Part shown: one piece after another, positions 1-31,839 of the stretch | How the letters are laid out: the number at the start of each line of letters is the position of its first letter | Position numbering within the stretch: position 1 is the first letter of the stretch | Assembly (NCBI GenBank): GCA_050300315.1 | Contig: JBNKXM010000001.1 | Span: 1 to 31,839 of the forward strand | Length of the DNA stretch: 31,839 nt | Source: Thalassotalea sp. | GTDB taxonomy: Bacteria > Pseudomonadota > Gammaproteobacteria > Enterobacterales > Alteromonadaceae | Reading direction: 5' to 3' | Program-made: the position numbers and the translations under genes | Notes under the pieces: model-generated | The model's input: the letters and a program-made list of their open reading frames with translations, nothing else | What the model was told of the DNA's origin: nothing | Databases searched by the model: none

Positions 1-314
1 TTAGCTCCGTCTATGAATTGATAGCACCCTTCTGGTGAAATTCTAGCCGCACCAACACTAGTAAAAGCATCTCCAGCGTTATCTAAATTCAAACCAGACA
101 TGATCGCAACGCCACCAGAATTGACAGTAACACCATTTTCGTTTCCTGCCCCCGTTGATAGAAGTAGTGAAAGTCTAATTTTTTGACCTGTTGGCGGCGC
201 TGGTATTGTTGCTAATGTTCCGCTGCCACCTGAAGCAATAGTGAGGACTCCACTTACAAAGGTGGTTTCTCCACTAATACCAACTTCACCGCAAACACCA
301 TATTCAATTGTCAT
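1..314 (-). CDS. Hypothetical protein, 3' end beyond the window; Gly/Ser/Thr-rich, probably a small tail-associated structural protein
   Basis: Not in the ORF track. ATG at 314 preceded by AAGGAAATAAA; frame MTIEYGVCGEVGISGETTFVSGVLTIASGG... is open for 104 codons to the window edge; lies downstream of the tail fibre genes. Confidence 0.6.
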   Translation of the reverse strand, partial: MTIEYGVCGEVGISGETTFVSGVLTIASGGSGTLATIPAPPTGQKIRLSLLLSTGAGNENGVTVNSGGVAIMSGLNLDNAGDAFTSVGAARISPEGCYQFIDGA

Positions 315-323
315 TTTATTTCC

Positions 324-731
324 TTAAGCTAAGCAAGCTAATTTTTTGCGAGGCGGTATAGTTATAGTTTCGCCGTCAAACTCAATAGTTTCACCAGTAA
401 AAAAGTTATTTCCAACTACAGACAAGAATTTGCTTTCAGCGCTAGGTGATTCCCACTGGTATTCTGTATCAGGATTATTATCATCTATTGCCAATACTTG
501 AACGACAGGTGGTAATGAATCAATTAAATCTTTAACCTCCAGCGAACATTTGTAGCAAATCACTGATTGTATACCGTTACGTTTATAAACGTTCGGGTAG
601 GACGCTTCAACGATAAAATCATACTCGTTTTTATCTTCGTCAAGCCTAATCAAATCTTTGTTGTCGTTATAAGCGCTCGCGAGTTGATTTTGCTTTGCTT
701 CTTCGTTGGAGCAGTATACTAAAATATTCAT
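324..731 (-). CDS. Hypothetical protein downstream of the tail fibre gene
   Basis: 135-aa ORF tightly packed after the fibre gene (1-nt gap); no motif recognised. Confidence 0.65.
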   Translation of the reverse strand: MNILVYCSNEEAKQNQLASAYNDNKDLIRLDEDKNEYDFIVEASYPNVYKRNGIQSVICYKCSLEVKDLIDSLPPVVQVLAIDDNNPDTEYQWESPSAESKFLSVVGNNFFTGETIEFDGETITIPPRKKLACLA

Positions 732-732
732 T

Positions 733-2340
733 TTATTTAGCTCCGATAGATTTTACTTCATCAGCGTTAAGTCCGCCGATAAATGTTTTAAAGTTCGACA
801 TAACTCCATAGCAATTTTGTGAATCATCCGGTGCACTACCTAAATTAATTAACCCTGTTAAATCTAATTCGCTTGTAACAGTGTCGGCAATATCAAAAAT
901 CAATTGCTTGTTAACGTAACCTTTAATGTTCGTAGGTGTTCTTTCTATGACAAAATCATAAGACAGGTTAGGGATGATCGGGTCAAGCAACGTATGTAAA
1001 ACAGAAGAACCCATACGCACCTGAAAAAGTCCGCTAGTGGACTGCACTATGTCGAAAGTAAAAGCAGGGTTAGTGTCAACGCCCAATATAAATTGATTAC
1101 CCGTAGTATTACCTAAAGACCTGTACGTAAATGCTATTGCAATAGTATCATCTAAACTAGTGATATTGTTCAGCACTGTAGTAGATATTAAGTCAGAAGC
1201 CCTTGCAAAAGTCGATGTGGTTGTTTTGGCGTAGCTAGAAGGGAATGGTAAATCTTCAAGCTGGACTTTGTCTATACCAATACCAAACCCTGAAACTCCT
1301 TGGTAAAGTATTGTACCAGAAGCGTCTATTGCGATCGCAAACTGAGCACTGTTGCCGCCTATACTTGTGCAAACATAGCTGTAAGAAACAATGAACTTAC
1401 CTCCTTCAATAGCCCTAATACTCGGGTTTATCGCATCAACACCGGATGTTGTGACCGTACCAGCCTCTAAGTCAAAGACTACGTTACTGTTCGGTATTGT
1501 TGCGATTCCTGACCACAGATACTTTCGTTCTTTTGCAAAACACTCTGCTTGTACTGTGTAAGTTTTACCTACTATTTGGGTGGCGGACTGTGACATGAAG
1601 TGCATACCGTTTGAGCCATCTTCATCTATACCGTCAACGCTGACGGTAATGCCTGTTTTACTCCAAGCAGCATTGCTAAAATCTTCAGAGTGTAATAACT
1701 CGTTAGTGGTCGCACCTTCCATTAAGTACCCGTCTGATTCTTCACGCAGTACATCGTTGTTTACAGTGCGGAGTACGCCGTACCTATCTCTATATGACCC
1801 ACCGCTAGCTCTTGTTGAACTTAGTAGGTCGCTCAATTTAACAACTGGCGCATTAGGTGCTAGGACGTGACATAACGGGTTATTAAGCTTTGTTAAATTA
1901 ACATTAGCCATATTAACATCGTTGATCACCTGCCAATCTGAATTGCCTTCACTAGGTTCGCTTAGCGTTATATCAGCTATCGCCACTTCAACGCGCCACG
2001 TGCTCCCGTTGTGCGAGTAAGAACTCCCAACTGTTGCAGCCCCTGTAGCGTCTGACCATCTACCTTTGAAATTAGCTAAACTTTGAGCTGTTAAAGCGCT
2101 GTCCGCTGCGTTATTCGCACTAGCTAGCGCATCTACGGCACTAGCTGCCGCAGCATCTTTGTAGCCATTAACCAAACCGACATCAATATTAAACTCTGCG
2201 ATTGATGTGTTAATTCCTGGCACAAGCGAAACAGACTGATAAGTAGTCCATGTTACAGCGTTGGTTGAAAAATCCTCAGCCGACTGAGTGTTCGGATCTG
2301 GAACTACGCCACCATAAACTGGAACAGTTGATACTGTCAT
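733..2340 (-). CDS. Tail fibre / receptor-binding protein with a probable C-terminal lectin-like (LamG/ConA-type) beta-sandwich
   Basis: 535 aa with an Ala-rich N-terminal stalk and phage fibre motifs (TRASGGSYRDRYGVL, NELLHSEDFSNAAW, QLEDLPFPSSYAKTT); located after the tape measure and tip genes. Confidence 0.75.
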   Translation of the reverse strand: MTVSTVPVYGGVVPDPNTQSAEDFSTNAVTWTTYQSVSLVPGINTSIAEFNIDVGLVNGYKDAAAASAVDALASANNAADSALTAQSLANFKGRWSDATGAATVGSSYSHNGSTWRVEVAIADITLSEPSEGNSDWQVINDVNMANVNLTKLNNPLCHVLAPNAPVVKLSDLLSSTRASGGSYRDRYGVLRTVNNDVLREESDGYLMEGATTNELLHSEDFSNAAWSKTGITVSVDGIDEDGSNGMHFMSQSATQIVGKTYTVQAECFAKERKYLWSGIATIPNSNVVFDLEAGTVTTSGVDAINPSIRAIEGGKFIVSYSYVCTSIGGNSAQFAIAIDASGTILYQGVSGFGIGIDKVQLEDLPFPSSYAKTTTSTFARASDLISTTVLNNITSLDDTIAIAFTYRSLGNTTGNQFILGVDTNPAFTFDIVQSTSGLFQVRMGSSVLHTLLDPIIPNLSYDFVIERTPTNIKGYVNKQLIFDIADTVTSELDLTGLINLGSAPDDSQNCYGVMSNFKTFIGGLNADEVKSIGAK

Positions 2341-3261
2341 TTAAATTAACTCCTGCACATCGAAATTAAGTGCTATTTTGCTTGGTGAATTTATCTCACC
2401 TATTTTGTAGTTACTATAATAACCGAAAGTTGTCATTGCGTCATTAACATCAGTTTCGTCGCCAATCCAAACGGTCTCAGTTTGTGATAATGATTTCATT
2501 AGATTTTTAACATAAAGGGATTTTTGTCTGTCTATAAAACATTTATATTCCATGACATCAGCAGTATCACGCCTAGTAATATCAAACCCTCCAAACCCGT
2601 CGCTAGTTCTTATGCTGTAATCGACACCAGTTATTCCAGAGCCGTAAGCTGTTTCGCCTAAATCAAGATATGAACCTAGCACCAAATTGCCAAAACCAAT
2701 ATCGCCGCCACCAGTGACAGATATTGTAATGTCTTTGGCAATGACTGGAGGCAAATCAGTTAGCACAAATCTTGTAATAGCAATAACAGGTGAGAAAAAG
2801 AAATAATACCAATCTGTACGCGCTGAGTTATCCCTCATTGATATATCACGATCGTATATATCACTCACACCATCATTGACAGTTACGTTAATTGCATCAG
2901 CTCCAGTAATATTAAACCCTGCTAAAGAGTTAGTTAATGTTGCTGGTGTTATTGTCACATCAAGAGTAGTGTTATCGAAAGATTGCGTACCGTTCTTGTT
3001 GTCGAACATAGCCCATGCGTTAGTAGGACCAATATCAACCCAAGTCGCAGGATTAGCATCTACTCCAACCTCAGGATCGTCAGTTGTACTAGGGTCAGCC
3101 ACAACTCGATATCGCCTATGTGTCGATGACTTAATGCGCTCATCACCTAGATTGTAAGTGCCAGCAGACCATTCTATCTCGCCGTATGCCGCATCTGGTT
3201 CAGGGATTGTTGAGCTAGTTAAAACAGCATCATTAACTGTTATTGGGTTAATTACTCTCAT
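2341..3261 (-). CDS. Tail-tip / distal tail structural protein
   Basis: 306 aa, immediately downstream of the tape measure gene (1-nt overlap); Trp-containing CBM-like N-terminus (WSAGTYNLGD...TWVDIGPTNAWAMFD). Confidence 0.6.
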   Translation of the reverse strand: MRVINPITVNDAVLTSSTIPEPDAAYGEIEWSAGTYNLGDERIKSSTHRRYRVVADPSTTDDPEVGVDANPATWVDIGPTNAWAMFDNKNGTQSFDNTTLDVTITPATLTNSLAGFNITGADAINVTVNDGVSDIYDRDISMRDNSARTDWYYFFFSPVIAITRFVLTDLPPVIAKDITISVTGGGDIGFGNLVLGSYLDLGETAYGSGITGVDYSIRTSDGFGGFDITRRDTADVMEYKCFIDRQKSLYVKNLMKSLSQTETVWIGDETDVNDAMTTFGYYSNYKIGEINSPSKIALNFDVQELI

Positions 3262-6200
3262 TATGGTTCTACCCTTACGTCTAATCCGCCGCCAATCATT
3301 TGCTGCAACAATCGGTTTGTTATTTTTGTGTTTTGTCTGATTTCTTCATTTTGAGCCAAAATATTATCGTCTAATTCTTTTTTAGCTGGATCAACAACCG
3401 GTTCAGTTGTCGTAGTTGGCTCTGGTGGATTAGCGATAATATCATTAAGATTATTAATAGCATCAGTAACACTCATTATGCTGGTATCTATACCATAAAG
3501 CGCGTCTAGCTGAGCTTGAGCATTAAGTATAACATCATCAAGCCTAGATATTTCATCGTCATACGTTTGCTGTGCTAGCTCTAACAACGCATTAGCTGCT
3601 GCAAGTTCATTGTCAAGAGCTTCTAGCATTGAATCAGTTTGAAGTGAATCAAGTTGCAATTGCGCTTCTTGATATTGTGTTATTGCGTCATTTAATGACA
3701 ATACCGTGTTATCGATACCTAAAATTGAGTTATACTGATCGTCAAGCGCTTTTAGTTGCTCTTGATTGTCTGCCTGTGCTTGTGATATTTGATGGCTTAG
3801 ATAACCAGAGATCCCTTCTAATACTGCTATTTGTCTTTCCGCGTCAGTTGCTCTAGTGCCAGCTAATCCAGATATTTGAGCTAATTGGTTTTTAGCTAAC
3901 GCTTGTGCTGCTTTAAATTCTGTCGCAGAAGAAAAGCCAGAAGCTGATGGTAATTGACCGCTTAAACCTTTAGCCGCGCTAAAATCACCACGTCTAGCGC
4001 TTGCCAATGCCGCACCAATATCATCGTTAACAAGCCCTGCTGCGTTAGCTAATGATTGTGATAATGATCTCATATCATTTGCAACGGATGATAAGCTAGA
4101 TTTTCTACCGCTTAATAACGATATCTCAGCATTTAATCCTGATATTCTTTCGTTGGTCGCATCTTGTATCGCATTTCTTTGCGCTTCAAAACTTGCATCT
4201 AAAGCGTTTTTTGCTAAATCAAGACCTTGTTGAGCTGAGCTTTCTTGAGCTAATACCGCATCGCGTTGAGTGTTAATTCTTGATACTTCTGCGTCATAAG
4301 CCAAACGTGCGTTGTTTAAAATCTCTTTAGCCCTGTCTTTTTCTAAAGCTACCGATTCTTTCAACGCGCTCATAGCTGAATTTAACGCGTTGGTATATTC
4401 GTTTTCCATTGAATCAAAAAACGCGTCCATTCCTGGCACTAACTGCATAAGCGCGGCAAACATTTCTTGACCTGCTTCAGTGGTCAAGTCTAACCCATCA
4501 ACTAACGCCCTAAACTGATCTCTCGTCGCTGGCATAGTTTGGCCTAGCTCTTCGAAAGATGCGTTTAACGACGATGTAAGGAAGTCGAACTGCTCAGACT
4601 GATCGTAAAAAGAATTAAAATATTGCGTTGTTAATTGGTTTAACGAATCTAAGCCGCCAACCATTTCAACAACATTAGTAGCAGCTTTTGCGGCCGCCTC
4701 ACCAATCAGTCCAAAATCAAGCCCTAGCGTATCGGTAACTTGATTGAATGCTTGCATATTCATAATTAGGCGATCAATAGTTTGTATTGATGATTCGCTC
4801 TCTTTAGCAAACTCTTCAGCTAAACCACCAAATACAGCAGTTACCATTTGTTCGGTTGTTTTGTTAGCCCAATTAGATATTTCAGCTTGTATTTCTTCTT
4901 CGCTCATTCCTTTAATACTTTTTGAGAATGACGAAGAAAAGTTGTTAATAAAGTCCTCAACCGATGTTTCAGTTGTAGTTGTTACCGTTTCAAAAGAGCG
5001 TTTAAAATCAGTTTCAAAGTCACGAATGAAATTAGTTGTTGTTTGTGTAACTGTCGTTATATCTAAAAGTTTAGCAGCATCTAATATTGAATCCTGAACG
5101 CTTTGGAACATATCGCCAATTACAGACAAATCTAAATCGTTTTCTGTTAATCTTGTTTTAGTGCCTCGAAATAATGAGCGTTTCTTTTGTTCTTTCAACA
5201 ATGTTGATCCAAAAGCGCCTTCAGATCCAAAACCTAAATTCAACGTACGATCTTTTTCTTTGTAACTTGTGCCAAATAATCCACCGCCAGTTATCTTATC
5301 GACGATACCAGCCGCAGCCGCAGCGATTGCAGCAATAGGTAATGACGCGCCTATTCCAGCCGCTATTTCTCCACCGCCGAATAATGAGCCTATATTACTA
5401 AATGCGCCTGATAAACTTCCTGCGCCTAATAATGCGTTAGTGCCGCCGAATCCTGACGAAAAAGCACCACCTAACCCACCTAAACCGCCAAGTATTCCAC
5501 CAGCATTTGCAGCGCTACTAATGCCACCTAAACCAAGAGCGGTGCCAATTTGTAAAACAATCGGCTTAGTAACAGCGAGATGGATCATCTCTGCTAGCAT
5601 GCGCTTGAAGCCATCGATAACAGAATCAAAAACATTGCCAGATCCGTTGATGATATTTAACCACACGTCAGAGAATGCCTTATCTATTCTTTTAATCATT
5701 CCTTCGGTAATTTTTAAAAAGCTTTTTGACTCAGACTTAATTGATTTTGATACTTTAGCTGTTGTTATTTTCGCTTGAGATTCTATTTTTTTATAAACCG
5801 ATAGCGTAGCATCTCTCTCGGCTAATATATCAGCTATAGTTGATTGCCTTGCATTCTTCGACGCCAAAATTCTAGCCTCTGCTGATTCTTTAGCAGCCGC
5901 GCTTTCTTCATCCCTTGCTGTCTCTGCTATTAAAATCTGTTCTTCTGCTGCTTGAAGGTACTCATTCGTCATGGCCTTTGATATATTTTCTGCATTTTTT
6001 ATTGCAGCATCAAAATCAAACGTGTCGCCATCAAAAGGATTTAGAGCGTCTTTTATCTCTAATCCGTATATCTTTACTTTTTCTACTATCTCAGCAAGCC
6101 TAGTACCTAATACATTGCCAAAAGCTTTAATGTAAGCCTCTACAATGGTTGGTATTGTAACGAAAGGAGATTTAATGGCGTTAATGATCAGTTTTGAATG

Positions 6201-7322
6201 TTGAGCTATCATATCAATAGCAAAACCAAGCTCAACCGCTAATATTTTTGTCATCGCTCGAATGTTTGATGGAAAGTTTATTATAGCTCCGCCCATAAAC
6301 TTCATTGTTTCGTCTGTTATAGCTCCAAGAGCCATGAATTCTTTTCTAAAAACATCATTGGTTCCTGTTATAGCATTTTGAGCGTCATCAGACCATGCGC
6401 CCCATTGACCTCCCCATAATGCTATCTCTCGCGAAAAGTTGCCGAGTTCTCCAGTCAGCGATTCAATACCAGATCCTACAGTATCAACTGCATCATTTAA
6501 TATTTTTGCCTCACCAACAAACTTAGTGATGTTTGTTGTGGCATTTTCGATTGACTGTCCGAATGTTTTGGTTGTTTGGTCAGCTAGCTTTTGCGCTACT
6601 TGTTTATAGTCTTTTAGCGCATTAACCATTATTTCAGCGGTAATACCACCAGTTGCGGCAAACTCTCTAAGCTCACCGCGAGTCATTTTTAGCTTAGACG
6701 CAAGCGCGTCCATAATTTTAGGCGCACCCTCTGCAACAGAGTTAAATTCATCGCCACGCAATGCACCCGCCGCAAAACCTTGTGACAATTGTCTAATAGC
6801 GCCGCTAACTTCTGATATTGGCTTACCTCCAGCAACGAACAAGTTATTTAGCGTTTTGGTAATGCTAAGAATTTCACCTTGCGATGTACCTAAGTCTTTA
6901 GTTGATCTCGTTAACTGTGCGTATAAATCGACGGTATTGGTTAAATCAGATCTTGTATCTTTTGACAAAGTAAGTAGCTTTTCGCGAACATCAAGTAGCG
7001 CTTCTTCCGACTCAGTTACTTGTCTAATTTGCGAGTTAATATTTTTCCACGCGTCAGACTGTTTTGTTATCTCGCTTGTTAATCTTGCCGCACCTAATCC
7101 AGTCAACGCCGCACCAGCCGCGCCAATAGTGGCTTTTAGCGTGTTAAAACTTTTGTTGGTGTTACTAACAGATTTATTTATACGCTTTTCTGAGTGCTCG
7201 CCTTTTTTAGCGAGACTATCTAAGCTTTTTTCAGCATTTTTTAGCCCTGAAACGTCAGATTTAAAGCCTATTGTCGCCAAGTCAATCATAAAAATAAATA
7301 AACCTATTAAAATTTTATCCAT
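3261..7322 (-). CDS. Tail tape measure protein (alternative start at 7289, MIDLATIGF)
   Basis: 1353 aa, Ala/Gly-rich and helical; tape-measure N-terminal motif QLSQGFAAGALRGDEFNSVAEGAPKIMDALASKL; downstream of the tail chaperones. Confidence 0.93.
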   Translation of the reverse strand: MDKILIGLFIFMIDLATIGFKSDVSGLKNAEKSLDSLAKKGEHSEKRINKSVSNTNKSFNTLKATIGAAGAALTGLGAARLTSEITKQSDAWKNINSQIRQVTESEEALLDVREKLLTLSKDTRSDLTNTVDLYAQLTRSTKDLGTSQGEILSITKTLNNLFVAGGKPISEVSGAIRQLSQGFAAGALRGDEFNSVAEGAPKIMDALASKLKMTRGELREFAATGGITAEIMVNALKDYKQVAQKLADQTTKTFGQSIENATTNITKFVGEAKILNDAVDTVGSGIESLTGELGNFSREIALWGGQWGAWSDDAQNAITGTNDVFRKEFMALGAITDETMKFMGGAIINFPSNIRAMTKILAVELGFAIDMIAQHSKLIINAIKSPFVTIPTIVEAYIKAFGNVLGTRLAEIVEKVKIYGLEIKDALNPFDGDTFDFDAAIKNAENISKAMTNEYLQAAEEQILIAETARDEESAAAKESAEARILASKNARQSTIADILAERDATLSVYKKIESQAKITTAKVSKSIKSESKSFLKITEGMIKRIDKAFSDVWLNIINGSGNVFDSVIDGFKRMLAEMIHLAVTKPIVLQIGTALGLGGISSAANAGGILGGLGGLGGAFSSGFGGTNALLGAGSLSGAFSNIGSLFGGGEIAAGIGASLPIAAIAAAAAGIVDKITGGGLFGTSYKEKDRTLNLGFGSEGAFGSTLLKEQKKRSLFRGTKTRLTENDLDLSVIGDMFQSVQDSILDAAKLLDITTVTQTTTNFIRDFETDFKRSFETVTTTTETSVEDFINNFSSSFSKSIKGMSEEEIQAEISNWANKTTEQMVTAVFGGLAEEFAKESESSIQTIDRLIMNMQAFNQVTDTLGLDFGLIGEAAAKAATNVVEMVGGLDSLNQLTTQYFNSFYDQSEQFDFLTSSLNASFEELGQTMPATRDQFRALVDGLDLTTEAGQEMFAALMQLVPGMDAFFDSMENEYTNALNSAMSALKESVALEKDRAKEILNNARLAYDAEVSRINTQRDAVLAQESSAQQGLDLAKNALDASFEAQRNAIQDATNERISGLNAEISLLSGRKSSLSSVANDMRSLSQSLANAAGLVNDDIGAALASARRGDFSAAKGLSGQLPSASGFSSATEFKAAQALAKNQLAQISGLAGTRATDAERQIAVLEGISGYLSHQISQAQADNQEQLKALDDQYNSILGIDNTVLSLNDAITQYQEAQLQLDSLQTDSMLEALDNELAAANALLELAQQTYDDEISRLDDVILNAQAQLDALYGIDTSIMSVTDAINNLNDIIANPPEPTTTTEPVVDPAKKELDDNILAQNEEIRQNTKITNRLLQQMIGGGLDVRVEP

Positions 7323-7368
7323 TATAGCAACTGGTCAGAGCAGTTAAAAGGATAAGGTGTGCTATGCT
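7321..7368. promoter_or_regulatory. Divergent promoter module 1 with FadR-type box AACTGGTCAGAGCAGTT (7329-7345)
   Basis: One mismatch to AACTGGTCNGACCAGTT; plus-strand extended -10 TG-C-TATGCT (7363-7368); minus-strand TG-C-TATAAT (7326-7321). Confidence 0.75.
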
Positions 7369-7383
7369 TTTGTTATTGATTAA

Positions 7384-8175
7384 ATGAGGAGAATTAAAGT
7401 GGATATTAAAAACACAAAAGTAAGTTTAAAAGGTATGACAGAAGAAGTATTCAACGCGGTTATTGCTGTGGCGAAGGCGCATGGGCTTGATTGGATGTAT
7501 CCAGATGGTGGTACACACTATAACTTGCACAAAAAAAGAAGTTTTATGCTTTTTGATGAAGTTATCACTAGCGGAGGTGATGGTTTAGCGTACAAAGAAA
7601 TCCCAGTTGAAGACTTTCTATTTAGTCTAGCTCCTGATTGGGCTGTTGATATTAGATATTTTAATGGAGTTTATCATTATACCGACAGTGTTGGTAAATA
7701 TGTCGTTATTGGTGGCTCAGAGATTTATGAGTTCAACTTAAGTGGATTCAAGATAATCGCCACCCGTAAGCAAGAACAATGGCAACCTAAAGTTGGTGGT
7801 GAATGCTTGGTTAAGCACAATGGCGACTGGCACGAAACATTCATCGTAGGCATTAGCTCATATGGTAACTACTTTTACGAGTCGTCCAAGTTTGCAGAAA
7901 CCGTGTACGACGGTAATAACATAACTTGCTTCAAACCACTACCTGAACCAACAGAAGAAGAAAAGTTAATAGATATAGCTAAAAAGGATAACGACGATTT
8001 AGTTGTAACTGAGAATTTTACACGTGCCGTAAGTGCTTTTGTAAAAGCTGGCTACTGTAAAGTTGAGCCGATTAGTAGGGAAATGTTTTTACATCAGTCA
8101 TTAATACTGGATACATCAAATGATGACTTTAGTTGGTTGGCAGAAAACAACCACATCGTAGTTAAAAAGGACTAA
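7384..8175 (+). CDS. Hypothetical accessory protein
   Basis: 263-aa ORF, first gene of plus-strand cassette 1; no family recognised with confidence. Confidence 0.7.
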   Translation: MRRIKVDIKNTKVSLKGMTEEVFNAVIAVAKAHGLDWMYPDGGTHYNLHKKRSFMLFDEVITSGGDGLAYKEIPVEDFLFSLAPDWAVDIRYFNGVYHYTDSVGKYVVIGGSEIYEFNLSGFKIIATRKQEQWQPKVGGECLVKHNGDWHETFIVGISSYGNYFYESSKFAETVYDGNNITCFKPLPEPTEEEKLIDIAKKDNDDLVVTENFTRAVSAFVKAGYCKVEPISREMFLHQSLILDTSNDDFSWLAENNHIVVKKD

Positions 8176-8178
8176 CCC

Positions 8179-8613
8179 ATGATAACCAAATCACAATACT
8201 CACAATACAGGCAATACGCAAAATATAAAGCTGGTGAAGATTACGAGGATGTACTCCAAAATGCTTTACTCAGAGCGTGGAGATTCAAAGATAATCAAGA
8301 AGGTAACTTTGATGCTTGGATCAGGAAAATAGTGTTTAATGAGTCTAATCGACGTTTTGAAAGAAGTAGTCTAGACTATTCAGATATAGACATAGAGTTA
8401 TTAAATTATGACACAGTTAGCGTTAACGATGACGAAATAACACTTAATGAATGTATTTCCACGTTACCTGACAGAGCTATGCAGTCGGTCACGCTGAGAA
8501 TACAAGGCTACACGTCAATTGAAACGGCAAAAATAATGAATGTAAAAACAGGCACTATTTGCGCTATGTGGAATAAATCAAACCAATTAATGAGGGATTT
8601 TTACAATGACTGA
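8179..8613 (+). CDS. ECF-like RNA polymerase sigma factor (regions 2 and 4)
   Basis: Region 2-like EDVLQNALLRAW...FDAWIRKIVFNES; region 4-like TLPDR...LRIQGYTSIETAKIMNVKTGT. Confidence 0.75.
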   Translation: MITKSQYSQYRQYAKYKAGEDYEDVLQNALLRAWRFKDNQEGNFDAWIRKIVFNESNRRFERSSLDYSDIDIELLNYDTVSVNDDEITLNECISTLPDRAMQSVTLRIQGYTSIETAKIMNVKTGTICAMWNKSNQLMRDFYND

Positions 8614-8866
8614 ATCAATCGAAGAATTACAAGCGATATTGGATAATGCGCCAGACATGAAAGGCATTGAACATGATGGATTTTATTATTGCACAGAATA
8701 TGGCCTCGAATATTACATATACATAATTGACGGCAATGTTTTTGTTTATGATAAAGGCTGGCGAGAAGACAAAAAATGCAATTATCCTCTAAATGAGTTT
8801 TGGACTATCAGCTCACTAGCAGACATTAAACGAATAGTTGAATTAATGAAGGAGTTACAAAAATGA
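8606..8866 (+). CDS. Hypothetical protein
   Basis: 86-aa ORF overlapping its neighbours, consistent with translational coupling. Confidence 0.65.
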   Translation: MTESIEELQAILDNAPDMKGIEHDGFYYCTEYGLEYYIYIIDGNVFVYDKGWREDKKCNYPLNEFWTISSLADIKRIVELMKELQK

Positions 8867-9096
8867 GTATTTGCACATTAGAAATAATTAAGATTAGATT
8901 AGAAGTAGCAGAAGAGCATAGCCCGTTGTCTGTGTTTAGAACTTACAAAGACGGCGAGGTCGGGCTAGATTGTGTATTTACCACAATAGAAACAAAGGCG
9001 CGTATTGCGTCAGGCGATATTAGTTATGTTGGCACTTACACAAAACATACTGATATTTTTCAAGTTCAAGAAGAATTAAGACGAGCGATTTATTGA
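8863..9096 (+). CDS. Hypothetical protein
   Basis: 77 aa, ATGA overlap, AAGGAG Shine-Dalgarno upstream. Confidence 0.65.
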   Translation: MSICTLEIIKIRLEVAEEHSPLSVFRTYKDGEVGLDCVFTTIETKARIASGDISYVGTYTKHTDIFQVQEELRRAIY

Positions 9097-9106
9097 GGGG
9101 AATGAT

Positions 9107-9490
9107 ATGAATGAAGAATTACAAAAAGCATTAGTCGAGTTGTTAAACAAAACATTGAGCGGTATTGATTCAGCCGGTGAATTTATGGCAGCACAGATTC
9201 CTGACGTAGTGCAGCAACTATTAATGTGGCATAGTGTTTACAGTCTAATTGTTTCGTCAATGTGCCTAGCGTTACTTTTCTTTGCAATAAAGCTAGATAT
9301 AAGATTGTTTTACATCACCAAGGGTCGAGACGATGAGGATTTTCTTGTTATAGGGTATTTTTTAATAGGCTCCATTGTTAGGGCAATCCTTTACGCGTTC
9401 TTGCTGAGTGGTATATCTCTTGATTGGCTACAAATATGGCTAGCGCCTAAAGTTTGGCTTTTGGAGTACGCATCGAAGTTAACCAACTAA
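9107..9490 (+). CDS. Hypothetical membrane protein (two predicted TM segments)
   Basis: 127 aa, GAGGGG RBS, two long hydrophobic stretches. Confidence 0.7.
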   Translation: MNEELQKALVELLNKTLSGIDSAGEFMAAQIPDVVQQLLMWHSVYSLIVSSMCLALLFFAIKLDIRLFYITKGRDDEDFLVIGYFLIGSIVRAILYAFLLSGISLDWLQIWLAPKVWLLEYASKLTN

Positions 9491-9516
9491 AACAAAAAGC
9501 CCCATTCTAGGGGCTT
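9490..9516 (-). terminator. Intrinsic terminator between convergent genes (U-tract on the minus strand)
   Basis: AAAACAAAAAGCCCC-ATTCTA-GGGGCTT. Confidence 0.7.
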
Positions 9517-9928
9517 ACATATTCTTTAGTTTATCCATTTCCATCATCAAAGCGTTTGCTTGCTGTATTCTGTCCTCATCGGTCATTTCTGGTCGGTAAG
9601 GTGCGATGCAATTCATTTCATCAGCTTTATGCTTAAATGACACATAAGCGCGTGACATTTTTATGATTTGCTTTGACTCCCAAGGCTCAAGGTTTGAACT
9701 TGTCATAGTAGAGTATGATTGTAGCTCTTGCCATGTTAACGGCTCTGCGCCATTCATGCCACTTGAAAACATGCCGCACTCATGCCAATGATTAACCAAA
9801 TACTCACAGCCGCCTATATCTGGCATTCTTCGATGATACGTACCCTCTGCGAATTGCTCTACCCTTGCTTTAGGTTTTGTATCATCTTTGTGTTTTTTAG
9901 GTCTGCCATGCAACCACGAAAGCTGCAT
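9515..9928 (-). CDS. Tail assembly chaperone T portion, expected as a G-T fusion via -1 frameshift
   Basis: Lies between the G chaperone and the tape measure gene; its frame is open upstream through the slippery site (KFYHGLSESLVLYAMQLSW). Confidence 0.75.
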   Translation of the reverse strand: MQLSWLHGRPKKHKDDTKPKARVEQFAEGTYHRRMPDIGGCEYLVNHWHECGMFSSGMNGAEPLTWQELQSYSTMTSSNLEPWESKQIIKMSRAYVSFKHKADEMNCIAPYRPEMTDEDRIQQANALMMEMDKLKNM

Positions 9929-9936
9929 AGCATAAA

Positions 9937-9970
9937 GGACTAAGCTTTCACTTAGTCCGTGATAAAATTT
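9937..9970 (-). promoter_or_regulatory. Programmed -1 ribosomal frameshift signal
   Basis: In-frame A AAT TTT heptamer (9970-9964), 5-nt spacer, perfect 8-bp hairpin GGACTAAG-TGAAAG-CTTAGTCC (9958-9937). Confidence 0.8.
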
Positions 9971-10392
9971 GCTTTATCTTCGAAAAACTCGTTCGCTTGT
10001 TCTCTAATGTCTTTAAACTTAAGATACAAATTAAACGCATTTTCGTAGGTGCAAACAAGTGGCGATTTGTCACCCGGCAAAATAAGATTTTCAAAACCAG
10101 TTGTGACAGTCGCAAGCTTTTTGCAGATCGCCTTTGTCACATCGTCAATCTTGAAATCTTCTTCTTTATTGCCATTGAGCTTTTTATTCACTTCTTTGCG
10201 GCGATTTTCTTTTACTGACTTTTCGACAAATTCAGCGAATACGTCAGAGTCAGCACCAAGCATTGTGATCTTAATTGGTTTTTTCTCTTCTTTGTCGGCA
10301 TATACGTGCATTTTAGTTTTAGGGTGCACTAAATGAAGTTCAGAGCCTTTATTCGCTTGTGAAACCGTGTCAAAAACATTTAAATCAAACAT
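9952..10392 (-). CDS. Tail assembly chaperone (G-like)
   Basis: 146 aa between the major tail and tape measure genes; KPIKITMLGADSDVF motif; ends at a slippery site. Confidence 0.8.
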   Translation of the reverse strand: MFDLNVFDTVSQANKGSELHLVHPKTKMHVYADKEEKKPIKITMLGADSDVFAEFVEKSVKENRRKEVNKKLNGNKEEDFKIDDVTKAICKKLATVTTGFENLILPGDKSPLVCTYENAFNLYLKFKDIREQANEFFEDKANFITD

Positions 10393-10486
10393 GATAAATT
10401 TACCCGTTAATTATCCCGATTAAATGACGTGGCAAGCTGCATCGGGTTAAACAGCGATTCGGTTACGTTAACCTAGCCACTTGCGC

Positions 10487-10533
10487 ATAATACCACTGGT
10501 CGGAGCAGTTAATCAATAAAGGTGTGTTATAGT
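10487..10533. promoter_or_regulatory. Divergent promoter module 2 with FadR-type box CACTGGTCGGAGCAGTT (10494-10510)
   Basis: Plus-strand TG-T-TATAGT (10528-10533); minus-strand TTGATT-N18-TATTAT flanking the box. Confidence 0.75.
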
Positions 10534-10562
10534 TGGTTTTATTTAAATTAACGGGAAATAAA

Positions 10563-10793
10563 ATGAATGAAGAAGATTTAACTCAAGATTATGTGGACAC
10601 AATACACCCTTTGGTTATGAGAGAATGGGGTGAATTGTTAAAGAAAAGTGGTAAAAGTGAATTGATGTTTAAAATTAGCCATGATGGCATGCAATTTATT
10701 GCGCAATACCAAATGATGAAAGAAGTTGTAGAATCTCGCGGCTTTACGATGCCTGAAATGTTTTATGACGGCACGAAAATAACATTAAGTTAA
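10563..10793 (+). CDS. Hypothetical protein (76 aa; start revised from 10533)
   Basis: ATG at 10563 after GGGAAATAAA; the track start at 10533 falls in the -10 element. Confidence 0.65.
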   Translation: MNEEDLTQDYVDTIHPLVMREWGELLKKSGKSELMFKISHDGMQFIAQYQMMKEVVESRGFTMPEMFYDGTKITLS

Positions 10794-10822
10794 AACAAAA
10801 AGCCCTCAACTGAGGGCTTTTT
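10792..10822. terminator. Bidirectional intrinsic terminator
   Basis: AAAACAAAAAGCCCTCA-AC-TGAGGGCTTTTT between convergent genes. Confidence 0.8.
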
Positions 10823-10826
10823 ACAA

Positions 10827-11276
10827 TTACTGAATATCAATCGGCTTAGTGTTAATGCCAATAGTTGAACTTGACATGATAACGTTGTCGATTGAGCCAG
10901 GCGTTTTATCGTAGCCGAATACGTATCCCTGGAACGCATCAACGCGACCGCCAGGATATACAACTTTGTGCGAGTGAACAGTTAAGTTAGCCGCGCCACC
11001 AGATGCAGCTTCAAGCAATAACTGTCCTGCATCTGTTTCATCGTAACCCATACCGACAGTCATAGAGCCGTAGTTGGTTGTACCTTTGAATTTCTTCAAG
11101 ATACCATCAGCTAAGTTAGTGAAGTTAACTTCTGTCTGTGTTGCGCCGTAAGTTGACAATGATTCTACTTCGCCCACTTCCGTCCATGTTAGCGCGTCAT
11201 AGCCCAACTTGTCATTGGTGGCTGGTAGCGCTGCCGAGATGTAGTATTGTACACCCGTGCTTGTTTGTAATGCCAT
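10827..11276 (-). CDS. Major tail (tube) protein
   Basis: 149 aa; WTEVGEVESLSTYG...KKFKGTTNYGSMTV...YDETDAGQLLL; position before the chaperones. Confidence 0.85.
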   Translation of the reverse strand: MALQTSTGVQYYISAALPATNDKLGYDALTWTEVGEVESLSTYGATQTEVNFTNLADGILKKFKGTTNYGSMTVGMGYDETDAGQLLLEAASGGAANLTVHSHKVVYPGGRVDAFQGYVFGYDKTPGSIDNVIMSSSTIGINTKPIDIQ

Positions 11277-11319
11277 AATTAAAAACCTCTGTATTAATAC
11301 AATTTTACCCGATACTCAC

Positions 11320-11368
11320 ATAATACCCTACTGGTTAGACCACTTCAATTGTTTGGGTGTGTTATGAT
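11320..11368. promoter_or_regulatory. Divergent promoter module 3 with FadR-type box TACTGGTTAGACCACTT (11329-11345)
   Basis: Plus-strand TG-T-TATGAT (11363-11368); minus-strand TTGAAG-N17-TATTAT. Confidence 0.75.
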
Positions 11369-11396
11369 GGTTTGGTTGAATGTTAAGGAGATAAAA

Positions 11397-11735
11397 ATGA
11401 CAGAACTAACAGATTTAGAGATTTGCACAAGAATTGCTGAGATTGAGGGGTTTACTGATATTTCAGTTTATTCTGGTGTCGATTCAGGCGGAACTTTAAT
11501 GGTTAGCAAATTTGAAATACTAACAGATGATGGAAAAGGGTTTCCATTGAAAATACATAATTACAACCCACTAACTGACGATGCGTTGTGTTTTAGGTTG
11601 ATGGTTAAGCATAAGATTGATTTTGTTAACTTTGATACTGACATGTACGCTGGTGTAGTAAAGGCTAAAACATTTCAAAACAGGTCACCTAACCGCGCAA
11701 TATGCCTTTCAATTATAGAGGCTAATAAGGAGTAA
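11397..11735 (+). CDS. NinX/DUF2591-like phage protein (start revised from 11349)
   Basis: AAGGAG RBS before ATG 11397; LTDLEICTRIAEIEG...YNPLTDDALCFRLM...NRAICLSII pattern. Confidence 0.6.
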   Translation: MTELTDLEICTRIAEIEGFTDISVYSGVDSGGTLMVSKFEILTDDGKGFPLKIHNYNPLTDDALCFRLMVKHKIDFVNFDTDMYAGVVKAKTFQNRSPNRAICLSIIEANKE

Positions 11736-11739
11736 TAAA

Positions 11740-11910
11740 ATGATATGCAAATCAGTTTCGATTTTACCTAACCGTGATTCATACAATACATACTGTGAAT
11801 GCGTTATTTTTGAAGTTAATGATGAATCTATAACTATTGTCTTGGGTGATAGACGAATCGAATTCGATCCTGAAGATGTTAGAAAGTTGTTGTTAATATC
11901 TGAAATTTAA
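11740..11910 (+). CDS. Hypothetical protein, 56 aa (not in the ORF track)
   Basis: AAGGAG RBS; MICKSVSILPNRDSY...LLLISEI*. Confidence 0.6.
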   Translation: MICKSVSILPNRDSYNTYCECVIFEVNDESITIVLGDRRIEFDPEDVRKLLLISEI

Positions 11911-12309
11911 CTACCTACCCCCTTCCTCTCTCGCTCTCTGCGCGACAATCTGAGGAAAATCTAAAATGGCTACTTTGACCATACCGTTAGGTGCAAAGTC
12001 TGAGTAGCCATCCTCTAGTCTTTTAGCATACGGCATTGAGTTAGTGAAATAGAAGTTATCATTGACTGATAAGCCACCGACAGTAGCGGTCAATCTTCCT
12101 TCTGCATCACTAATATTAGTCTTTGCTTTGTCGTAAGTGTAATCGCCACTGTTTAAAGCCGACAACCAGTTCGCACGAAAAGCGCCACTGTCAACAGGTG
12201 ATGATGTAATAATAAAATTACTGACATCATTCATTGTCGCGCGATAAACTTGCTCGAGCGATTGTTTGCGCTTTTTAGCTATTTTCCGCAAGTCAGTTGT
12301 TAGTGACAT
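11911..12309 (-). CDS. Neck/tail completion protein, HK97 gp10-like
   Basis: SPVDSGAFRANW...YFTNSMPYAKRLEDGYS..APNGMV motifs. Confidence 0.85.
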   Translation of the reverse strand: MSLTTDLRKIAKKRKQSLEQVYRATMNDVSNFIITSSPVDSGAFRANWLSALNSGDYTYDKAKTNISDAEGRLTATVGGLSVNDNFYFTNSMPYAKRLEDGYSDFAPNGMVKVAILDFPQIVAQRAREEGGR

Positions 12310-12378
12310 AGTTACTCAGTATTGGTTAATAATTAAAATACTTGTGGGTTTACAAGATTTAATCGCTGTTATTGGTTA

Positions 12379-12425
12379 ATAATATCACTGGTTAGACCAC
12401 TTGAGCAATAAAGGTGTGGTATATT
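12379..12425. promoter_or_regulatory. Divergent promoter module 4 with FadR-type box CACTGGTTAGACCACTT (12386-12402)
   Basis: Plus-strand TG-G-TATATT (12420-12425); minus-strand TTGCTC-N18-TATTAT. Confidence 0.75.
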
Positions 12426-12457
12426 GAATATTCATTAACAGAAAGGGTAATAAAGCA

Positions 12458-12685
12458 ATGAAAAAACTATCAAATAGAGCGCCTAAATTAACCAAGAAAG
12501 CAAGAAAATTATTAAAAGGCGGTAACGAAATGGTTAAGCGCAGTATGGAGTGCAAAAAGGTTGATGATTATCACGGCAAAACGCCAGTTTACGCCAATAT
12601 TAAACAAAAACCGCATGAGCCAGATAATTTTGTCAAAGTTCAATGCGGCGTACCTTTTGTTCGCCCAGAGCTTCACGGCATTTAA
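12458..12685 (+). CDS. Hypothetical basic protein
   Basis: 75-aa ORF, sole gene of cassette 4, between promoter and terminator. Confidence 0.65.
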   Translation: MKKLSNRAPKLTKKARKLLKGGNEMVKRSMECKKVDDYHGKTPVYANIKQKPHEPDNFVKVQCGVPFVRPELHGI

Positions 12686-12686
12686 T

Positions 12687-12717
12687 AAAACAAAAAGCCC
12701 TATTAACCTAGGGCTTT
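12687..12717 (-). terminator. Intrinsic terminator between convergent genes
   Basis: AAAACAAAAAGCCCTA-TTAACC-TAGGGCTTT. Confidence 0.75.
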
Positions 12718-13132
12718 ACCTACCAACAAAAGCATAGAAGGTAACTTCAATTATCATTCTGTGCCAGTTTGGATCTTCGCTTTGTCTTGGCTGTCTAACC
12801 GTTCTTATCTGTACTTTTGTTGTGCCGTACGTATTTGTTAAAGCAATACCATTTTTAGGCAGTCCATTATTAAGCACATCAGCGACTTGATAAGCAAAGT
12901 TTTCACCTTGCAGCTTTGGCATATAGCAATCAATCTGCACTATGCCGTTAACCCTGTCTGTATCGCTCAACGTCTGTTCAAACGTGTTACCAGTTAATAC
13001 ACTATAAGATAACCATGGGGTGCCATTGGGCGTTGTAAAATTACTATTAGGCCATCTAACAGTGTAAGCAGACAACAAGCTTTGGAATTGCGCTATCAGT
13101 ACGCGCTTTATTTCTAGGCTGTATGTTGGCAC
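12716..13132 (-). CDS. Tail terminator-like protein
   Basis: 138 aa; WPNSNFTTP..TPWL..SVL...GIVQIDCYMPK..G...A...AD pattern; position in the neck module. Confidence 0.75.
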   Translation of the reverse strand: MPTYSLEIKRVLIAQFQSLLSAYTVRWPNSNFTTPNGTPWLSYSVLTGNTFEQTLSDTDRVNGIVQIDCYMPKLQGENFAYQVADVLNNGLPKNGIALTNTYGTTKVQIRTVRQPRQSEDPNWHRMIIEVTFYAFVGR

Positions 13133-13500
13133 TAACCACCCCTAACTTGTAATGTATAAACCGCATCGGCCGCATCTAGCATACCGTTAACTATCGTACA
13201 TCTAACGCCATCAACAGTAACGACAACACCATCAGTGCGCGGCGATAACTTAGTAAAGCTATCGAATTGCGCCAATAGCTTAAAATCACTTCGCTGAATG
13301 ATAGTGCCGTCTTTTTGCGCATCGGTATAATCTTCCCTGATACAATCAACCGTATCAGTAACACTTGTCGCATTTGTTTCCAAAACTGGATCGTATTCGC
13401 CAAGCAATTCAAATGTGCAAGACGTTGTTAAACCGCCTGCTTTAGCTTTTGCAAACAGTTTAACCGCTGATGCTTTGAATTTTGTTTTACTTAGTGCCAT
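13132..13500 (-). CDS. Head closure / head-tail joining protein
   Basis: 122 aa; GEYDP...DGTIIQRSDFKLL...VYTLQVR pattern. Confidence 0.7.
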   Translation of the reverse strand: MALSKTKFKASAVKLFAKAKAGGLTTSCTFELLGEYDPVLETNATSVTDTVDCIREDYTDAQKDGTIIQRSDFKLLAQFDSFTKLSPRTDGVVVTVDGVRCTIVNGMLDAADAVYTLQVRGG

Positions 13501-13871
13501 TATAGCATCCCGTTTTTTCTGGCCTTACCGCCACCAAATAACCATGTAGCAATAAACCAAGTCTTAGAGCGAAACCATCTTCCCTCGTCGCTGAGTATGT
13601 CGCTTAACACCGTAGAGGCTTGCAAGTTAGTGCATTTTGTTTTGTCATTAAAGCAGCCATCACGACATAAAACATCATGAAACAACCAGCCGAAACTATC
13701 AATATCAAACGCACCAGTTGCGCCATCATAAGGCTCATCGCTAGGCTTTATCACTACATCTTTATTGTAGCGTCTGCTATGATATGTTTTAGGCTTTATG
13801 ACCCTGTAACCAATAATTTCTTCACTACCAGTTTTTATTGGTTGTACATAATCATATATTGATTTTGTCAC
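13500..13871 (-). CDS. DUF1353-like protein
   Basis: YDGATG...WLFHDVLC...ASTVLSDIL..EG...RS..WF.AT.LFGG pattern. Confidence 0.55.
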   Translation of the reverse strand: MTKSIYDYVQPIKTGSEEIIGYRVIKPKTYHSRRYNKDVVIKPSDEPYDGATGAFDIDSFGWLFHDVLCRDGCFNDKTKCTNLQASTVLSDILSDEGRWFRSKTWFIATWLFGGGKARKNGML

Positions 13872-14098
13872 TGTTCAATTATCTCAATTGATTTACGGCA
13901 AATAGTTTGCCTAGCTTTTAACAGTTCTTGCGTGTTATAGCGCCTTTGTATTGATCCAGTACTGGCAGCATTACAGATAGTAAACTCTGCGCTTAGTATC
14001 GCAGCATCGTTAACATCAGCAGCCCTGTTAGCTATTCCAGACAGTTGAGAACAGCCGCTAGATAAAACAACTAAGAAAAAAATCATAAAAAACTTCAT
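13868..14098 (-). CDS. Small lipoprotein (possibly spanin-like)
   Basis: MK plus hydrophobic stretch plus lipobox LSSG-C; 76 aa. Confidence 0.6.
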   Translation of the reverse strand: MKFFMIFFLVVLSSGCSQLSGIANRAADVNDAAILSAEFTICNAASTGSIQRRYNTQELLKARQTICRKSIEIIEQ

Positions 14099-14114
14099 AA
14101 ATCACCCTTTTATT

Positions 14115-14154
14115 CACTGGTTAGACCACACAAATGATAAAAGTAGTATATCAT
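14115..14154. promoter_or_regulatory. Divergent promoter module 5 with FadR-type box CACTGGTTAGACCACAC (14115-14131)
   Basis: Plus-strand -10 TATCAT (14149-14154) at the same spacing as the other modules; opposing promoter less clear. Confidence 0.65.
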
Positions 14155-14186
14155 TGTTGATAGTTAAATAAAAAGGAGTAGTTAGA

Positions 14187-14378
14187 ATGTCGAGGCAAAG
14201 AGTGTACATATCAAACCAAAAGCCGAAAGATATGACTATAGAATCGTTTGAAGAGCTTGAGTATAAAGAGCTTGGTGTAATATATTGTGATATTGAAGAT
14301 AAAACAACTTGTGATGCTCCTACACAAAAACAAAAAATTAAACCATGCTTAGAAGGCAAACACGGTAAAAAGGAGTAG
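14187..14378 (+). CDS. Hypothetical protein
   Basis: 63 aa, AAGGAG RBS. Confidence 0.6.
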   Translation: MSRQRVYISNQKPKDMTIESFEELEYKELGVIYCDIEDKTTCDAPTQKQKIKPCLEGKHGKKE

Positions 14379-14383
14379 TTATA

Positions 14384-14599
14384 ATGAATATACTCGACAC
14401 GATTATTACAAAAAATGGAACCTTTAATGTTGGTGATAAATTAATAGGTGAAAGGGATGCTTCTCACAAACTGGGAATTTCAAGAGCTGAACTGAGAAAA
14501 GCTCAAGACGAATTAAGCATAAAAGGAATTATCAGTAAAGAGCACGGTAAAGTAAGGGTTATATTAAAAGATATTTACACAGGTGAGGAGGAAACATAA
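14384..14599 (+). CDS. Stand-alone GntR-family winged-HTH resembling the FadR DNA-binding domain
   Basis: F..G..L..ER..S...G.SR..LR.....L...G....EHGK pattern; AAGGAG RBS; no effector domain. Confidence 0.8.
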   Translation: MNILDTIITKNGTFNVGDKLIGERDASHKLGISRAELRKAQDELSIKGIISKEHGKVRVILKDIYTGEEET

Positions 14600-14695
14600 A
14601 TGAACAAAGAATTTGAAGAATTGCACTTTGTTTGGGTTAAGCGCTTATCGCTTGGAATTATTTTTTGTATTAGTCTCTTGGTTTGGTTGGGGTGA
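14600..14695 (+). CDS. Small membrane peptide, 31 aa (not in the ORF track)
   Basis: GAGGAGG RBS; TAAATG junction with the wHTH gene; MNKEFEELHFVWVKRLSLGIIFCISLLVWLG*. Confidence 0.55.
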   Translation: MNKEFEELHFVWVKRLSLGIIFCISLLVWLG

Positions 14696-14698
14696 TTT

Positions 14699-14776
14699 AT
14701 GAATAAATTTAAAACAATCTTGTTGTGGTCTGCGTCATTTGCTATGGGTATTGCTTTTATATGGTGGGTTTTATGA
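14699..14776 (+). CDS. Small membrane peptide, 25 aa (not in the ORF track)
   Basis: MNKFKTILLWSASFAMGIAFIWWVL*; ends in an ATGA overlap with the next gene. Confidence 0.5.
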   Translation: MNKFKTILLWSASFAMGIAFIWWVL

Positions 14777-16005
14777 AACTACTAGAAAAAATAGACGATC
14801 ATATACTTAATGATTACATGACTGAGCTATGGCAAGATCGTGTTAAGTTAATGCGCGAGATTGGCATTAAACCAACAGCTAGAAAGTTAGGTATAAACAG
14901 CAGAAACATGATAAGAGCCATGAATAACGCTGTTAATAAGGCAAGCGACGATGGTTATATTGTTGATATGCCGCCAATGATTATCGCCAACAATAAAAAG
15001 CTTGGAAAAATGACCACGCAAGCTGACGCGCAAGGCAACATCAAGCAAATATGGTATAGGCAGAATGATTTTGATATCGACGCCATAACTGACGCAATAC
15101 AAAACGCTTGCATTGATTTACCTCAAGTCCTACCTAAAAAACCAAAAGGTTTAGTTGCATATAACAAGGATGTTATCCCTTTCTTTCACATAGGTGATGG
15201 ACATATTGGCATGCTATCTTACCGCAAAGAAGTTGGAACTGATTTCGATATCGATATTGCTGTTAAAGATTTATGGTCAGCAATGTCAATACTAATAGAC
15301 GAGTCACCAGACTGTGAGCGCTGTGTTATTCAAGATATGGGCGACATGACCCATTACGAGAATGAACAGCAAACAACTGAAGCTAGCGGTCACGCTTTAG
15401 ATTGTGATGGTCGATACACAAAGATGATCAACGCCTATGTTGATACAATGCTTTTCATTATCAATAAGGCGCTAGAAAAGTTTAAGTTTGTCGACGTGAT
15501 CATTAACCAGGGAAATCATTCGCGCAAAAATGACAAGTGGATGAATATATTCTTGCGCCATACGTATGCTAATGAAAGTCGTGTCAATATACTGTCAAAC
15601 GAAAGCGTTTATATCCCATATCGCATGGGTAACACGTTTGTCATGTGCCATCATAGCGATAAGTGCAGACCGTTAAAACTTGCTCAGGTAATGGCTACGG
15701 ATTACCGTCACGACTTTGGTGAGGCGTTGTACAAGTATATCGACATAGGTCATATTCACCATAACATGGTATTAAAAGAGCATCCGGCAGTAACAATCGA
15801 GTCATTCAACCAGCTAGCAACAGCAGACAAGTACGCGCATGATGGCGGTTGGCGTTCTCGCAGTTGCTTAGCCGTTGTATTTCGCTCTAAGACTTATGGC
15901 GAGGTCGGAAGACACACATTACCACTTGAGCGAGTTCGAGATATTATCGAAAACGTAAAAGCTGGCACCAACTCAAACAAAAGAACGGAGGTTTATTCGG
16001 TATGA
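14773..16005 (+). CDS. Calcineurin-like metallophosphoesterase with an N-terminal HTH-like segment (start revised from 14725)
   Basis: Metal-binding motifs IGDGHIG, DMGDMTH, QGNHS, HHSD, GHIHH; N-terminal REIGIKPTARKLGINSRNM. Confidence 0.75.
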   Translation: MKLLEKIDDHILNDYMTELWQDRVKLMREIGIKPTARKLGINSRNMIRAMNNAVNKASDDGYIVDMPPMIIANNKKLGKMTTQADAQGNIKQIWYRQNDFDIDAITDAIQNACIDLPQVLPKKPKGLVAYNKDVIPFFHIGDGHIGMLSYRKEVGTDFDIDIAVKDLWSAMSILIDESPDCERCVIQDMGDMTHYENEQQTTEASGHALDCDGRYTKMINAYVDTMLFIINKALEKFKFVDVIINQGNHSRKNDKWMNIFLRHTYANESRVNILSNESVYIPYRMGNTFVMCHHSDKCRPLKLAQVMATDYRHDFGEALYKYIDIGHIHHNMVLKEHPAVTIESFNQLATADKYAHDGGWRSRSCLAVVFRSKTYGEVGRHTLPLERVRDIIENVKAGTNSNKRTEVYSV

Positions 16006-16163
16006 GCCACTACGACGAACAAATAGAAGCTGACAAACTCAGACAACAACTTACTGAGCTAGACAGAGAAATTAAGCGTAACATTGAGCAAAACGCCATG
16101 TTACATAAAGAAAGAGCAGCGTTAAAGCGTGAATTATGGGAGTTGAAGGGTGATAAATTATGA
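16002..16163 (+). CDS. Small coiled-coil protein, 53 aa (not in the ORF track)
   Basis: GGAGG RBS; ATGA overlaps at both ends; heptad pattern LRQQLTELDREIKRNIEQNAMLHKERAALKRELWEL. Confidence 0.6.
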   Translation: MSHYDEQIEADKLRQQLTELDREIKRNIEQNAMLHKERAALKRELWELKGDKL

Positions 16164-16573
16164 AATACATGGGAAGCAAAGAAAGAATAGCAAAGCATAT
16201 TTTGCCTATTATCTTAAAAGATAGAAAGGAAGTCCAGTGGTATGTAGAGCCTTTTGTTGGCGGAGCTAATATGATTGATAAGGTTGACGGCAATCGTATT
16301 GGGGCTGATAGTAATAAGTATTTAATTTCTTTACTGCAGCATTGTGAAAAACAGTTAAGCCATGATTTACCTTCTAGGATTTATGAGGATGATTACAATC
16401 ATGTAAAAAACAATAAATCGGTTTATTCTGATTTTATAGTTGCCCACATAGGCTTTAACGCTAGCTTTGGCTCTAAATGGTTTGGTGGCTACGCTAGACC
16501 TAGAAAGGCTACCGGATACGATAGAGATTTGGTTTGCGGTAAAAATTCTCTTGTAAAAAAATGCACGCAGTAA
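16160..16573 (+). CDS. DNA adenine methyltransferase (Dam/D12 class), N-terminal part of a frameshifted gene
   Basis: KYMGSK and YVEPFVGGANM (motif I); frame breaks at an A7 run (16555-16561). Confidence 0.8.
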   Translation: MKYMGSKERIAKHILPIILKDRKEVQWYVEPFVGGANMIDKVDGNRIGADSNKYLISLLQHCEKQLSHDLPSRIYEDDYNHVKNNKSVYSDFIVAHIGFNASFGSKWFGGYARPRKATGYDRDLVCGKNSLVKKCTQ

Positions 16574-16884
16574 AAGGTGTAAGATTTATCGAATCAAGCT
16601 ACAGCGAGTTGGACATTCCACCCAACAGCATTATATATTGCGACCCACCATATGAAGGAACAACAAAATACAAAGATGATTTTAACCATATCTTATTCTG
16701 GCAATGGTGCAGAGAAAAGGCAAAAGAAGGTCATCAAGTGTTTATTAGCGAATATAACGCTCCAGATGATTTTGTTTGCATATGGCAGCAAGAGTTAAAT
16801 GTTTCAGTCGCTAAAAACGGAAAACATAAGAAAGCTATTGAGAAACTATTTGTTCATGAGTCTCAGAGTGTGATTAACCCCTAA
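16561..16884 (+). CDS. DNA adenine methyltransferase, C-terminal catalytic part in the -1 frame
   Basis: IIYCDPPY (motif IV), VFISEY, EKLF. Confidence 0.8.
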   Translation: MHAVKGVRFIESSYSELDIPPNSIIYCDPPYEGTTKYKDDFNHILFWQWCREKAKEGHQVFISEYNAPDDFVCIWQQELNVSVAKNGKHKKAIEKLFVHESQSVINP

Positions 16885-17365
16885 CAATCCCACCCAAACC
16901 GCTGCTATTGGTATATTTATTTAGTATTCTATCAATGGCAGTGGTTGGGTATTTAGTTGTATAACCTTGTCCATTATCAGTATAAACAGTTTTATCCATC
17001 AACGAACCGACGCGAGATTCTTCTTCAACGATTGTTTGTGTGTTGATTGATGTAGGATCGACAAACAATCTACCTTTTAAATCCAAGATGGCACTCATAC
17101 AGCAAGCGCGCTTAATATCTGCGTTTAATGCTACCTCATCGGTCGGAATTTGCATTCCTTGCGTATCAGTTAAGCTATCACCTTTAAACGTAAAAAACGT
17201 GTCTATGTAGTCCTGTGATGCTTTAATGATTGCCGCTTGTTTCTCACTGTCGATGTTCGCGTAAATATCTTCGCCGCGATCTGACATGTAATCATTTAAT
17301 TCTGCAACACTAACAAAAGCATTTGCACCGGTTACGCCTGTGCCTGTTTCCAATGTGAAAGCCAT
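16874..17365 (-). CDS. Head-tail adaptor (family often labelled DnaT-like ssDNA-binding)
   Basis: ETGTGVTGANAFVSVAEL..Y...RG...AAIIKASQDYID..F.G pattern; structural-gene context. Confidence 0.75.
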   Translation of the reverse strand: MAFTLETGTGVTGANAFVSVAELNDYMSDRGEDIYANIDSEKQAAIIKASQDYIDTFFTFKGDSLTDTQGMQIPTDEVALNADIKRACCMSAILDLKGRLFVDPTSINTQTIVEEESRVGSLMDKTVYTDNGQGYTTKYPTTAIDRILNKYTNSSGLGGIVRG

Positions 17366-17685
17366 TATTTATCACCCTTCAATTCTTTATCGTGTTGCTC
17401 TTGTTCTCGTTTATCGCGCTTACGTGCAAAATAAATATCAGCGCCAGATTTTACTGCTAATGTTAAACCACCAACAATGCCGCAGATACTACCCCACTCG
17501 GCGAGCGTTAGCATATCAGTACTTAAATCTGTTGTTGATTTAGCTATACCAGACGCAACACCAACGCTTGAACCAGAAACGCCAATATAAACAGCAGCCT
17601 TGCTAAATATCGCATTACCTTGATCGCTTATCGCCGCTAGTGCGTGATGAATTATGTCTGATATTCTGTTCATGTTCTCGATCAA
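17365..17685 (-). CDS. Holin-like membrane protein
   Basis: Hydrophobic segments, W..I.GI..GLT...DIYF followed by a highly charged C-terminus (ARKRDKREQEQHDKELK), resembling HP1-type holins. Confidence 0.55.
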   Translation of the reverse strand: MIENMNRISDIIHHALAAISDQGNAIFSKAAVYIGVSGSSVGVASGIAKSTTDLSTDMLTLAEWGSICGIVGGLTLAVKSGADIYFARKRDKREQEQHDKELKGDK

Positions 17686-18095
17686 GCCTTATTCTTTTGA
17701 TGATGTGTAGCGCTAAGTTTATTATCATGTAGCCTAAAAAAAGCAGTATTATAAATTCCATTTTTTTCGCTCTTTATTAGACTTATCATTAATGCAAAGT
17801 TTAACACAGTAACGATTGTCATATAAACATTGTCTGATAAGAAGTAAGAATCGCTTACTGCATTTTCCCACGCCATAACATAATGAAAAACAACAATAGC
17901 AAGACCTGCAAGCGCGACACGGTTATCTTTATGCAAACAAAAAACAGTAAAACACAGCGAGCTTATAATAAACGCCATAGGTTCATAGCCAAAATAACTA
18001 CTAATGCAAAAAGCTACTATAGCCGCGAACGTCCATGTACTAATACACAAAACAAATACGACTACGTAGCATAAAAAGTAAAGATAATCTAACAT
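17682..18095 (-). CDS. Multi-pass membrane protein
   Basis: 137 aa, mostly hydrophobic segments. Confidence 0.6.
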   Translation of the reverse strand: MLDYLYFLCYVVVFVLCISTWTFAAIVAFCISSYFGYEPMAFIISSLCFTVFCLHKDNRVALAGLAIVVFHYVMAWENAVSDSYFLSDNVYMTIVTVLNFALMISLIKSEKNGIYNTAFFRLHDNKLSATHHQKNKA

Positions 18096-18096
18096 C

Positions 18097-18135
18097 TTAT
18101 TTCTTTGGTTTAGGCGGTCGTTTACTTGTTGCCAT
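18097..18135 (-). CDS. Putative 12-aa basic micropeptide MATSKRPPKPKK
   Basis: AGAGGT RBS 7 nt before ATG; its stop lies 1 nt before the next ATG. Confidence 0.4.
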   Translation of the reverse strand: MATSKRPPKPKK

Positions 18136-18159
18136 TGTGTTTACCTCTTGTTGTTTTAT

Positions 18160-18747
18160 TTAGGTTAGTATAGCACTTTCAGGTAATTCAAACCAAGCGA
18201 ACATCGACGAGAAGTATACAGGATCTACACTAGCGTTTTCGTATTCAAAAAGAAGCGTTGTATTCGGCTGAAATAACCTAAAAAGCCCTCTAGCATTAAT
18301 GCCGCCGCTAGCTCTATTGCCTGCTCCCACGCTTCCAAATATAGCTACATTTGAAACTATACTGGTTTGATCTATCGTTGCTGGTGCTGTGCATTCGAAC
18401 GCTGTTAAGCCGCTAGTAAATGGTGAGTTACTTCTTAGGCTTTTGACAGGTATTGAAGCGCCCTCGGTCACTGAGCCATAAGTTGTAAAAACACGGTAAA
18501 AAGCCCTTTCCTTGTCAGTAACTAGTTCCCTATCAATTAGCGCAACATAGCGGTCTATAGGTGTGTGAACTTGCACATATGTTTTTGTGGCTGCTGCTAT
18601 CGCTGTTTGGTGGTAGTCAATATAAAAAGCTCCACCTTGAGCGACAATATCATCGCGATAATTTAGATTTTGAACATAAAGTCTGTCAAGGTTATTGCCT
18701 TTAGCTGTTAGCTTGCTATTAAACCAACTAGAAAGATAATTAAACAT
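18160..18747 (-). CDS. Hypothetical virion-associated protein (start revised from 18759)
   Basis: GAGGT RBS before ATG 18747; beta-rich; downstream of the capsid genes. Confidence 0.6.
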   Translation of the reverse strand: MFNYLSSWFNSKLTAKGNNLDRLYVQNLNYRDDIVAQGGAFYIDYHQTAIAAATKTYVQVHTPIDRYVALIDRELVTDKERAFYRVFTTYGSVTEGASIPVKSLRSNSPFTSGLTAFECTAPATIDQTSIVSNVAIFGSVGAGNRASGGINARGLFRLFQPNTTLLFEYENASVDPVYFSSMFAWFELPESAILT

Positions 18748-18757
18748 TTTGTACCTC

Positions 18758-18787
18758 AAAAAAATAACCGCCCAGTTAAGGGCGGTA
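18758..18787 (-). terminator. Intrinsic terminator after the capsid operon
   Basis: ACCGCCC-N6-GGGCGGT hairpin followed by a U-rich tract on the minus strand. Confidence 0.75.
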
Positions 18788-18792
18788 AATTA

Positions 18793-18960
18793 TTAGCTTT
18801 CTTGTTTCTGCTTGCCCTGCTTAACCTCAGAAACGTTTTTGCATTTCTTTAGTAACTCTTGCAGTTCTTTGTCGTCGGTCTCAAACTCGCCAGATGGAAT
18901 GCTAATGAGCTTTTTACCTTGGCTTACAGTCTTGCCATTTGCTGGGATTAAAAACTTCAT
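18793..18960 (-). CDS. Small protein after the major capsid gene, 55 aa (not in the ORF track)
   Basis: MKFLIPANGKTVSQGKKLISIPSGEFETDDKELQELLKK...; GGGG-type RBS; position typical of small head accessory proteins. Confidence 0.65.
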   Translation of the reverse strand: MKFLIPANGKTVSQGKKLISIPSGEFETDDKELQELLKKCKNVSEVKQGKQKQES

Positions 18961-18970
18961 AGTTAACCCC

Positions 18971-20137
18971 TTACGCTAAGTTGTACAAGCGAGCCATGTG
19001 AGTTTTAGACTGGCGCACTTCCATTGCAAAGTCACCTAATACACGTACTCGCTCGCCGTCTTGCCCTGGCTGTGTAGCGTCTTTAGTTTGCCATGCGCCA
19101 GAATCAGAAGCGTTATTCGCAGCCATAGGAACAACAGAAATATAGTTCTTGTTGAATAACATTAACTCATCGTCAGCTAAGTTAGTATCAACAACGATAG
19201 TTGTTGCTGTGCCAAGTAACGGAATGTCAGACGGTAACATAGTTACTGAGCCTTCATCATTAGACCAGTCGGCTAAGCGTTGGCTTGAATAGTTAGCAGA
19301 GATTAGCGCGTTTAATTCACGAGCTTTGTCAATGCCAACAGCGATAGTGTCAGCCATGCCGCCACGTTTAACGATTTCAGCATTAAGGTTGTTGATTAAA
19401 TCTAATGTTAACACGCCAGCAGATGCGTCAGAAGTGATCGCACCAGCTTGGTCGAAGAAGTAACGCAAGCCGCCTGTATAGGTGTATTCAGTACCCGAGA
19501 TGGTTGATGTTGCTTTACGCCCACGAATTAACGCGCGATCCATTTGAATAACTAATTGACGGATACGCTCAGACACTTGGAATTGCAAGTCGTTGGTGTT
19601 TCCCCATTGCATTGTAGACAATGCACGACGAGACATTTCAACTGCTGTGTCCATAGTCTGAAAGAAGTTTTCAACTTTTTCAGGTTGGAAAATTCCATCG
19701 TTTTCAGCTAATGAGTTTTCACCGCGAGATGTTGCATCAATTGTTAATACAGCAGCGTCTGCAATATCGGCAGTAGTAGTACCACCAAACCCACGAACAA
19801 CAGTCAAGGCGTCGGCGACAACAGCAGTTACTTGGATAACCTCGTCTGAGCCTGTAGCCGAGAACGTCATACCTACGCGGAATTTAGCACCGTCACCGGT
19901 AGCAACATTAATAGTTGTTGCTGCGGCTAAAGCTGCACCGTTAGCAGTTGATGATGTCGCATCAATGCGAAAATCCAACCATCCCATTTTATAACCGTCA
20001 TACGCTTCGACTGGTGAGCCAAAGTTTACGACAGATAAAATACCTGTTCGGTTAGATCGTGCAATTTCAAATGCACCATTAATAATTTCTTGGTTTAGCG
20101 CGGCAGCTAATACGCCACTTGTTACTTCGTTAGCCAT
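18971..20137 (-). CDS. Major capsid protein (SU10/DUF5309-like, with an inserted beta domain)
   Basis: 388 aa after the scaffold gene; ENFFQTMDTAVEMSRRAL...YTGGLRYF...EVRQSKTHMARLYNL pattern. Confidence 0.88.
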   Translation of the reverse strand: MANEVTSGVLAAALNQEIINGAFEIARSNRTGILSVVNFGSPVEAYDGYKMGWLDFRIDATSSTANGAALAAATTINVATGDGAKFRVGMTFSATGSDEVIQVTAVVADALTVVRGFGGTTTADIADAAVLTIDATSRGENSLAENDGIFQPEKVENFFQTMDTAVEMSRRALSTMQWGNTNDLQFQVSERIRQLVIQMDRALIRGRKATSTISGTEYTYTGGLRYFFDQAGAITSDASAGVLTLDLINNLNAEIVKRGGMADTIAVGIDKARELNALISANYSSQRLADWSNDEGSVTMLPSDIPLLGTATTIVVDTNLADDELMLFNKNYISVVPMAANNASDSGAWQTKDATQPGQDGERVRVLGDFAMEVRQSKTHMARLYNLA

Positions 20138-20152
20138 GTTATAGCCCTTCTG

Positions 20153-20890
20153 TTAGTTAATTTTTAAACTTTCTTTAAGATAAGCATTCAAGTCGCCTTT
20201 TTTCTTTGCTTCTTGAGCTGCTTTATTTTGGTTCTGGGCACTGCCGCGATCATTTGAACCATTTGCCAAACCGCTACTGGTAGTAGTGAATTCAGCTTTA
20301 ATAAGACGGGCAAAGCGCTTTTCTTTTTTGATTAAAGCGATAAAACCGTCTTTGTCGACACTTAAAGCACTGCCTTGAACGTCGTGATAAATTTCTTTTC
20401 CTGTATTCGGATCTACTTTCACCCGATTACGAATTAATTCTGAGATAACCTCGCCATCTTCTTTGTCAATGCCTAGTGATAACCCAATGTTATCCGCGAT
20501 TGACTCAGCTTTTTGAGCGGCGCTTTTTTCTGCAAATTCAGTTGTTACGTTTTGCCGCTCTTCTTCACGAACTCGCTTTTCTAAATCTAACATTTGTTCT
20601 TGATAGCGCTTTTCGATTGCATCAACGTCTTTATTGTTTTTAGCATCTTCTAGCGCTTTAGCTTTTGCGGCCTCAATCTTTTCAGCTTGACTCGCCTCAA
20701 ACTCGCTTAATTTTGTCTGTGTTTCGTTAAACTTATTTCGATATTCTTCTTTTTCAGCTTTCGCATTCTTCATCGAATTGTATAACGCAACACTTCCTTT
20801 ATCTGCATAACCTTTTTTACCATCTAGCTCGTGTTCAACAAATTGTTCACGCATACTTTCTGGTAATGTTTCTAAATCTTCTACAAACAT
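20153..20890 (-). CDS. Capsid scaffolding protein (start revised from 20971)
   Basis: Charged coiled-coil protein directly upstream of the capsid gene; the track start overlaps the promoter module. Confidence 0.8.
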   Translation of the reverse strand: MFVEDLETLPESMREQFVEHELDGKKGYADKGSVALYNSMKNAKAEKEEYRNKFNETQTKLSEFEASQAEKIEAAKAKALEDAKNNKDVDAIEKRYQEQMLDLEKRVREEERQNVTTEFAEKSAAQKAESIADNIGLSLGIDKEDGEVISELIRNRVKVDPNTGKEIYHDVQGSALSVDKDGFIALIKKEKRFARLIKAEFTTTSSGLANGSNDRGSAQNQNKAAQEAKKKGDLNAYLKESLKIN

Positions 20891-20942
20891 AATCACTGAC
20901 CTGTTTTGGTTTAAATTTGCGACACTGCCACATTTAACTCCT

Positions 20943-20989
20943 ATAATACAACTGGTCAGACCACTATGCAAGTAAGCGTGTGCTATAGT
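20943..20989. promoter_or_regulatory. Divergent promoter module 6 with FadR-type box AACTGGTCAGACCACTA (20950-20966)
   Basis: Plus-strand TG-C-TATAGT (20984-20989); minus-strand TTGCAT-N17-TATTAT. Confidence 0.78.
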
Positions 20990-21018
20990 TGGTTTTTAAT
21001 GTTTGGTTGGAGAGAATT

Positions 21019-21207
21019 ATGATATATAGATTAGACGAGATCGTACAAACACCAAAAAAAGATAAATTTGGTGTCAATAGGACTGGACGTGTCGTTGATA
21101 TAAGCTATAGGCACATAGACACATTTACTAAATGCATAGTCTTAAAGATAGAAACTGATTTTGGATTTTATTTTTTCACAGCTGAAGAACTTGATGATGT
21201 TAACTAA
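21019..21207 (+). CDS. Hypothetical protein (start revised from 20989)
   Basis: GGAGAG RBS before ATG 21019. Confidence 0.6.
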   Translation: MIYRLDEIVQTPKKDKFGVNRTGRVVDISYRHIDTFTKCIVLKIETDFGFYFFTAEELDDVN

Positions 21208-21376
21208 TGGTTTACAAATGACCTGCTACATATCAAAACAAATAGCCATACACTGCGACGAGCCAAAGCCGTTAATATGTCCTAATTGCGGAAGTGAGCA
21301 CGGTACTATTAACAACGCAGGAGATCGACTCGAATGTGACTGCGGCTCATCGTTTTGGTTGGATGACCTAGATTAA
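21197..21376 (+). CDS. Small zinc-ribbon-like protein (start uncertain)
   Basis: CPNC...CDC motif. Confidence 0.5.
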   Translation: MLTNGLQMTCYISKQIAIHCDEPKPLICPNCGSEHGTINNAGDRLECDCGSSFWLDDLD

Positions 21377-21389
21377 TTGAGGGGGATTA

Positions 21390-21575
21390 GTGGGTAGCGG
21401 ACTAAACAGAAAAACAAGAAAAGTCGCATTAACAGAAGAGCAAAAGCGATTTTTGTTAGAAAATTCTAAAAAATACACTGTCGACGAACTGTGTGAAATG
21501 ATGGGCTTAAAGCCCGTTAAAATCATGAGCGAATGTTCGCGTATCGGGTGTGGGTATATGACGAGGAGGAAGTAA
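21390..21575 (+). CDS. Small HTH-like DNA-binding protein
   Basis: GTG start with GAGGGGG RBS; LTEEQKRFLLEN...TVDELCEMMGL.PVKI pattern. Confidence 0.55.
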   Translation: MGSGLNRKTRKVALTEEQKRFLLENSKKYTVDELCEMMGLKPVKIMSECSRIGCGYMTRRK

Positions 21576-21576
21576 A

Positions 21577-22086
21577 ATGAAAATAAACAGAGCTTGGGCT
21601 ATGCCAAATAAAAATACATTTAGCATAAAGCCGATAAATGAACTAATACAGCGATATATAAATGACCGAGTTTCAATATCAATAGACCCTTTTGCAAATA
21701 CAAATAGGTTGGCTAGGTTTTGTAATGACTTAGATCCGCAGTATGGCACAGAATTTTGTATGGATGCTTTAGATTTTTTAAAATCATTTGATGACAATAG
21801 TGTCGATCTTGTCTTGTTTGATCCTCCATATAGTCCAAGACAAGTTAGTGAATGTTATAAATCATTAGATGTGACAGTAAATATACAGACAACACAAGCC
21901 AGTTTTTGGGGTAATATGAAAAAGGAGATAGAAAGAATTACCATGAGCAATGGAATAGTAATTACTTTCGGATGGAATAGCGGCGGCATAGGGAAAACAA
22001 AAGGATTTAAAATAAAAGAAATATTAATGGTTGCGCATGGGGGTTGGCATAACGACACCATATGCACAGTAGAGGTTAAGGATTAA
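21577..22086 (+). CDS. Compact DNA adenine methyltransferase
   Basis: IDPFAN (SAM-binding-like) and LVLFDPPYSPRQ (motif IV); 169 aa. Confidence 0.8.
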   Translation: MKINRAWAMPNKNTFSIKPINELIQRYINDRVSISIDPFANTNRLARFCNDLDPQYGTEFCMDALDFLKSFDDNSVDLVLFDPPYSPRQVSECYKSLDVTVNIQTTQASFWGNMKKEIERITMSNGIVITFGWNSGGIGKTKGFKIKEILMVAHGGWHNDTICTVEVKD

Positions 22087-22090
22087 AACC

Positions 22091-23584
22091 CTAACCATCA
22101 ACAGGCGGCAAGTTCAAATTGCCGCCATCATTTTCTAGCTCTGCAATGGTGTCTTCAGCATCTTGAATATCCCAACCTCCATCAGCTAACTGTTTGGCAA
22201 CTTGATCACGAGTTCTTACGCCGTTGTTGTAAAGCTCGAGCAATACTTTAACTTCTTCCACTTGCATTTTAGGTGTTGCAAAGTCGCGAGGCAGTGTGAC
22301 AACAGCTTGATCGTACTGGTGAACTTCTTCTGGAGAAACCAACCCTTCGAACATAGCACAATAAGCTAATAGCTTTTCAAGGCCGTTCTCGACGCTTGTC
22401 GCAATCGTATCAAGTAAAGCGTTTTGTGATGTGGCAACAATATTAGCCTCTGTAGCTGTCATATTGCTAGCCTCCGCACCACTCTTGCCGCCCATTTCAG
22501 CTACTTGCTTTTTAGATTGTTCAAAGTACCAGTGGAAATCTTCCATTTCAGCTTGTGCGCTAACAACGTCAACTTCTACATTGTTTGGCAATCCATTCAT
22601 CGAGTAAGGACCCGACTCTATATTGTCGCGACCGTTAACTTCTTCGAATAAATCTTTATCACCTGTTCGCCAGCCTTTCGTGTAAGTTGTTGGCAATAAA
22701 GCTTTTTGGCATTCTTTATACAATGCGCTTGTTCTGTACCGATATAAAACTTTGTCGCTGATACCGTAAAGATAGCCGAGTGAACAAGGAAGCTTACCTG
22801 GTTGTGTTTCTTCGTCAGCGATAATGTCACCCGGGATAAACTTTAGCGGCTTACCGTTAACTAGATGATAATTTCTATCACCTAAAACACCGTCACCATT
22901 AGCGCCATAAACAATCTTTTGCTGGTAGTAATCGCCGTTATCGTCAAGTGCCAAAATGAGATAGCTTTGCACTTCTTGCGCAACATAATTGGTTGAGTCG
23001 AACACCTCGCCGCGCTCAAGCAGCATGATAAACGATAACTGCATAGCGCCATTGATGCGCGTAAAGTTCCAGTTGACGATGTTTTCACGAGAATATAACT
23101 TAGCAACCGCTTTTGGGTTAAGCGCCTTTAAATCTGCCAAGCTAATACTATCAAGATTAATTCCGCTTAAACCTTGATAATCAGCCAGCCAAAACTTAAA
23201 TTTAACTTGCAGCACATCATTAACGATTGATTCTGCGATATTTTTTAGTGATGCGCCGTCACCGTCCATATCGTCGAGCATGTAATTTAGCTTGTCTGGC
23301 AATTCAGCAGTGATGTCATCAAGTCGCATCTTACCGATTAATTCACGGCGCGTATCGTCAGTGTCGTTATCGAACTCAGCATTTAAAATATAATCATCGT
23401 AACGGGCTATTGCTCGTTTAGATGTCGTATCAGTTTGCGATGGATGTGGCAAATACTTATAGCGCTCACGTTTAACCTTGTTAGCGCCCTCAACACAATC
23501 ACGTACTTGCTCAATAGCTTTAATAGAGTAATTATAATTTTCGTGGGTGTTAACGCGAATACCGTTAATGCTATTAGTTGTCAT
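22091..23584 (-). CDS. Portal protein (DUF4055-like; start revised from 23605)
   Basis: About 500 aa; KYLP...RY..Y...A.F.N.T..T...L.G...D.DGDG pattern; upstream of the scaffold and capsid genes. Confidence 0.85.
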   Translation of the reverse strand: MTTNSINGIRVNTHENYNYSIKAIEQVRDCVEGANKVKRERYKYLPHPSQTDTTSKRAIARYDDYILNAEFDNDTDDTRRELIGKMRLDDITAELPDKLNYMLDDMDGDGASLKNIAESIVNDVLQVKFKFWLADYQGLSGINLDSISLADLKALNPKAVAKLYSRENIVNWNFTRINGAMQLSFIMLLERGEVFDSTNYVAQEVQSYLILALDDNGDYYQQKIVYGANGDGVLGDRNYHLVNGKPLKFIPGDIIADEETQPGKLPCSLGYLYGISDKVLYRYRTSALYKECQKALLPTTYTKGWRTGDKDLFEEVNGRDNIESGPYSMNGLPNNVEVDVVSAQAEMEDFHWYFEQSKKQVAEMGGKSGAEASNMTATEANIVATSQNALLDTIATSVENGLEKLLAYCAMFEGLVSPEEVHQYDQAVVTLPRDFATPKMQVEEVKVLLELYNNGVRTRDQVAKQLADGGWDIQDAEDTIAELENDGGNLNLPPVDG

Positions 23585-23613
23585 CGTAGAGCGCCTTAAA
23601 TTCAATTACTCTA

Positions 23614-23680
23614 ATTGTAAGGCTTTTGTTGTATTGGTTCAACTGGTCGGAGTTGTTGTTCGCTATTTATGTGTTAAGGT
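23614..23680. promoter_or_regulatory. Divergent promoter module 7 with FadR-type box AACTGGTCGGAGTTGTT (23641-23657)
   Basis: Plus-strand TG-T-TAAGGT (23675-23680); minus-strand TTGAAC-N17-TACAAT, whose -35 overlaps the box edge. Confidence 0.7.
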
Positions 23681-23711
23681 TGGTTTAGGAAATAACTAAG
23701 GAGTCAAAAAA

Positions 23712-23879
23712 ATGACAATCCCATACGAACTATTACTGGAAGCTAACGCCAAAGTAACCAAAGAAACAAAAAAGCGCAGACTTAGCGAGCGCGAGCAAAA
23801 AGCGCGCTCAATTAAACAACGATTAGACCAACTGAAATTAAAACGTGAATTAATGGAGATAGAAAATGAGCACAGCTAA
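23712..23879 (+). CDS. Small basic coiled-coil protein, 55 aa (not in the ORF track)
   Basis: AAGGAG RBS; MTIPYELLLEANAKVTKETKKRRLSEREQKARS... Confidence 0.6.
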   Translation: MTIPYELLLEANAKVTKETKKRRLSEREQKARSIKQRLDQLKLKRELMEIENEHS

Positions 23880-24327
23880 AAAGATTGAAGAACTACGCGC
23901 AAAGATTGATGAATTAGAAGCGCAGTTGAAAGCAGAACAAGATCCGATGTTTGATGATATTTATGTTGGTGATGATTATCTTTTTATATGTAGTCGTTTC
24001 AATGTATCGTTGAGTAATCATATAGGGCACGAGTTAGACGAAGAAAAACTAAAAATCGCAAACGCCTTCAAAGACAAAAAACAAGCACAAGCCTGTGCTG
24101 ATTATTTAAAAGATCGATTTTGGTTTATCAGGAAAGCAGTTGAGTTTGCTGATGAGTATGAGTTTAAGCGTAGAAATAGAAATTATTATGTTTTTTATAA
24201 TACTGGCGAAAACAAGTGGGGTTATGATCTCAATGACGATTTTAATGGAGGCTCTATCTACATGACTGAACAAAACGCCACTAAATTCTGTGAATGGCTA
24301 AACAAGCATAAGCCAGAGGGGTTTTAG
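23866..24327 (+). CDS. Hypothetical protein with an N-terminal coiled coil
   Basis: 153 aa, GGAG RBS. Confidence 0.7.
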   Translation: MSTAKKIEELRAKIDELEAQLKAEQDPMFDDIYVGDDYLFICSRFNVSLSNHIGHELDEEKLKIANAFKDKKQAQACADYLKDRFWFIRKAVEFADEYEFKRRNRNYYVFYNTGENKWGYDLNDDFNGGSIYMTEQNATKFCEWLNKHKPEGF

Positions 24328-24328
24328 T

Positions 24329-24631
24329 ATGATCACTATAAAACCAAAACTGTCCGAAGAATCATTTGAGGTAGGTGAATATTATGCTTATCCTAAATTC
24401 AGGAATTGCGAAGATAATTTAAGGTTTTATTATGAGCCAGATAATGCCCAACAAAATGCTTTTATAGAAATGGTAAAAGATAAAAGCATGATTTGTGATA
24501 TTGAGATTGAAATAGAGCGCGATATGATTCTGAATATAAGTGCCTTTGTTAATTTTGTGAAAATATCATGGGAAGTCGACAACTGCGCATATGTAGAGCT
24601 TGAAGTTATTATTCCACCCCAACACGCCTAG
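24329..24631 (+). CDS. Hypothetical protein; 3' end overlaps the head morphogenesis gene
   Basis: 100-aa ORF, 23-nt convergent overlap. Confidence 0.6.
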   Translation: MITIKPKLSEESFEVGEYYAYPKFRNCEDNLRFYYEPDNAQQNAFIEMVKDKSMICDIEIEIERDMILNISAFVNFVKISWEVDNCAYVELEVIIPPQHA

Positions 24632-26765
24632 CAATAATAGGGTGGCGCTTGATAATCTCGTCAAGCGATAATGGGTTGCCGTTAATGTCACTAAACTGCT
24701 TTAACGTCAATCCACCCTCTTTAAATAGTTTAAACCTCTTAGCGCCTAGCGTATCTTTAATATAATAATCTGGCTGTTCGCGTAGCCACTTATCAAGAGG
24801 TGTATTCGCGGCTATCTGCTCAGGCGTGAAGATGTTCTTGTCTTTTTTGCCGCGGTATCTTACTTGGCTTTTAGTTCGCAACCTTGATTTTCTTTCGTTG
24901 AATGCTTCCTCGCCACTTTCTTTAGCGCCTAAAGCCGCGCGTGTGCCAACTGGATCTAATCCTTTTGGCACGGCTATACGTCTTGTGCGGCAATTGTGAA
25001 CAACAATATTATCAATTAGATAAGTGTTATCATCTTCAACCTCTAAGTTGTAAACGTCCTTGTTATATTCTACAATTGAAATGTCACTTACAATTGAGGT
25101 ATTCCAATTATGTTTAAAGGTAGCGATCTTACCAACAAAGATTTCTTTCACTCTTTTCTTAAAGAACACAACCACATTAGAAGAAAAACACTTCGCGCTA
25201 TCGAGCGCGAATTTAATCTTGCTAACGGAACTATGAGTAGATGGTGCCGAGTGCATGACATTAAACCTCTTAGTAAGTCCGAGGCTGCTAGAGAGGCTGC
25301 AAAAATTAAGGTGTCTAATGGTTTGTGTGTTGGCTCTAACCATTGGGCTTATGGTATGACCAAGAAAACCTCCGAAATTCATGCTAGGCATTCTGAAAGG
25401 ATGGCTAGCAACAACCCTGTCCATAACCCCAAGACTAAAGCAAAGATCTTGGCAACTATGAGAGATATTTACAGGGAAACAAAAGTTTTTGGCGAAGAAT
25501 CTTTCAAGGAGTTCTTTGGCGATTCCTTTTTTATCCATCAATATATTATTGGAGATTCCATTAGGGATTTTGTCAATGTCGAGAACAAGATCGTTGTCGA
25601 GATCGATGGAAGAGGCCACGCTTCCAGATTCGAAAGCGACCTTAGTAAAGACCTCTTCGCTATCGAACAAGGATGGGTAATCATACGGGTTAGCTTCGAC
25701 AACAGGCGACCTATTAGTGATTGGACTTTTCTCTCCGTAGTACTCAAAAAGATGATCCCCAACTTTGATTTCATCGGCTCTGACCCATCCAGCCCCATCA
25801 AGAAGTACAGGATGCTCATCCGTAACTCTGATTTCCCTACCGGATTTAAAACGAATAACCCTTATGACGCTAGAATCGTTAGACTTTCTCATAACAGTTA
25901 ATACTTTTTTAAATCTACCTTTATGAGTTAAAACCTCATCACCAACGGCAACTTCCTCTATCGGTTTGTTGCCGTTTTTAGTTAAAACCCTTTCACCTTC
26001 CGCGACAGCATTGAAATGCAACGGAGGGCGTGGTGCTTTTAGATCGTTAACTGAAAACCTACGCGACTTTTCATTCATTGTGCTGATTGACTGACAAATA
26101 TTTGACGTTCTTGAATCAAATACTATGACATAGAAATACTCATCAAGAACATCTTTATTATCGTTTATCATAGCTTCGTTAGCTGCTGCTGCATAATGCT
26201 GATAACCAGTACGAGCTAATGCCTCTGCTTCACGTTTTAGCACACCATCAAACGTTGTGCGAATATCGCGTGACATTTCGTTAATAGTTGCGCCGCGAGA
26301 ATACCCGGTCTTAACAATGCCGTTAATCGCACGTTTACGGCTATCTAAATTAGCATGATAAAACTCTGACCATGTACCAGCATTAACGCGCTTACCACTT
26401 TCTAGTGACATTAACGCGTTGTTAACGTATGAAGCTATTTTCTTTTCTGCTGGCGTTGATAGCTTGCTAGCAATAGCGGCACCGATAAATTGAGCTTGCC
26501 ATTGTGCTTCGTAGGTTGCGAGGGGCAACAAAGACTCATTAGTCATTGTTAACCAACCACCGTTATCCTCGATAGCTTTATTGATCGCAACTAATACTCT
26601 ATTGAGTTGAGCTTTGGTTGTGATTGATTCTTCAGCCTGGAGTAATTGACGAATAGCTTTGTAGGTGTCAACTAATGACGGATAAACATACGAGTTTATG
26701 CCGCCACTAGCTAAGCGATTGATATATAATTCGTGTTGCAGGAATTCATCGAGGTTTAGAGCCAT
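24609..26765 (-). CDS. Head morphogenesis / minor capsid protein (Mu gpF / SPP1 gp7 family), intein-containing precursor; predicted spliced product 379 aa
   Basis: AEALARTGY, VFDSRTSNIC and the split PPLHFN|CRTRRI motif. Confidence 0.9.
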   Translation of the reverse strand: MALNLDEFLQHELYINRLASGGINSYVYPSLVDTYKAIRQLLQAEESITTKAQLNRVLVAINKAIEDNGGWLTMTNESLLPLATYEAQWQAQFIGAAIASKLSTPAEKKIASYVNNALMSLESGKRVNAGTWSEFYHANLDSRKRAINGIVKTGYSRGATINEMSRDIRTTFDGVLKREAEALARTGYQHYAAAANEAMINDNKDVLDEYFYVIVFDSRTSNICQSISTMNEKSRRFSVNDLKAPRPPLHFNAVAEGERVLTKNGNKPIEEVAVGDEVLTHKGRFKKVLTVMRKSNDSSVIRVIRFKSGREIRVTDEHPVLLDGAGWVRADEIKVGDHLFEYYGEKSPITNRSPVVEANPYDYPSLFDSEEVFTKVAFESGSVASSIDLDNDLVLDIDKIPNGISNNILMDKKGIAKELLERFFAKNFCFPVNISHSCQDLCFSLGVMDRVVASHPFRMPSMNFGGFLGHTISPMVRANTQTIRHLNFCSLSSSLGLTKRFNVMHSAPSTHSSVSKIKFALDSAKCFSSNVVVFFKKRVKEIFVGKIATFKHNWNTSIVSDISIVEYNKDVYNLEVEDDNTYLIDNIVVHNCRTRRIAVPKGLDPVGTRAALGAKESGEEAFNERKSRLRTKSQVRYRGKKDKNIFTPEQIAANTPLDKWLREQPDYYIKDTLGAKRFKLFKEGGLTLKQFSDINGNPLSLDEIIKRHPIIARRVGVE
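25048..25100 (+). promoter_or_regulatory. Antisense sigma70-like promoter and Shine-Dalgarno site inside the intein coding sequence
   Basis: TTGTAA (25048-25053), N17, TACAAT (25071-25076); GAGGT (25096-25100) 9 nt before ATG 25110. Confidence 0.65.
25110..25901 (+). CDS. Putative homing endonuclease (HTH plus NUMOD3-like repeats plus DUF559/Vsr-like EDxHD nuclease) encoded antisense within the intein
   Basis: LRAIEREFNLANGTMSRW; GSNHWAYG and SNNPVHNPKTKAKI; QYIIG...DF....KIVVEIDGRGH......D..KD....EQGWVIIRV; has its own promoter and RBS. Confidence 0.85.
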   Translation: MFKGSDLTNKDFFHSFLKEHNHIRRKTLRAIEREFNLANGTMSRWCRVHDIKPLSKSEAAREAAKIKVSNGLCVGSNHWAYGMTKKTSEIHARHSERMASNNPVHNPKTKAKILATMRDIYRETKVFGEESFKEFFGDSFFIHQYIIGDSIRDFVNVENKIVVEIDGRGHASRFESDLSKDLFAIEQGWVIIRVSFDNRRPISDWTFLSVVLKKMIPNFDFIGSDPSSPIKKYRMLIRNSDFPTGFKTNNPYDARIVRLSHNS

Positions 26766-26792
26766 TTATGCGCCACTGCCACCTTCACTCAT
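26766..26792 (-). CDS. Possible 8-codon coupling peptide MSEGGSGA
   Basis: AAGGAG RBS; ATGA overlap with the upstream gene; TAA directly abuts the gpF ATG. Confidence 0.3.
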   Translation of the reverse strand: MSEGGSGA

Positions 26793-26956
26793 AATTCTAT
26801 CTCCTTCAAATAAGCCTTTGCAATAATGCGAGATAGCTCTTTATCTTCTTTCTGCCCGTTAGCTATTTGCCTGATGGATAAAACAGGTACGACATGTACC
26901 TGTTTATCTTCAGTTATAACCACGAGAGGCTGTTGTTCGCTTAGGTTAACAGTCAT
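26789..26956 (-). CDS. Hypothetical protein, 55 aa (not in the ORF track)
   Basis: TAGATG junction with the upstream gene; MTVNLSEQQPLVVITEDKQVHVVPVLSIRQIANG... Confidence 0.55.
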   Translation of the reverse strand: MTVNLSEQQPLVVITEDKQVHVVPVLSIRQIANGQKEDKELSRIIAKAYLKEIEL

Positions 26957-27241
26957 CTAAAAACAACTGTCAACCACTACTAAAATAACAGTTTTACAAT
27001 CACTTCTACCGCCGCTAGTCGTCCACTCGTACTCAATTTGTGACCCACCAGACGCTAATGCGGTCAAAGACACGCCAATAACATTATCTGTAACGCCAGA
27101 GCTGTTTTTCTGAACAGTAACACCATCGACGATAACATTGTGAGTAGATATTGTCTCAGCGCCTAACCAAGCACTATCAACCGTGTAAGTGTAAGTATCG
27201 GTATTGCCAACAGATAAGCGCTTTTCGAATATCTCAGCCAT
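26957..27241 (-). CDS. Small Ig-like structural protein (fibre adaptor-like)
   Basis: 94 aa, beta-rich; YTVDSAWLGAETIS...TTSGGRSD pattern seen next to phage fibre genes. Confidence 0.5.
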   Translation of the reverse strand: MAEIFEKRLSVGNTDTYTYTVDSAWLGAETISTHNVIVDGVTVQKNSSGVTDNVIGVSLTALASGGSQIEYEWTTSGGRSDCKTVILVVVDSCF

Positions 27242-27249
27242 TTCAAAGC

Positions 27250-27699
27250 CTATGCGTTAGTTGTTACTGTTACAGCGCCGCTAGCGTTAACTGTCAACGT
27301 GAAGCCTTGAGTTAAATCAACAGGTGTTGTGCCGTCAGTTGTTAAATCTGTAACGCGCAAAGCATCATCAGCGACGCTAGTATCGTTAACTATCACCAAG
27401 CAACAAGCATCTGTAGGATTACCAGCGTTTGCGGCAAATGTTACGTCATCAAAATCTAACGTACTTACTGCTCCTGTACGAGACCATGTAACACCTGTTA
27501 ATGCGGTTTTTCCTGCATAGTTACCACCAACTGTCGCGCCTGTAAAGCTTGCAAGGTTTGGTGTTGCTGCATTTGCGTCGATAGATACGTATGTGTTTGT
27601 TACTAAAACCCAGCTGAACGTGTCCGTACTATTGTTGTACGCGCCGTTTCCAGATTTCAAGTCGTATTCTGCGAACTTCTTCGCGTCACCTTGAGCCAT
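27250..27699 (-). CDS. Fibre-associated structural protein
   Basis: 149 aa, Thr/Gly/Ala-rich; DTFSWVLVT...NY.GKTALTGVTW...TLDFDDVTF pattern. Confidence 0.55.
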   Translation of the reverse strand: MAQGDAKKFAEYDLKSGNGAYNNSTDTFSWVLVTNTYVSIDANAATPNLASFTGATVGGNYAGKTALTGVTWSRTGAVSTLDFDDVTFAANAGNPTDACCLVIVNDTSVADDALRVTDLTTDGTTPVDLTQGFTLTVNASGAVTVTTNA

Positions 27700-27737
27700 G
27701 TTATTAACCTCAATTTATTTAATGTTTATAGTTTATA

Positions 27738-28307
27738 TTAACCATTTATGTTTGTCGATAAAGCTGGCGCTGTGATGTTTGTTGATAATGCGATTGCTGT
27801 GATGTTTGTTTCGCTCACAACAGTAAAATCAAACGCGCCTATCTGAATAAAATCATTATTAACTACCGATAAACTATTGATAGTTGAATCATTGACGATC
27901 AACTCACCAAATAAAATAATGCTGTCGATATTTACTATCGAGCTTGTGTTAGATGTTTGCTCGCTTATGTTAAAAGCGCCAACTGTCAATATACTGTCGT
28001 TATTAGCAGAAGAGCTTGAATTTGTGGCTGAATCGCTAATATTAACTGTCGAAGCAAAACTAATTGTATCGTTATTGCATATTGATTGGCTGTTAGTTGA
28101 GCTATCATCAATTAAAAAAGCACCACCTGATATAACATCAGCATTTACATTGCTATTTGAATTTGTTGTCGAATCGTTTATTAATACGGTCGATGACAAC
28201 GAAATATTATCGTTGTTAACTATCGATGATGAATTATTAGCGCCGTCATTAATTGATACTGATCCGCTTACCCATATATTAGGAGACTGCCATACATTTA
28301 CGCTCAC
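27738..28307 (-). CDS. Repeat protein (about six tandem 24-aa units), probable fibre or beta-solenoid
   Basis: Consensus xxxxxI(N/S)DSxxNSxSxxNNDxIxx. Confidence 0.65.
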   Translation of the reverse strand: MSVNVWQSPNIWVSGSVSINDGANNSSSIVNNDNISLSSTVLINDSTTNSNSNVNADVISGGAFLIDDSSTNSQSICNNDTISFASTVNISDSATNSSSSANNDSILTVGAFNISEQTSNTSSIVNIDSIILFGELIVNDSTINSLSVVNNDFIQIGAFDFTVVSETNITAIALSTNITAPALSTNING

Positions 28308-30286
28308 ACTGTCACACCTTCAATATAAGCACCATTAGAACTTGGGTCTAACCCATCATCAACATAACCTTTTATTCGTGATCCTGACACTATCGGTAGC
28401 GATTGACTGCCTGTTTCGCTAGTGTATGTTATGCTACCCCTAAACAATCTATTACCATTTTCATCATCTAATACTGTCGTAAATGAACCATCTGTCATTC
28501 CAGTTATAGACAAATTCAATATTGAACTAAAGAATGCAGCATCAATGCCATTAAACAACGCAGACGCGACATTCGCTGTATCTACATCTGCTTCGTAATG
28601 AACTCCAGTGAATACCGCGGACATATCAACGTATTCTAATGCGTTAGAGTTTGTTGATACTATATCCTGCATCCACTGGTTTACATTCGTACCGTTGGCT
28701 TGTGCTATCCCGCATATTACGCTGCCCTTTCCTGTTAACGTAGCTAACTGGTCTATGACTGCATTATATTGTGTTTTAAATGTAGCTTCTATGGTTCCTG
28801 TATCTGCGTCTGTTTCCCCTATCCAAGAGCAAACACCCTCAACGTCATTACCTCCAGAGTTAGTTAAATAATCTAACATACGATTATTGAATGTCCCTCC
28901 AGTCTGCCACTGCGAAAGAGCTGTACTTCCCTGTGCTACACCAATAAAACCCACAGGTATGGATTTATCTGCCACTAATAAATTAGCTAGGATTGGAAAT
29001 AATGAACCTGATGAGGTTGCCGTATCAAACGGATCTCCGCCTATTTGCCATGCGTCATTTGTAACAGTGTATTTATGAAAAAATCCTGCTGCCCCAGTAT
29101 AAGTTTGTGCGTTTGTCGCTCTACCAGAAAAGTTGCTTTGCCCCCAAAATAAAAACTTAGCACCTATAGCTATATTTGGCTGAGTAGACGTTACGCTAAC
29201 ATCATTGACAAATCTAACTACCAAATCACCATTGCCGACATCTTGCGCTGCTAATGTTCCACTATATGTTCCGCCTGAGGGGGCAGCATCAATTGTGGCA
29301 AACGCGCCGCCGTTAAAACTAGCTTCTATCGCTGTTGGTACTACCGCTCCGCTGTATGTACCATTAATAATAATATCTGCTTTGTTTGTTGCTACAGTTC
29401 TGCCAATAAAGGTAAATTCAGCAGGATTTATAATTGCGATAACATTAGCCACTGTTAGCTGCAACCCTATGTTAGTCCCACCAGTGCCTGTACCATCTAA
29501 TAACCCGCCAGTTTTAGAAGTCCATATATCATTAACAGTATCGGTAAAATCAGCGGTAGTAACACCCGTTACCGCTCCAGAACCATGAGCTGTGGCATCA
29601 CCAGACGCACAACTTAATAATGTTGCGCTTGTACCCTCGTAGTCCTTAACACCATTACCATAACAAACTGTAGAATCGTGAGTATTATTTGCTTTTTCGG
29701 TTATACCGCCGTGAAAAGTTGAATTTGTAGTATTGCAACCCTCAATAACACAATGTTTTGTCGTAAATCCGTCACCATTAGACCACAAACCTGATTTAGT
29801 GGAACCTGTAATATGACAGTTCTCGAAATGGTATAAAGCTGTGTTACTAGATCGACCCCTGATTGCAGACTCACCACCAACAATTTTACATTCGTAAAAT
29901 TCAGCGTCTTGGTCTGCGAATATATCAACACCTATTGGATTGTCTGGATTGTCTGGATTAGAAGGCGAAACTGAGGTGGATTCTATCTCGAACCCTCTCG
30001 TGATGAATTTACTAGTAGTCCTGTTGTATAGAGCAAAACCGCTAGATGCGGTTATTTTTATGTGTGCTGCTGCTGGATTATCGAAATTGTATGCTACTCC
30101 ACTAGCTGCTCTTAGCTCTGCACCTCCACTGTTTGCTTTAGCAGCTAAAGTTGCTACAGATATAGTGCCTGAGTCTACATACTCACCAATGTAGCGATTA
30201 CCGTCATCTAATACGGCGTTAGCCCACCATAATTCAATGGTTTCGTAATCCTGTCCGACACCAATTGTGTTAATAATATCTGCCAT
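28304..30286 (-). CDS. Virion-associated enzyme: right-handed beta-helix-like domain plus sialate O-acetylesterase (SASA/SGNH) domain
   Basis: Parallel beta-helix-type repeats (FYECKI, HFENCHI, TTKHCVI) followed by FWGQSNFSG, WIGETD and GVHY. Confidence 0.72.
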   Translation of the reverse strand: MADIINTIGVGQDYETIELWWANAVLDDGNRYIGEYVDSGTISVATLAAKANSGGAELRAASGVAYNFDNPAAAHIKITASSGFALYNRTTSKFITRGFEIESTSVSPSNPDNPDNPIGVDIFADQDAEFYECKIVGGESAIRGRSSNTALYHFENCHITGSTKSGLWSNGDGFTTKHCVIEGCNTTNSTFHGGITEKANNTHDSTVCYGNGVKDYEGTSATLLSCASGDATAHGSGAVTGVTTADFTDTVNDIWTSKTGGLLDGTGTGGTNIGLQLTVANVIAIINPAEFTFIGRTVATNKADIIINGTYSGAVVPTAIEASFNGGAFATIDAAPSGGTYSGTLAAQDVGNGDLVVRFVNDVSVTSTQPNIAIGAKFLFWGQSNFSGRATNAQTYTGAAGFFHKYTVTNDAWQIGGDPFDTATSSGSLFPILANLLVADKSIPVGFIGVAQGSTALSQWQTGGTFNNRMLDYLTNSGGNDVEGVCSWIGETDADTGTIEATFKTQYNAVIDQLATLTGKGSVICGIAQANGTNVNQWMQDIVSTNSNALEYVDMSAVFTGVHYEADVDTANVASALFNGIDAAFFSSILNLSITGMTDGSFTTVLDDENGNRLFRGSITYTSETGSQSLPIVSGSRIKGYVDDGLDPSSNGAYIEGVTV

Positions 30287-30326
30287 TACTTTTTAAATCC
30301 TGATAGTTAATTACTGATAGAATACC

Positions 30327-30355
30327 AAAAAAAAGCCAACTTAAAAAGCTGGCTA
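30327..30355 (-). terminator. Intrinsic terminator after the terminase unit
   Basis: AGCCA...TGGCT hairpin followed by T8 on the minus strand. Confidence 0.6.
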
Positions 30356-30356
30356 A

Positions 30357-30590
30357 TTATTTTCGCTCATAATATATCTTATCAAAGCCAAGTGATTTAG
30401 CAAACCGCTGCAATTCTCTAAATTCTGATATTTTTAAATGCTTTCCACTTAACAGTTCAAAGTAAAACTTCCCTGCTGATATCCTTGCGACAACCGAAGC
30501 AGTGAATGGCTCGCCATGTTTATTTAGTCTCCTGAAGTACAACTCTTTAACCTCTACCGACCAATGCTCGAGTTGGGTTATATGTTTCAT
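30357..30590 (-). CDS. Hypothetical protein
   Basis: 77-aa ORF starting 1 nt after the terminase stop. Confidence 0.6.
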   Translation of the reverse strand: MKHITQLEHWSVEVKELYFRRLNKHGEPFTASVVARISAGKFYFELLSGKHLKISEFRELQRFAKSLGFDKIYYERK

Positions 30591-30591
30591 G

Positions 30592-31839
30592 TTAGTTGTA
30601 ATTAACGTGGGTTGATGGTGATGTATCTTTAGCTGTTAGTCTGTAACGTAAAGCATCATAATCGTGATCTTCTTGATCGGTATCAATATCATCAGGTTTT
30701 TTAGTGTCTCTTGATAATATAGGAAAGCGCGAAATAATACCGCGAACATTCTCGAAGAAATAAAGCGCTGGACGCTCTGGCAAACCACTTTCATTGTCTT
30801 TAGCCTCAAGAGCCGCTTCCAGCATTTCACATATGAGTGATGCACCAATAAGCCTTGAACCTGGTCTTTTATCAGATAGTGTCCATGTTACTCCTTGGTC
30901 AGCCATTTTATCGGCGATACTTATCTGATCGTCATCAGGGTTATTTATTGCATTATCTGCCGGGCCTGCAAAAACTCTTTTTGAAACTATACCCGGTAAT
31001 ATATTGCATTGACCTTTAAATTTAAAGGGTTCGTCAACTTCCTCACCAAGGAATCGCCTATCAACCCACTTAACCATTTTTGCAACGTTGGTTGAAGACA
31101 TGTTAAGTCCTTTGTTTAGCTCATCAGGTGAGCAACCGTAAAGCTCGCCAATAACAAACACAGTGCCTCTTGGTGGGCAGAATCCGTACTCGTTTTCTGT
31201 TCCGTCTGCCTCTGCAAACCATAAATTACTAAAAGGCTTTGATTCACCCCAATCGTGCGAGCGATCGACGCGCCATGTTTTAGGTATTTTAAATGGCTTG
31301 ACTATGTGAACTTTACTATCCCATAGGTGATCGAACCTTCCGCCGCTAGTAACATCCCACGAACCATCAACCCACGCGGCGCGTTTATTCGGGTCTTTGA
31401 TCGCCATTAGGTTAGCGATGTATTTTTTATCTAAGTATTTATTCTCACGCCAAGAGCCATGTATAGCAACGCGCGTTAGCGTTACATCTTCCTCGACATC
31501 GGTCGCAGGGTTTATAACCTTTGTTACTGTTCTGTATATTTTGCCGCGACCGATAACATCAATAAATCTGCGCTTAACCCAGTTGTGCCCAACTCCAAAA
31601 GGGTTAGTGGTTGAAAAGCACTCTAGTGGTATTGGTGGAAGCAATGACCCATCAGGTAAAGGGTAATCTTCAGGTCTAAACGATGAACGCATACATGAGA
31701 ACATCGACTCATAGAATTCCGCATCAGGACGCTTAGTTAATTCGTTGTGCCCCACGAACGGGAATTCTTGACCGTGATAATTCCAATAACCATCAGCCTT
31801 TTGCTCGTAACGAAAAAGCAACTCTTCACCTGTCGGCCA
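30592..31839 (-). CDS. Terminase large subunit, 5' end beyond the window
   Basis: Frame is open to the edge (WPTGEELLFRY); STTNPFGVGHNWVKRRF, RSHDWGESKPFS and DQEDHDYDALRY motifs. Confidence 0.92.
   Translation of the reverse strand, partial: WPTGEELLFRYEQKADGYWNYHGQEFPFVGHNELTKRPDAEFYESMFSCMRSSFRPEDYPLPDGSLLPPIPLECFSTTNPFGVGHNWVKRRFIDVIGRGKIYRTVTKVINPATDVEEDVTLTRVAIHGSWRENKYLDKKYIANLMAIKDPNKRAAWVDGSWDVTSGGRFDHLWDSKVHIVKPFKIPKTWRVDRSHDWGESKPFSNLWFAEADGTENEYGFCPPRGTVFVIGELYGCSPDELNKGLNMSSTNVAKMVKWVDRRFLGEEVDEPFKFKGQCNILPGIVSKRVFAGPADNAINNPDDDQISIADKMADQGVTWTLSDKRPGSRLIGASLICEMLEAALEAKDNESGLPERPALYFFENVRGIISRFPILSRDTKKPDDIDTDQEDHDYDALRYRLTAKDTSPSTHVNYN

Follow-up and report, generated by a model that had tools for sequence, protein, structure and literature searches.

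Predicted FadR-type operators at the divergent gene junctions of a phage binned with a Thalassotalea-like bacterium

What purpose could be served by a short box that recurs, always in the same orientation, wherever the virion genes and the accessory genes of a phage diverge? In the window of 31,839 nt of phage DNA analyzed here, the ORF map and PHROG annotation define exactly seven junctions at which minus-strand and plus-strand genes diverge, and each of them carries one match to ACTGGTYRGASNNS, compared to 0.02 expected from shuffled sequences; no further match is found outside the window in the 2.7-Mb assembly. The original prediction of one co-oriented box per divergent point therefore holds at 7/7 junctions, and all of its 17-mers were located again on the plus strand: box 1 (AACTGGTCAGAGCAGTT, 7329–7345; one mismatch to AACTGGT-N3-ACCAGTT), box 2 (CACTGGTCGGAGCAGTT, 10494–10510), box 3 (TACTGGTTAGACCACTT, 11329–11345), box 4 (CACTGGTTAGACCACTT, 12386–12402), box 5 (CACTGGTTAGACCACAC, 14115–14131), box 6 (AACTGGTCAGACCACTA, 20950–20966), and box 7 (AACTGGTCGGAGTTGTT, 23641–23657), the latter being a fabA-type variant. 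They share an invariant left half-site, ACTGGT, and vary in the right half.

Reading rightward, a TAnnnT hexamer begins exactly 17 nt after the box in all seven cases and is preceded by TGn in six (GTA at box 5), just as previously described, and the -35 position shows at most one of the six bases of TTGACA. The box occupies positions -46 to -30 of promoters that have an extended -10 but no -35 and serve the plus-strand accessory or early cassettes. These promoters carry TGcTATGCT (7360–7368) for cassette 1 (7384–9490; orf263, an ECF-type sigma factor of 144 aa at 8179–8613 on the plus strand, and three small ORFs), TGtTATAGT (10525–10533) for cassette 2 (10533–10793), TGtTATGAT (11360–11368) for cassette 3 (11349–11910), TGgTATATT (12417–12425) for cassette 4 (12458–12685), TATCAT without TGn (14149–14154) for cassette 5 (14187–16884), TGcTATAGT (20981–20989) for cassette 6 (20989–22086, with a DNA methyltransferase as its last gene), and TGtTAAGGT (23672–23680) for cassette 7 (23712–24631). 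Cassette 5, headed by box 5, comprises orf63, an exonuclease, a split Dam methylase, and a 71-aa stand-alone GntR/FadR-type wHTH protein without an effector domain (14384–14599, plus strand), which we call mini-FadR.

On the minus strand, five of the seven boxes fill the spacer (-32 to -14) of a sigma-70-type promoter of virion genes, namely those for the tape measure, chaperones, tail tube, tail completion, and scaffold-capsid. The spacer placement proposed for boxes 2, 3, 4, and 6 (TTGnnn-N17/18-TATTAT) and for box 1 (TGcTATAAT) was found again, in promoters close to consensus: box 1 lies around -31 to -15 of the promoter of the tape-measure block (7321–7349, with the -10 at 7326–7321), box 2 around -30 to -14 of TTGATT-N18-TATTAT of the tail-chaperone genes (10487–10516), box 3 around -32 to -16 of TTGAAG-N17-TATTAT of the major tail protein (11320–11348), box 4 around -30 to -14 of TTGCTC-N18-TATTAT of the tail-completion gene (12379–12408), and box 6 around -30 to -14 of TTGCAT-N17-TATTAT of the scaffold, capsid, and neck genes (20943–20971). 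At the box 5 junction, no leftward promoter is placed such that the box falls into its spacer, and a minus-strand TGaTATACT (14153–14145) overlaps the rightward -10 of cassette 5. Box 7 does abut the -35 of the portal gene promoter (TTGAAC-N17-TACAAT, 23614–23642), as had been noted, and its location around -50 to -34 is upstream and non-occluding. The geometry required for turning the virion genes off is thus present at boxes 1, 2, 3, 4, and 6, whereas boxes 5 and 7 do not fit and count against this part of the original prediction; in particular, shutoff of the portal gene is not implied by the anatomy.

Terminator-like hairpins are found at convergent junctions, a two-way one at the end of cassette 1 (9497–9516) and similar ones at 10795–10824, 12694–12717, 18767–18786, and 22104–22126, so that each block of virion genes looks like a separate transcription unit. 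A generic scan of the region for sigma-70 promoters gave 47 hits compared to 53.9 expected and no overall enrichment, and the case for these promoters therefore stands on the repeated composite and not on promoter-like hexamers alone. The annotated starts at 7322 (box 1) and 20971 (box 6) are incompatible with transcripts from the leftward promoters at these sites; translation likely begins instead at ATG codons located in frame at 7289 and 20890.

Based on binning and equal G+C, the probable host of the phage contig is the binned, Thalassotalea-like member of the Colwelliaceae. This bacterium encodes a true FadR, which scores 383 bits with TIGR02812 and shares 95% identity with the FadR of Thalassotalea, and has only a handful of good FadR sites, with FadR-like boxes upstream of acyl-CoA dehydrogenase, enoyl-CoA hydratase, fabH-like, and fadR genes. 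In its fabA promoter, AACTGTTCGGAGTTGTT is followed by 18 nt and then TAAAGT; this box differs from box 7 of the phage by 1 nt and the geometry is almost equal, with a rightward box position that agrees within 1 bp. The host family conserves this site, with NACTGYTCRGAGTTGTT present upstream of fabA in 27 of its 30 genera. The odd right half of the phage and host fabA-type box also recurs in the EMSA-validated FadR sites of E. coli fabA (AACTGATCGGACTTGTT) and Shewanella fabA (AGCTGATCGGAGTTGTT) (PMC4537474), and FadR is known to act at the -40 region of fabA (PMC3462791).

The composite of box, N17, and TGnTAnnnT is common to around 20 IMG/VR contigs of uncultured relatives, most of which were found via this very pattern and are thus ascertained, with only the additional sites in whole genomes being independent. 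Across 92 oriented boxes, an extended -10 is located at exactly 17 nt in 45 and at 16 nt in one, with none at any other spacing within 60 nt, and leftward -10 elements lie 1 to 4 nt from the box wherever a leftward gene exists. Three complete relatives (G001, G002, and G004) carry seven to eight composites each; the window and G002 have their boxes at syntenic positions, and the box is a perfect dyad in G004 and G001. In these three genomes, we detected no GntR-type protein or mini-FadR (with a profile that gives 100 to 125 bits on positives), no sigma factor, and no shared small regulator, which points to a host factor as the common denominator; a box-binding protein of an unrecognized type could conceivably still operate in these relatives.

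Judging from these sequence patterns, we put a probability of roughly 0.55 on each box being the predicted operator of a FadR-type winged-helix dimer within a compact two-way promoter module. The proposal of FadR-type operators has gained strength from the host's own FadR, from a nearly identical fabA box conserved in the host family, from the retention of boxes in complete relatives without a phage wHTH protein or sigma factor, and from the rigid -10 spacing; it stands with respect to the fabA-like placement on one side and, boxes 5 and 7 excepted, the promoter spacers on the other. FadR-type boxes at all seven junctions together with a sensor-less mini-FadR suggest that one lipid-sensing host regulator probably helps to decide which gene set is read. 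Host FadR, which would already be in the cell when the phage arrives, would bind DNA at low long-chain acyl-CoA. From the boxes, it would assist RNA polymerase at the rightward promoters, as it does at fabA, and obstruct the leftward promoters that overlap them. Once it leaves, either by acyl-CoA binding or by titration as replication of the phage DNA multiplies the boxes, transcription would shift to the leftward virion promoters. Mini-FadR, with the DNA-reading residues of FadR but no acyl-CoA domain, most likely binds the same boxes, which would make the circuit partly independent of the amount of host FadR or the lipid state. We found no publication describing such a phage circuit of FadR boxes in the literature, and the sequencing runs that contain this phage sequence are DNA runs only.

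It is possible, though we think unlikely, that the boxes matter as sites of mini-FadR and that host FadR is essentially uninvolved, with dispersed phage operators forming an autoregulated temporal switch in which mini-FadR is made from the cassette behind box 5 and then turns the cassette promoters off or keeps them active. The mini-FadR family, known only from metagenomes, is missing the acyl-CoA domain and keeps the DNA-reading residues R35, R45, R49, H65, and G66 of FadR, though T46, T47, and W60 are lost. All of six independent mini-FadR contigs with unrelated phage backbones have box-N17-TAnnnT sites, at around 2 per 10 kb compared to a background of 0.03 to 0.11, suggesting that the boxes of this phage could be bound mainly by its own protein. 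An invariant left and a variable right half would also suit a protein without the dimerizing domain of FadR, but the variable halves recreate a fabA-type FadR site and not random decay, FadR in the cell would bind consensus FadR sites anyway, and the three complete relatives hold their composites without any mini-FadR homolog.

More doubtful is a reading of FadR as a repressor in both directions, by which fatty-acid availability would free cassettes and virion genes alike and low acyl-CoA would leave the phage genome largely silenced, making the module a nutrient gate and not an early/late switch. The rightward extended -10 elements are strong and may work without a -35 or an activator, so that a protein covering the -35 position could repress instead, and FadR does repress most of its regulon (PMC4537474). 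However, the most frequent phage box reproduces, in sequence and geometry, the activating site of fabA and not a fad-type repressor site, and the distance to the rightward -10 is 17 nt in 45/46 cases while that to the leftward one floats, as expected if an activator has to make contact on the right and occlusion suffices on the left. We give little credence to the boxes being mainly a decoy with secondary promoter control, though at least seven consensus-grade sites per phage genome compared to the few good host sites might soak up host FadR during replication, derepress fatty-acid degradation, and lower fabA expression to the benefit of the phage; a decoy would need neither the fixed 17-nt spacing nor a box at every junction, and titration of this kind would be compatible with the two-way FadR switch. 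Least credible of all is a promoter element for a phage-modified RNA polymerase, using the ECF-type sigma factor of cassette 1 or a MotA-like adaptor. The box begins with AAC, as ECF -35 elements do, and takes the -35 place at fixed spacing like the MotA box of T4, but it is a dyad, as expected for the site of a dimeric HTH protein and not for that of a sigma factor, no ECF-type -10 lies 16 to 17 nt from the AAC, what follows downstream is an ordinary extended -10 of the sigma-70 type, and the complete relatives share these promoters without a sigma factor.

Under the preferred reading of a two-way FadR switch, the phage promoters resemble the FadR-activated fabA (and fabB) promoters of gammaproteobacteria (E. 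coli, Shewanella, and Vibrio) in a 17-bp site with an asymmetric ...TCGGAGTTGTT right half, in its location directly upstream of the -35 position (the "-40 region"), and in a poor -35, and box 7 differs by only 2 nt from the EMSA-proven Shewanella site. They differ in a spacer of 17 instead of 18 nt that leads to an extended -10, in lacking the FabR palindrome that takes up the spacer of fabA, in a left half improved to consensus TGGT, in the additional service of the site as spacer of a divergent promoter, and in the presence of at least seven copies per 32 kb.

Among phages, Meijer and Salas reportedly described Spo0A boxes in Bacillus phage phi29, where several sites for a global host regulator likewise couple promoters of a virulent phage to host physiology, but regulator, signal, and host are different and the phi29 sites repress early promoters with no repeated two-way module at every junction. 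The stoperators of mycobacteriophages L5 and Bxb1 are also scattered through intergenic spaces as many copies of a short and partly asymmetric operator, all oriented the same way with respect to transcription; these phages are temperate, the stoperators are bound by their immunity repressor, and it is elongation that is affected, whereas the sites described here are embedded in promoters, match the operator of a host regulator, and persist in relatives without a phage regulator of that type. Middle promoters of T4 share the conserved box in the -35 place at a fixed distance to a good -10, but the MotA box is non-palindromic, has its center near -30, and is recognized by a phage activator that works with AsiA, and proteins of the MotA/AsiA type were not found in this phage. 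VqmA of vibriophage VP882 is a phage-encoded copy of a host regulator. Pid of phage P22 reportedly acts on the GntR-type regulator DgoR (PMC3573128), and both cases are alike in that a phage imitates or interferes with one specific host transcription factor. Unlike copies of the VqmA type, mini-FadR is a DNA-binding domain only, its ligand domain having been lost and not kept for eavesdropping.

At the seven positions of the original prediction (7329, 10494, 11329, 12386, 14115, 20950 and 23641, hereafter boxes 1 to 7), the window indeed carries 17-mers that all read on the plus strand and that one pattern retrieves seven times, compared to 0.02 matches expected from dinucleotide-preserving shuffles of the window. 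A pattern covering all seven boxes finds no further copy in the rest of the 2.7-Mb, 728-contig assembly. We scored the FadR operator as a 17-bp dyad of AACTGGTC-N-GACCAGTT (core TGGT-N3-ACCA) with 14 specified positions, from which boxes 1 to 4 and 6 differ by one or two mismatches, box 7 by three and box 5 by four; sites with two or fewer mismatches number five in 32 kb against around 0.2 expected. Box 7 (AACTGGTCGGAGTTGTT) is only 1 nt different from the box at fabA of the binned host (AACTGTTCGGAGTTGTT) and resembles the fabA sites of Shewanella (AGCTGATCGGAGTTGTT) and E. coli (AACTGATCGGACTTGTT), both of which have been tested as FadR sites by EMSA (PMC4537474, Table 2). Both the dyad match and the likeness to experimentally bound sites thus bear out the proposed assignment of the boxes, by sequence, to the FadR-type operators. 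We do not take the seeming degeneracy in the right halves of boxes 1, 2 and 7 for decay, because they match the fabA sites of the host, of its family and of the EMSA experiments; each of these boxes would instead be a copy of an activating fabA-type operator with its left half improved to TGGT.

The presumed host is linked to the phage by binning (G+C content of 40.0% for the assembly vs. 39.6% for the contig) and encodes a FadR of 236 aa (C425:570-1280) that reaches 383 bits with TIGR02812 (cut-off 249) and is 95% identical to Thalassotalea FadR, on which we base the assignment of the bin to Colwelliaceae. FadR-like boxes lie directly upstream of its genes for an acyl-CoA dehydrogenase (two sites), two enoyl-CoA hydratases, a fabH-like protein and FadR itself, though the host genome holds 16 dyad matches with two or fewer mismatches where we estimate around 17 by chance, so that only the placement beside fatty acid genes argues for these sites being real. 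The box preceding fadR (TTCTGGTACAATCAGTT, G000:C425:515) suggests autoregulation, and a PdhR-type box (AATTGGTATTACCATTT, G000:C380:2604) precedes the host's PdhR-like gene. FadR is known to act on fabA from the -40 region (PMC3462791). Upstream of host fabA (G000:C146:4376-4420), AACTGTTCGGAGTTGTT is followed by 18 nt and then TAAAGT, and in a survey of one genome per genus across 30 further genera of the host's family (loci L267-L295), 27 keep NACTGYTCRGAGTTGTT 5' of fabA, directly adjoined by a FabR-type palindrome (TAGCGTACAAGTGTTCGCTA) and followed by TAAAKT.

In the phage, the minus-strand genes identified by PHROG search encode terminase, a head morphogenesis protein, portal, scaffold, capsid, adaptor, head closure, tail terminator, tail completion, tail tube, chaperone, tape measure and distal tail proteins. 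Seven plus-strand cassettes of accessory or early genes cut this virion series and thereby create exactly seven divergent junctions with one box each, just as had been claimed. Equally in line with the original prediction, a TAnnnT hexamer begins 17 nt past the box in all seven cases and is preceded by TGn in six. The hexamers at the -35 position of these rightward promoters share no more than one of six bases with TTGACA, and the box spans around -46 to -30, counted from TAnnnT, of what we predict to be an extended -10 promoter lacking a -35 element. This overlap with the -40 region next to a weak or absent -35 is the placement seen at fabA, where the host box lies at -47 to -31 by the same count. 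A FabR palindrome between FadR site and -10 is absent from the phage spacers; we had likened their GGTGTG to a FabR half-site but dropped this idea since the two are out of register on alignment.

On the minus strand, predicted promoters with the box in their spacer (around -32 to -14) could be confirmed at boxes 1 (TGcTATAAT), 2 (TTGATT-N18-TATTAT), 3 (TTGAAG-N17-TATTAT), 4 (TTGCTC-N18-TATTAT) and 6 (TTGCAT-N17-TATTAT), while box 7 lies upstream (around -50 to -34) of the leftward portal promoter (TTGAAC-N17-TACAAT). No promoter was found to the left of box 5, where a minus-strand TGaTATACT overlaps the plus-strand -10 and would place the box at around +7 to +23. Terminator-like hairpins are found at convergent cassette ends (9497-9516 on both strands, 10795-10824, 12694-12717, 18767-18786 and 22104-22126), and each block of virion genes therefore looks like a separate transcription unit in need of its own promoter. 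For the tape-measure and scaffold ORFs, the annotated starts (7322 and 20971) overlap promoter or box; ATGs in the same frames, at 7289 and 20890, agree with the predicted transcripts and with the starts in family alignments. Given that a generic sigma-70 scan of the region revealed no enrichment (47 found vs. 53.9 expected), our argument rests on the repeated composite of box, 17-nt spacer and TGnTAnnnT and not on the hexamers.

Other features of the window deserve mention in their own right. The cassette behind box 1 encodes a 144-aa ECF-type sigma factor (8179-8613, plus strand; Sigma70_r2 and r4_2, with SigE and SigW as best PDB relatives) preceded by an unassigned 263-aa ORF (7384-8175). 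A D12-class (Dam-like) adenine methyltransferase at 16160-16884 (plus strand) is split into two overlapping ORFs of 137 and 107 aa that correspond to the N- and C-parts of the family, and a second methyltransferase lies at 21577-22086. The 718-aa head-morphogenesis ORF (24609-26765, minus strand) matches its family only over residues 5-252 and beyond these shows short matches to helicase and ribonucleotide reductase families, so that it looks intein-like; another 263-aa ORF lies within it on the opposite strand (25110-25901, plus strand). Finally, the spacer between the 660-aa ORF and its upstream gene (30287-30356, minus strand) holds a terminator-like hairpin followed by the direct repeat CTATCAG-N9-CTATCAG immediately before the start codon.

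The composite is shared by other phages. A pattern of the box, 13 unspecified positions and GTGTGnTAT is found on 10 contigs in IMG/VR compared to around 0.2 expected by our own estimate, and a looser version retrieves 27 stretches, while the strict one has no match in genome_contigs. The composite is required for such a search, as scanning IMG/VR with the bare 14-mer gave only single chance matches. Three carriers are complete or near-complete genomes of uncultured phages, i.e., G002 (43.9 kb with terminal repeats and structural proteins that are mostly 45-74% identical to those of the window), G001 (43.1 kb) and G004 (42.0 kb), with seven or eight composites each and many perfect dyads such as AACTGGTCAGACCAGTT. 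In G002, the virion operon is chopped as in the window; the syntenic junctions have boxes too (those following tape measure, chaperone, tail tube, head closure, scaffold and portal), and there is an extra box ahead of the exonuclease, SSB and resolvase genes. Its sole divergent junction without a FadR box (L139, 10450-10570) carries four copies of TTACCCAAAA in front of the helicase-primase operon. These could mark an origin or be bound by a different regulator. Cassette contents vary among relatives at unchanged box positions; in G002, a PAPS-reductase-like protein of 443 aa (phrog_2302; L140 8341-9672, G002 28341-29672) is encoded in the cassette at the equivalent of box 2.

Across 92 oriented boxes in 25 phage sequences, TGnTAnnnT follows at exactly 17 nt in 45 cases, at 16 nt in one and at no other offset within 60 nt, although many of these loci were found through the composite itself, which leaves the additional sites of whole genomes as the unbiased part of the sample. 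The opposite-strand -10 varies between 1 and 4 nt from the box. Because the box stays constant while portal identity drops to 42-47% (G001 and G004) and phage G+C content ranges from 37 to 47%, the sequences point to a conserved binder common to all these infections, and host FadR would fit. Among cultured phages, an 8-kb megablast query had no match; the nearest ones, Vibrio phages BUCT006 and 1.151.O (capsid 60-63%), carry no boxes and Alteromonas phage R9Y1 has a single candidate. The window lacks around a quarter of the phage genome, and the remaining phage sequence was sought in the assembly and not found. Among sequencing runs, DNA runs contain the window's sequence but no RNA run does.

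Behind box 5, the window phage encodes a stand-alone winged helix-turn-helix protein of 71 aa (14384-14599, plus strand), here called mini-FadR. Its N-terminal domain is of the GntR type (E 3.7e-5 and 23.8 bits with Pfam GntR, under the 27-bit cut-off), its best sequence matches in the PDB are the N-domains of PdhR, Vibrio FadR and E. coli FadR, and it is 37% identical to the DNA-binding domain of host FadR over 46 residues. FadR contacts DNA through R35, T44, R45, T46, T47, R49 and H65 (PMC4259882). Mini-FadR shares R35, R45, R49, H65 and also G66 with FadR, all invariant in the mini family, and replaces T44 by S, T46 by A and T47 by E. An AF2 model built from a 20-sequence alignment including the host FadR N-domain (pLDDT 71; a single-sequence model with pLDDT 48 was unusable) gave V. 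cholerae FadR-DNA, V. alginolyticus FadR and E. coli FadR as top Foldseek matches (TM 0.67-0.72), though the modelled fold is generic for the family. The C-terminal all-helical FCD domain is absent, with the protein ending past the wing and a short acidic tail at 71 aa compared to 236 aa for host FadR; mini-FadR is thus a predicted FadR-like DNA-binding domain and not a FadR-subfamily regulator. We considered whether the boxes might be PdhR operators and rejected this reading, as CTGGT in the boxes differs from the TTGGT of the host's own PdhR-type site and as the wing of mini-FadR carries the HGK of FadR.

A word-based search recovered only the window's own protein, tblastn against cultured phages had no match and a cluster look-up returned no names, but exhaustive searching uncovered short homologues of 71-82 aa with the same invariant residues and, in some cases, FadR-like N-termini (alignment A2). 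Their acidic C-terminal tail, KDIxxxEE(H/E)(F/Y/T), is specific to this family, is lacking in FadR and PdhR, and could serve for contact with RNA polymerase or for dimerisation. Two metagenomic proteins, P0003 (1147 aa) and P0005 (744 aa), match mini-FadR in 10 and six separate stretches, respectively, and appear to be tandem arrays of its winged-helix domain. Mini-FadRs are encoded by a close relative of the window phage, by a P22-like phage, by a lambdoid-like contig of 52 kb and by three fragments. All of these contigs carry FadR-type boxes with TAnnnT at 17 nt, at a density of around 2 per 10 kb; the host genome has 0.03 per 10 kb and a set of unrelated viral loci (ca. 1 Mb) has 0.11. We thus read mini-FadR and the boxes as parts of one circuit.

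Nevertheless, boxes also occur without mini-FadR. G001, G002 and G004 have no GntR-type protein by Pfam (to E 1), family profile or local hmmsearch (whose seven positive controls scored 100-125 bits), and they share no small non-structural protein. It is thus unlikely that mini-FadR is the sole binder of the boxes or that these are stoperator-type sites, in spite of the close association on mini-FadR contigs. We rather propose that the two promoters of each junction stand back to back with -10 elements around 35-40 bp apart, that RNA polymerase at one would exclude the other, and that a FadR-type dimer on the box is positioned to choose. A sequence of the fabA type, a position like that at fabA and a rigid spacing of 17 nt favour activation of the rightward promoter, while the location of the box in the promoter spacer favours occlusion of the leftward promoter at five junctions. 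That host FadR makes this choice, activating rightward and occluding leftward transcription at these five, is our preferred reading with a probability of roughly 0.55. A FadR that represses in both directions as a nutrient gate we consider improbable in light of the features favouring rightward activation, and a role of the boxes mainly as FadR decoys seems very improbable. We give hardly any credence to the box as a sigma or MotA-like element; dependence on an ECF sigma is contradicted by G001, G002 and G004, which have the same promoters despite lacking any sigma-70-family protein (no Sigma70_r2 match). The ECF-type sigma behind box 1, itself absent from the complete relatives, may add a late layer in the window phage only.

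Release of host FadR could occur via acyl-CoA or via titration as replication multiplies the sites, of which each genome has at least seven. As a tentative extension of the preferred reading, this marine siphophage group and some unrelated phages might control their expression programme through a lipid sensor borrowed from the host: FadR at fabA-copy boxes would turn accessory and early cassettes on and hold at least five virion promoters off, virion production would follow once FadR is lost to acyl-CoA or titration, and the acyl-CoA-blind mini-FadR family would have evolved to override or extend this control. Virulent phages are usually viewed as timing their genes by factors of their own. 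The repeated, rigid promoter module described here copies a host metabolic promoter together with its FadR site, would couple early and late phage transcription to the fatty acid status of the host, and offers a rationale for the odd architecture of a virion operon chopped by antisense cassettes. It also defines a family of sensor-less FadR mimics that is only seen in metagenomes and suggests that lipid availability, e.g., during algal blooms, could modulate the production of Alteromonadales phages. Since the FadR DNA-binding domain and operator are conserved, these ideas are testable even in E. coli.

The original prediction had known of no such phage circuit, and full-text searches indeed returned no paper that describes a phage mini-FadR or phage promoters with FadR sites; the targeting of fadR by the e14 sRNA co293 is a separate matter. 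In concept, the system resembles the Spo0A boxes of phi29 as well as stoperators, promoters with a MotA box and host regulators copied by phages. Stoperator-type sites would come with their cognate repressor in every phage that carries them, whereas no mini-FadR or GntR homologue was found in the complete relatives of the window phage, and the closest known system to the phage box promoters is the fabA promoter.

Follow-up and report, generated by a model that had tools for sequence, protein, structure and literature searches.

The 31,839-nt stretch of a Thalassotalea sp. assembly analysed here (the window) holds a phage gene for a 71-residue protein predicted to be a FadR-type winged-helix DNA-binding domain, and seven phage cassettes that each open with a FadR-type box placed at a fixed distance from a -10 hexamer. 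We consider it reasonably probable that host FadR reads these fabA-like phage promoters and that the phage protein, which we call mini-FadR, would serve as a ligand-blind occupant of the same boxes. What is new is a FadR head encoded by a phage, together with its link to the boxes; within a literature collection that is itself incomplete, we found no description of FadR-dependent phage promoters or of phage FadR-like proteins.

A conserved, free-standing DNA-binding head

Mini-FadR is encoded by the second gene of a cassette that lies behind the fifth of the seven boxes. The gene and its plus-strand neighbours are as follows:

14187..14378 (+), 63-aa ORF that opens cassette 5, without a family match; 5 nt separate its stop from the mini-FadR start
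14369..14374 (+), Shine-Dalgarno sequence AAGGAG, 9 nt 5' of the mini-FadR ATG, read from the sequence
14384..14599 (+), mini-FadR gene, 71-aa stand-alone GntR/FadR-type winged helix-turn-helix without an effector domain
14600..14695 (+), 31-aa hydrophobic ORF whose ATG abuts the mini-FadR TAA; not an effector domain

On the opposite strand, a 76-aa ORF (13868-14098, -) that matches no family but has a lipoprotein-type signal (MKFFMIFFLVVLSSGC) begins 19 nt from box 5.

The window protein matches the Pfam GntR model (PF00392) with E=3.7e-5 and 23.8 bits, slightly below the cut-off of 27 bits, and the family member P0037 scores 52.6 bits. A short frame that scores under a curated cut-off could be a chance or decaying ORF, but we give this reading a negligible probability, and it is refuted by conservation. 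A 9-kb contig of a related phage (L005), in which minus-strand virion genes are broken up by plus-strand cassettes as in the window, carries an orthologue (P0003) of the same 71-aa length and 65% identity; between the two genes synonymous sites are saturated (pS 0.83), pN is 0.26, and pN/pS is 0.31. On the strength of this orthologue and its pattern of substitution, we conclude that the mini-FadR ORF is a real, conserved gene under selection. The strong ribosome-binding site, the tight coupling to neighbouring ORFs and the existence of related clusters in other phages argue against a chance frame as well.

Searched exhaustively with HMMER, 1.84 billion representatives yielded 34 matches to mini-FadR, and the family amounts to about 15 clusters of rare stand-alone phage proteins, 70-86 aa in length, among 5.8 billion proteins. 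Members of 77-86 aa comprise P0005, P0008, P0014, P0015, P0021, P0036-P0039 and two from IMG/VR. No family member has an effector domain. The wing H-G-K is common to the members, and their acidic C-terminal tail has the pattern KD[IV]F.SEEH plus a final F, Y or W; the window protein (region of residues 62-71) has YTGEEET at this place. This tail has no FadR counterpart and could serve dimerisation or protein contact. Some relatives string GntR heads in tandem along a single chain (tandem-head and related proteins listed are P0010, P0007, P0009, P0017, P0002 and P0004): the 159-aa P0010 has two phage-type heads, a hint that heads act pairwise, three-head relatives are about 225 aa long, and relatives of 744 and 1147 aa contain 6 and 10 matched stretches, respectively. 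Searching 50,697 deposited phage genomes with mini-FadR by tblastn gave no matches, nor did scanning IMG/VR with the window protein or P0008 as protein queries, and a word-based protein search with mini-FadR recovered only mini-FadR itself.

Mini-FadR resembles the DNA-binding domain of FadR

In a phmmer search of the PDB, residues 11-58 of mini-FadR pair with residues 22-69 of FadR from Vibrio and E. coli in an ungapped alignment, an offset of 11 that recurs when BLASTP aligns the protein with the host bin's own FadR (37% identity over 46 residues). The alignment equates R24 with FadR R35, S33 with T44, R34 with R45, A35 with T46, E36 with T47 and R38 with R49, and the wing residues H54-G55-K56 with H65-G66-K67. 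FadR contacts DNA through R35, T44, R45, T46, T47, R49 and H65 (PMC4259882); four of these seven (R35, R45, R49 and H65) are retained and do not vary across the family core, serine replaces T44, and the positions of T46 and T47 vary within the family. FadR residues W60, F74 and W75, reported as necessary for DNA binding (PMC4259882), have no mini-FadR counterpart. The N-terminal M-I-I-K-A...FA..YI motif of FadR is present in some family members.

Profile searches rank FadR first. When a profile of eight family members was searched against the PDB, the top six matches were true FadR sequences (2.1e-11 to 7.4e-11), followed by the FCD proteins Cgl2915, PdhR and Rv0494 (3e-10 to 2e-8); other GntR types came in at about 1e-6 or weaker and HutC-type proteins at about 1e-5, and the lead of FadR over other FCD heads is only 4-5 bits. 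Within the host bin, the best cellular match of the profile is the bin's own FadR, with PdhR second. A word-based search outside the mini-FadR family returns true FadR fragments, and the full-length proteins nearest to mini-FadR as a single query include both FCD and UTRA types. In a maximum-likelihood tree of DNA-binding heads, the backbone is a polytomy that does not fix the position of the family; AU tests weakly favour a grouping with FadR (p=0.21, compared with p=0.057 for UTRA and p=0.033 for other FCD proteins).

An AF2 model computed from a 30-row alignment (pLDDT 72) predicts helices at residues 3-11, 23-30 and 34-46 and strands at 50-51 and 59-60, corresponding to the GntR winged-helix fold of three helices and a two-stranded wing; the model from the single sequence (pLDDT 48) was too low in confidence for use. 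Foldseek comparison of the predicted fold with the PDB finds FadR N-domains best (TM about 0.7), and the top matches are all GntR heads (TM 0.6-0.75). Prediction of a homodimer from two copies and a 30-row alignment scored 0.00, which counts neither for nor against dimerisation.

The chain stops 15 residues past the wing. No Pfam domain was detected C-terminal to the wing in the window protein, and the all-helical C-terminal domain (PF07729/PF07840) that binds effector and mediates oligomerisation is absent. Judged from its sequence and modelled fold, the window protein is thus a FadR-type winged-helix DNA-binding domain without a sensor. Because the domain that defines the subfamily is absent, however, mini-FadR is a FadR-like head and not a member of the FadR subfamily.

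These results bear out most of what an earlier note had read from the DNA. It described a 71-aa winged helix with a strong ribosome-binding site behind box 5, and the frame, the Shine-Dalgarno sequence and the position in the cassette are all as claimed; its mapping of R24, R34 and H54-G55-K56 onto FadR agrees with both alignments, the loss of Thr46 and Thr47 is seen in A35 and E36, and its description of a DNA-binding domain that lacks the sensor accords with the Pfam, profile and fold results. The FadR-type grouping that it proposed stands as far as the profile ranking goes, but not as a phylogenetic placement, given the polytomy in the tree and the missing effector domain.

Seven cassettes open with composite promoters of fixed geometry

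All seven boxes that the earlier note had called exist. Each forms a composite promoter with a downstream -10 hexamer:

7331..7368 (+), box 1 composite promoter: CTGGTCAGAGCA, 20 nt, TGcTATGCT
10496..10533 (+), box 2 composite promoter: CTGGTCGGAGCA, 20 nt, TGtTATAGT
11331..11368 (+), box 3 composite promoter: CTGGTTAGACCA, 20 nt, TGtTATGAT
12388..12425 (+), box 4 composite promoter: CTGGTTAGACCA, 20 nt, TGgTATATT
14117..14154 (+), box 5 composite promoter of the mini-FadR cassette: CTGGTTAGACCA at 14117-14128, 20 nt, TATCAT at 14149-14154, TG extension absent
20952..20989 (+), box 6 composite promoter: CTGGTCAGACCA, 20 nt, TGcTATAGT; closest of the seven to the published consensus for FadR
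23641..23680 (+), box 7 composite promoter: AACTGGTCGGAGTTGTT, 20 nt, -10 hexamer TAAGGT

All seven plus-strand cassettes open with aCTGGTyrGAsCA, exactly 20 nt and a -10 hexamer, mostly TGnTAnnnT, and about 25-35 nt separate the hexamer from the ribosome-binding site and start codon. The left half of the box, CTGGTC/T, is invariant, and the right half is variable and often far from palindromic; four of the seven boxes are perfect TGGT-N3-ACCA palindromes. Exact TGGT-N3-ACCA occurs five times in the window against 0.29 expected, a count that none of 100 shuffles reached. One exact match, TGGTATGACCA at 25352, is intragenic with no -10 hexamer at the proper distance and was set aside as probably due to chance. 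A histogram of box-to-(-10) spacings has a sharp peak at 20 nt (8 window cases plus 22 from other lineages; background, 0-6), and the box 5 promoter has a homologue at L005:4368.

The centre of the box lies 26 nt 5' of the first -10 base, at about -38 relative to the start inferred from the -10 hexamers. None of the seven box promoters has a -35 hexamer, a sigma-70 scan called none of them, and canonical -35/-10 promoters are not enriched. The spacing rules out the box as a sigma-54 element or as a -35 element.

Cassette 1 (7384-9490) includes an ECF-like sigma factor (8179-8613, +, 144 aa; Sigma70_r2 26.6 bits, r4_2 weak, PHROG 'RNA polymerase sigma factor' 1.4e-15), whose targets are perhaps the minus-strand virion gene promoters. 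Since the protein has sigma-70 r2 and r4 regions and the box promoters have no sigma-70 -35 hexamer, the box and -10 hexamer might together form the promoter that this sigma factor recognises, with mini-FadR unrelated. We regard this as very improbable: the conserved CTGGTC, 26 nt 5' of the -10 hexamer, is too distant to act as a -35 element, the -10 hexamers are of the common extended sigma-70 kind, these boxes recur in P22-like and lambdoid loci in which no sigma factor was called, and the sigma gene itself stands behind a box.

Several further features of the window were noted. Two candidate leftward sigma-70 promoters (10487-10516, -, TTGATT-18-TATTAT; 11320-11348, -, TTGAAG-17-TATTAT) have spacers that are exactly boxes 2 and 3, so that one bound protein could affect both divergent promoters. 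GC-rich hairpins at 9497-9516, 10795-10824 and 12694-12717, of the form AAAGCCC...GGGCTTT followed by a T-run, lie at several cassette ends and resemble shared, partly bidirectional terminators. The window also contains a Dam-like D12 methyltransferase (16160-16884, +) split into two overlapping frames of 137 and 107 aa, a second methyltransferase at 21577-22086, and, between terminase and head genes, a 660-aa protein (28304-30286, -) with a SASA (sialate O-acetylesterase-like) carbohydrate esterase domain.

Phage boxes match host FadR operators

We compared the phage boxes with FadR sites from the literature and from the host bin, to which the contig is linked by binning and by similar G+C content (39.6% vs 40.0%). 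The boxes fit the published 17-bp consensus operator of E. coli FadR, aaCTGGTCnGACC(T/A)Gtt (PMC9329746). Upstream of fabA in the host bin stands AACTGTTCGGAGTTGTT, followed after 21 nt by TAAAGT; box 7 is identical to this site at 16 of 17 positions, with a -10 spacing of 20 nt instead of 21 nt, and at 15 of 17 positions to the EMSA-verified fabA site of S. oneidensis, AGCTGATCGGAGTTGTTT (PMC4537474). Other host-bin sites with the box core adjoin genes for an enoyl-CoA hydratase, a FadH-like reductase and thioesterases, and the site at the reductase gene, CTGGTTAGACC, is identical to the core of boxes 3-5. By sequence, the phage boxes are therefore FadR-type operators, indistinguishable from host FadR sites.

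FadR represses from a site over the transcription start and activates from a site just 5' of the -35 position (PMC9329746). The phage boxes, about 38 nt 5' of the inferred start and beside the -35 position, have the activation geometry of fabA. As read from these coordinates, the placement is that of the host FadR-activated fabA promoter and not a repression layout.

Mini-FadR genes and boxes co-occur across unrelated phages

Nearly all of the mini-FadR-encoding phage lineages sampled carry composite promoters with the 20-nt spacing, in a small sample of about 10 lineages besides the window whose contigs are often fragments:

L005, 3 composite promoters
L007-L010, 2 composite promoters, one 60 nt 5' of the gene
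L011, 1-2 composite promoters
L136, about 9 composite promoters
L142, 3 composite promoters
L137, 2 composite promoters
L139, 3 composite promoters
G002, 3 composite promoters
G003, 3 composite promoters
L239, 1 composite promoter, overlapping the stop codon of the mini-FadR family gene

Family-encoding loci have 25.6 composite promoters per 100 kb, whereas the host bin has 1.1 and control viral loci have 2.9, and in the window, L005, L007, G002 and G003 the mini-FadR gene lies 60-270 nt 3' of a box promoter. Starting instead from the box, a 15-mer scan of IMG/VR found four contigs with multiple matches, three of which have the family gene beside the box. The exact 14-mer ACTGGTTAGACCAC gave 117 single matches in IMG/VR, a chance level, with a family gene beside none of them. 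The gene and the boxes thus co-occur across otherwise unrelated phages, whether the search begins from the gene or from the box.

The association is not obligate. A complete genome with terminal repeats (G001) has three box promoters and no GntR-like gene, and a second contig, 86% complete, likewise has no GntR-like gene. In G001, a relative of G002 and G003, the mini-FadR position is taken by an unrelated 118-aa ORF with no Pfam match (L224:18050-18403), possibly a non-orthologous replacement. No box was found within the 8.6 kb of sequence at hand around the tandem-domain relative P0010. Differences in the recognition helix were not seen to covary with the variable right half of the box; proteins with differing helices go with the same box type. 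Since G001 keeps its boxes without the gene, the boxes do not require the phage protein, and host FadR is probably their primary reader. The co-occurrence of gene and boxes that the earlier note had proposed to check is accordingly upheld from both sides as a tendency, but the complete G001 genome limits it.

Genomic context raises the question of whether the protein serves the boxes at all. In family members from lambdoid and P22-like marine phage contigs, the gene mostly lies right behind DnaB or DnaC-like genes, Pfam weakly matches the window protein to the winged helix of Phage_rep_O (E=0.029), and boxes are present in phages without the gene; mini-FadR might therefore be a winged-helix accessory of replication or of another process, linked only incidentally to boxes that are a common marine phage promoter type. 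We judge this quite unlikely. The positions that never vary in the family are those with which FadR reads DNA, the boxes conform to the FadR consensus, and the FadR matches are far stronger than the one to Rep_O. Moreover, in the window and L005 the gene stands away from replication genes; its cassette changes, yet the box promoter is retained.

Alternatively, the boxes might be read by host FadR only, with mini-FadR acting on host fad/fab operators regardless of acyl-CoA, or poisoning host FadR, so as to fix lipid metabolism. This accords with the box promoters of G001, with the core that host sites share with the phage boxes and with the lack of a ligand domain. Nevertheless, this very rare family turns up beside box promoters in roughly half the sampled phages that use boxes, its gene is often directly behind a box, and a protein that binds host sites should bind the near-identical phage sites as well, making action on the host alone unlikely.

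A proposed model for box occupancy by host FadR and mini-FadR

FadR is able to bind DNA unless long-chain acyl-CoA is present. In the model that we favour, in which both host FadR and mini-FadR use the boxes, host FadR would bind the phage boxes on infection and help RNA polymerase to fire the cassettes, including cassette 5. Mini-FadR would then build up and fill the same boxes, probably as a pair of heads on each. Lacking an acyl-CoA pocket, it would occupy them independently of host lipid state, and also of the limited supply of host FadR. By filling box 5, mini-FadR would feed back on its own synthesis, which is plausible because the gene lies directly 3' of a box promoter in at least five lineages. 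An occupant of boxes 2 and 3 could also block virion-strand initiation from the candidate leftward promoters.

The earlier note had suggested that mini-FadR could set the timing of the seven switches through feedback on its own promoter, and that it may rewire host fad/fab genes. The position of the gene behind a box agrees with the proposed feedback, but the boxes are probably read first by host FadR, with mini-FadR as a modulator that such phages can do without. As to the sense of the modulation, mini-FadR is probably a ligand-blind surrogate or competitor of host FadR. The odds are near even between a surrogate activator that would keep the promoters on and a Cro-like competitor that would turn them off in negative feedback: activation is favoured by the fixed spacing and the fabA geometry, whereas a competitor role fits the strong extended -10 elements of the window phage and the boxes that function without the gene. 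Cross-binding of mini-FadR to host fad/fab operators is possible because phage and host sites are alike.

Comparison with known regulators

Among characterised systems, mini-FadR is closest to FadR itself (E. coli, Vibrio and Shewanella; PDB 1H9T, 1HW2, 4P9U), its best match in both sequence and structure. The two share the winged-helix fold, R35, R45, R49 and the wing tip H65-G66-K67, an operator of the aaCTGGTCnGACC type, and boxes placed as at the FadR-activated fabA promoter. They differ in that mini-FadR lacks the acyl-CoA-binding, dimerising C-terminal domain (about 165 residues), does not retain T46 and T47, has a shorter helix 1 in the window phage, and belongs to a family with its own acidic tail (KDIF.SEEH and an aromatic residue). 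Mini-FadR is also phage-encoded and may regulate itself, whereas FadR is reported to be non-autoregulating (PMC9329746).

Isolated GntR DNA-binding domains have been crystallised on their operators (NagR/YvoA, 4U0Y; AraR, 4EGY; PdhR 1-75, 5KVR; LutR-DBD, 8PQM), and all of them are found among the sequence or fold matches of mini-FadR. Like it, they comprise about 70-80 residues with no effector domain, and two such heads can fill one palindromic operator; unlike it, they are laboratory truncations and not the product of a natural, selected, free-standing phage gene. The smallest natural GntR proteins known, the short YtrA type (Lmo0741, PDB 4R1H; Cgl2947, 2EK5), also have a reduced C-terminal part. 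They nonetheless keep about 50 residues that form a two-helix dimerisation domain, compared with a tail of about 10 residues past the mini-FadR wing, and score far lower in the family profile search (E about 4e-4). Lambda Cro, Mu Mor/C and T4 MotA offer functional parallels as small phage DNA binders with a repeated box at many phage promoters: Cro shuts early transcription, Mor and MotA substitute for the -35 contact, and either logic resembles what we propose for mini-FadR. None of them is homologous to mini-FadR, however, and the box in the present phages is in addition a host-regulator site, which the phage protein would have to share with a host factor.

Implications

A broader and more tentative reading, to which we would give slightly less than an even chance, is that unrelated marine phages mimic the host fabA promoter so that host FadR activates phage operons, and that a subset of them captured the FadR head and pared it down to a ligand-blind protein of 70-86 aa. 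This protein would take over the phage sites, and possibly host fad/fab sites, freeing phage timing from the fatty-acid signal.

If true, phage gene expression would be tied to host lipid status through a well-understood regulator, and mini-FadR would exemplify the viral hijack of a host switch by keeping its DNA-reading head and dropping its sensor. It would also constitute a natural GntR class without any effector domain. The system bears on how FadR activates from a position near -40, as well as on whether fatty acids in seawater modulate phage infection of Vibrio-, Shewanella- and Alteromonas-like hosts.

Follow-up and report, generated by a model that had tools for sequence, protein, structure and literature searches.

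The DNA stretch analysed here (the window, 31,839 nucleotides of a Thalassotalea sp. contig) carries a phage head morphogenesis gene with an intein, and a second long open reading frame lies antisense to that intein (Table 1). The host ORF matches phrog_241 'head morphogenesis' at 1.9e-66; its match to Phage_Mu_F is weak, with 25.5 bits under the cut-off of 29.6. It is uninterrupted in the window, and the host gene is not broken into two ORFs as fractured genes are. The antisense ORF, a homing endonuclease gene (HEG), sits between Hint blocks N4 and F, which is the usual endonuclease insertion region, and its ATG is the first start codon downstream of an in-frame TGA. An initial annotation of this DNA had described a 263-aa ORF opposite the intein and in exact codon register with it; the coordinates and the register check out, (26765-25112) being divisible by 3.

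Table 1. Features of the intein locus, with positions in the window
Feature	Positions	Strand	Evidence or remark
Host gene, head morphogenesis (minor capsid) protein precursor, Mu-F / SPP1 gp7-type	24609..26765	-	718 aa ORF
N-extein, 252 aa, C-terminal end ...PPLHFN	26010..26765	-	94% identity to intein-free P0005
Intein, 339 aa, Ala1 ... His-Asn, then Cys+1	24993..26009	-	Intein_splicing match and empty-allele boundaries
Hint N-terminal lobe, residues 1-92, blocks A, B (TDEH), N4	25734..26009	-	pLDDT 77-88
In-frame intein 'linker', residues 93-299, antisense read-through of the endonuclease gene	25113..25733	-	No fold of its own
Hint C-terminal lobe, residues 300-339, blocks F and G, ...VYNLEVEDDNTYL...VVHN	24993..25112	-	pLDDT 72-88
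C-extein, 127 aa and stop codon, begins CRTRR	24609..24992	-	Collinear with P0005
Antisense HEG, 263 aa, in codon register with the intein frame	25110..25901	+	DUF559, dN/dS, homologues
Vsr/DUF559-type nuclease core, HEG residues 134-197	25509..25700	+	Pfam, profile, Foldseek, invariant residues
HEG C-terminal tail, opposite Hint-N	25734..25901	+	Hint frame the more constrained
Shine-Dalgarno GAGGT, 9 nt ahead of the ATG, opposite Hint-C codons	25096..25100	+	Conserved site
Promoter-like TTGTAA-N17-TACAAT, opposite Hint block F region, function uncertain	25048..25076	+	Scan

The host protein has 24 intein-less homologues, the majority of 364-388 aa. Intein-less homologues run collinear with the host protein across the junction, the pattern of an intein placed in frame at a conserved host site. 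Empty alleles have the sequence HF[R/G/S]^CRTRR here (the caret marks the insertion point), in agreement with the intein boundaries. One intein-free protein, P0005, is 94% identical to the N-extein query and has 379 aa, exactly the predicted spliced length (718-339=379); the intein-less length given in the initial annotation is thus matched by an existing empty allele. At the DNA level, both exteins combined share 89.5% identity with the empty allele L031:6001-7140. The intein is therefore polymorphic for presence and absence (window occupied, L031 empty), and an empty allele in so close a relative indicates ongoing gain and loss.

The intein spans exactly 339 codons, from AVAEG... to ...VVHN, and Cys is the next residue. 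It matches Intein_splicing (PF14890) with 48.8 bits (cut-off 35.8) and PT-HINT with 36.9 bits (cut-off 27.7), which bears out the earlier call of Hint blocks at both ends. The block B TxxH (TDEH), VVHN and Cys+1 are invariant in 8/8 aligned inteins, and so are T63, H66 and P67 of the N-terminal lobe and V324, D327, Y330, H338 and N339 of the C-terminal lobe. Which class does the intein belong to? Class 1 has Cys, Ser or Thr at position 1, while the window has Ala1 and its relatives Ala or Ser, which alternate between close relatives. The mark of class 3 inteins is the WCT triplet, whose Cys stands at position 4 of block F. Block F reads VYNLEV here, and among the aligned inteins F:4 is Asn in the window and most relatives, Asp in one and Cys in none. 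With Ala1 the usual first step of class 1 splicing is excluded. The intein is nevertheless probably competent to splice, because the Hint blocks are conserved and the open frame is maintained. As Ala1 stands together with Cys+1 and the class 3 signature is absent, splicing would probably proceed by direct attack of Cys+1 (class-2-like); close relatives with Ser1 could instead form an ester at residue 1.

What does the antisense ORF encode? Residues 134-197 match DUF559 (PF04480) with E=2.2e-9 and 37.6 bits (cut-off 20.6), and relatives reach up to 52 bits and also match Vsr and MTES_1575. In a profile comparison with PDB sequences the hits were 3hrl (4.6e-10) and 3r3p, that is I-Bth0305I (7.3e-5). 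The AF2 model of the HEG product has a mean pLDDT of 81.5, against less than 50 for intein residues 93-299. With this model Foldseek puts 3r3p on top with a probability of 0.97 (TM 0.52) and also lists 3hrl at 0.92 (TM 0.59) and 1vsr; the E-values are weak (0.07-0.17) because merely about 85 residues align. The acidic and His residues of the E-x-D-G-x-x-H motif are conserved: E164, D166, H170 and D181 do not vary among 14 sequences and align with the motifs of 3hrl and 3r3p; G167, G169 and R173 are likewise invariant, and a HSERMKxNNP motif is kept in the homologues. The DUF559/Vsr-like core of the initial annotation is confirmed in this way, with a Vsr/I-Bth0305I-like fold predicted, while its 'NUMOD3-like' and 'HTH' labels find no Pfam support at E<=1. 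The N-terminal domain is helical and confidently modelled, no PDB match was found for this region, and it may bind DNA.

The HEG avoids TTA, CTA and TCA altogether, and in this way the intein frame opposite it stays free of stops. As had been noticed from the start for TTA, such codons are common elsewhere: the three make up 0/263 codons of the HEG and 6.85% of those in the window's other genes. The Leu codons of the HEG are CTT (7), CTC (4) and TTG (2), while TTA is the commonest Leu codon (254/609) and TCA the commonest Ser codon (172/567) in the 29 other ORFs of the window. Conditioned on the amino acids of the HEG and the codon usage of the window, an open register frame has P=1.4e-9. Among stretches of the same length in other genes 0/2428 are free of the three codons, and no free run exceeds 87 codons. 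Such an open antisense frame in a 40% GC genome is statistically extraordinary, and it cannot be dismissed as a GC artefact since the genome is AT-rich. The relatives behave accordingly. All contiguous forms (window, L001-L010, L019, L032, L033, L035 and L039) have no forbidden codon, compared with 8-18 where the antisense register frame is unconstrained: the fully fractured L046 and L047 have 8-12, dispersed across the whole gene, and the same-strand relatives have 10-18. Forbidden codons are also absent from the nuclease half in split forms, with a per-locus P of only 0.15-0.007 because this half has few Leu and Ser.

On which strand does selection act? The initial annotation had suggested comparing dN/dS in both frames across homologues, and the comparison reveals a switch of strand. 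In the closest pair, the window and L032 (HEGs 73% identical), the plus-frame dN/dS is 0.13 in both the nuclease core and the N-terminal half of the HEG, and the host-frame value opposite them is 0.84 and 1.49, respectively. The host frame of Hint-N has 0.15 where it is not overlapped and 0.39 under the HEG tail, where the plus frame has 0.76. Eleven further pairs show the same switch. In these other pairs the host-frame dN/dS of the linker is 0.7-2.6, and the tail has 0.24-0.6 in the minus frame versus 0.36-1.2 in the plus frame. Note that the conserved KYRVLIR of the tail is the antisense of Hint block B. Across long divergence the plus-frame dN/dS of the HEG stays at 0.13-0.30. Selection thus changes strand at the region boundaries. 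The plus-strand ORF is a Vsr/DUF559/I-Bth0305I-like nuclease gene under strong purifying selection, and the approximately 207 in-frame intein residues opposite it have neither amino-acid constraint nor a predicted fold. This linker was also examined as a possible conserved folded domain; its pLDDT is 25-40 all along, no Pfam domain was found in it, and at 0.84-1.49 it is unconstrained. The earlier view of the in-frame middle as an antisense passenger peptide therefore stands, and so does that of selection on both strands, the host frame being unconstrained yet stop-free.

With regard to expression, a GGAGG-type site lies 6-9 nt 5' of the HEG start in 8/8 loci examined. The promoter-like TTGTAA-N17-TACAAT is conserved in homologues as well; this conservation can be explained by Hint coding on the other strand, and promoter-like sites in the region are as numerous as expected from shuffling, with no enrichment. 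A palindrome at 25192-25211, terminator-like on both strands, is not a conserved feature in 17 homologues and was treated as chance. In a search for RNA evidence, the window sequence matched the source DNA run only.

The same layout and insertion site are found in three GenBank Vibrio phages and more than 10 metagenomic loci. Megablast of the gene against phage records gave zero matches; in a scan of viral contigs a single-protein query matched nothing, and an alignment query found relatives. The three Vibrio phage records annotate only the Hint-bearing CDS, so the nuclease gene is missed in annotation as had been foreseen. HEG homologues in the same arrangement are 28-73% identical, more than 15 loci carry the ORF intact, and the insertion site is identical in all relatives. 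The free-standing relatives found are distant ones only, and the closer relatives are all associated with inteins. L020-L030 were considered as a free-standing outgroup and rejected, as Pfam shows clamp-loader or helicase inteins around them, in a different reading frame. Within subclades, the tree by and large fits vertical descent.

Split-intein, in-frame and same-strand out-of-frame versions also occur among the relatives. The host gene is split in L011, L013, L015-L018, L034 and L046-L048. It is fully fractured in L046-L048, where the antisense HEG lies between IntN and IntC, and partly split in the L011 group, where stops are confined to the stretch opposite the N-terminal half of the HEG; L022 and L025 have in-frame sense HEN domains. 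Not every lineage depends on read-through, since the host frame is broken in some of the relatives. The start codon of IntC lies 56-59 aa before HN^C in 5/6 split loci and 64 aa before it in L017, and three split loci have an SD-like GGAG/GAGG 5' of this start. An ORF in another minus-strand frame bridges the gap in split relatives. Programmed frameshifting was rejected as the default explanation, because the pyrimidine-rich antisense opens such frames anyway and IntC has its own start codons. It is possible, and we put it forward tentatively, that the DUF559 relatives at this single Mu-F intein site retain an almost full series of fractured, partly split, contiguous double-open and in-frame forms. 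Neither the entry of nucleases into inteins nor the origin of split inteins has been settled since Dassa et al. 2009 (PMC2677866) put forward their model. Were it possible to polarise the series, the path by which free-standing nucleases turn into domains of inteins would become visible, as would the way in which split inteins form or heal. If this holds, the low-GC contiguous forms would be direct evidence that a selfish gene adapts its codon usage to what the opposite strand requires.

Is the arrangement new? The initial annotation knew of no described case, but antisense VSR-like and LAGLIDADG HENs in full inteins of actinophages have already been reported by Gosselin, Arsenault & Gogarten (bioRxiv 10.1101/2025.01.02.630785). 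Their host proteins include a minor capsid protein (IPR006528), the host family found here too, and they point out that annotation pipelines overlook such HEN genes. Earlier out-of-frame cases, as far as they are cited there, go back to 1998 (Gorbalenya 1998, Gogarten 2002). The window shares with the actinophage inteins an unsplit intein, an intact antisense VSR-like ORF in the HEN region and an in-frame middle that is unfolded, with no recognisable fold. Unlike them, the contigs studied here are low in GC (40%) and the named relatives infect Vibrio. A tblastn search of the window HEG and the L012 HEG against 50,697 phage records gave no actinophage match; the two groups share their architecture, with no sign of common descent in this search. 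What our analysis adds to that study is the codon-avoidance test, the strand-switching dN/dS and the split, in-frame and out-of-frame siblings. The window is thus a well-supported further example of a rare, recently described layout and not a first.

Other known systems share parts of this layout. The cyanobacterial DnaX intein (Gorbalenya 1998, as cited; Phillips et al., bioRxiv 10.64898/2026.09.14.751524) is contiguous and has its HE in an overlapping frame, and its dN/dS depends on the frame: values are low for the HE and high for the intein. Its HE, however, belongs to the LAGLIDADG enzymes and is placed by Phillips et al. in the +2 frame on the same strand, inside a cellular host gene. 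Dassa et al. 2009 (PMC2677866) described 'fractured genes', in which a Vsr-like or GIY-YIG HEG stands free between the halves of a split intein. They resemble the present locus in marine and phage origin, in the Vsr-like endonuclease family and in the position of the HEG in the HEN region of the intein, whereas their inteins are split with all three ORFs on one strand, and here the HEG is antisense and the intein contiguous. L046-L048 are fractured, yet their HEG is antisense. The nuclease core is homologous by profile to that of the EDxHD/Vsr-like I-Bth0305I (Taylor et al. 2011, PMC3239194; PDB 3r3p), the top structural match, but that enzyme is encoded in a group I intron and has no association with an intein.

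Taken together, the locus probably represents a mobile intein with a separate antisense homing endonuclease gene in a phage Mu-F-type head morphogenesis gene. The intein is inserted between ...PPLHFN and CRTRR, with the endonuclease separate from the intein polypeptide. The host would require a read-through precursor, so that the Hint lobes can remove the junk peptide and ligate the exteins to a 379-aa protein; this need would explain the ban on three sense codons. For translation the nuclease would use a Shine-Dalgarno site of its own, and its transcript may start inside the intein or read through from the plus-strand gene cassette at 23712-24631. It is predicted to cut intein-free alleles near ...CATTT(T/C)NNN^TG(C/T)CGCACAAG..., and the cutting would drive homing of the whole unit of intein and nuclease. 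A mini-intein may have been invaded backwards by a free-standing gene, as initially proposed, and expression of the nuclease may be uncoupled from the late gene.

Could the antisense ORF instead be a decaying relic of a once-active nuclease, carried passively inside a vertically inherited intein? The homing-cycle model does predict loss of the endonuclease after fixation, and the tree would fit vertical descent within subclades. A relic would hardly keep its low plus-frame dN/dS over long divergence, its intact ORF in so many loci and its invariant catalytic-type residues and SD, nor would one expect an empty allele in a relative whose exteins share 89.5% identity, and we regard this reading as unlikely. 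A different possibility concerns the intein itself. If the Ala1 intein does not splice, the 718-aa protein may work whole or C-terminally cleaved, and the frame would be open merely for translation of the C-extein. Ala1 removes the usual nucleophile, and the class 3 WCT signature is lacking, with Asn in place of Cys at F:4. But purifying selection acts on the Hint lobes, and TxxH, His-Asn and Cys+1 do not vary. Close relatives switch between Ser1 and Ala1, and trans-splicing would be the only way for split relatives to rejoin their exteins; non-splicing is thus very unlikely.

There remains the question whether the two open frames arose by chance from the composition of a purine-rich gene, with no selection on the host frame. 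Other antisense frames also hold open stretches of some length (93 aa in the window, 144 aa in L002), which shows some compositional bias. This explanation is effectively refuted by the probability obtained when the amino-acid sequence is held fixed, and by the absence of forbidden codons from all contiguous relatives while L046, L047 and the same-strand relatives have many.

For the mobile intein with its antisense endonuclease gene, the findings have several implications. They reveal a second, independent phage group, marine and low in GC with named members that infect Vibrio, in which antisense Vsr-like endonuclease genes lie in unsplit inteins. That the Leu and Ser codons favoured in this AT-rich genome are avoided completely makes it an unusually clean case of synonymous choice dictated by the opposite strand. 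Gene callers overlook such nuclease genes, and inteins of this kind risk being scored as degenerate or as mini-inteins. With contiguous, split, in-frame and out-of-frame versions at one insertion site, there is material to test models of endonuclease entry and of the origin of split inteins. What is more, the related loci may yield new natural split inteins and site-specific nucleases.

The window is an entire 31.8-kb contig from a 2.7-Mb assembly in 728 contigs, and it looks like a fragment of a tailed-phage genome with the virion genes on the minus strand. Its head morphogenesis ORF contains Hint models (Pfam Intein_splicing, 48.8 bits against a cut-off of 35.8, plus PT-HINT). Using the N-extein as query, 24 intein-less homologues were found, mostly of 364-388 aa. 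The best of them, P0005, is 94% identical over the N-extein and has 379 aa, exactly 718-339; its gene is collinear with the joined window exteins at 89.5% DNA identity. The empty junction reads ...PPLHF-R|C-RTRR in P0005, with G or S at position -1 in other empty alleles. The length and collinearity of P0005 and the empty junctions thus establish both the intein boundaries and a presence/absence polymorphism.

What is encoded on the other strand of the intein? The initial annotation proposed a DUF559/Vsr-like homing endonuclease gene (HEG), and this is borne out. The antisense ORF matches Pfam DUF559 over residues 134-197 (E=2.2e-9, 37.6 bits against a threshold of 20.6), and among PDB sequences a 14-sequence HEG profile picks out the DUF559 protein 3hrl (4.6e-10) and the catalytic domain of I-Bth0305I, 3r3p (7.3e-5). 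In the AlphaFold2 model (mean pLDDT 81.5) the N-terminal half is helical, and an alpha/beta core comes after it. Foldseek places 3r3p on top (probability 0.97), followed by 3hrl (0.92) and Vsr, with E-values that are weak because the aligned stretch covers only about 85 residues. Residues E164, D166, G167, G169, H170, R173 and D181 are invariant among relatives. The labels NUMOD3 and HTH find no Pfam match at E<=1; the protein does have a conserved HSERMKxNNP motif and confidently modelled helices. A perfect palindrome with an 8-bp stem lies within the HEG (codons LRAIERE) and is terminator-like on both strands. It is not conserved in the 17 homologues compared, and is therefore probably due to chance.

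Features of the window and of related loci
Feature	Location	Strand	Description
Three-gene cassette	window 23712-24631	+	converges on 3' end of Mu-F gene; same direction as HEG
Host ORF	window 24609-26765	-	718 aa; phrog_241 'head morphogenesis' 1.9e-66; Pfam Phage_Mu_F weaker
Intein	window 26009 down to 24993	-	339 codons, Ala-Val-Ala-Glu-Gly ... Val-Val-His-Asn, then Cys
Antisense ORF (HEG)	window 25110-25901	+	263 aa; starts at first ATG past in-frame TGA
Palindrome	window 25192-25211		within HEG
P0005 gene	L031:6001-7140		intein-free allele
Vibrio phage MG592630	L001:2935-3675	antisense to host CDS	intact HEG ORF
Vibrio phage MG592631	L002:2953-3690	antisense to host CDS	intact HEG ORF
Vibrio phage MG592457	L003:2953-3690	antisense to host CDS	intact HEG ORF
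Contiguous antisense-HEG intein	L039:1061-3988	-	976-aa host ORF
High-GC relative	L012:2075-3738		nuclease ORF with insertion
Fully fractured Mu-F regions	L046:2750-4596; L047; L048:2688-4539		HEG on opposite strand
In-frame sense DUF559/Vsr domain	L022:1025-3166; L025:1118-3802	+	Mu-F-like proteins
Clamp-loader (DNA_pol3_delta2/AAA)	L020:1579-3651; L024:1528-3699; L027:1600-3672; L030:1591-3639	+	200-290-aa DUF559 ORFs
SNF2/DEAD helicase intein	L023:1645-3105	+	out-of-frame DUF559 ORF

Are both frames kept open by selection, as had been claimed? The HEG and the intein frame are in exact codon register, and TTA, CTA and TCA in the HEG would be stops in the host frame. In the rest of the window's ORFs (29) these three make up 6.85% of codons; Leu is most often written TTA there, and Ser most often TCA. 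The HEG, with 13 Leu and 25 Ser, has none of the three, for which the chance given its amino-acid sequence is 1.4e-9. No other gene of the window has a 263-codon stretch free of them, the longest free run being 87 codons, and relatives that do not need the antisense register frame carry 8-18, spread along the gene. It follows that synonymous HEG codons are under selection to hold the host frame open. A like calculation gives 3e-7 for L001 and 1.5e-8 for L002, both from Vibrio phages.

There is a further question, which of the two frames is the constrained one along the intein. Because of the exact register, plus codon position 3 is minus codon position 1, so this can be read from the substitution pattern. 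The window was compared with its closest relative, L032 (HEG 73% identical). The N-extein, where the plus frame is not relevant, has a host-frame pN of 0.22 and pS of 0.75. Host-frame dN/dS is 0.15 in Hint-N outside the ORF overlap (plus frame 0.84) and 0.39 where the ORF's C-terminal tail overlaps Hint-N (plus frame 0.76). Opposite the nuclease core it is 0.84 against 0.13 in the plus frame, and opposite the ORF's N-terminal half 1.49 against 0.13. Over the core, 11 more pairs give 0.16-0.30 in the plus frame and 0.7-2.6 in the minus frame. Moreover, the AlphaFold2 pLDDT of the intein is 77-88 for residues 1-92, 25-40 for 93-299 and 72-88 for 300-339. Given the plus-frame constraint, the relaxed minus frame and the low pLDDT, the in-frame middle of the intein is a passenger peptide and the real gene there is the nuclease. 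Opposite Hint-N the reverse holds, the last ~55 HEG codons being an overprinted tail.

The same layout is found elsewhere. A tblastn search of the HEG against 50,697 phage records matched three Nahant-collection Vibrio phages at 29-31% identity. Each has an HEG ORF of 245-246 aa within the gene of a protein of 697-708 aa labelled 'hint domain' or 'coil containing', with the intein at the same site as in the window (HxN|A...VHN|CRS). As had been anticipated for gene callers, all three GenBank records annotate the Hint/coil CDS only, and none the HEG. Four HEG proteins from metagenomes (43-54% identity) come from short contigs; in these, the complementary strand is open throughout and reads extein, Hint-N, junk, Hint-C and extein. 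Further contiguous cases with no forbidden codon turned up when contigs of viral, metagenome and genome collections were scanned (L009, L010, L019, L032, L033=L044, L035 and L039); the host ORF of L039 is 976 aa long versus the usual ~700 aa. A GGAGG-type Shine-Dalgarno (SD) sequence lies 6-9 nt upstream of the HEG start in 8/8 loci examined. When 1.84 billion representatives were searched with a profile, 48 clusters matched with E<=1e-30, some 36 via the HEG tail antisense to Hint-N; such sequence matches suggest that many further instances may exist. In the high-GC (57-59%) relative L012, the nuclease ORF is interrupted by 30 inserted residues, N-extein/Hint-N and Hint-C/C-extein are in different frames, and the C-terminal junction is VVSN|C, not HN|C; this copy may have degenerated or suffered a frameshift.

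Other arrangements, which have a bearing on origin, occur among relatives outside the window. In partly split loci (L011, L013/14/36, L015/37/38, L016, L017/40, L018, L034 and L041/42), which look like split inteins, 4-13 forbidden codons break the host frame, nearly all opposite the N-terminal half of the HEG. Six of them were examined closely. Each has one ORF that spans the N-extein and Hint-N and, after it, a second ORF, whose Met lies 56-59 aa before HN|C in 5/6 (64 aa in L017), with SD-like GGAG/GAGG upstream in three; in L011 the start context is the antisense of conserved HGKSLR codons. The HEG ORFs at ~2300-3250 in L011, L013 and L015-L018 have almost no stop-generating codons opposite the nuclease core, with a per-locus P of only 0.15-0.007; fully fractured relatives, unlike these, do carry them. 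The latter (L046-L048) are Mu-like phage head modules with a broken Mu-F gene: IntN ends directly past block N4, followed by a 214-217-aa antisense nuclease gene with overlap near nil and then by a 76-94-aa IntC plus C-extein gene. They are a 'fractured gene' with an antisense HEG. L022 and L025 carry a related nuclease domain in frame, in an intein at the same site as the antisense forms (HPN|C...VHN|CRC); the L025 protein has, in addition, an ADP-ribosyltransferase exoenzyme domain at its end (PF03496, 1.7e-15). Related ORFs that share the host's strand but not its frame lie in clamp-loader inteins (L020, L021, L024, L027-L030) and in the helicase intein of L023, and a distant free-standing relative lies among the tRNA genes of Rhizobium phage RHph_TM61. 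Maximum likelihood places the in-frame forms as sister to the antisense clade (support 92/94). Within that clade, one subclade is contiguous and window-like, and the other (95/92) mixes contiguous and split loci.

How might the element work? Ribosomes on the host message would have to read across the whole intein; its two Hint lobes would then dock, drop the unfolded 207-residue loop and join the exteins. With Ala1 and Cys+1, and no class 3 signature, a direct attack by Cys+1 seems likely; Ser1 and Ala1 alternate among close relatives of the intein. The nuclease would be translated from its own SD sequence. Its transcript may start at TTGTAA-N17-TACAAT, opposite the block F region, a site that is not above chance in shuffles and whose conservation can be explained by the Hint codons opposite it. 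Alternatively, transcription may read through from the plus-strand cassette, which is possible because no plus-strand terminator is predicted between the cassette and 25110. Cutting of empty alleles would then drive homing.

Is such an intein new? Dassa et al. 2009 (PMC2677866) described split inteins with a Vsr-like HEG lying between the two halves and every ORF on a single strand, and Phillips et al. (bioRxiv 10.64898/2026.09.14.751524) a dnaX intein whose overlapping HE has a dN/dS that depends on the frame. Full inteins of actinophages in which a LAGLIDADG or VSR-like HEN is encoded antisense were reported by Gosselin, Arsenault and Gogarten (bioRxiv 10.1101/2025.01.02.630785); some lie in minor capsid proteins, and the in-frame segments are unfolded. 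These authors had already put forward the same invasion model as proposed for the window, and refer to Gorbalenya 1998 and Gogarten 2002 for previous cases. The antisense-HEN intein is thus a known kind, and the initial annotation's statement that no case had been described fails. Its observation is confirmed, and its reading, with predicted splicing and cleavage, appears largely right as judged from sequence. The same-strand out-of-frame Vsr-like HEN (L020, L023 and others) is absent from the layouts listed by Gosselin et al. No actinophage sequence similar to the window HEG family was detectable among the phage records searched, so the window group appears to be a set of examples independent of the actinophage ones. 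Antisense-HEN inteins are known but rare; new in the present analysis are a test of codon avoidance at a genomic GC of 40% and the sibling arrangements at one site.

Follow-up and report, generated by a model that had tools for sequence, protein, structure and literature searches.

On balance, we think it probable that the nuclease gene lying antisense within the intein of a phage head morphogenesis gene is driven by an internal promoter and a Shine-Dalgarno (SD) sequence, both spelled by codons for the intein's C-terminal region. The intein in gpF would thus be a mobile element whose homing nuclease is encoded separately, on the opposite strand, between the N- and C-terminal splicing parts. 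The antisense orientation would make gpF transcription unusable by the nuclease gene, and since only about 115 nt lie between the start codon and the intein boundary, the expression signals would have to fall within codons of the C-terminal Hint strands. A sigma-70-type promoter, with its -35 in V-Y-N of block F and its -10 in I-V of SIVEY, would then direct RNA polymerase to start near 25083 in this phage, with the SD supplied by a T-S pair, and nuclease synthesis would depend neither on the cassette promoters with their FadR boxes nor on the late expression of gpF. The window, by which we mean the whole 31,839-nucleotide stretch of DNA that was analyzed, carries the following features at this locus.

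24609 to 26765, minus strand: intein-bearing head morphogenesis gene (Mu F / SPP1 gp7-like, "gpF"), an ORF of 718 aa
24993 to 26009, minus strand: intein of 339 aa, Ala1 (A253) to HN591, placed from coordinates and a junction alignment
24990 to 24992, minus strand: Cys+1 (C592), just after VVHN591
24993 to 25004, minus strand: block G, VVHN
25038 to 25058, minus strand: block F, DVYNLEV
25065 to 25079, minus strand: SIVEY
25809 to 25823, minus strand: block B, TDEHP, residues 315-319
25048 to 25053, plus strand: putative -35, TTGTAA, reverse complement of V571 (GTT), Y572 (TAC) and N573 (AAC) in block F DVYNLEV
25071 to 25076, plus strand: putative -10, TACAAT, reverse complement of I564 (ATT) and V565 (GTA) in SIVEY
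25096 to 25100, plus strand: SD sequence, GAGGT, reverse complement of T556 (ACC) and S557 (TCA)
25110 to 25112, plus strand: nuclease start ATG, reverse complement of H552 (CAT)
25110 to 25901, plus strand: antisense ORF of 263 aa, a helix-turn-helix followed by a DUF559/Vsr-like PD-(D/E)xK nuclease (Pfam DUF559)
23642 to 23680, plus strand: cassette-7 promoter, with a FadR-type box at 23642-23656 and TGn-TAAGGT at 23672-23680, driving the plus-strand ORFs at 23712-24631

In a tblastn search, gpF matched 722 phage records that carry a head morphogenesis annotation, and the Pfam family Phage_Mu_F matched at 25.5 bits (E = 2.3e-5), under its cut-off of 29.6; by megablast, the gene had no match in the phage collection. 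The intein scored 48.8 bits against Pfam Intein_splicing (cut-off 35.8) and 36.9 bits against PT-HINT (cut-off 27.7), carries the TxxH of block B and ends in His-Asn followed by a Cys +1 nucleophile. Its N-terminal junction, set by aligning it to an intein that occupies the same HxN/C site in a Jerseyvirus (PPAHPN/CLLGD, the slash marking the junction), gives a first residue of Ala (PPLHFN/AVAEG) in place of the Cys or Ser that defines class 1. The first residue in relatives is likewise Ala (L012, L021 and L034) or Ser (L033), and the Ala1 start would fit a class 2 (KlbA-like) splicing route. In the AlphaFold model of the intein, residues 1-92 and 301-339 form confidently predicted β-strands, presumably of a Hint fold, and residues 93-300 have a pLDDT of about 25. 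The nuclease ATG coincides with His552 and the structured C-terminal Hint part begins one residue on; because this part of the model thus starts exactly at the ATG, all of the 5′ signals would lie in codons of the folded splicing domain.

The nuclease ORF matched Pfam DUF559 at 37.6 bits (cut-off 20.6), and a sequence search of the PDB found the DUF559 structure 3HRL (E = 1.7e-9). Its predicted structure has a confident fold (mean pLDDT 78.8), for which the top PDB match by Foldseek was 3R3P (I-Bth0305I; probability 0.99, TM by target 0.56, E = 0.13), with Vsr (1CW0) at rank 17; no PDB match reached E ≤ 0.001 in this search, which makes 3R3P a weak lead only. The catalytic motif reads ExDGxGH, as in DUF559, and differs from a literal EDxHD; E164, D166, G167, G169 and H170 are invariant among 12 sequences. 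Homologues of the nuclease are 43-54% identical. The gpF gene and the nuclease gene share a common codon phase, and in the window both frames avoid TTA, CTA and TCA, codons that the phage otherwise favors (P = 6e-10 and 3e-13). Across the nuclease ORF, the in-phase opposite frame had no stops in any of the nine loci fetched first (eight distinct sequences). The ORF lies between the splicing blocks with the intein frame open, the arrangement of an antisense-nuclease intein, and its 3′ end overlaps block B (25809-25823 within 25110-25901). Judged from its sequence, this is a real, conserved gene, and presumably the homing endonuclease of the intein.

The original prediction placed a promoter and an SD on the codons listed above, and on re-reading of the sequence both its motif positions and its codon map proved exact. 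The spacers are 17 nt between -35 and -10 and 9 nt between GAGGT and ATG, and 33 nt separate the end of the -10 from the nuclease ATG. The predicted transcription start near 25083 would leave a leader of about 27 nt, in which the sole candidate for a hairpin sequestering the ribosome-binding site is a 5-bp stem of -4.7 kcal/mol. It had also been claimed that splicing motifs double as signals; the putative -35 is in block F, whereas the SD residues T556/S557 are no splicing motif in the strict sense, falling outside the classical blocks and within the first β-strand of the structured C-terminal Hint part in the AlphaFold model. At the SD of relatives, the residues HFYSS look as if they were dictated by the ATG, an A-rich spacer and GGAGG, and not vice versa. 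In contrast to the seven cassette promoters, the putative promoter combines a TTG-type -35 with the lack of a FadR-type box: the seven boxes (7330, 10495, 11330, 12387, 14116, 20951 and 23642) leave none near 25048, as had been noted. Likewise supported was the description of a self-contained unit that moves with the intein, since everything from the putative promoter to the stop codon (25048-25901) is inside the intein (24993-26009) and would travel along with it.

Taken by itself, the bare hexamer pair is not above chance in the window, whose DNA here is AT-rich. TTGTAA-N17-TACAAT matches the sigma-70 consensus at 9 of 12 positions, and a scan of 22000-28000 found 16 such sites, against 16.0 ± 4.3 in shuffles; moreover, four of the six -35 bases (the TT and TA of TTGTAA) are dictated by the Tyr-Asn dipeptide. 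The window also has no TG of the extended -10 that is found in its closest relatives. Several other assignments were considered and rejected. A second TACAAT at 25089-25094 has no -35 at 16-18 nt, would place the start within the SD and is poorly conserved among relatives (AACAAT, AACACT, AATACT); TTGAAA at 25076-25081, read as a -35, has no usable -10 downstream; and in the register used by a second group of relatives (L-S-I and D-Y codons), the window has TATATT and no -35.

Evidence for the promoter assignment comes from synonymous sites. In the 120 nt that precede each nuclease start, we shuffled synonymous codons while keeping the intein protein and codon usage, and scored promoters with a sigma-70 weight matrix built on consensus frequencies from the literature. 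The locus in the window scored above 98.4% of its synonymous shuffles (p = 0.016), and p fell below 0.05 in 14 of 22 lineages (10 of the first 18, and 4 further ones at p = 0.030, 0.0035, 0.027 and 0.013); control segments in the C-extein reached this level in 1 of 49 cases (2%), with a median of 0.48. With Fisher's combination, 10 of the contiguous forms gave 7e-5 and the first 18 lineages together 3e-9, values in which kinship of the lineages overstates their independence. There was no excess in L007, L011, L001, L019 and L021 (p = 0.19-0.52). A search for excess synonymous conservation in homologues, proposed with the original prediction, did find extra constraint at the SD, -10 and -35 codons: among 93 alignment columns, codon freezing was strongest there. 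Ser in the SD column, the most codon-conserved of the 93, is TCC in 12 of 16; Val under the -10 is GTA in all six group-1 lineages and in 10 of 10 in the group 2/3 column, with Ile as ATT nearly throughout; and in the column under the split group's -35, TTGACA, Ser is TCA in 8 of 10.

Antisense DUF559/Vsr-like nucleases occur in Mu-F (gpF) inteins of more than 20 lineages, and some relatives of the locus have split inteins. In Salmonella Jerseyviruses, judged from one record (LSPA1), a nuclease gene, of a second nuclease family, lies inside the "head morphogenesis" gene. GGAGG stands 6-8 nt before the nuclease start in most close relatives. In the register of the window, the -35 is TTGTAA in L006, L009 and L010 and TTGAAA in L034, which at 61% GC retains TTGAAA-N17-TACAAT on the same codons. 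An extended -10 (TGC before TACAAT or TACAGT) is present in five of the six group-1 lineages, the Ala codon being GCA in 5 of 5. The -35/-10 register varies by group, with L-S-I and D-Y codons used in group 2 and I-V codons, at varying distance from the ATG, in groups 1 and 3, so that the hexamer assignment is not unique. In every relative whose neighbors were checked, the nuclease is the sole gene on its strand; all neighbors are on the gpF strand in Vibrio phages 1.266.O (MG592631), 1.265.O (MG592630), MG592457 and MG592566, as well as in L033, L013, L015, L017, L019 and L042. A nuclease alone on its strand would need an internal or private promoter in these relatives.

This last observation bears on the alternative that the gene is expressed by read-through only, as the fourth gene of a cassette-7 transcript that would cross 478 nt of the gpF C-extein in antisense, with the hexamers as by-products of V-Y-N and I-V codons and only the SD functional. 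The layout of the window agrees with such a transcript, as the cassette-7 promoter is 1.4 kb upstream, three plus-strand ORFs directly precede the nuclease, and neither a consensus scan nor a scan of 24560-25125 for hairpins followed by T-runs revealed a convincing plus-strand terminator between 24631 and 25110; the chance density of 9/12 pairs and the four -35 bases fixed by Tyr-Asn fit it as well. We nevertheless regard exclusive read-through as unlikely, because relatives with no same-strand gene upstream keep an intact nuclease and the same upstream motifs, because the promoter score of the window exceeds nearly all of its synonymous shuffles, and because the GTA codon for Val and the ATT codon for Ile stay frozen in lineages with nucleases that share only 28% identity. 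The cassette, in addition, is peculiar to this phage, and the unit of intein and nuclease is far older. An internal promoter could still be supplemented by read-through.

The synonymous constraint in the last 35 codons of the intein could be real and yet serve gpF or the intein, for instance through rare codons (ATA, GTA, TCA, TCC) that slow ribosomes for co-translational Hint folding or through mRNA structure, or it could reflect binding of another factor, the likeness to promoter hexamers being incidental. Several of the frozen codons are indeed rare in these phages (TCC makes up 3% of Ser codons in the window, and in the pooled usage ATA, at 25%, ranks last among the three codons for Ile), the 8-mer ACAATTGA over the S-I-V codons is kept more widely than a simple -10 needs while its distance to the ATG varies by group, and the best -35/-10 pair shifts register between groups. 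Against this, what the frozen bases spell is GGAGG, correctly spaced from the ATG, and TTGACA-N18-TATAAT or TTGTAA/TTGAAA-N17-TACAAT at 24-50 nt from it; it is the weight-matrix score itself, and not mere conservation, that exceeds the shuffles, only in the segment adjoining the nuclease start; and an AT-rich promoter island is retained in a GC-rich phage. Constraint of this other kind seems improbable to us. We consider it very improbable that the ORF is an unexpressed relic, a silent or decaying gene before which hexamers and SD occur by chance and mean nothing. Such a relic would accord with the chance-level quality of the hexamers within the window and with the Ala that begins the intein where Cys or Ser is expected, which might render the element immobile, but the ORF is unbroken, its catalytic residues are invariant and its fold is predicted with confidence, it stays open despite a codon bias that should close it, and the arrangement is common to the many lineages described above.

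A literature search of a limited library turned up no account of promoters that lie within intein codons, and we know of no promoter analysis in the papers on antisense LAGLIDADG ORFs of inteins. Antisense Vsr-like nucleases in whole inteins are already known: full inteins of actinobacteriophages carry antisense VSR-like homing endonucleases, and inteins in minor capsid proteins have exclusively non-canonical nuclease types (Gosselin, Arsenault, Gogarten, bioRxiv 10.1101/2025.01.02.630785). As in that survey, whose hosts include minor capsid (Mu F-type) proteins, the intein here is contiguous and the Vsr-like ORF is antisense between splicing blocks; the phage here, in contrast to the actinophages, is a marine one that has FadR-type boxes and counts Vibrio phages among its relatives. 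The new detail is the proposed embedding of promoter and SD, since the text of Gosselin et al. 2025 does not use the words promoter or ribosome binding and does not contain dual-use codons or synonymous-site evidence. Antisense LAGLIDADG ORFs, as cited in the same preprint (Gorbalenya 1998; Gogarten et al. 2002), are like the present gene in lying on the strand opposite the intein and belong to a different nuclease family. In the fractured genes (Dassa et al. 2009, PMC2677866), the halves of a split intein flank a free-standing gene for a Vsr-like (EDxHD) homing endonuclease such as I-Bth0305I (PDB 3R3P). These share with our locus the association with phage inteins, may share the broad nuclease fold, 3R3P being the best if weak structural match, and have regulatory signals in the 5′ region of the nuclease gene, including promoter elements that overlap coding sequence, as is proposed here. 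Here, however, the intein is contiguous, the nuclease is antisense and fully nested, its motif is ExDGxGH, and sequence search finds 3HRL (DUF559), not 3R3P. Another known example is mobE in nrdA of phage Aeh1, a nested nuclease gene with its own embedded controls (Gibb and Edgell 2007, as cited in PMC2677866). According to that citation, it too is in an essential phage gene, with promoter and RBS controls that overlap the host gene and expression that is decoupled from it; mobE is a same-strand insertion that splits its host gene, whereas the signals proposed here would be antisense, in codons of a splicing domain that must function.

If the internal promoter and SD are confirmed, about 40 codons would carry three layers of information, namely the splicing fold, a promoter and the ribosome-binding site of the opposite gene, a compact natural case of dual coding. 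It would also be a warning that hidden regulatory signals can be lost by synonymous recoding of inteins, and it flags nuclease genes that lie unannotated within "head morphogenesis" genes, in cultured Vibrio phages and, from the single LSPA1 record, in Salmonella Jerseyviruses. The further proposals of the original prediction, that the nuclease would be made early, during replication, and that antisense RNA against gpF would be produced as well, are speculation. A broader reading, to which we give somewhat less than even chances, is that a module of promoter, leader and SD in Hint-strand codons, held by synonymous selection, lets inteins live in late structural genes by providing constitutive, gpF-independent nuclease, possibly shut down later by convergent transcription, and that repeated moves between contiguous and split forms kept this module. 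An internal promoter would explain the pattern of the 2025 actinophage survey, in which inteins of capsid-assembly genes have only non-canonical nucleases: a nuclease in frame with a structural protein is made late along with it, and an antisense gene with its own promoter would free the timing of homing.

The antisense nuclease lies entirely within the intein of the head morphogenesis gene gpF, and the following features of the window bear on its expression:

24609-26765, minus strand: gpF ORF, 718 aa, head morphogenesis, Mu F type
26007-26009 (A253) to 24993-24995 (N591), then C592, minus strand: intein, by junction alignment
25110-25901, plus strand: nuclease ORF, 263 aa, fully within the intein, DUF559/Vsr-like
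25048-25053, plus strand: putative -35 TTGTAA, opposite codons V571-Y572-N573 (block F, DVYNLEV)
25071-25076, plus strand: putative -10 TACAAT, opposite codons I564-V565 (SIVEY)
25096-25100, plus strand: putative Shine-Dalgarno (SD) GAGGT, opposite codons T556-S557
25110-25112, plus strand: nuclease start ATG, opposite codon H552
23642-23680, plus strand: cassette-7 FadR-box promoter, upstream of the nuclease
23712-24631, plus strand: cassette-7 ORFs, upstream of the nuclease

By tblastn, gpF matches 722 phage records (head morphogenesis); its Pfam Phage_Mu_F match is slightly under the cut-off, and Intein_splicing clears its cut-off of 35.8 with 48.8 bits. The N-terminal junction was set by aligning a Jerseyvirus protein whose own intein occupies the same HxN|C site, which makes Ala (26007-26009) the first intein residue. 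Ala also holds this position in the related loci L001 (MG592631), L012, L021, and L034; L033, the closest long relative, has Ser (L033:3392-3394; SVAKGE versus AVAEGE), and in some split relatives the intein starts with Ser or Ala followed by Cys. No class 3 Trp-Cys-Thr signature is present. In the AlphaFold model, intein residues 1-92 and 301-339 are confident Hint strands, and residues 93-300, the mirror of the nuclease ORF, have no fold (pLDDT about 25). The nuclease ATG adjoins the first residue of the structured C-terminal part, and thus the nuclease 5′ region lies wholly in codons of the folded splicing domain. The N-terminal strand codons (VAEGERVLTKNG, VGDEVLTHKG) contain a 35-nt direct repeat, imperfect at 71% identity (25918-25952 and 25972-26006), that probably reflects internal pseudo-symmetry of the Hint fold. 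Gene order across 22091-31821 is unusual: on the minus strand, fragments of the terminase large subunit and an unknown ORF of 660 aa come before gpF, which is succeeded by a plus-strand cassette and then the portal gene (22091-23605), so that gpF precedes portal with the cassette between them. Two groundwater contigs carry an intein-bearing ORF far longer than a normal Mu F protein (L034:1482-4904, 1141 aa; L036:776-5758, at least 1661 aa), which may be fused to a neighboring head gene.

The nuclease matches Pfam DUF559 (37.6 bits versus a cut-off of 20.6) and, by sequence search, PDB 3HRL (E = 1.7e-9); the best structural match to its model (mean pLDDT 78.8) is the homing endonuclease I-Bth0305I (3R3P), a weak one (probability 0.99, E = 0.13). 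Nuclease and intein share the same codon phase, which means that each stop in either frame reads as TTA, CTA, or TCA on the opposite one. The phage favors these codons for Leu and Ser (61% and 30%, respectively), and they are absent from both genes throughout the overlap, with chance probabilities of 6e-10 and 3e-13; selection keeps both frames open. The in-phase opposite frame across the nuclease ORF contained no stops in any of the nine first-fetched loci (eight distinct sequences). The conserved nuclease C-terminal R(V/M)LIR motif (residues about 233-240) is antisense to intein block B IRVTDEHP (25809-25823), and SSAVxLD in the intein frame, conserved among relatives, is antisense to the nuclease catalytic motif IEIDGRG (about 25590-25610). 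Given this mirrored conservation, the opposite gene may impose some of the residues that look "invariant" in either alignment.

The original prediction was that intein splicing motifs double as the promoter and ribosome-binding site of the nuclease gene. Its coordinates and codon map are exact on inspection of the window; one correction is that T556 and S557, opposite the SD, belong to no classical splicing block. The hexamers match sigma-70 at 9 of 12 positions, a 6-kb scan finds 16 such sites where shuffles give 16.0 +/- 4.3, and the Tyr-Asn dipeptide dictates four of the six -35 bases. With sites at chance density and a -35 largely fixed by amino acids, the question rests on comparison with relatives.

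Nuclease homologs at 43-54% identity lie on short metagenome contigs, and those at 24-34% in Nahant collection Vibrio phages and many viral or metagenome contigs. All four Vibrio phage records inspected (MG592631.1, MG592630.1, MG592457.1, and MG592566.1) carry an unannotated antisense ORF (245-322 aa) within the gene for the 'hint domain' head protein; that gene is labeled only 'hint domain protein', 'coil containing protein' or 'hypothetical protein'. Among loci on sufficiently long contigs whose neighbors were inspected, all neighboring genes lie on the gpF strand in these four and in L033, L013, L015, L017, L019, and L042; as the sole antisense gene there, the nuclease needs its own promoter. 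In most close relatives GGAGG stands 6-8 nt ahead of the nuclease start, and, read in antisense, the codons of the intein residues HFYSS (CAT TTT TAT TCC TCC) simply give ATG, a spacer rich in A, and GGAGG. Group 1 (the window, L006, L007, L009, L010, and L011) has TTGTAA-N17-TACAAT, or a variant differing by one to two bases, in the same codon register, with the -10 Val codon GTA in 6/6. A TG extended -10 (TGC ahead of the -10) occurs in five of the six members, with Ala encoded by GCA in 5/5; the window, unlike the other five, lacks it. L034, from a 61% GC phage, keeps TTGAAA-N17-TACAAT in this register. In group 2, the forms with split gpF, the register moves two to three codons to give TTGACA-N18-TATAAT, CATAAT, or TATACT, the -35 being built from block F L-S-I codons with Ser TCA and Ile ATA in 7/7; the -35/-10 assignment thus differs between groups and is not unique. 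The 15-nt ATATTCTACAATTGA (25065-25079; codons S-I-V-E-Y) is identical in L001, whose nuclease is merely 28% identical, and the 8-mer ACAATTGA (S-I-V), which holds the palindrome CAATTG, recurs in L002, L007, L012, L034, and L036. Conservation of both exceeds what the -10 hexamer alone explains.

Excess synonymous conservation in homologs, the check proposed with the original prediction, was found. For each nuclease start we took the highest-scoring sigma-70 match within the preceding 120 nt, admitting matches whose -10 ends 20-60 nt before the ATG, and set its score against 2000 shuffles preserving intein protein and codon usage; the weight matrix uses consensus frequencies from E. coli promoter literature, which makes absolute scores rough and affects the shuffle comparison little. 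The window gave p = 0.016. Among the first 18 lineages, p was below 0.05 in 10 and below 0.065 in 14, and four additional lineages gave 0.030, 0.0035, 0.027, and 0.013. Combined by Fisher's method, 10 of the contiguous forms together reach 7e-5 and the first 18 lineages 3e-9; given the relatedness of the lineages, both values overstate independence. Only 2% of 49 C-extein control windows fell under 0.05 in the same test (median 0.48). Of the 93 alignment columns between nuclease start and gpF end in which a degenerate amino acid is shared, codon freezing was strongest at Ser TCC (12/16; SD), Val GTA (10/10; -10), and Ser TCA (8/10; group-2 -35), and the top nine columns all lie at most 37 columns from the nuclease start.

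Opposite the nuclease, gpF is in two ORFs in L013 (2084-4135), L015/L016, L017/L039, L018, L019/L040, L020, L037, and L041/L042. The N part comprises the N-extein and about 170-190 aa of intein, ending within the nuclease 3′ half; the C part has a conserved Met 56-64 aa (mostly 59) ahead of the splice site in seven of eight loci checked. The DNA at this Met reads GGAG or AGG, a CTTTTACC-like stretch, and ATG, and the Met lies inside the nuclease 5′ end. These loci resemble "fractured genes", natural split inteins whose nested nuclease is antisense, and the same family therefore includes contiguous as well as split members. In the head morphogenesis gene, the HxN|C site seen in the window can also hold an intein with an antisense nuclease of a second, different family (core AVEVFGGGW):

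L063:1024-1833, antisense to gpF: second-family nuclease, 269 aa, Salmonella phage LSPA1 (NC_026017)
L004:2230-3198, antisense to gpF: second-family nuclease, 322 aa, Vibrio phage 1.197.A (MG592566)

LSPA1 was the one inspected of 351 Salmonella phage records listed by tblastn with the window's gpF. The second-family start is likely Met20. Block F codons (HVYNLEN) read GAGG-N9-ATG on the nuclease strand, and in L004 the block G codons (IITHN) give TGTTATAAT, an extended -10 that is perfect and has TTGAAC lying 16 nt ahead of it.

The synonymous-site evidence and the lone antisense gene in relatives partly support the proposed self-contained unit, which would be switch-independent; in the window itself, read-through from the cassette-7 promoter could supply or add to nuclease mRNA, since here, unlike in the relatives, a plus-strand cassette lies just upstream and no terminator-like site was found between its ORFs and 25110. 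On balance, we lean toward an intein that carries an antisense expression unit for the nuclease, with a putative promoter and SD. The architecture is already known: antisense VSR-like nucleases were described in 2025 in whole inteins of actinobacteriophages, including minor capsid proteins (bioRxiv 10.1101/2025.01.02.630785), a paper without promoter or RBS analysis, and Vsr-like homing nucleases with split inteins in 2009, with leader promoter elements and hairpins noted (PMC2677866). New here are the C-terminal splicing-domain codons that double as a putative promoter and SD, the synonymous-site evidence for such apparent dual use, and the extension of antisense intein nucleases to marine and Vibrio phages. 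That such a unit would also allow early nuclease synthesis and yield antisense RNA against gpF is a reasonable speculation.
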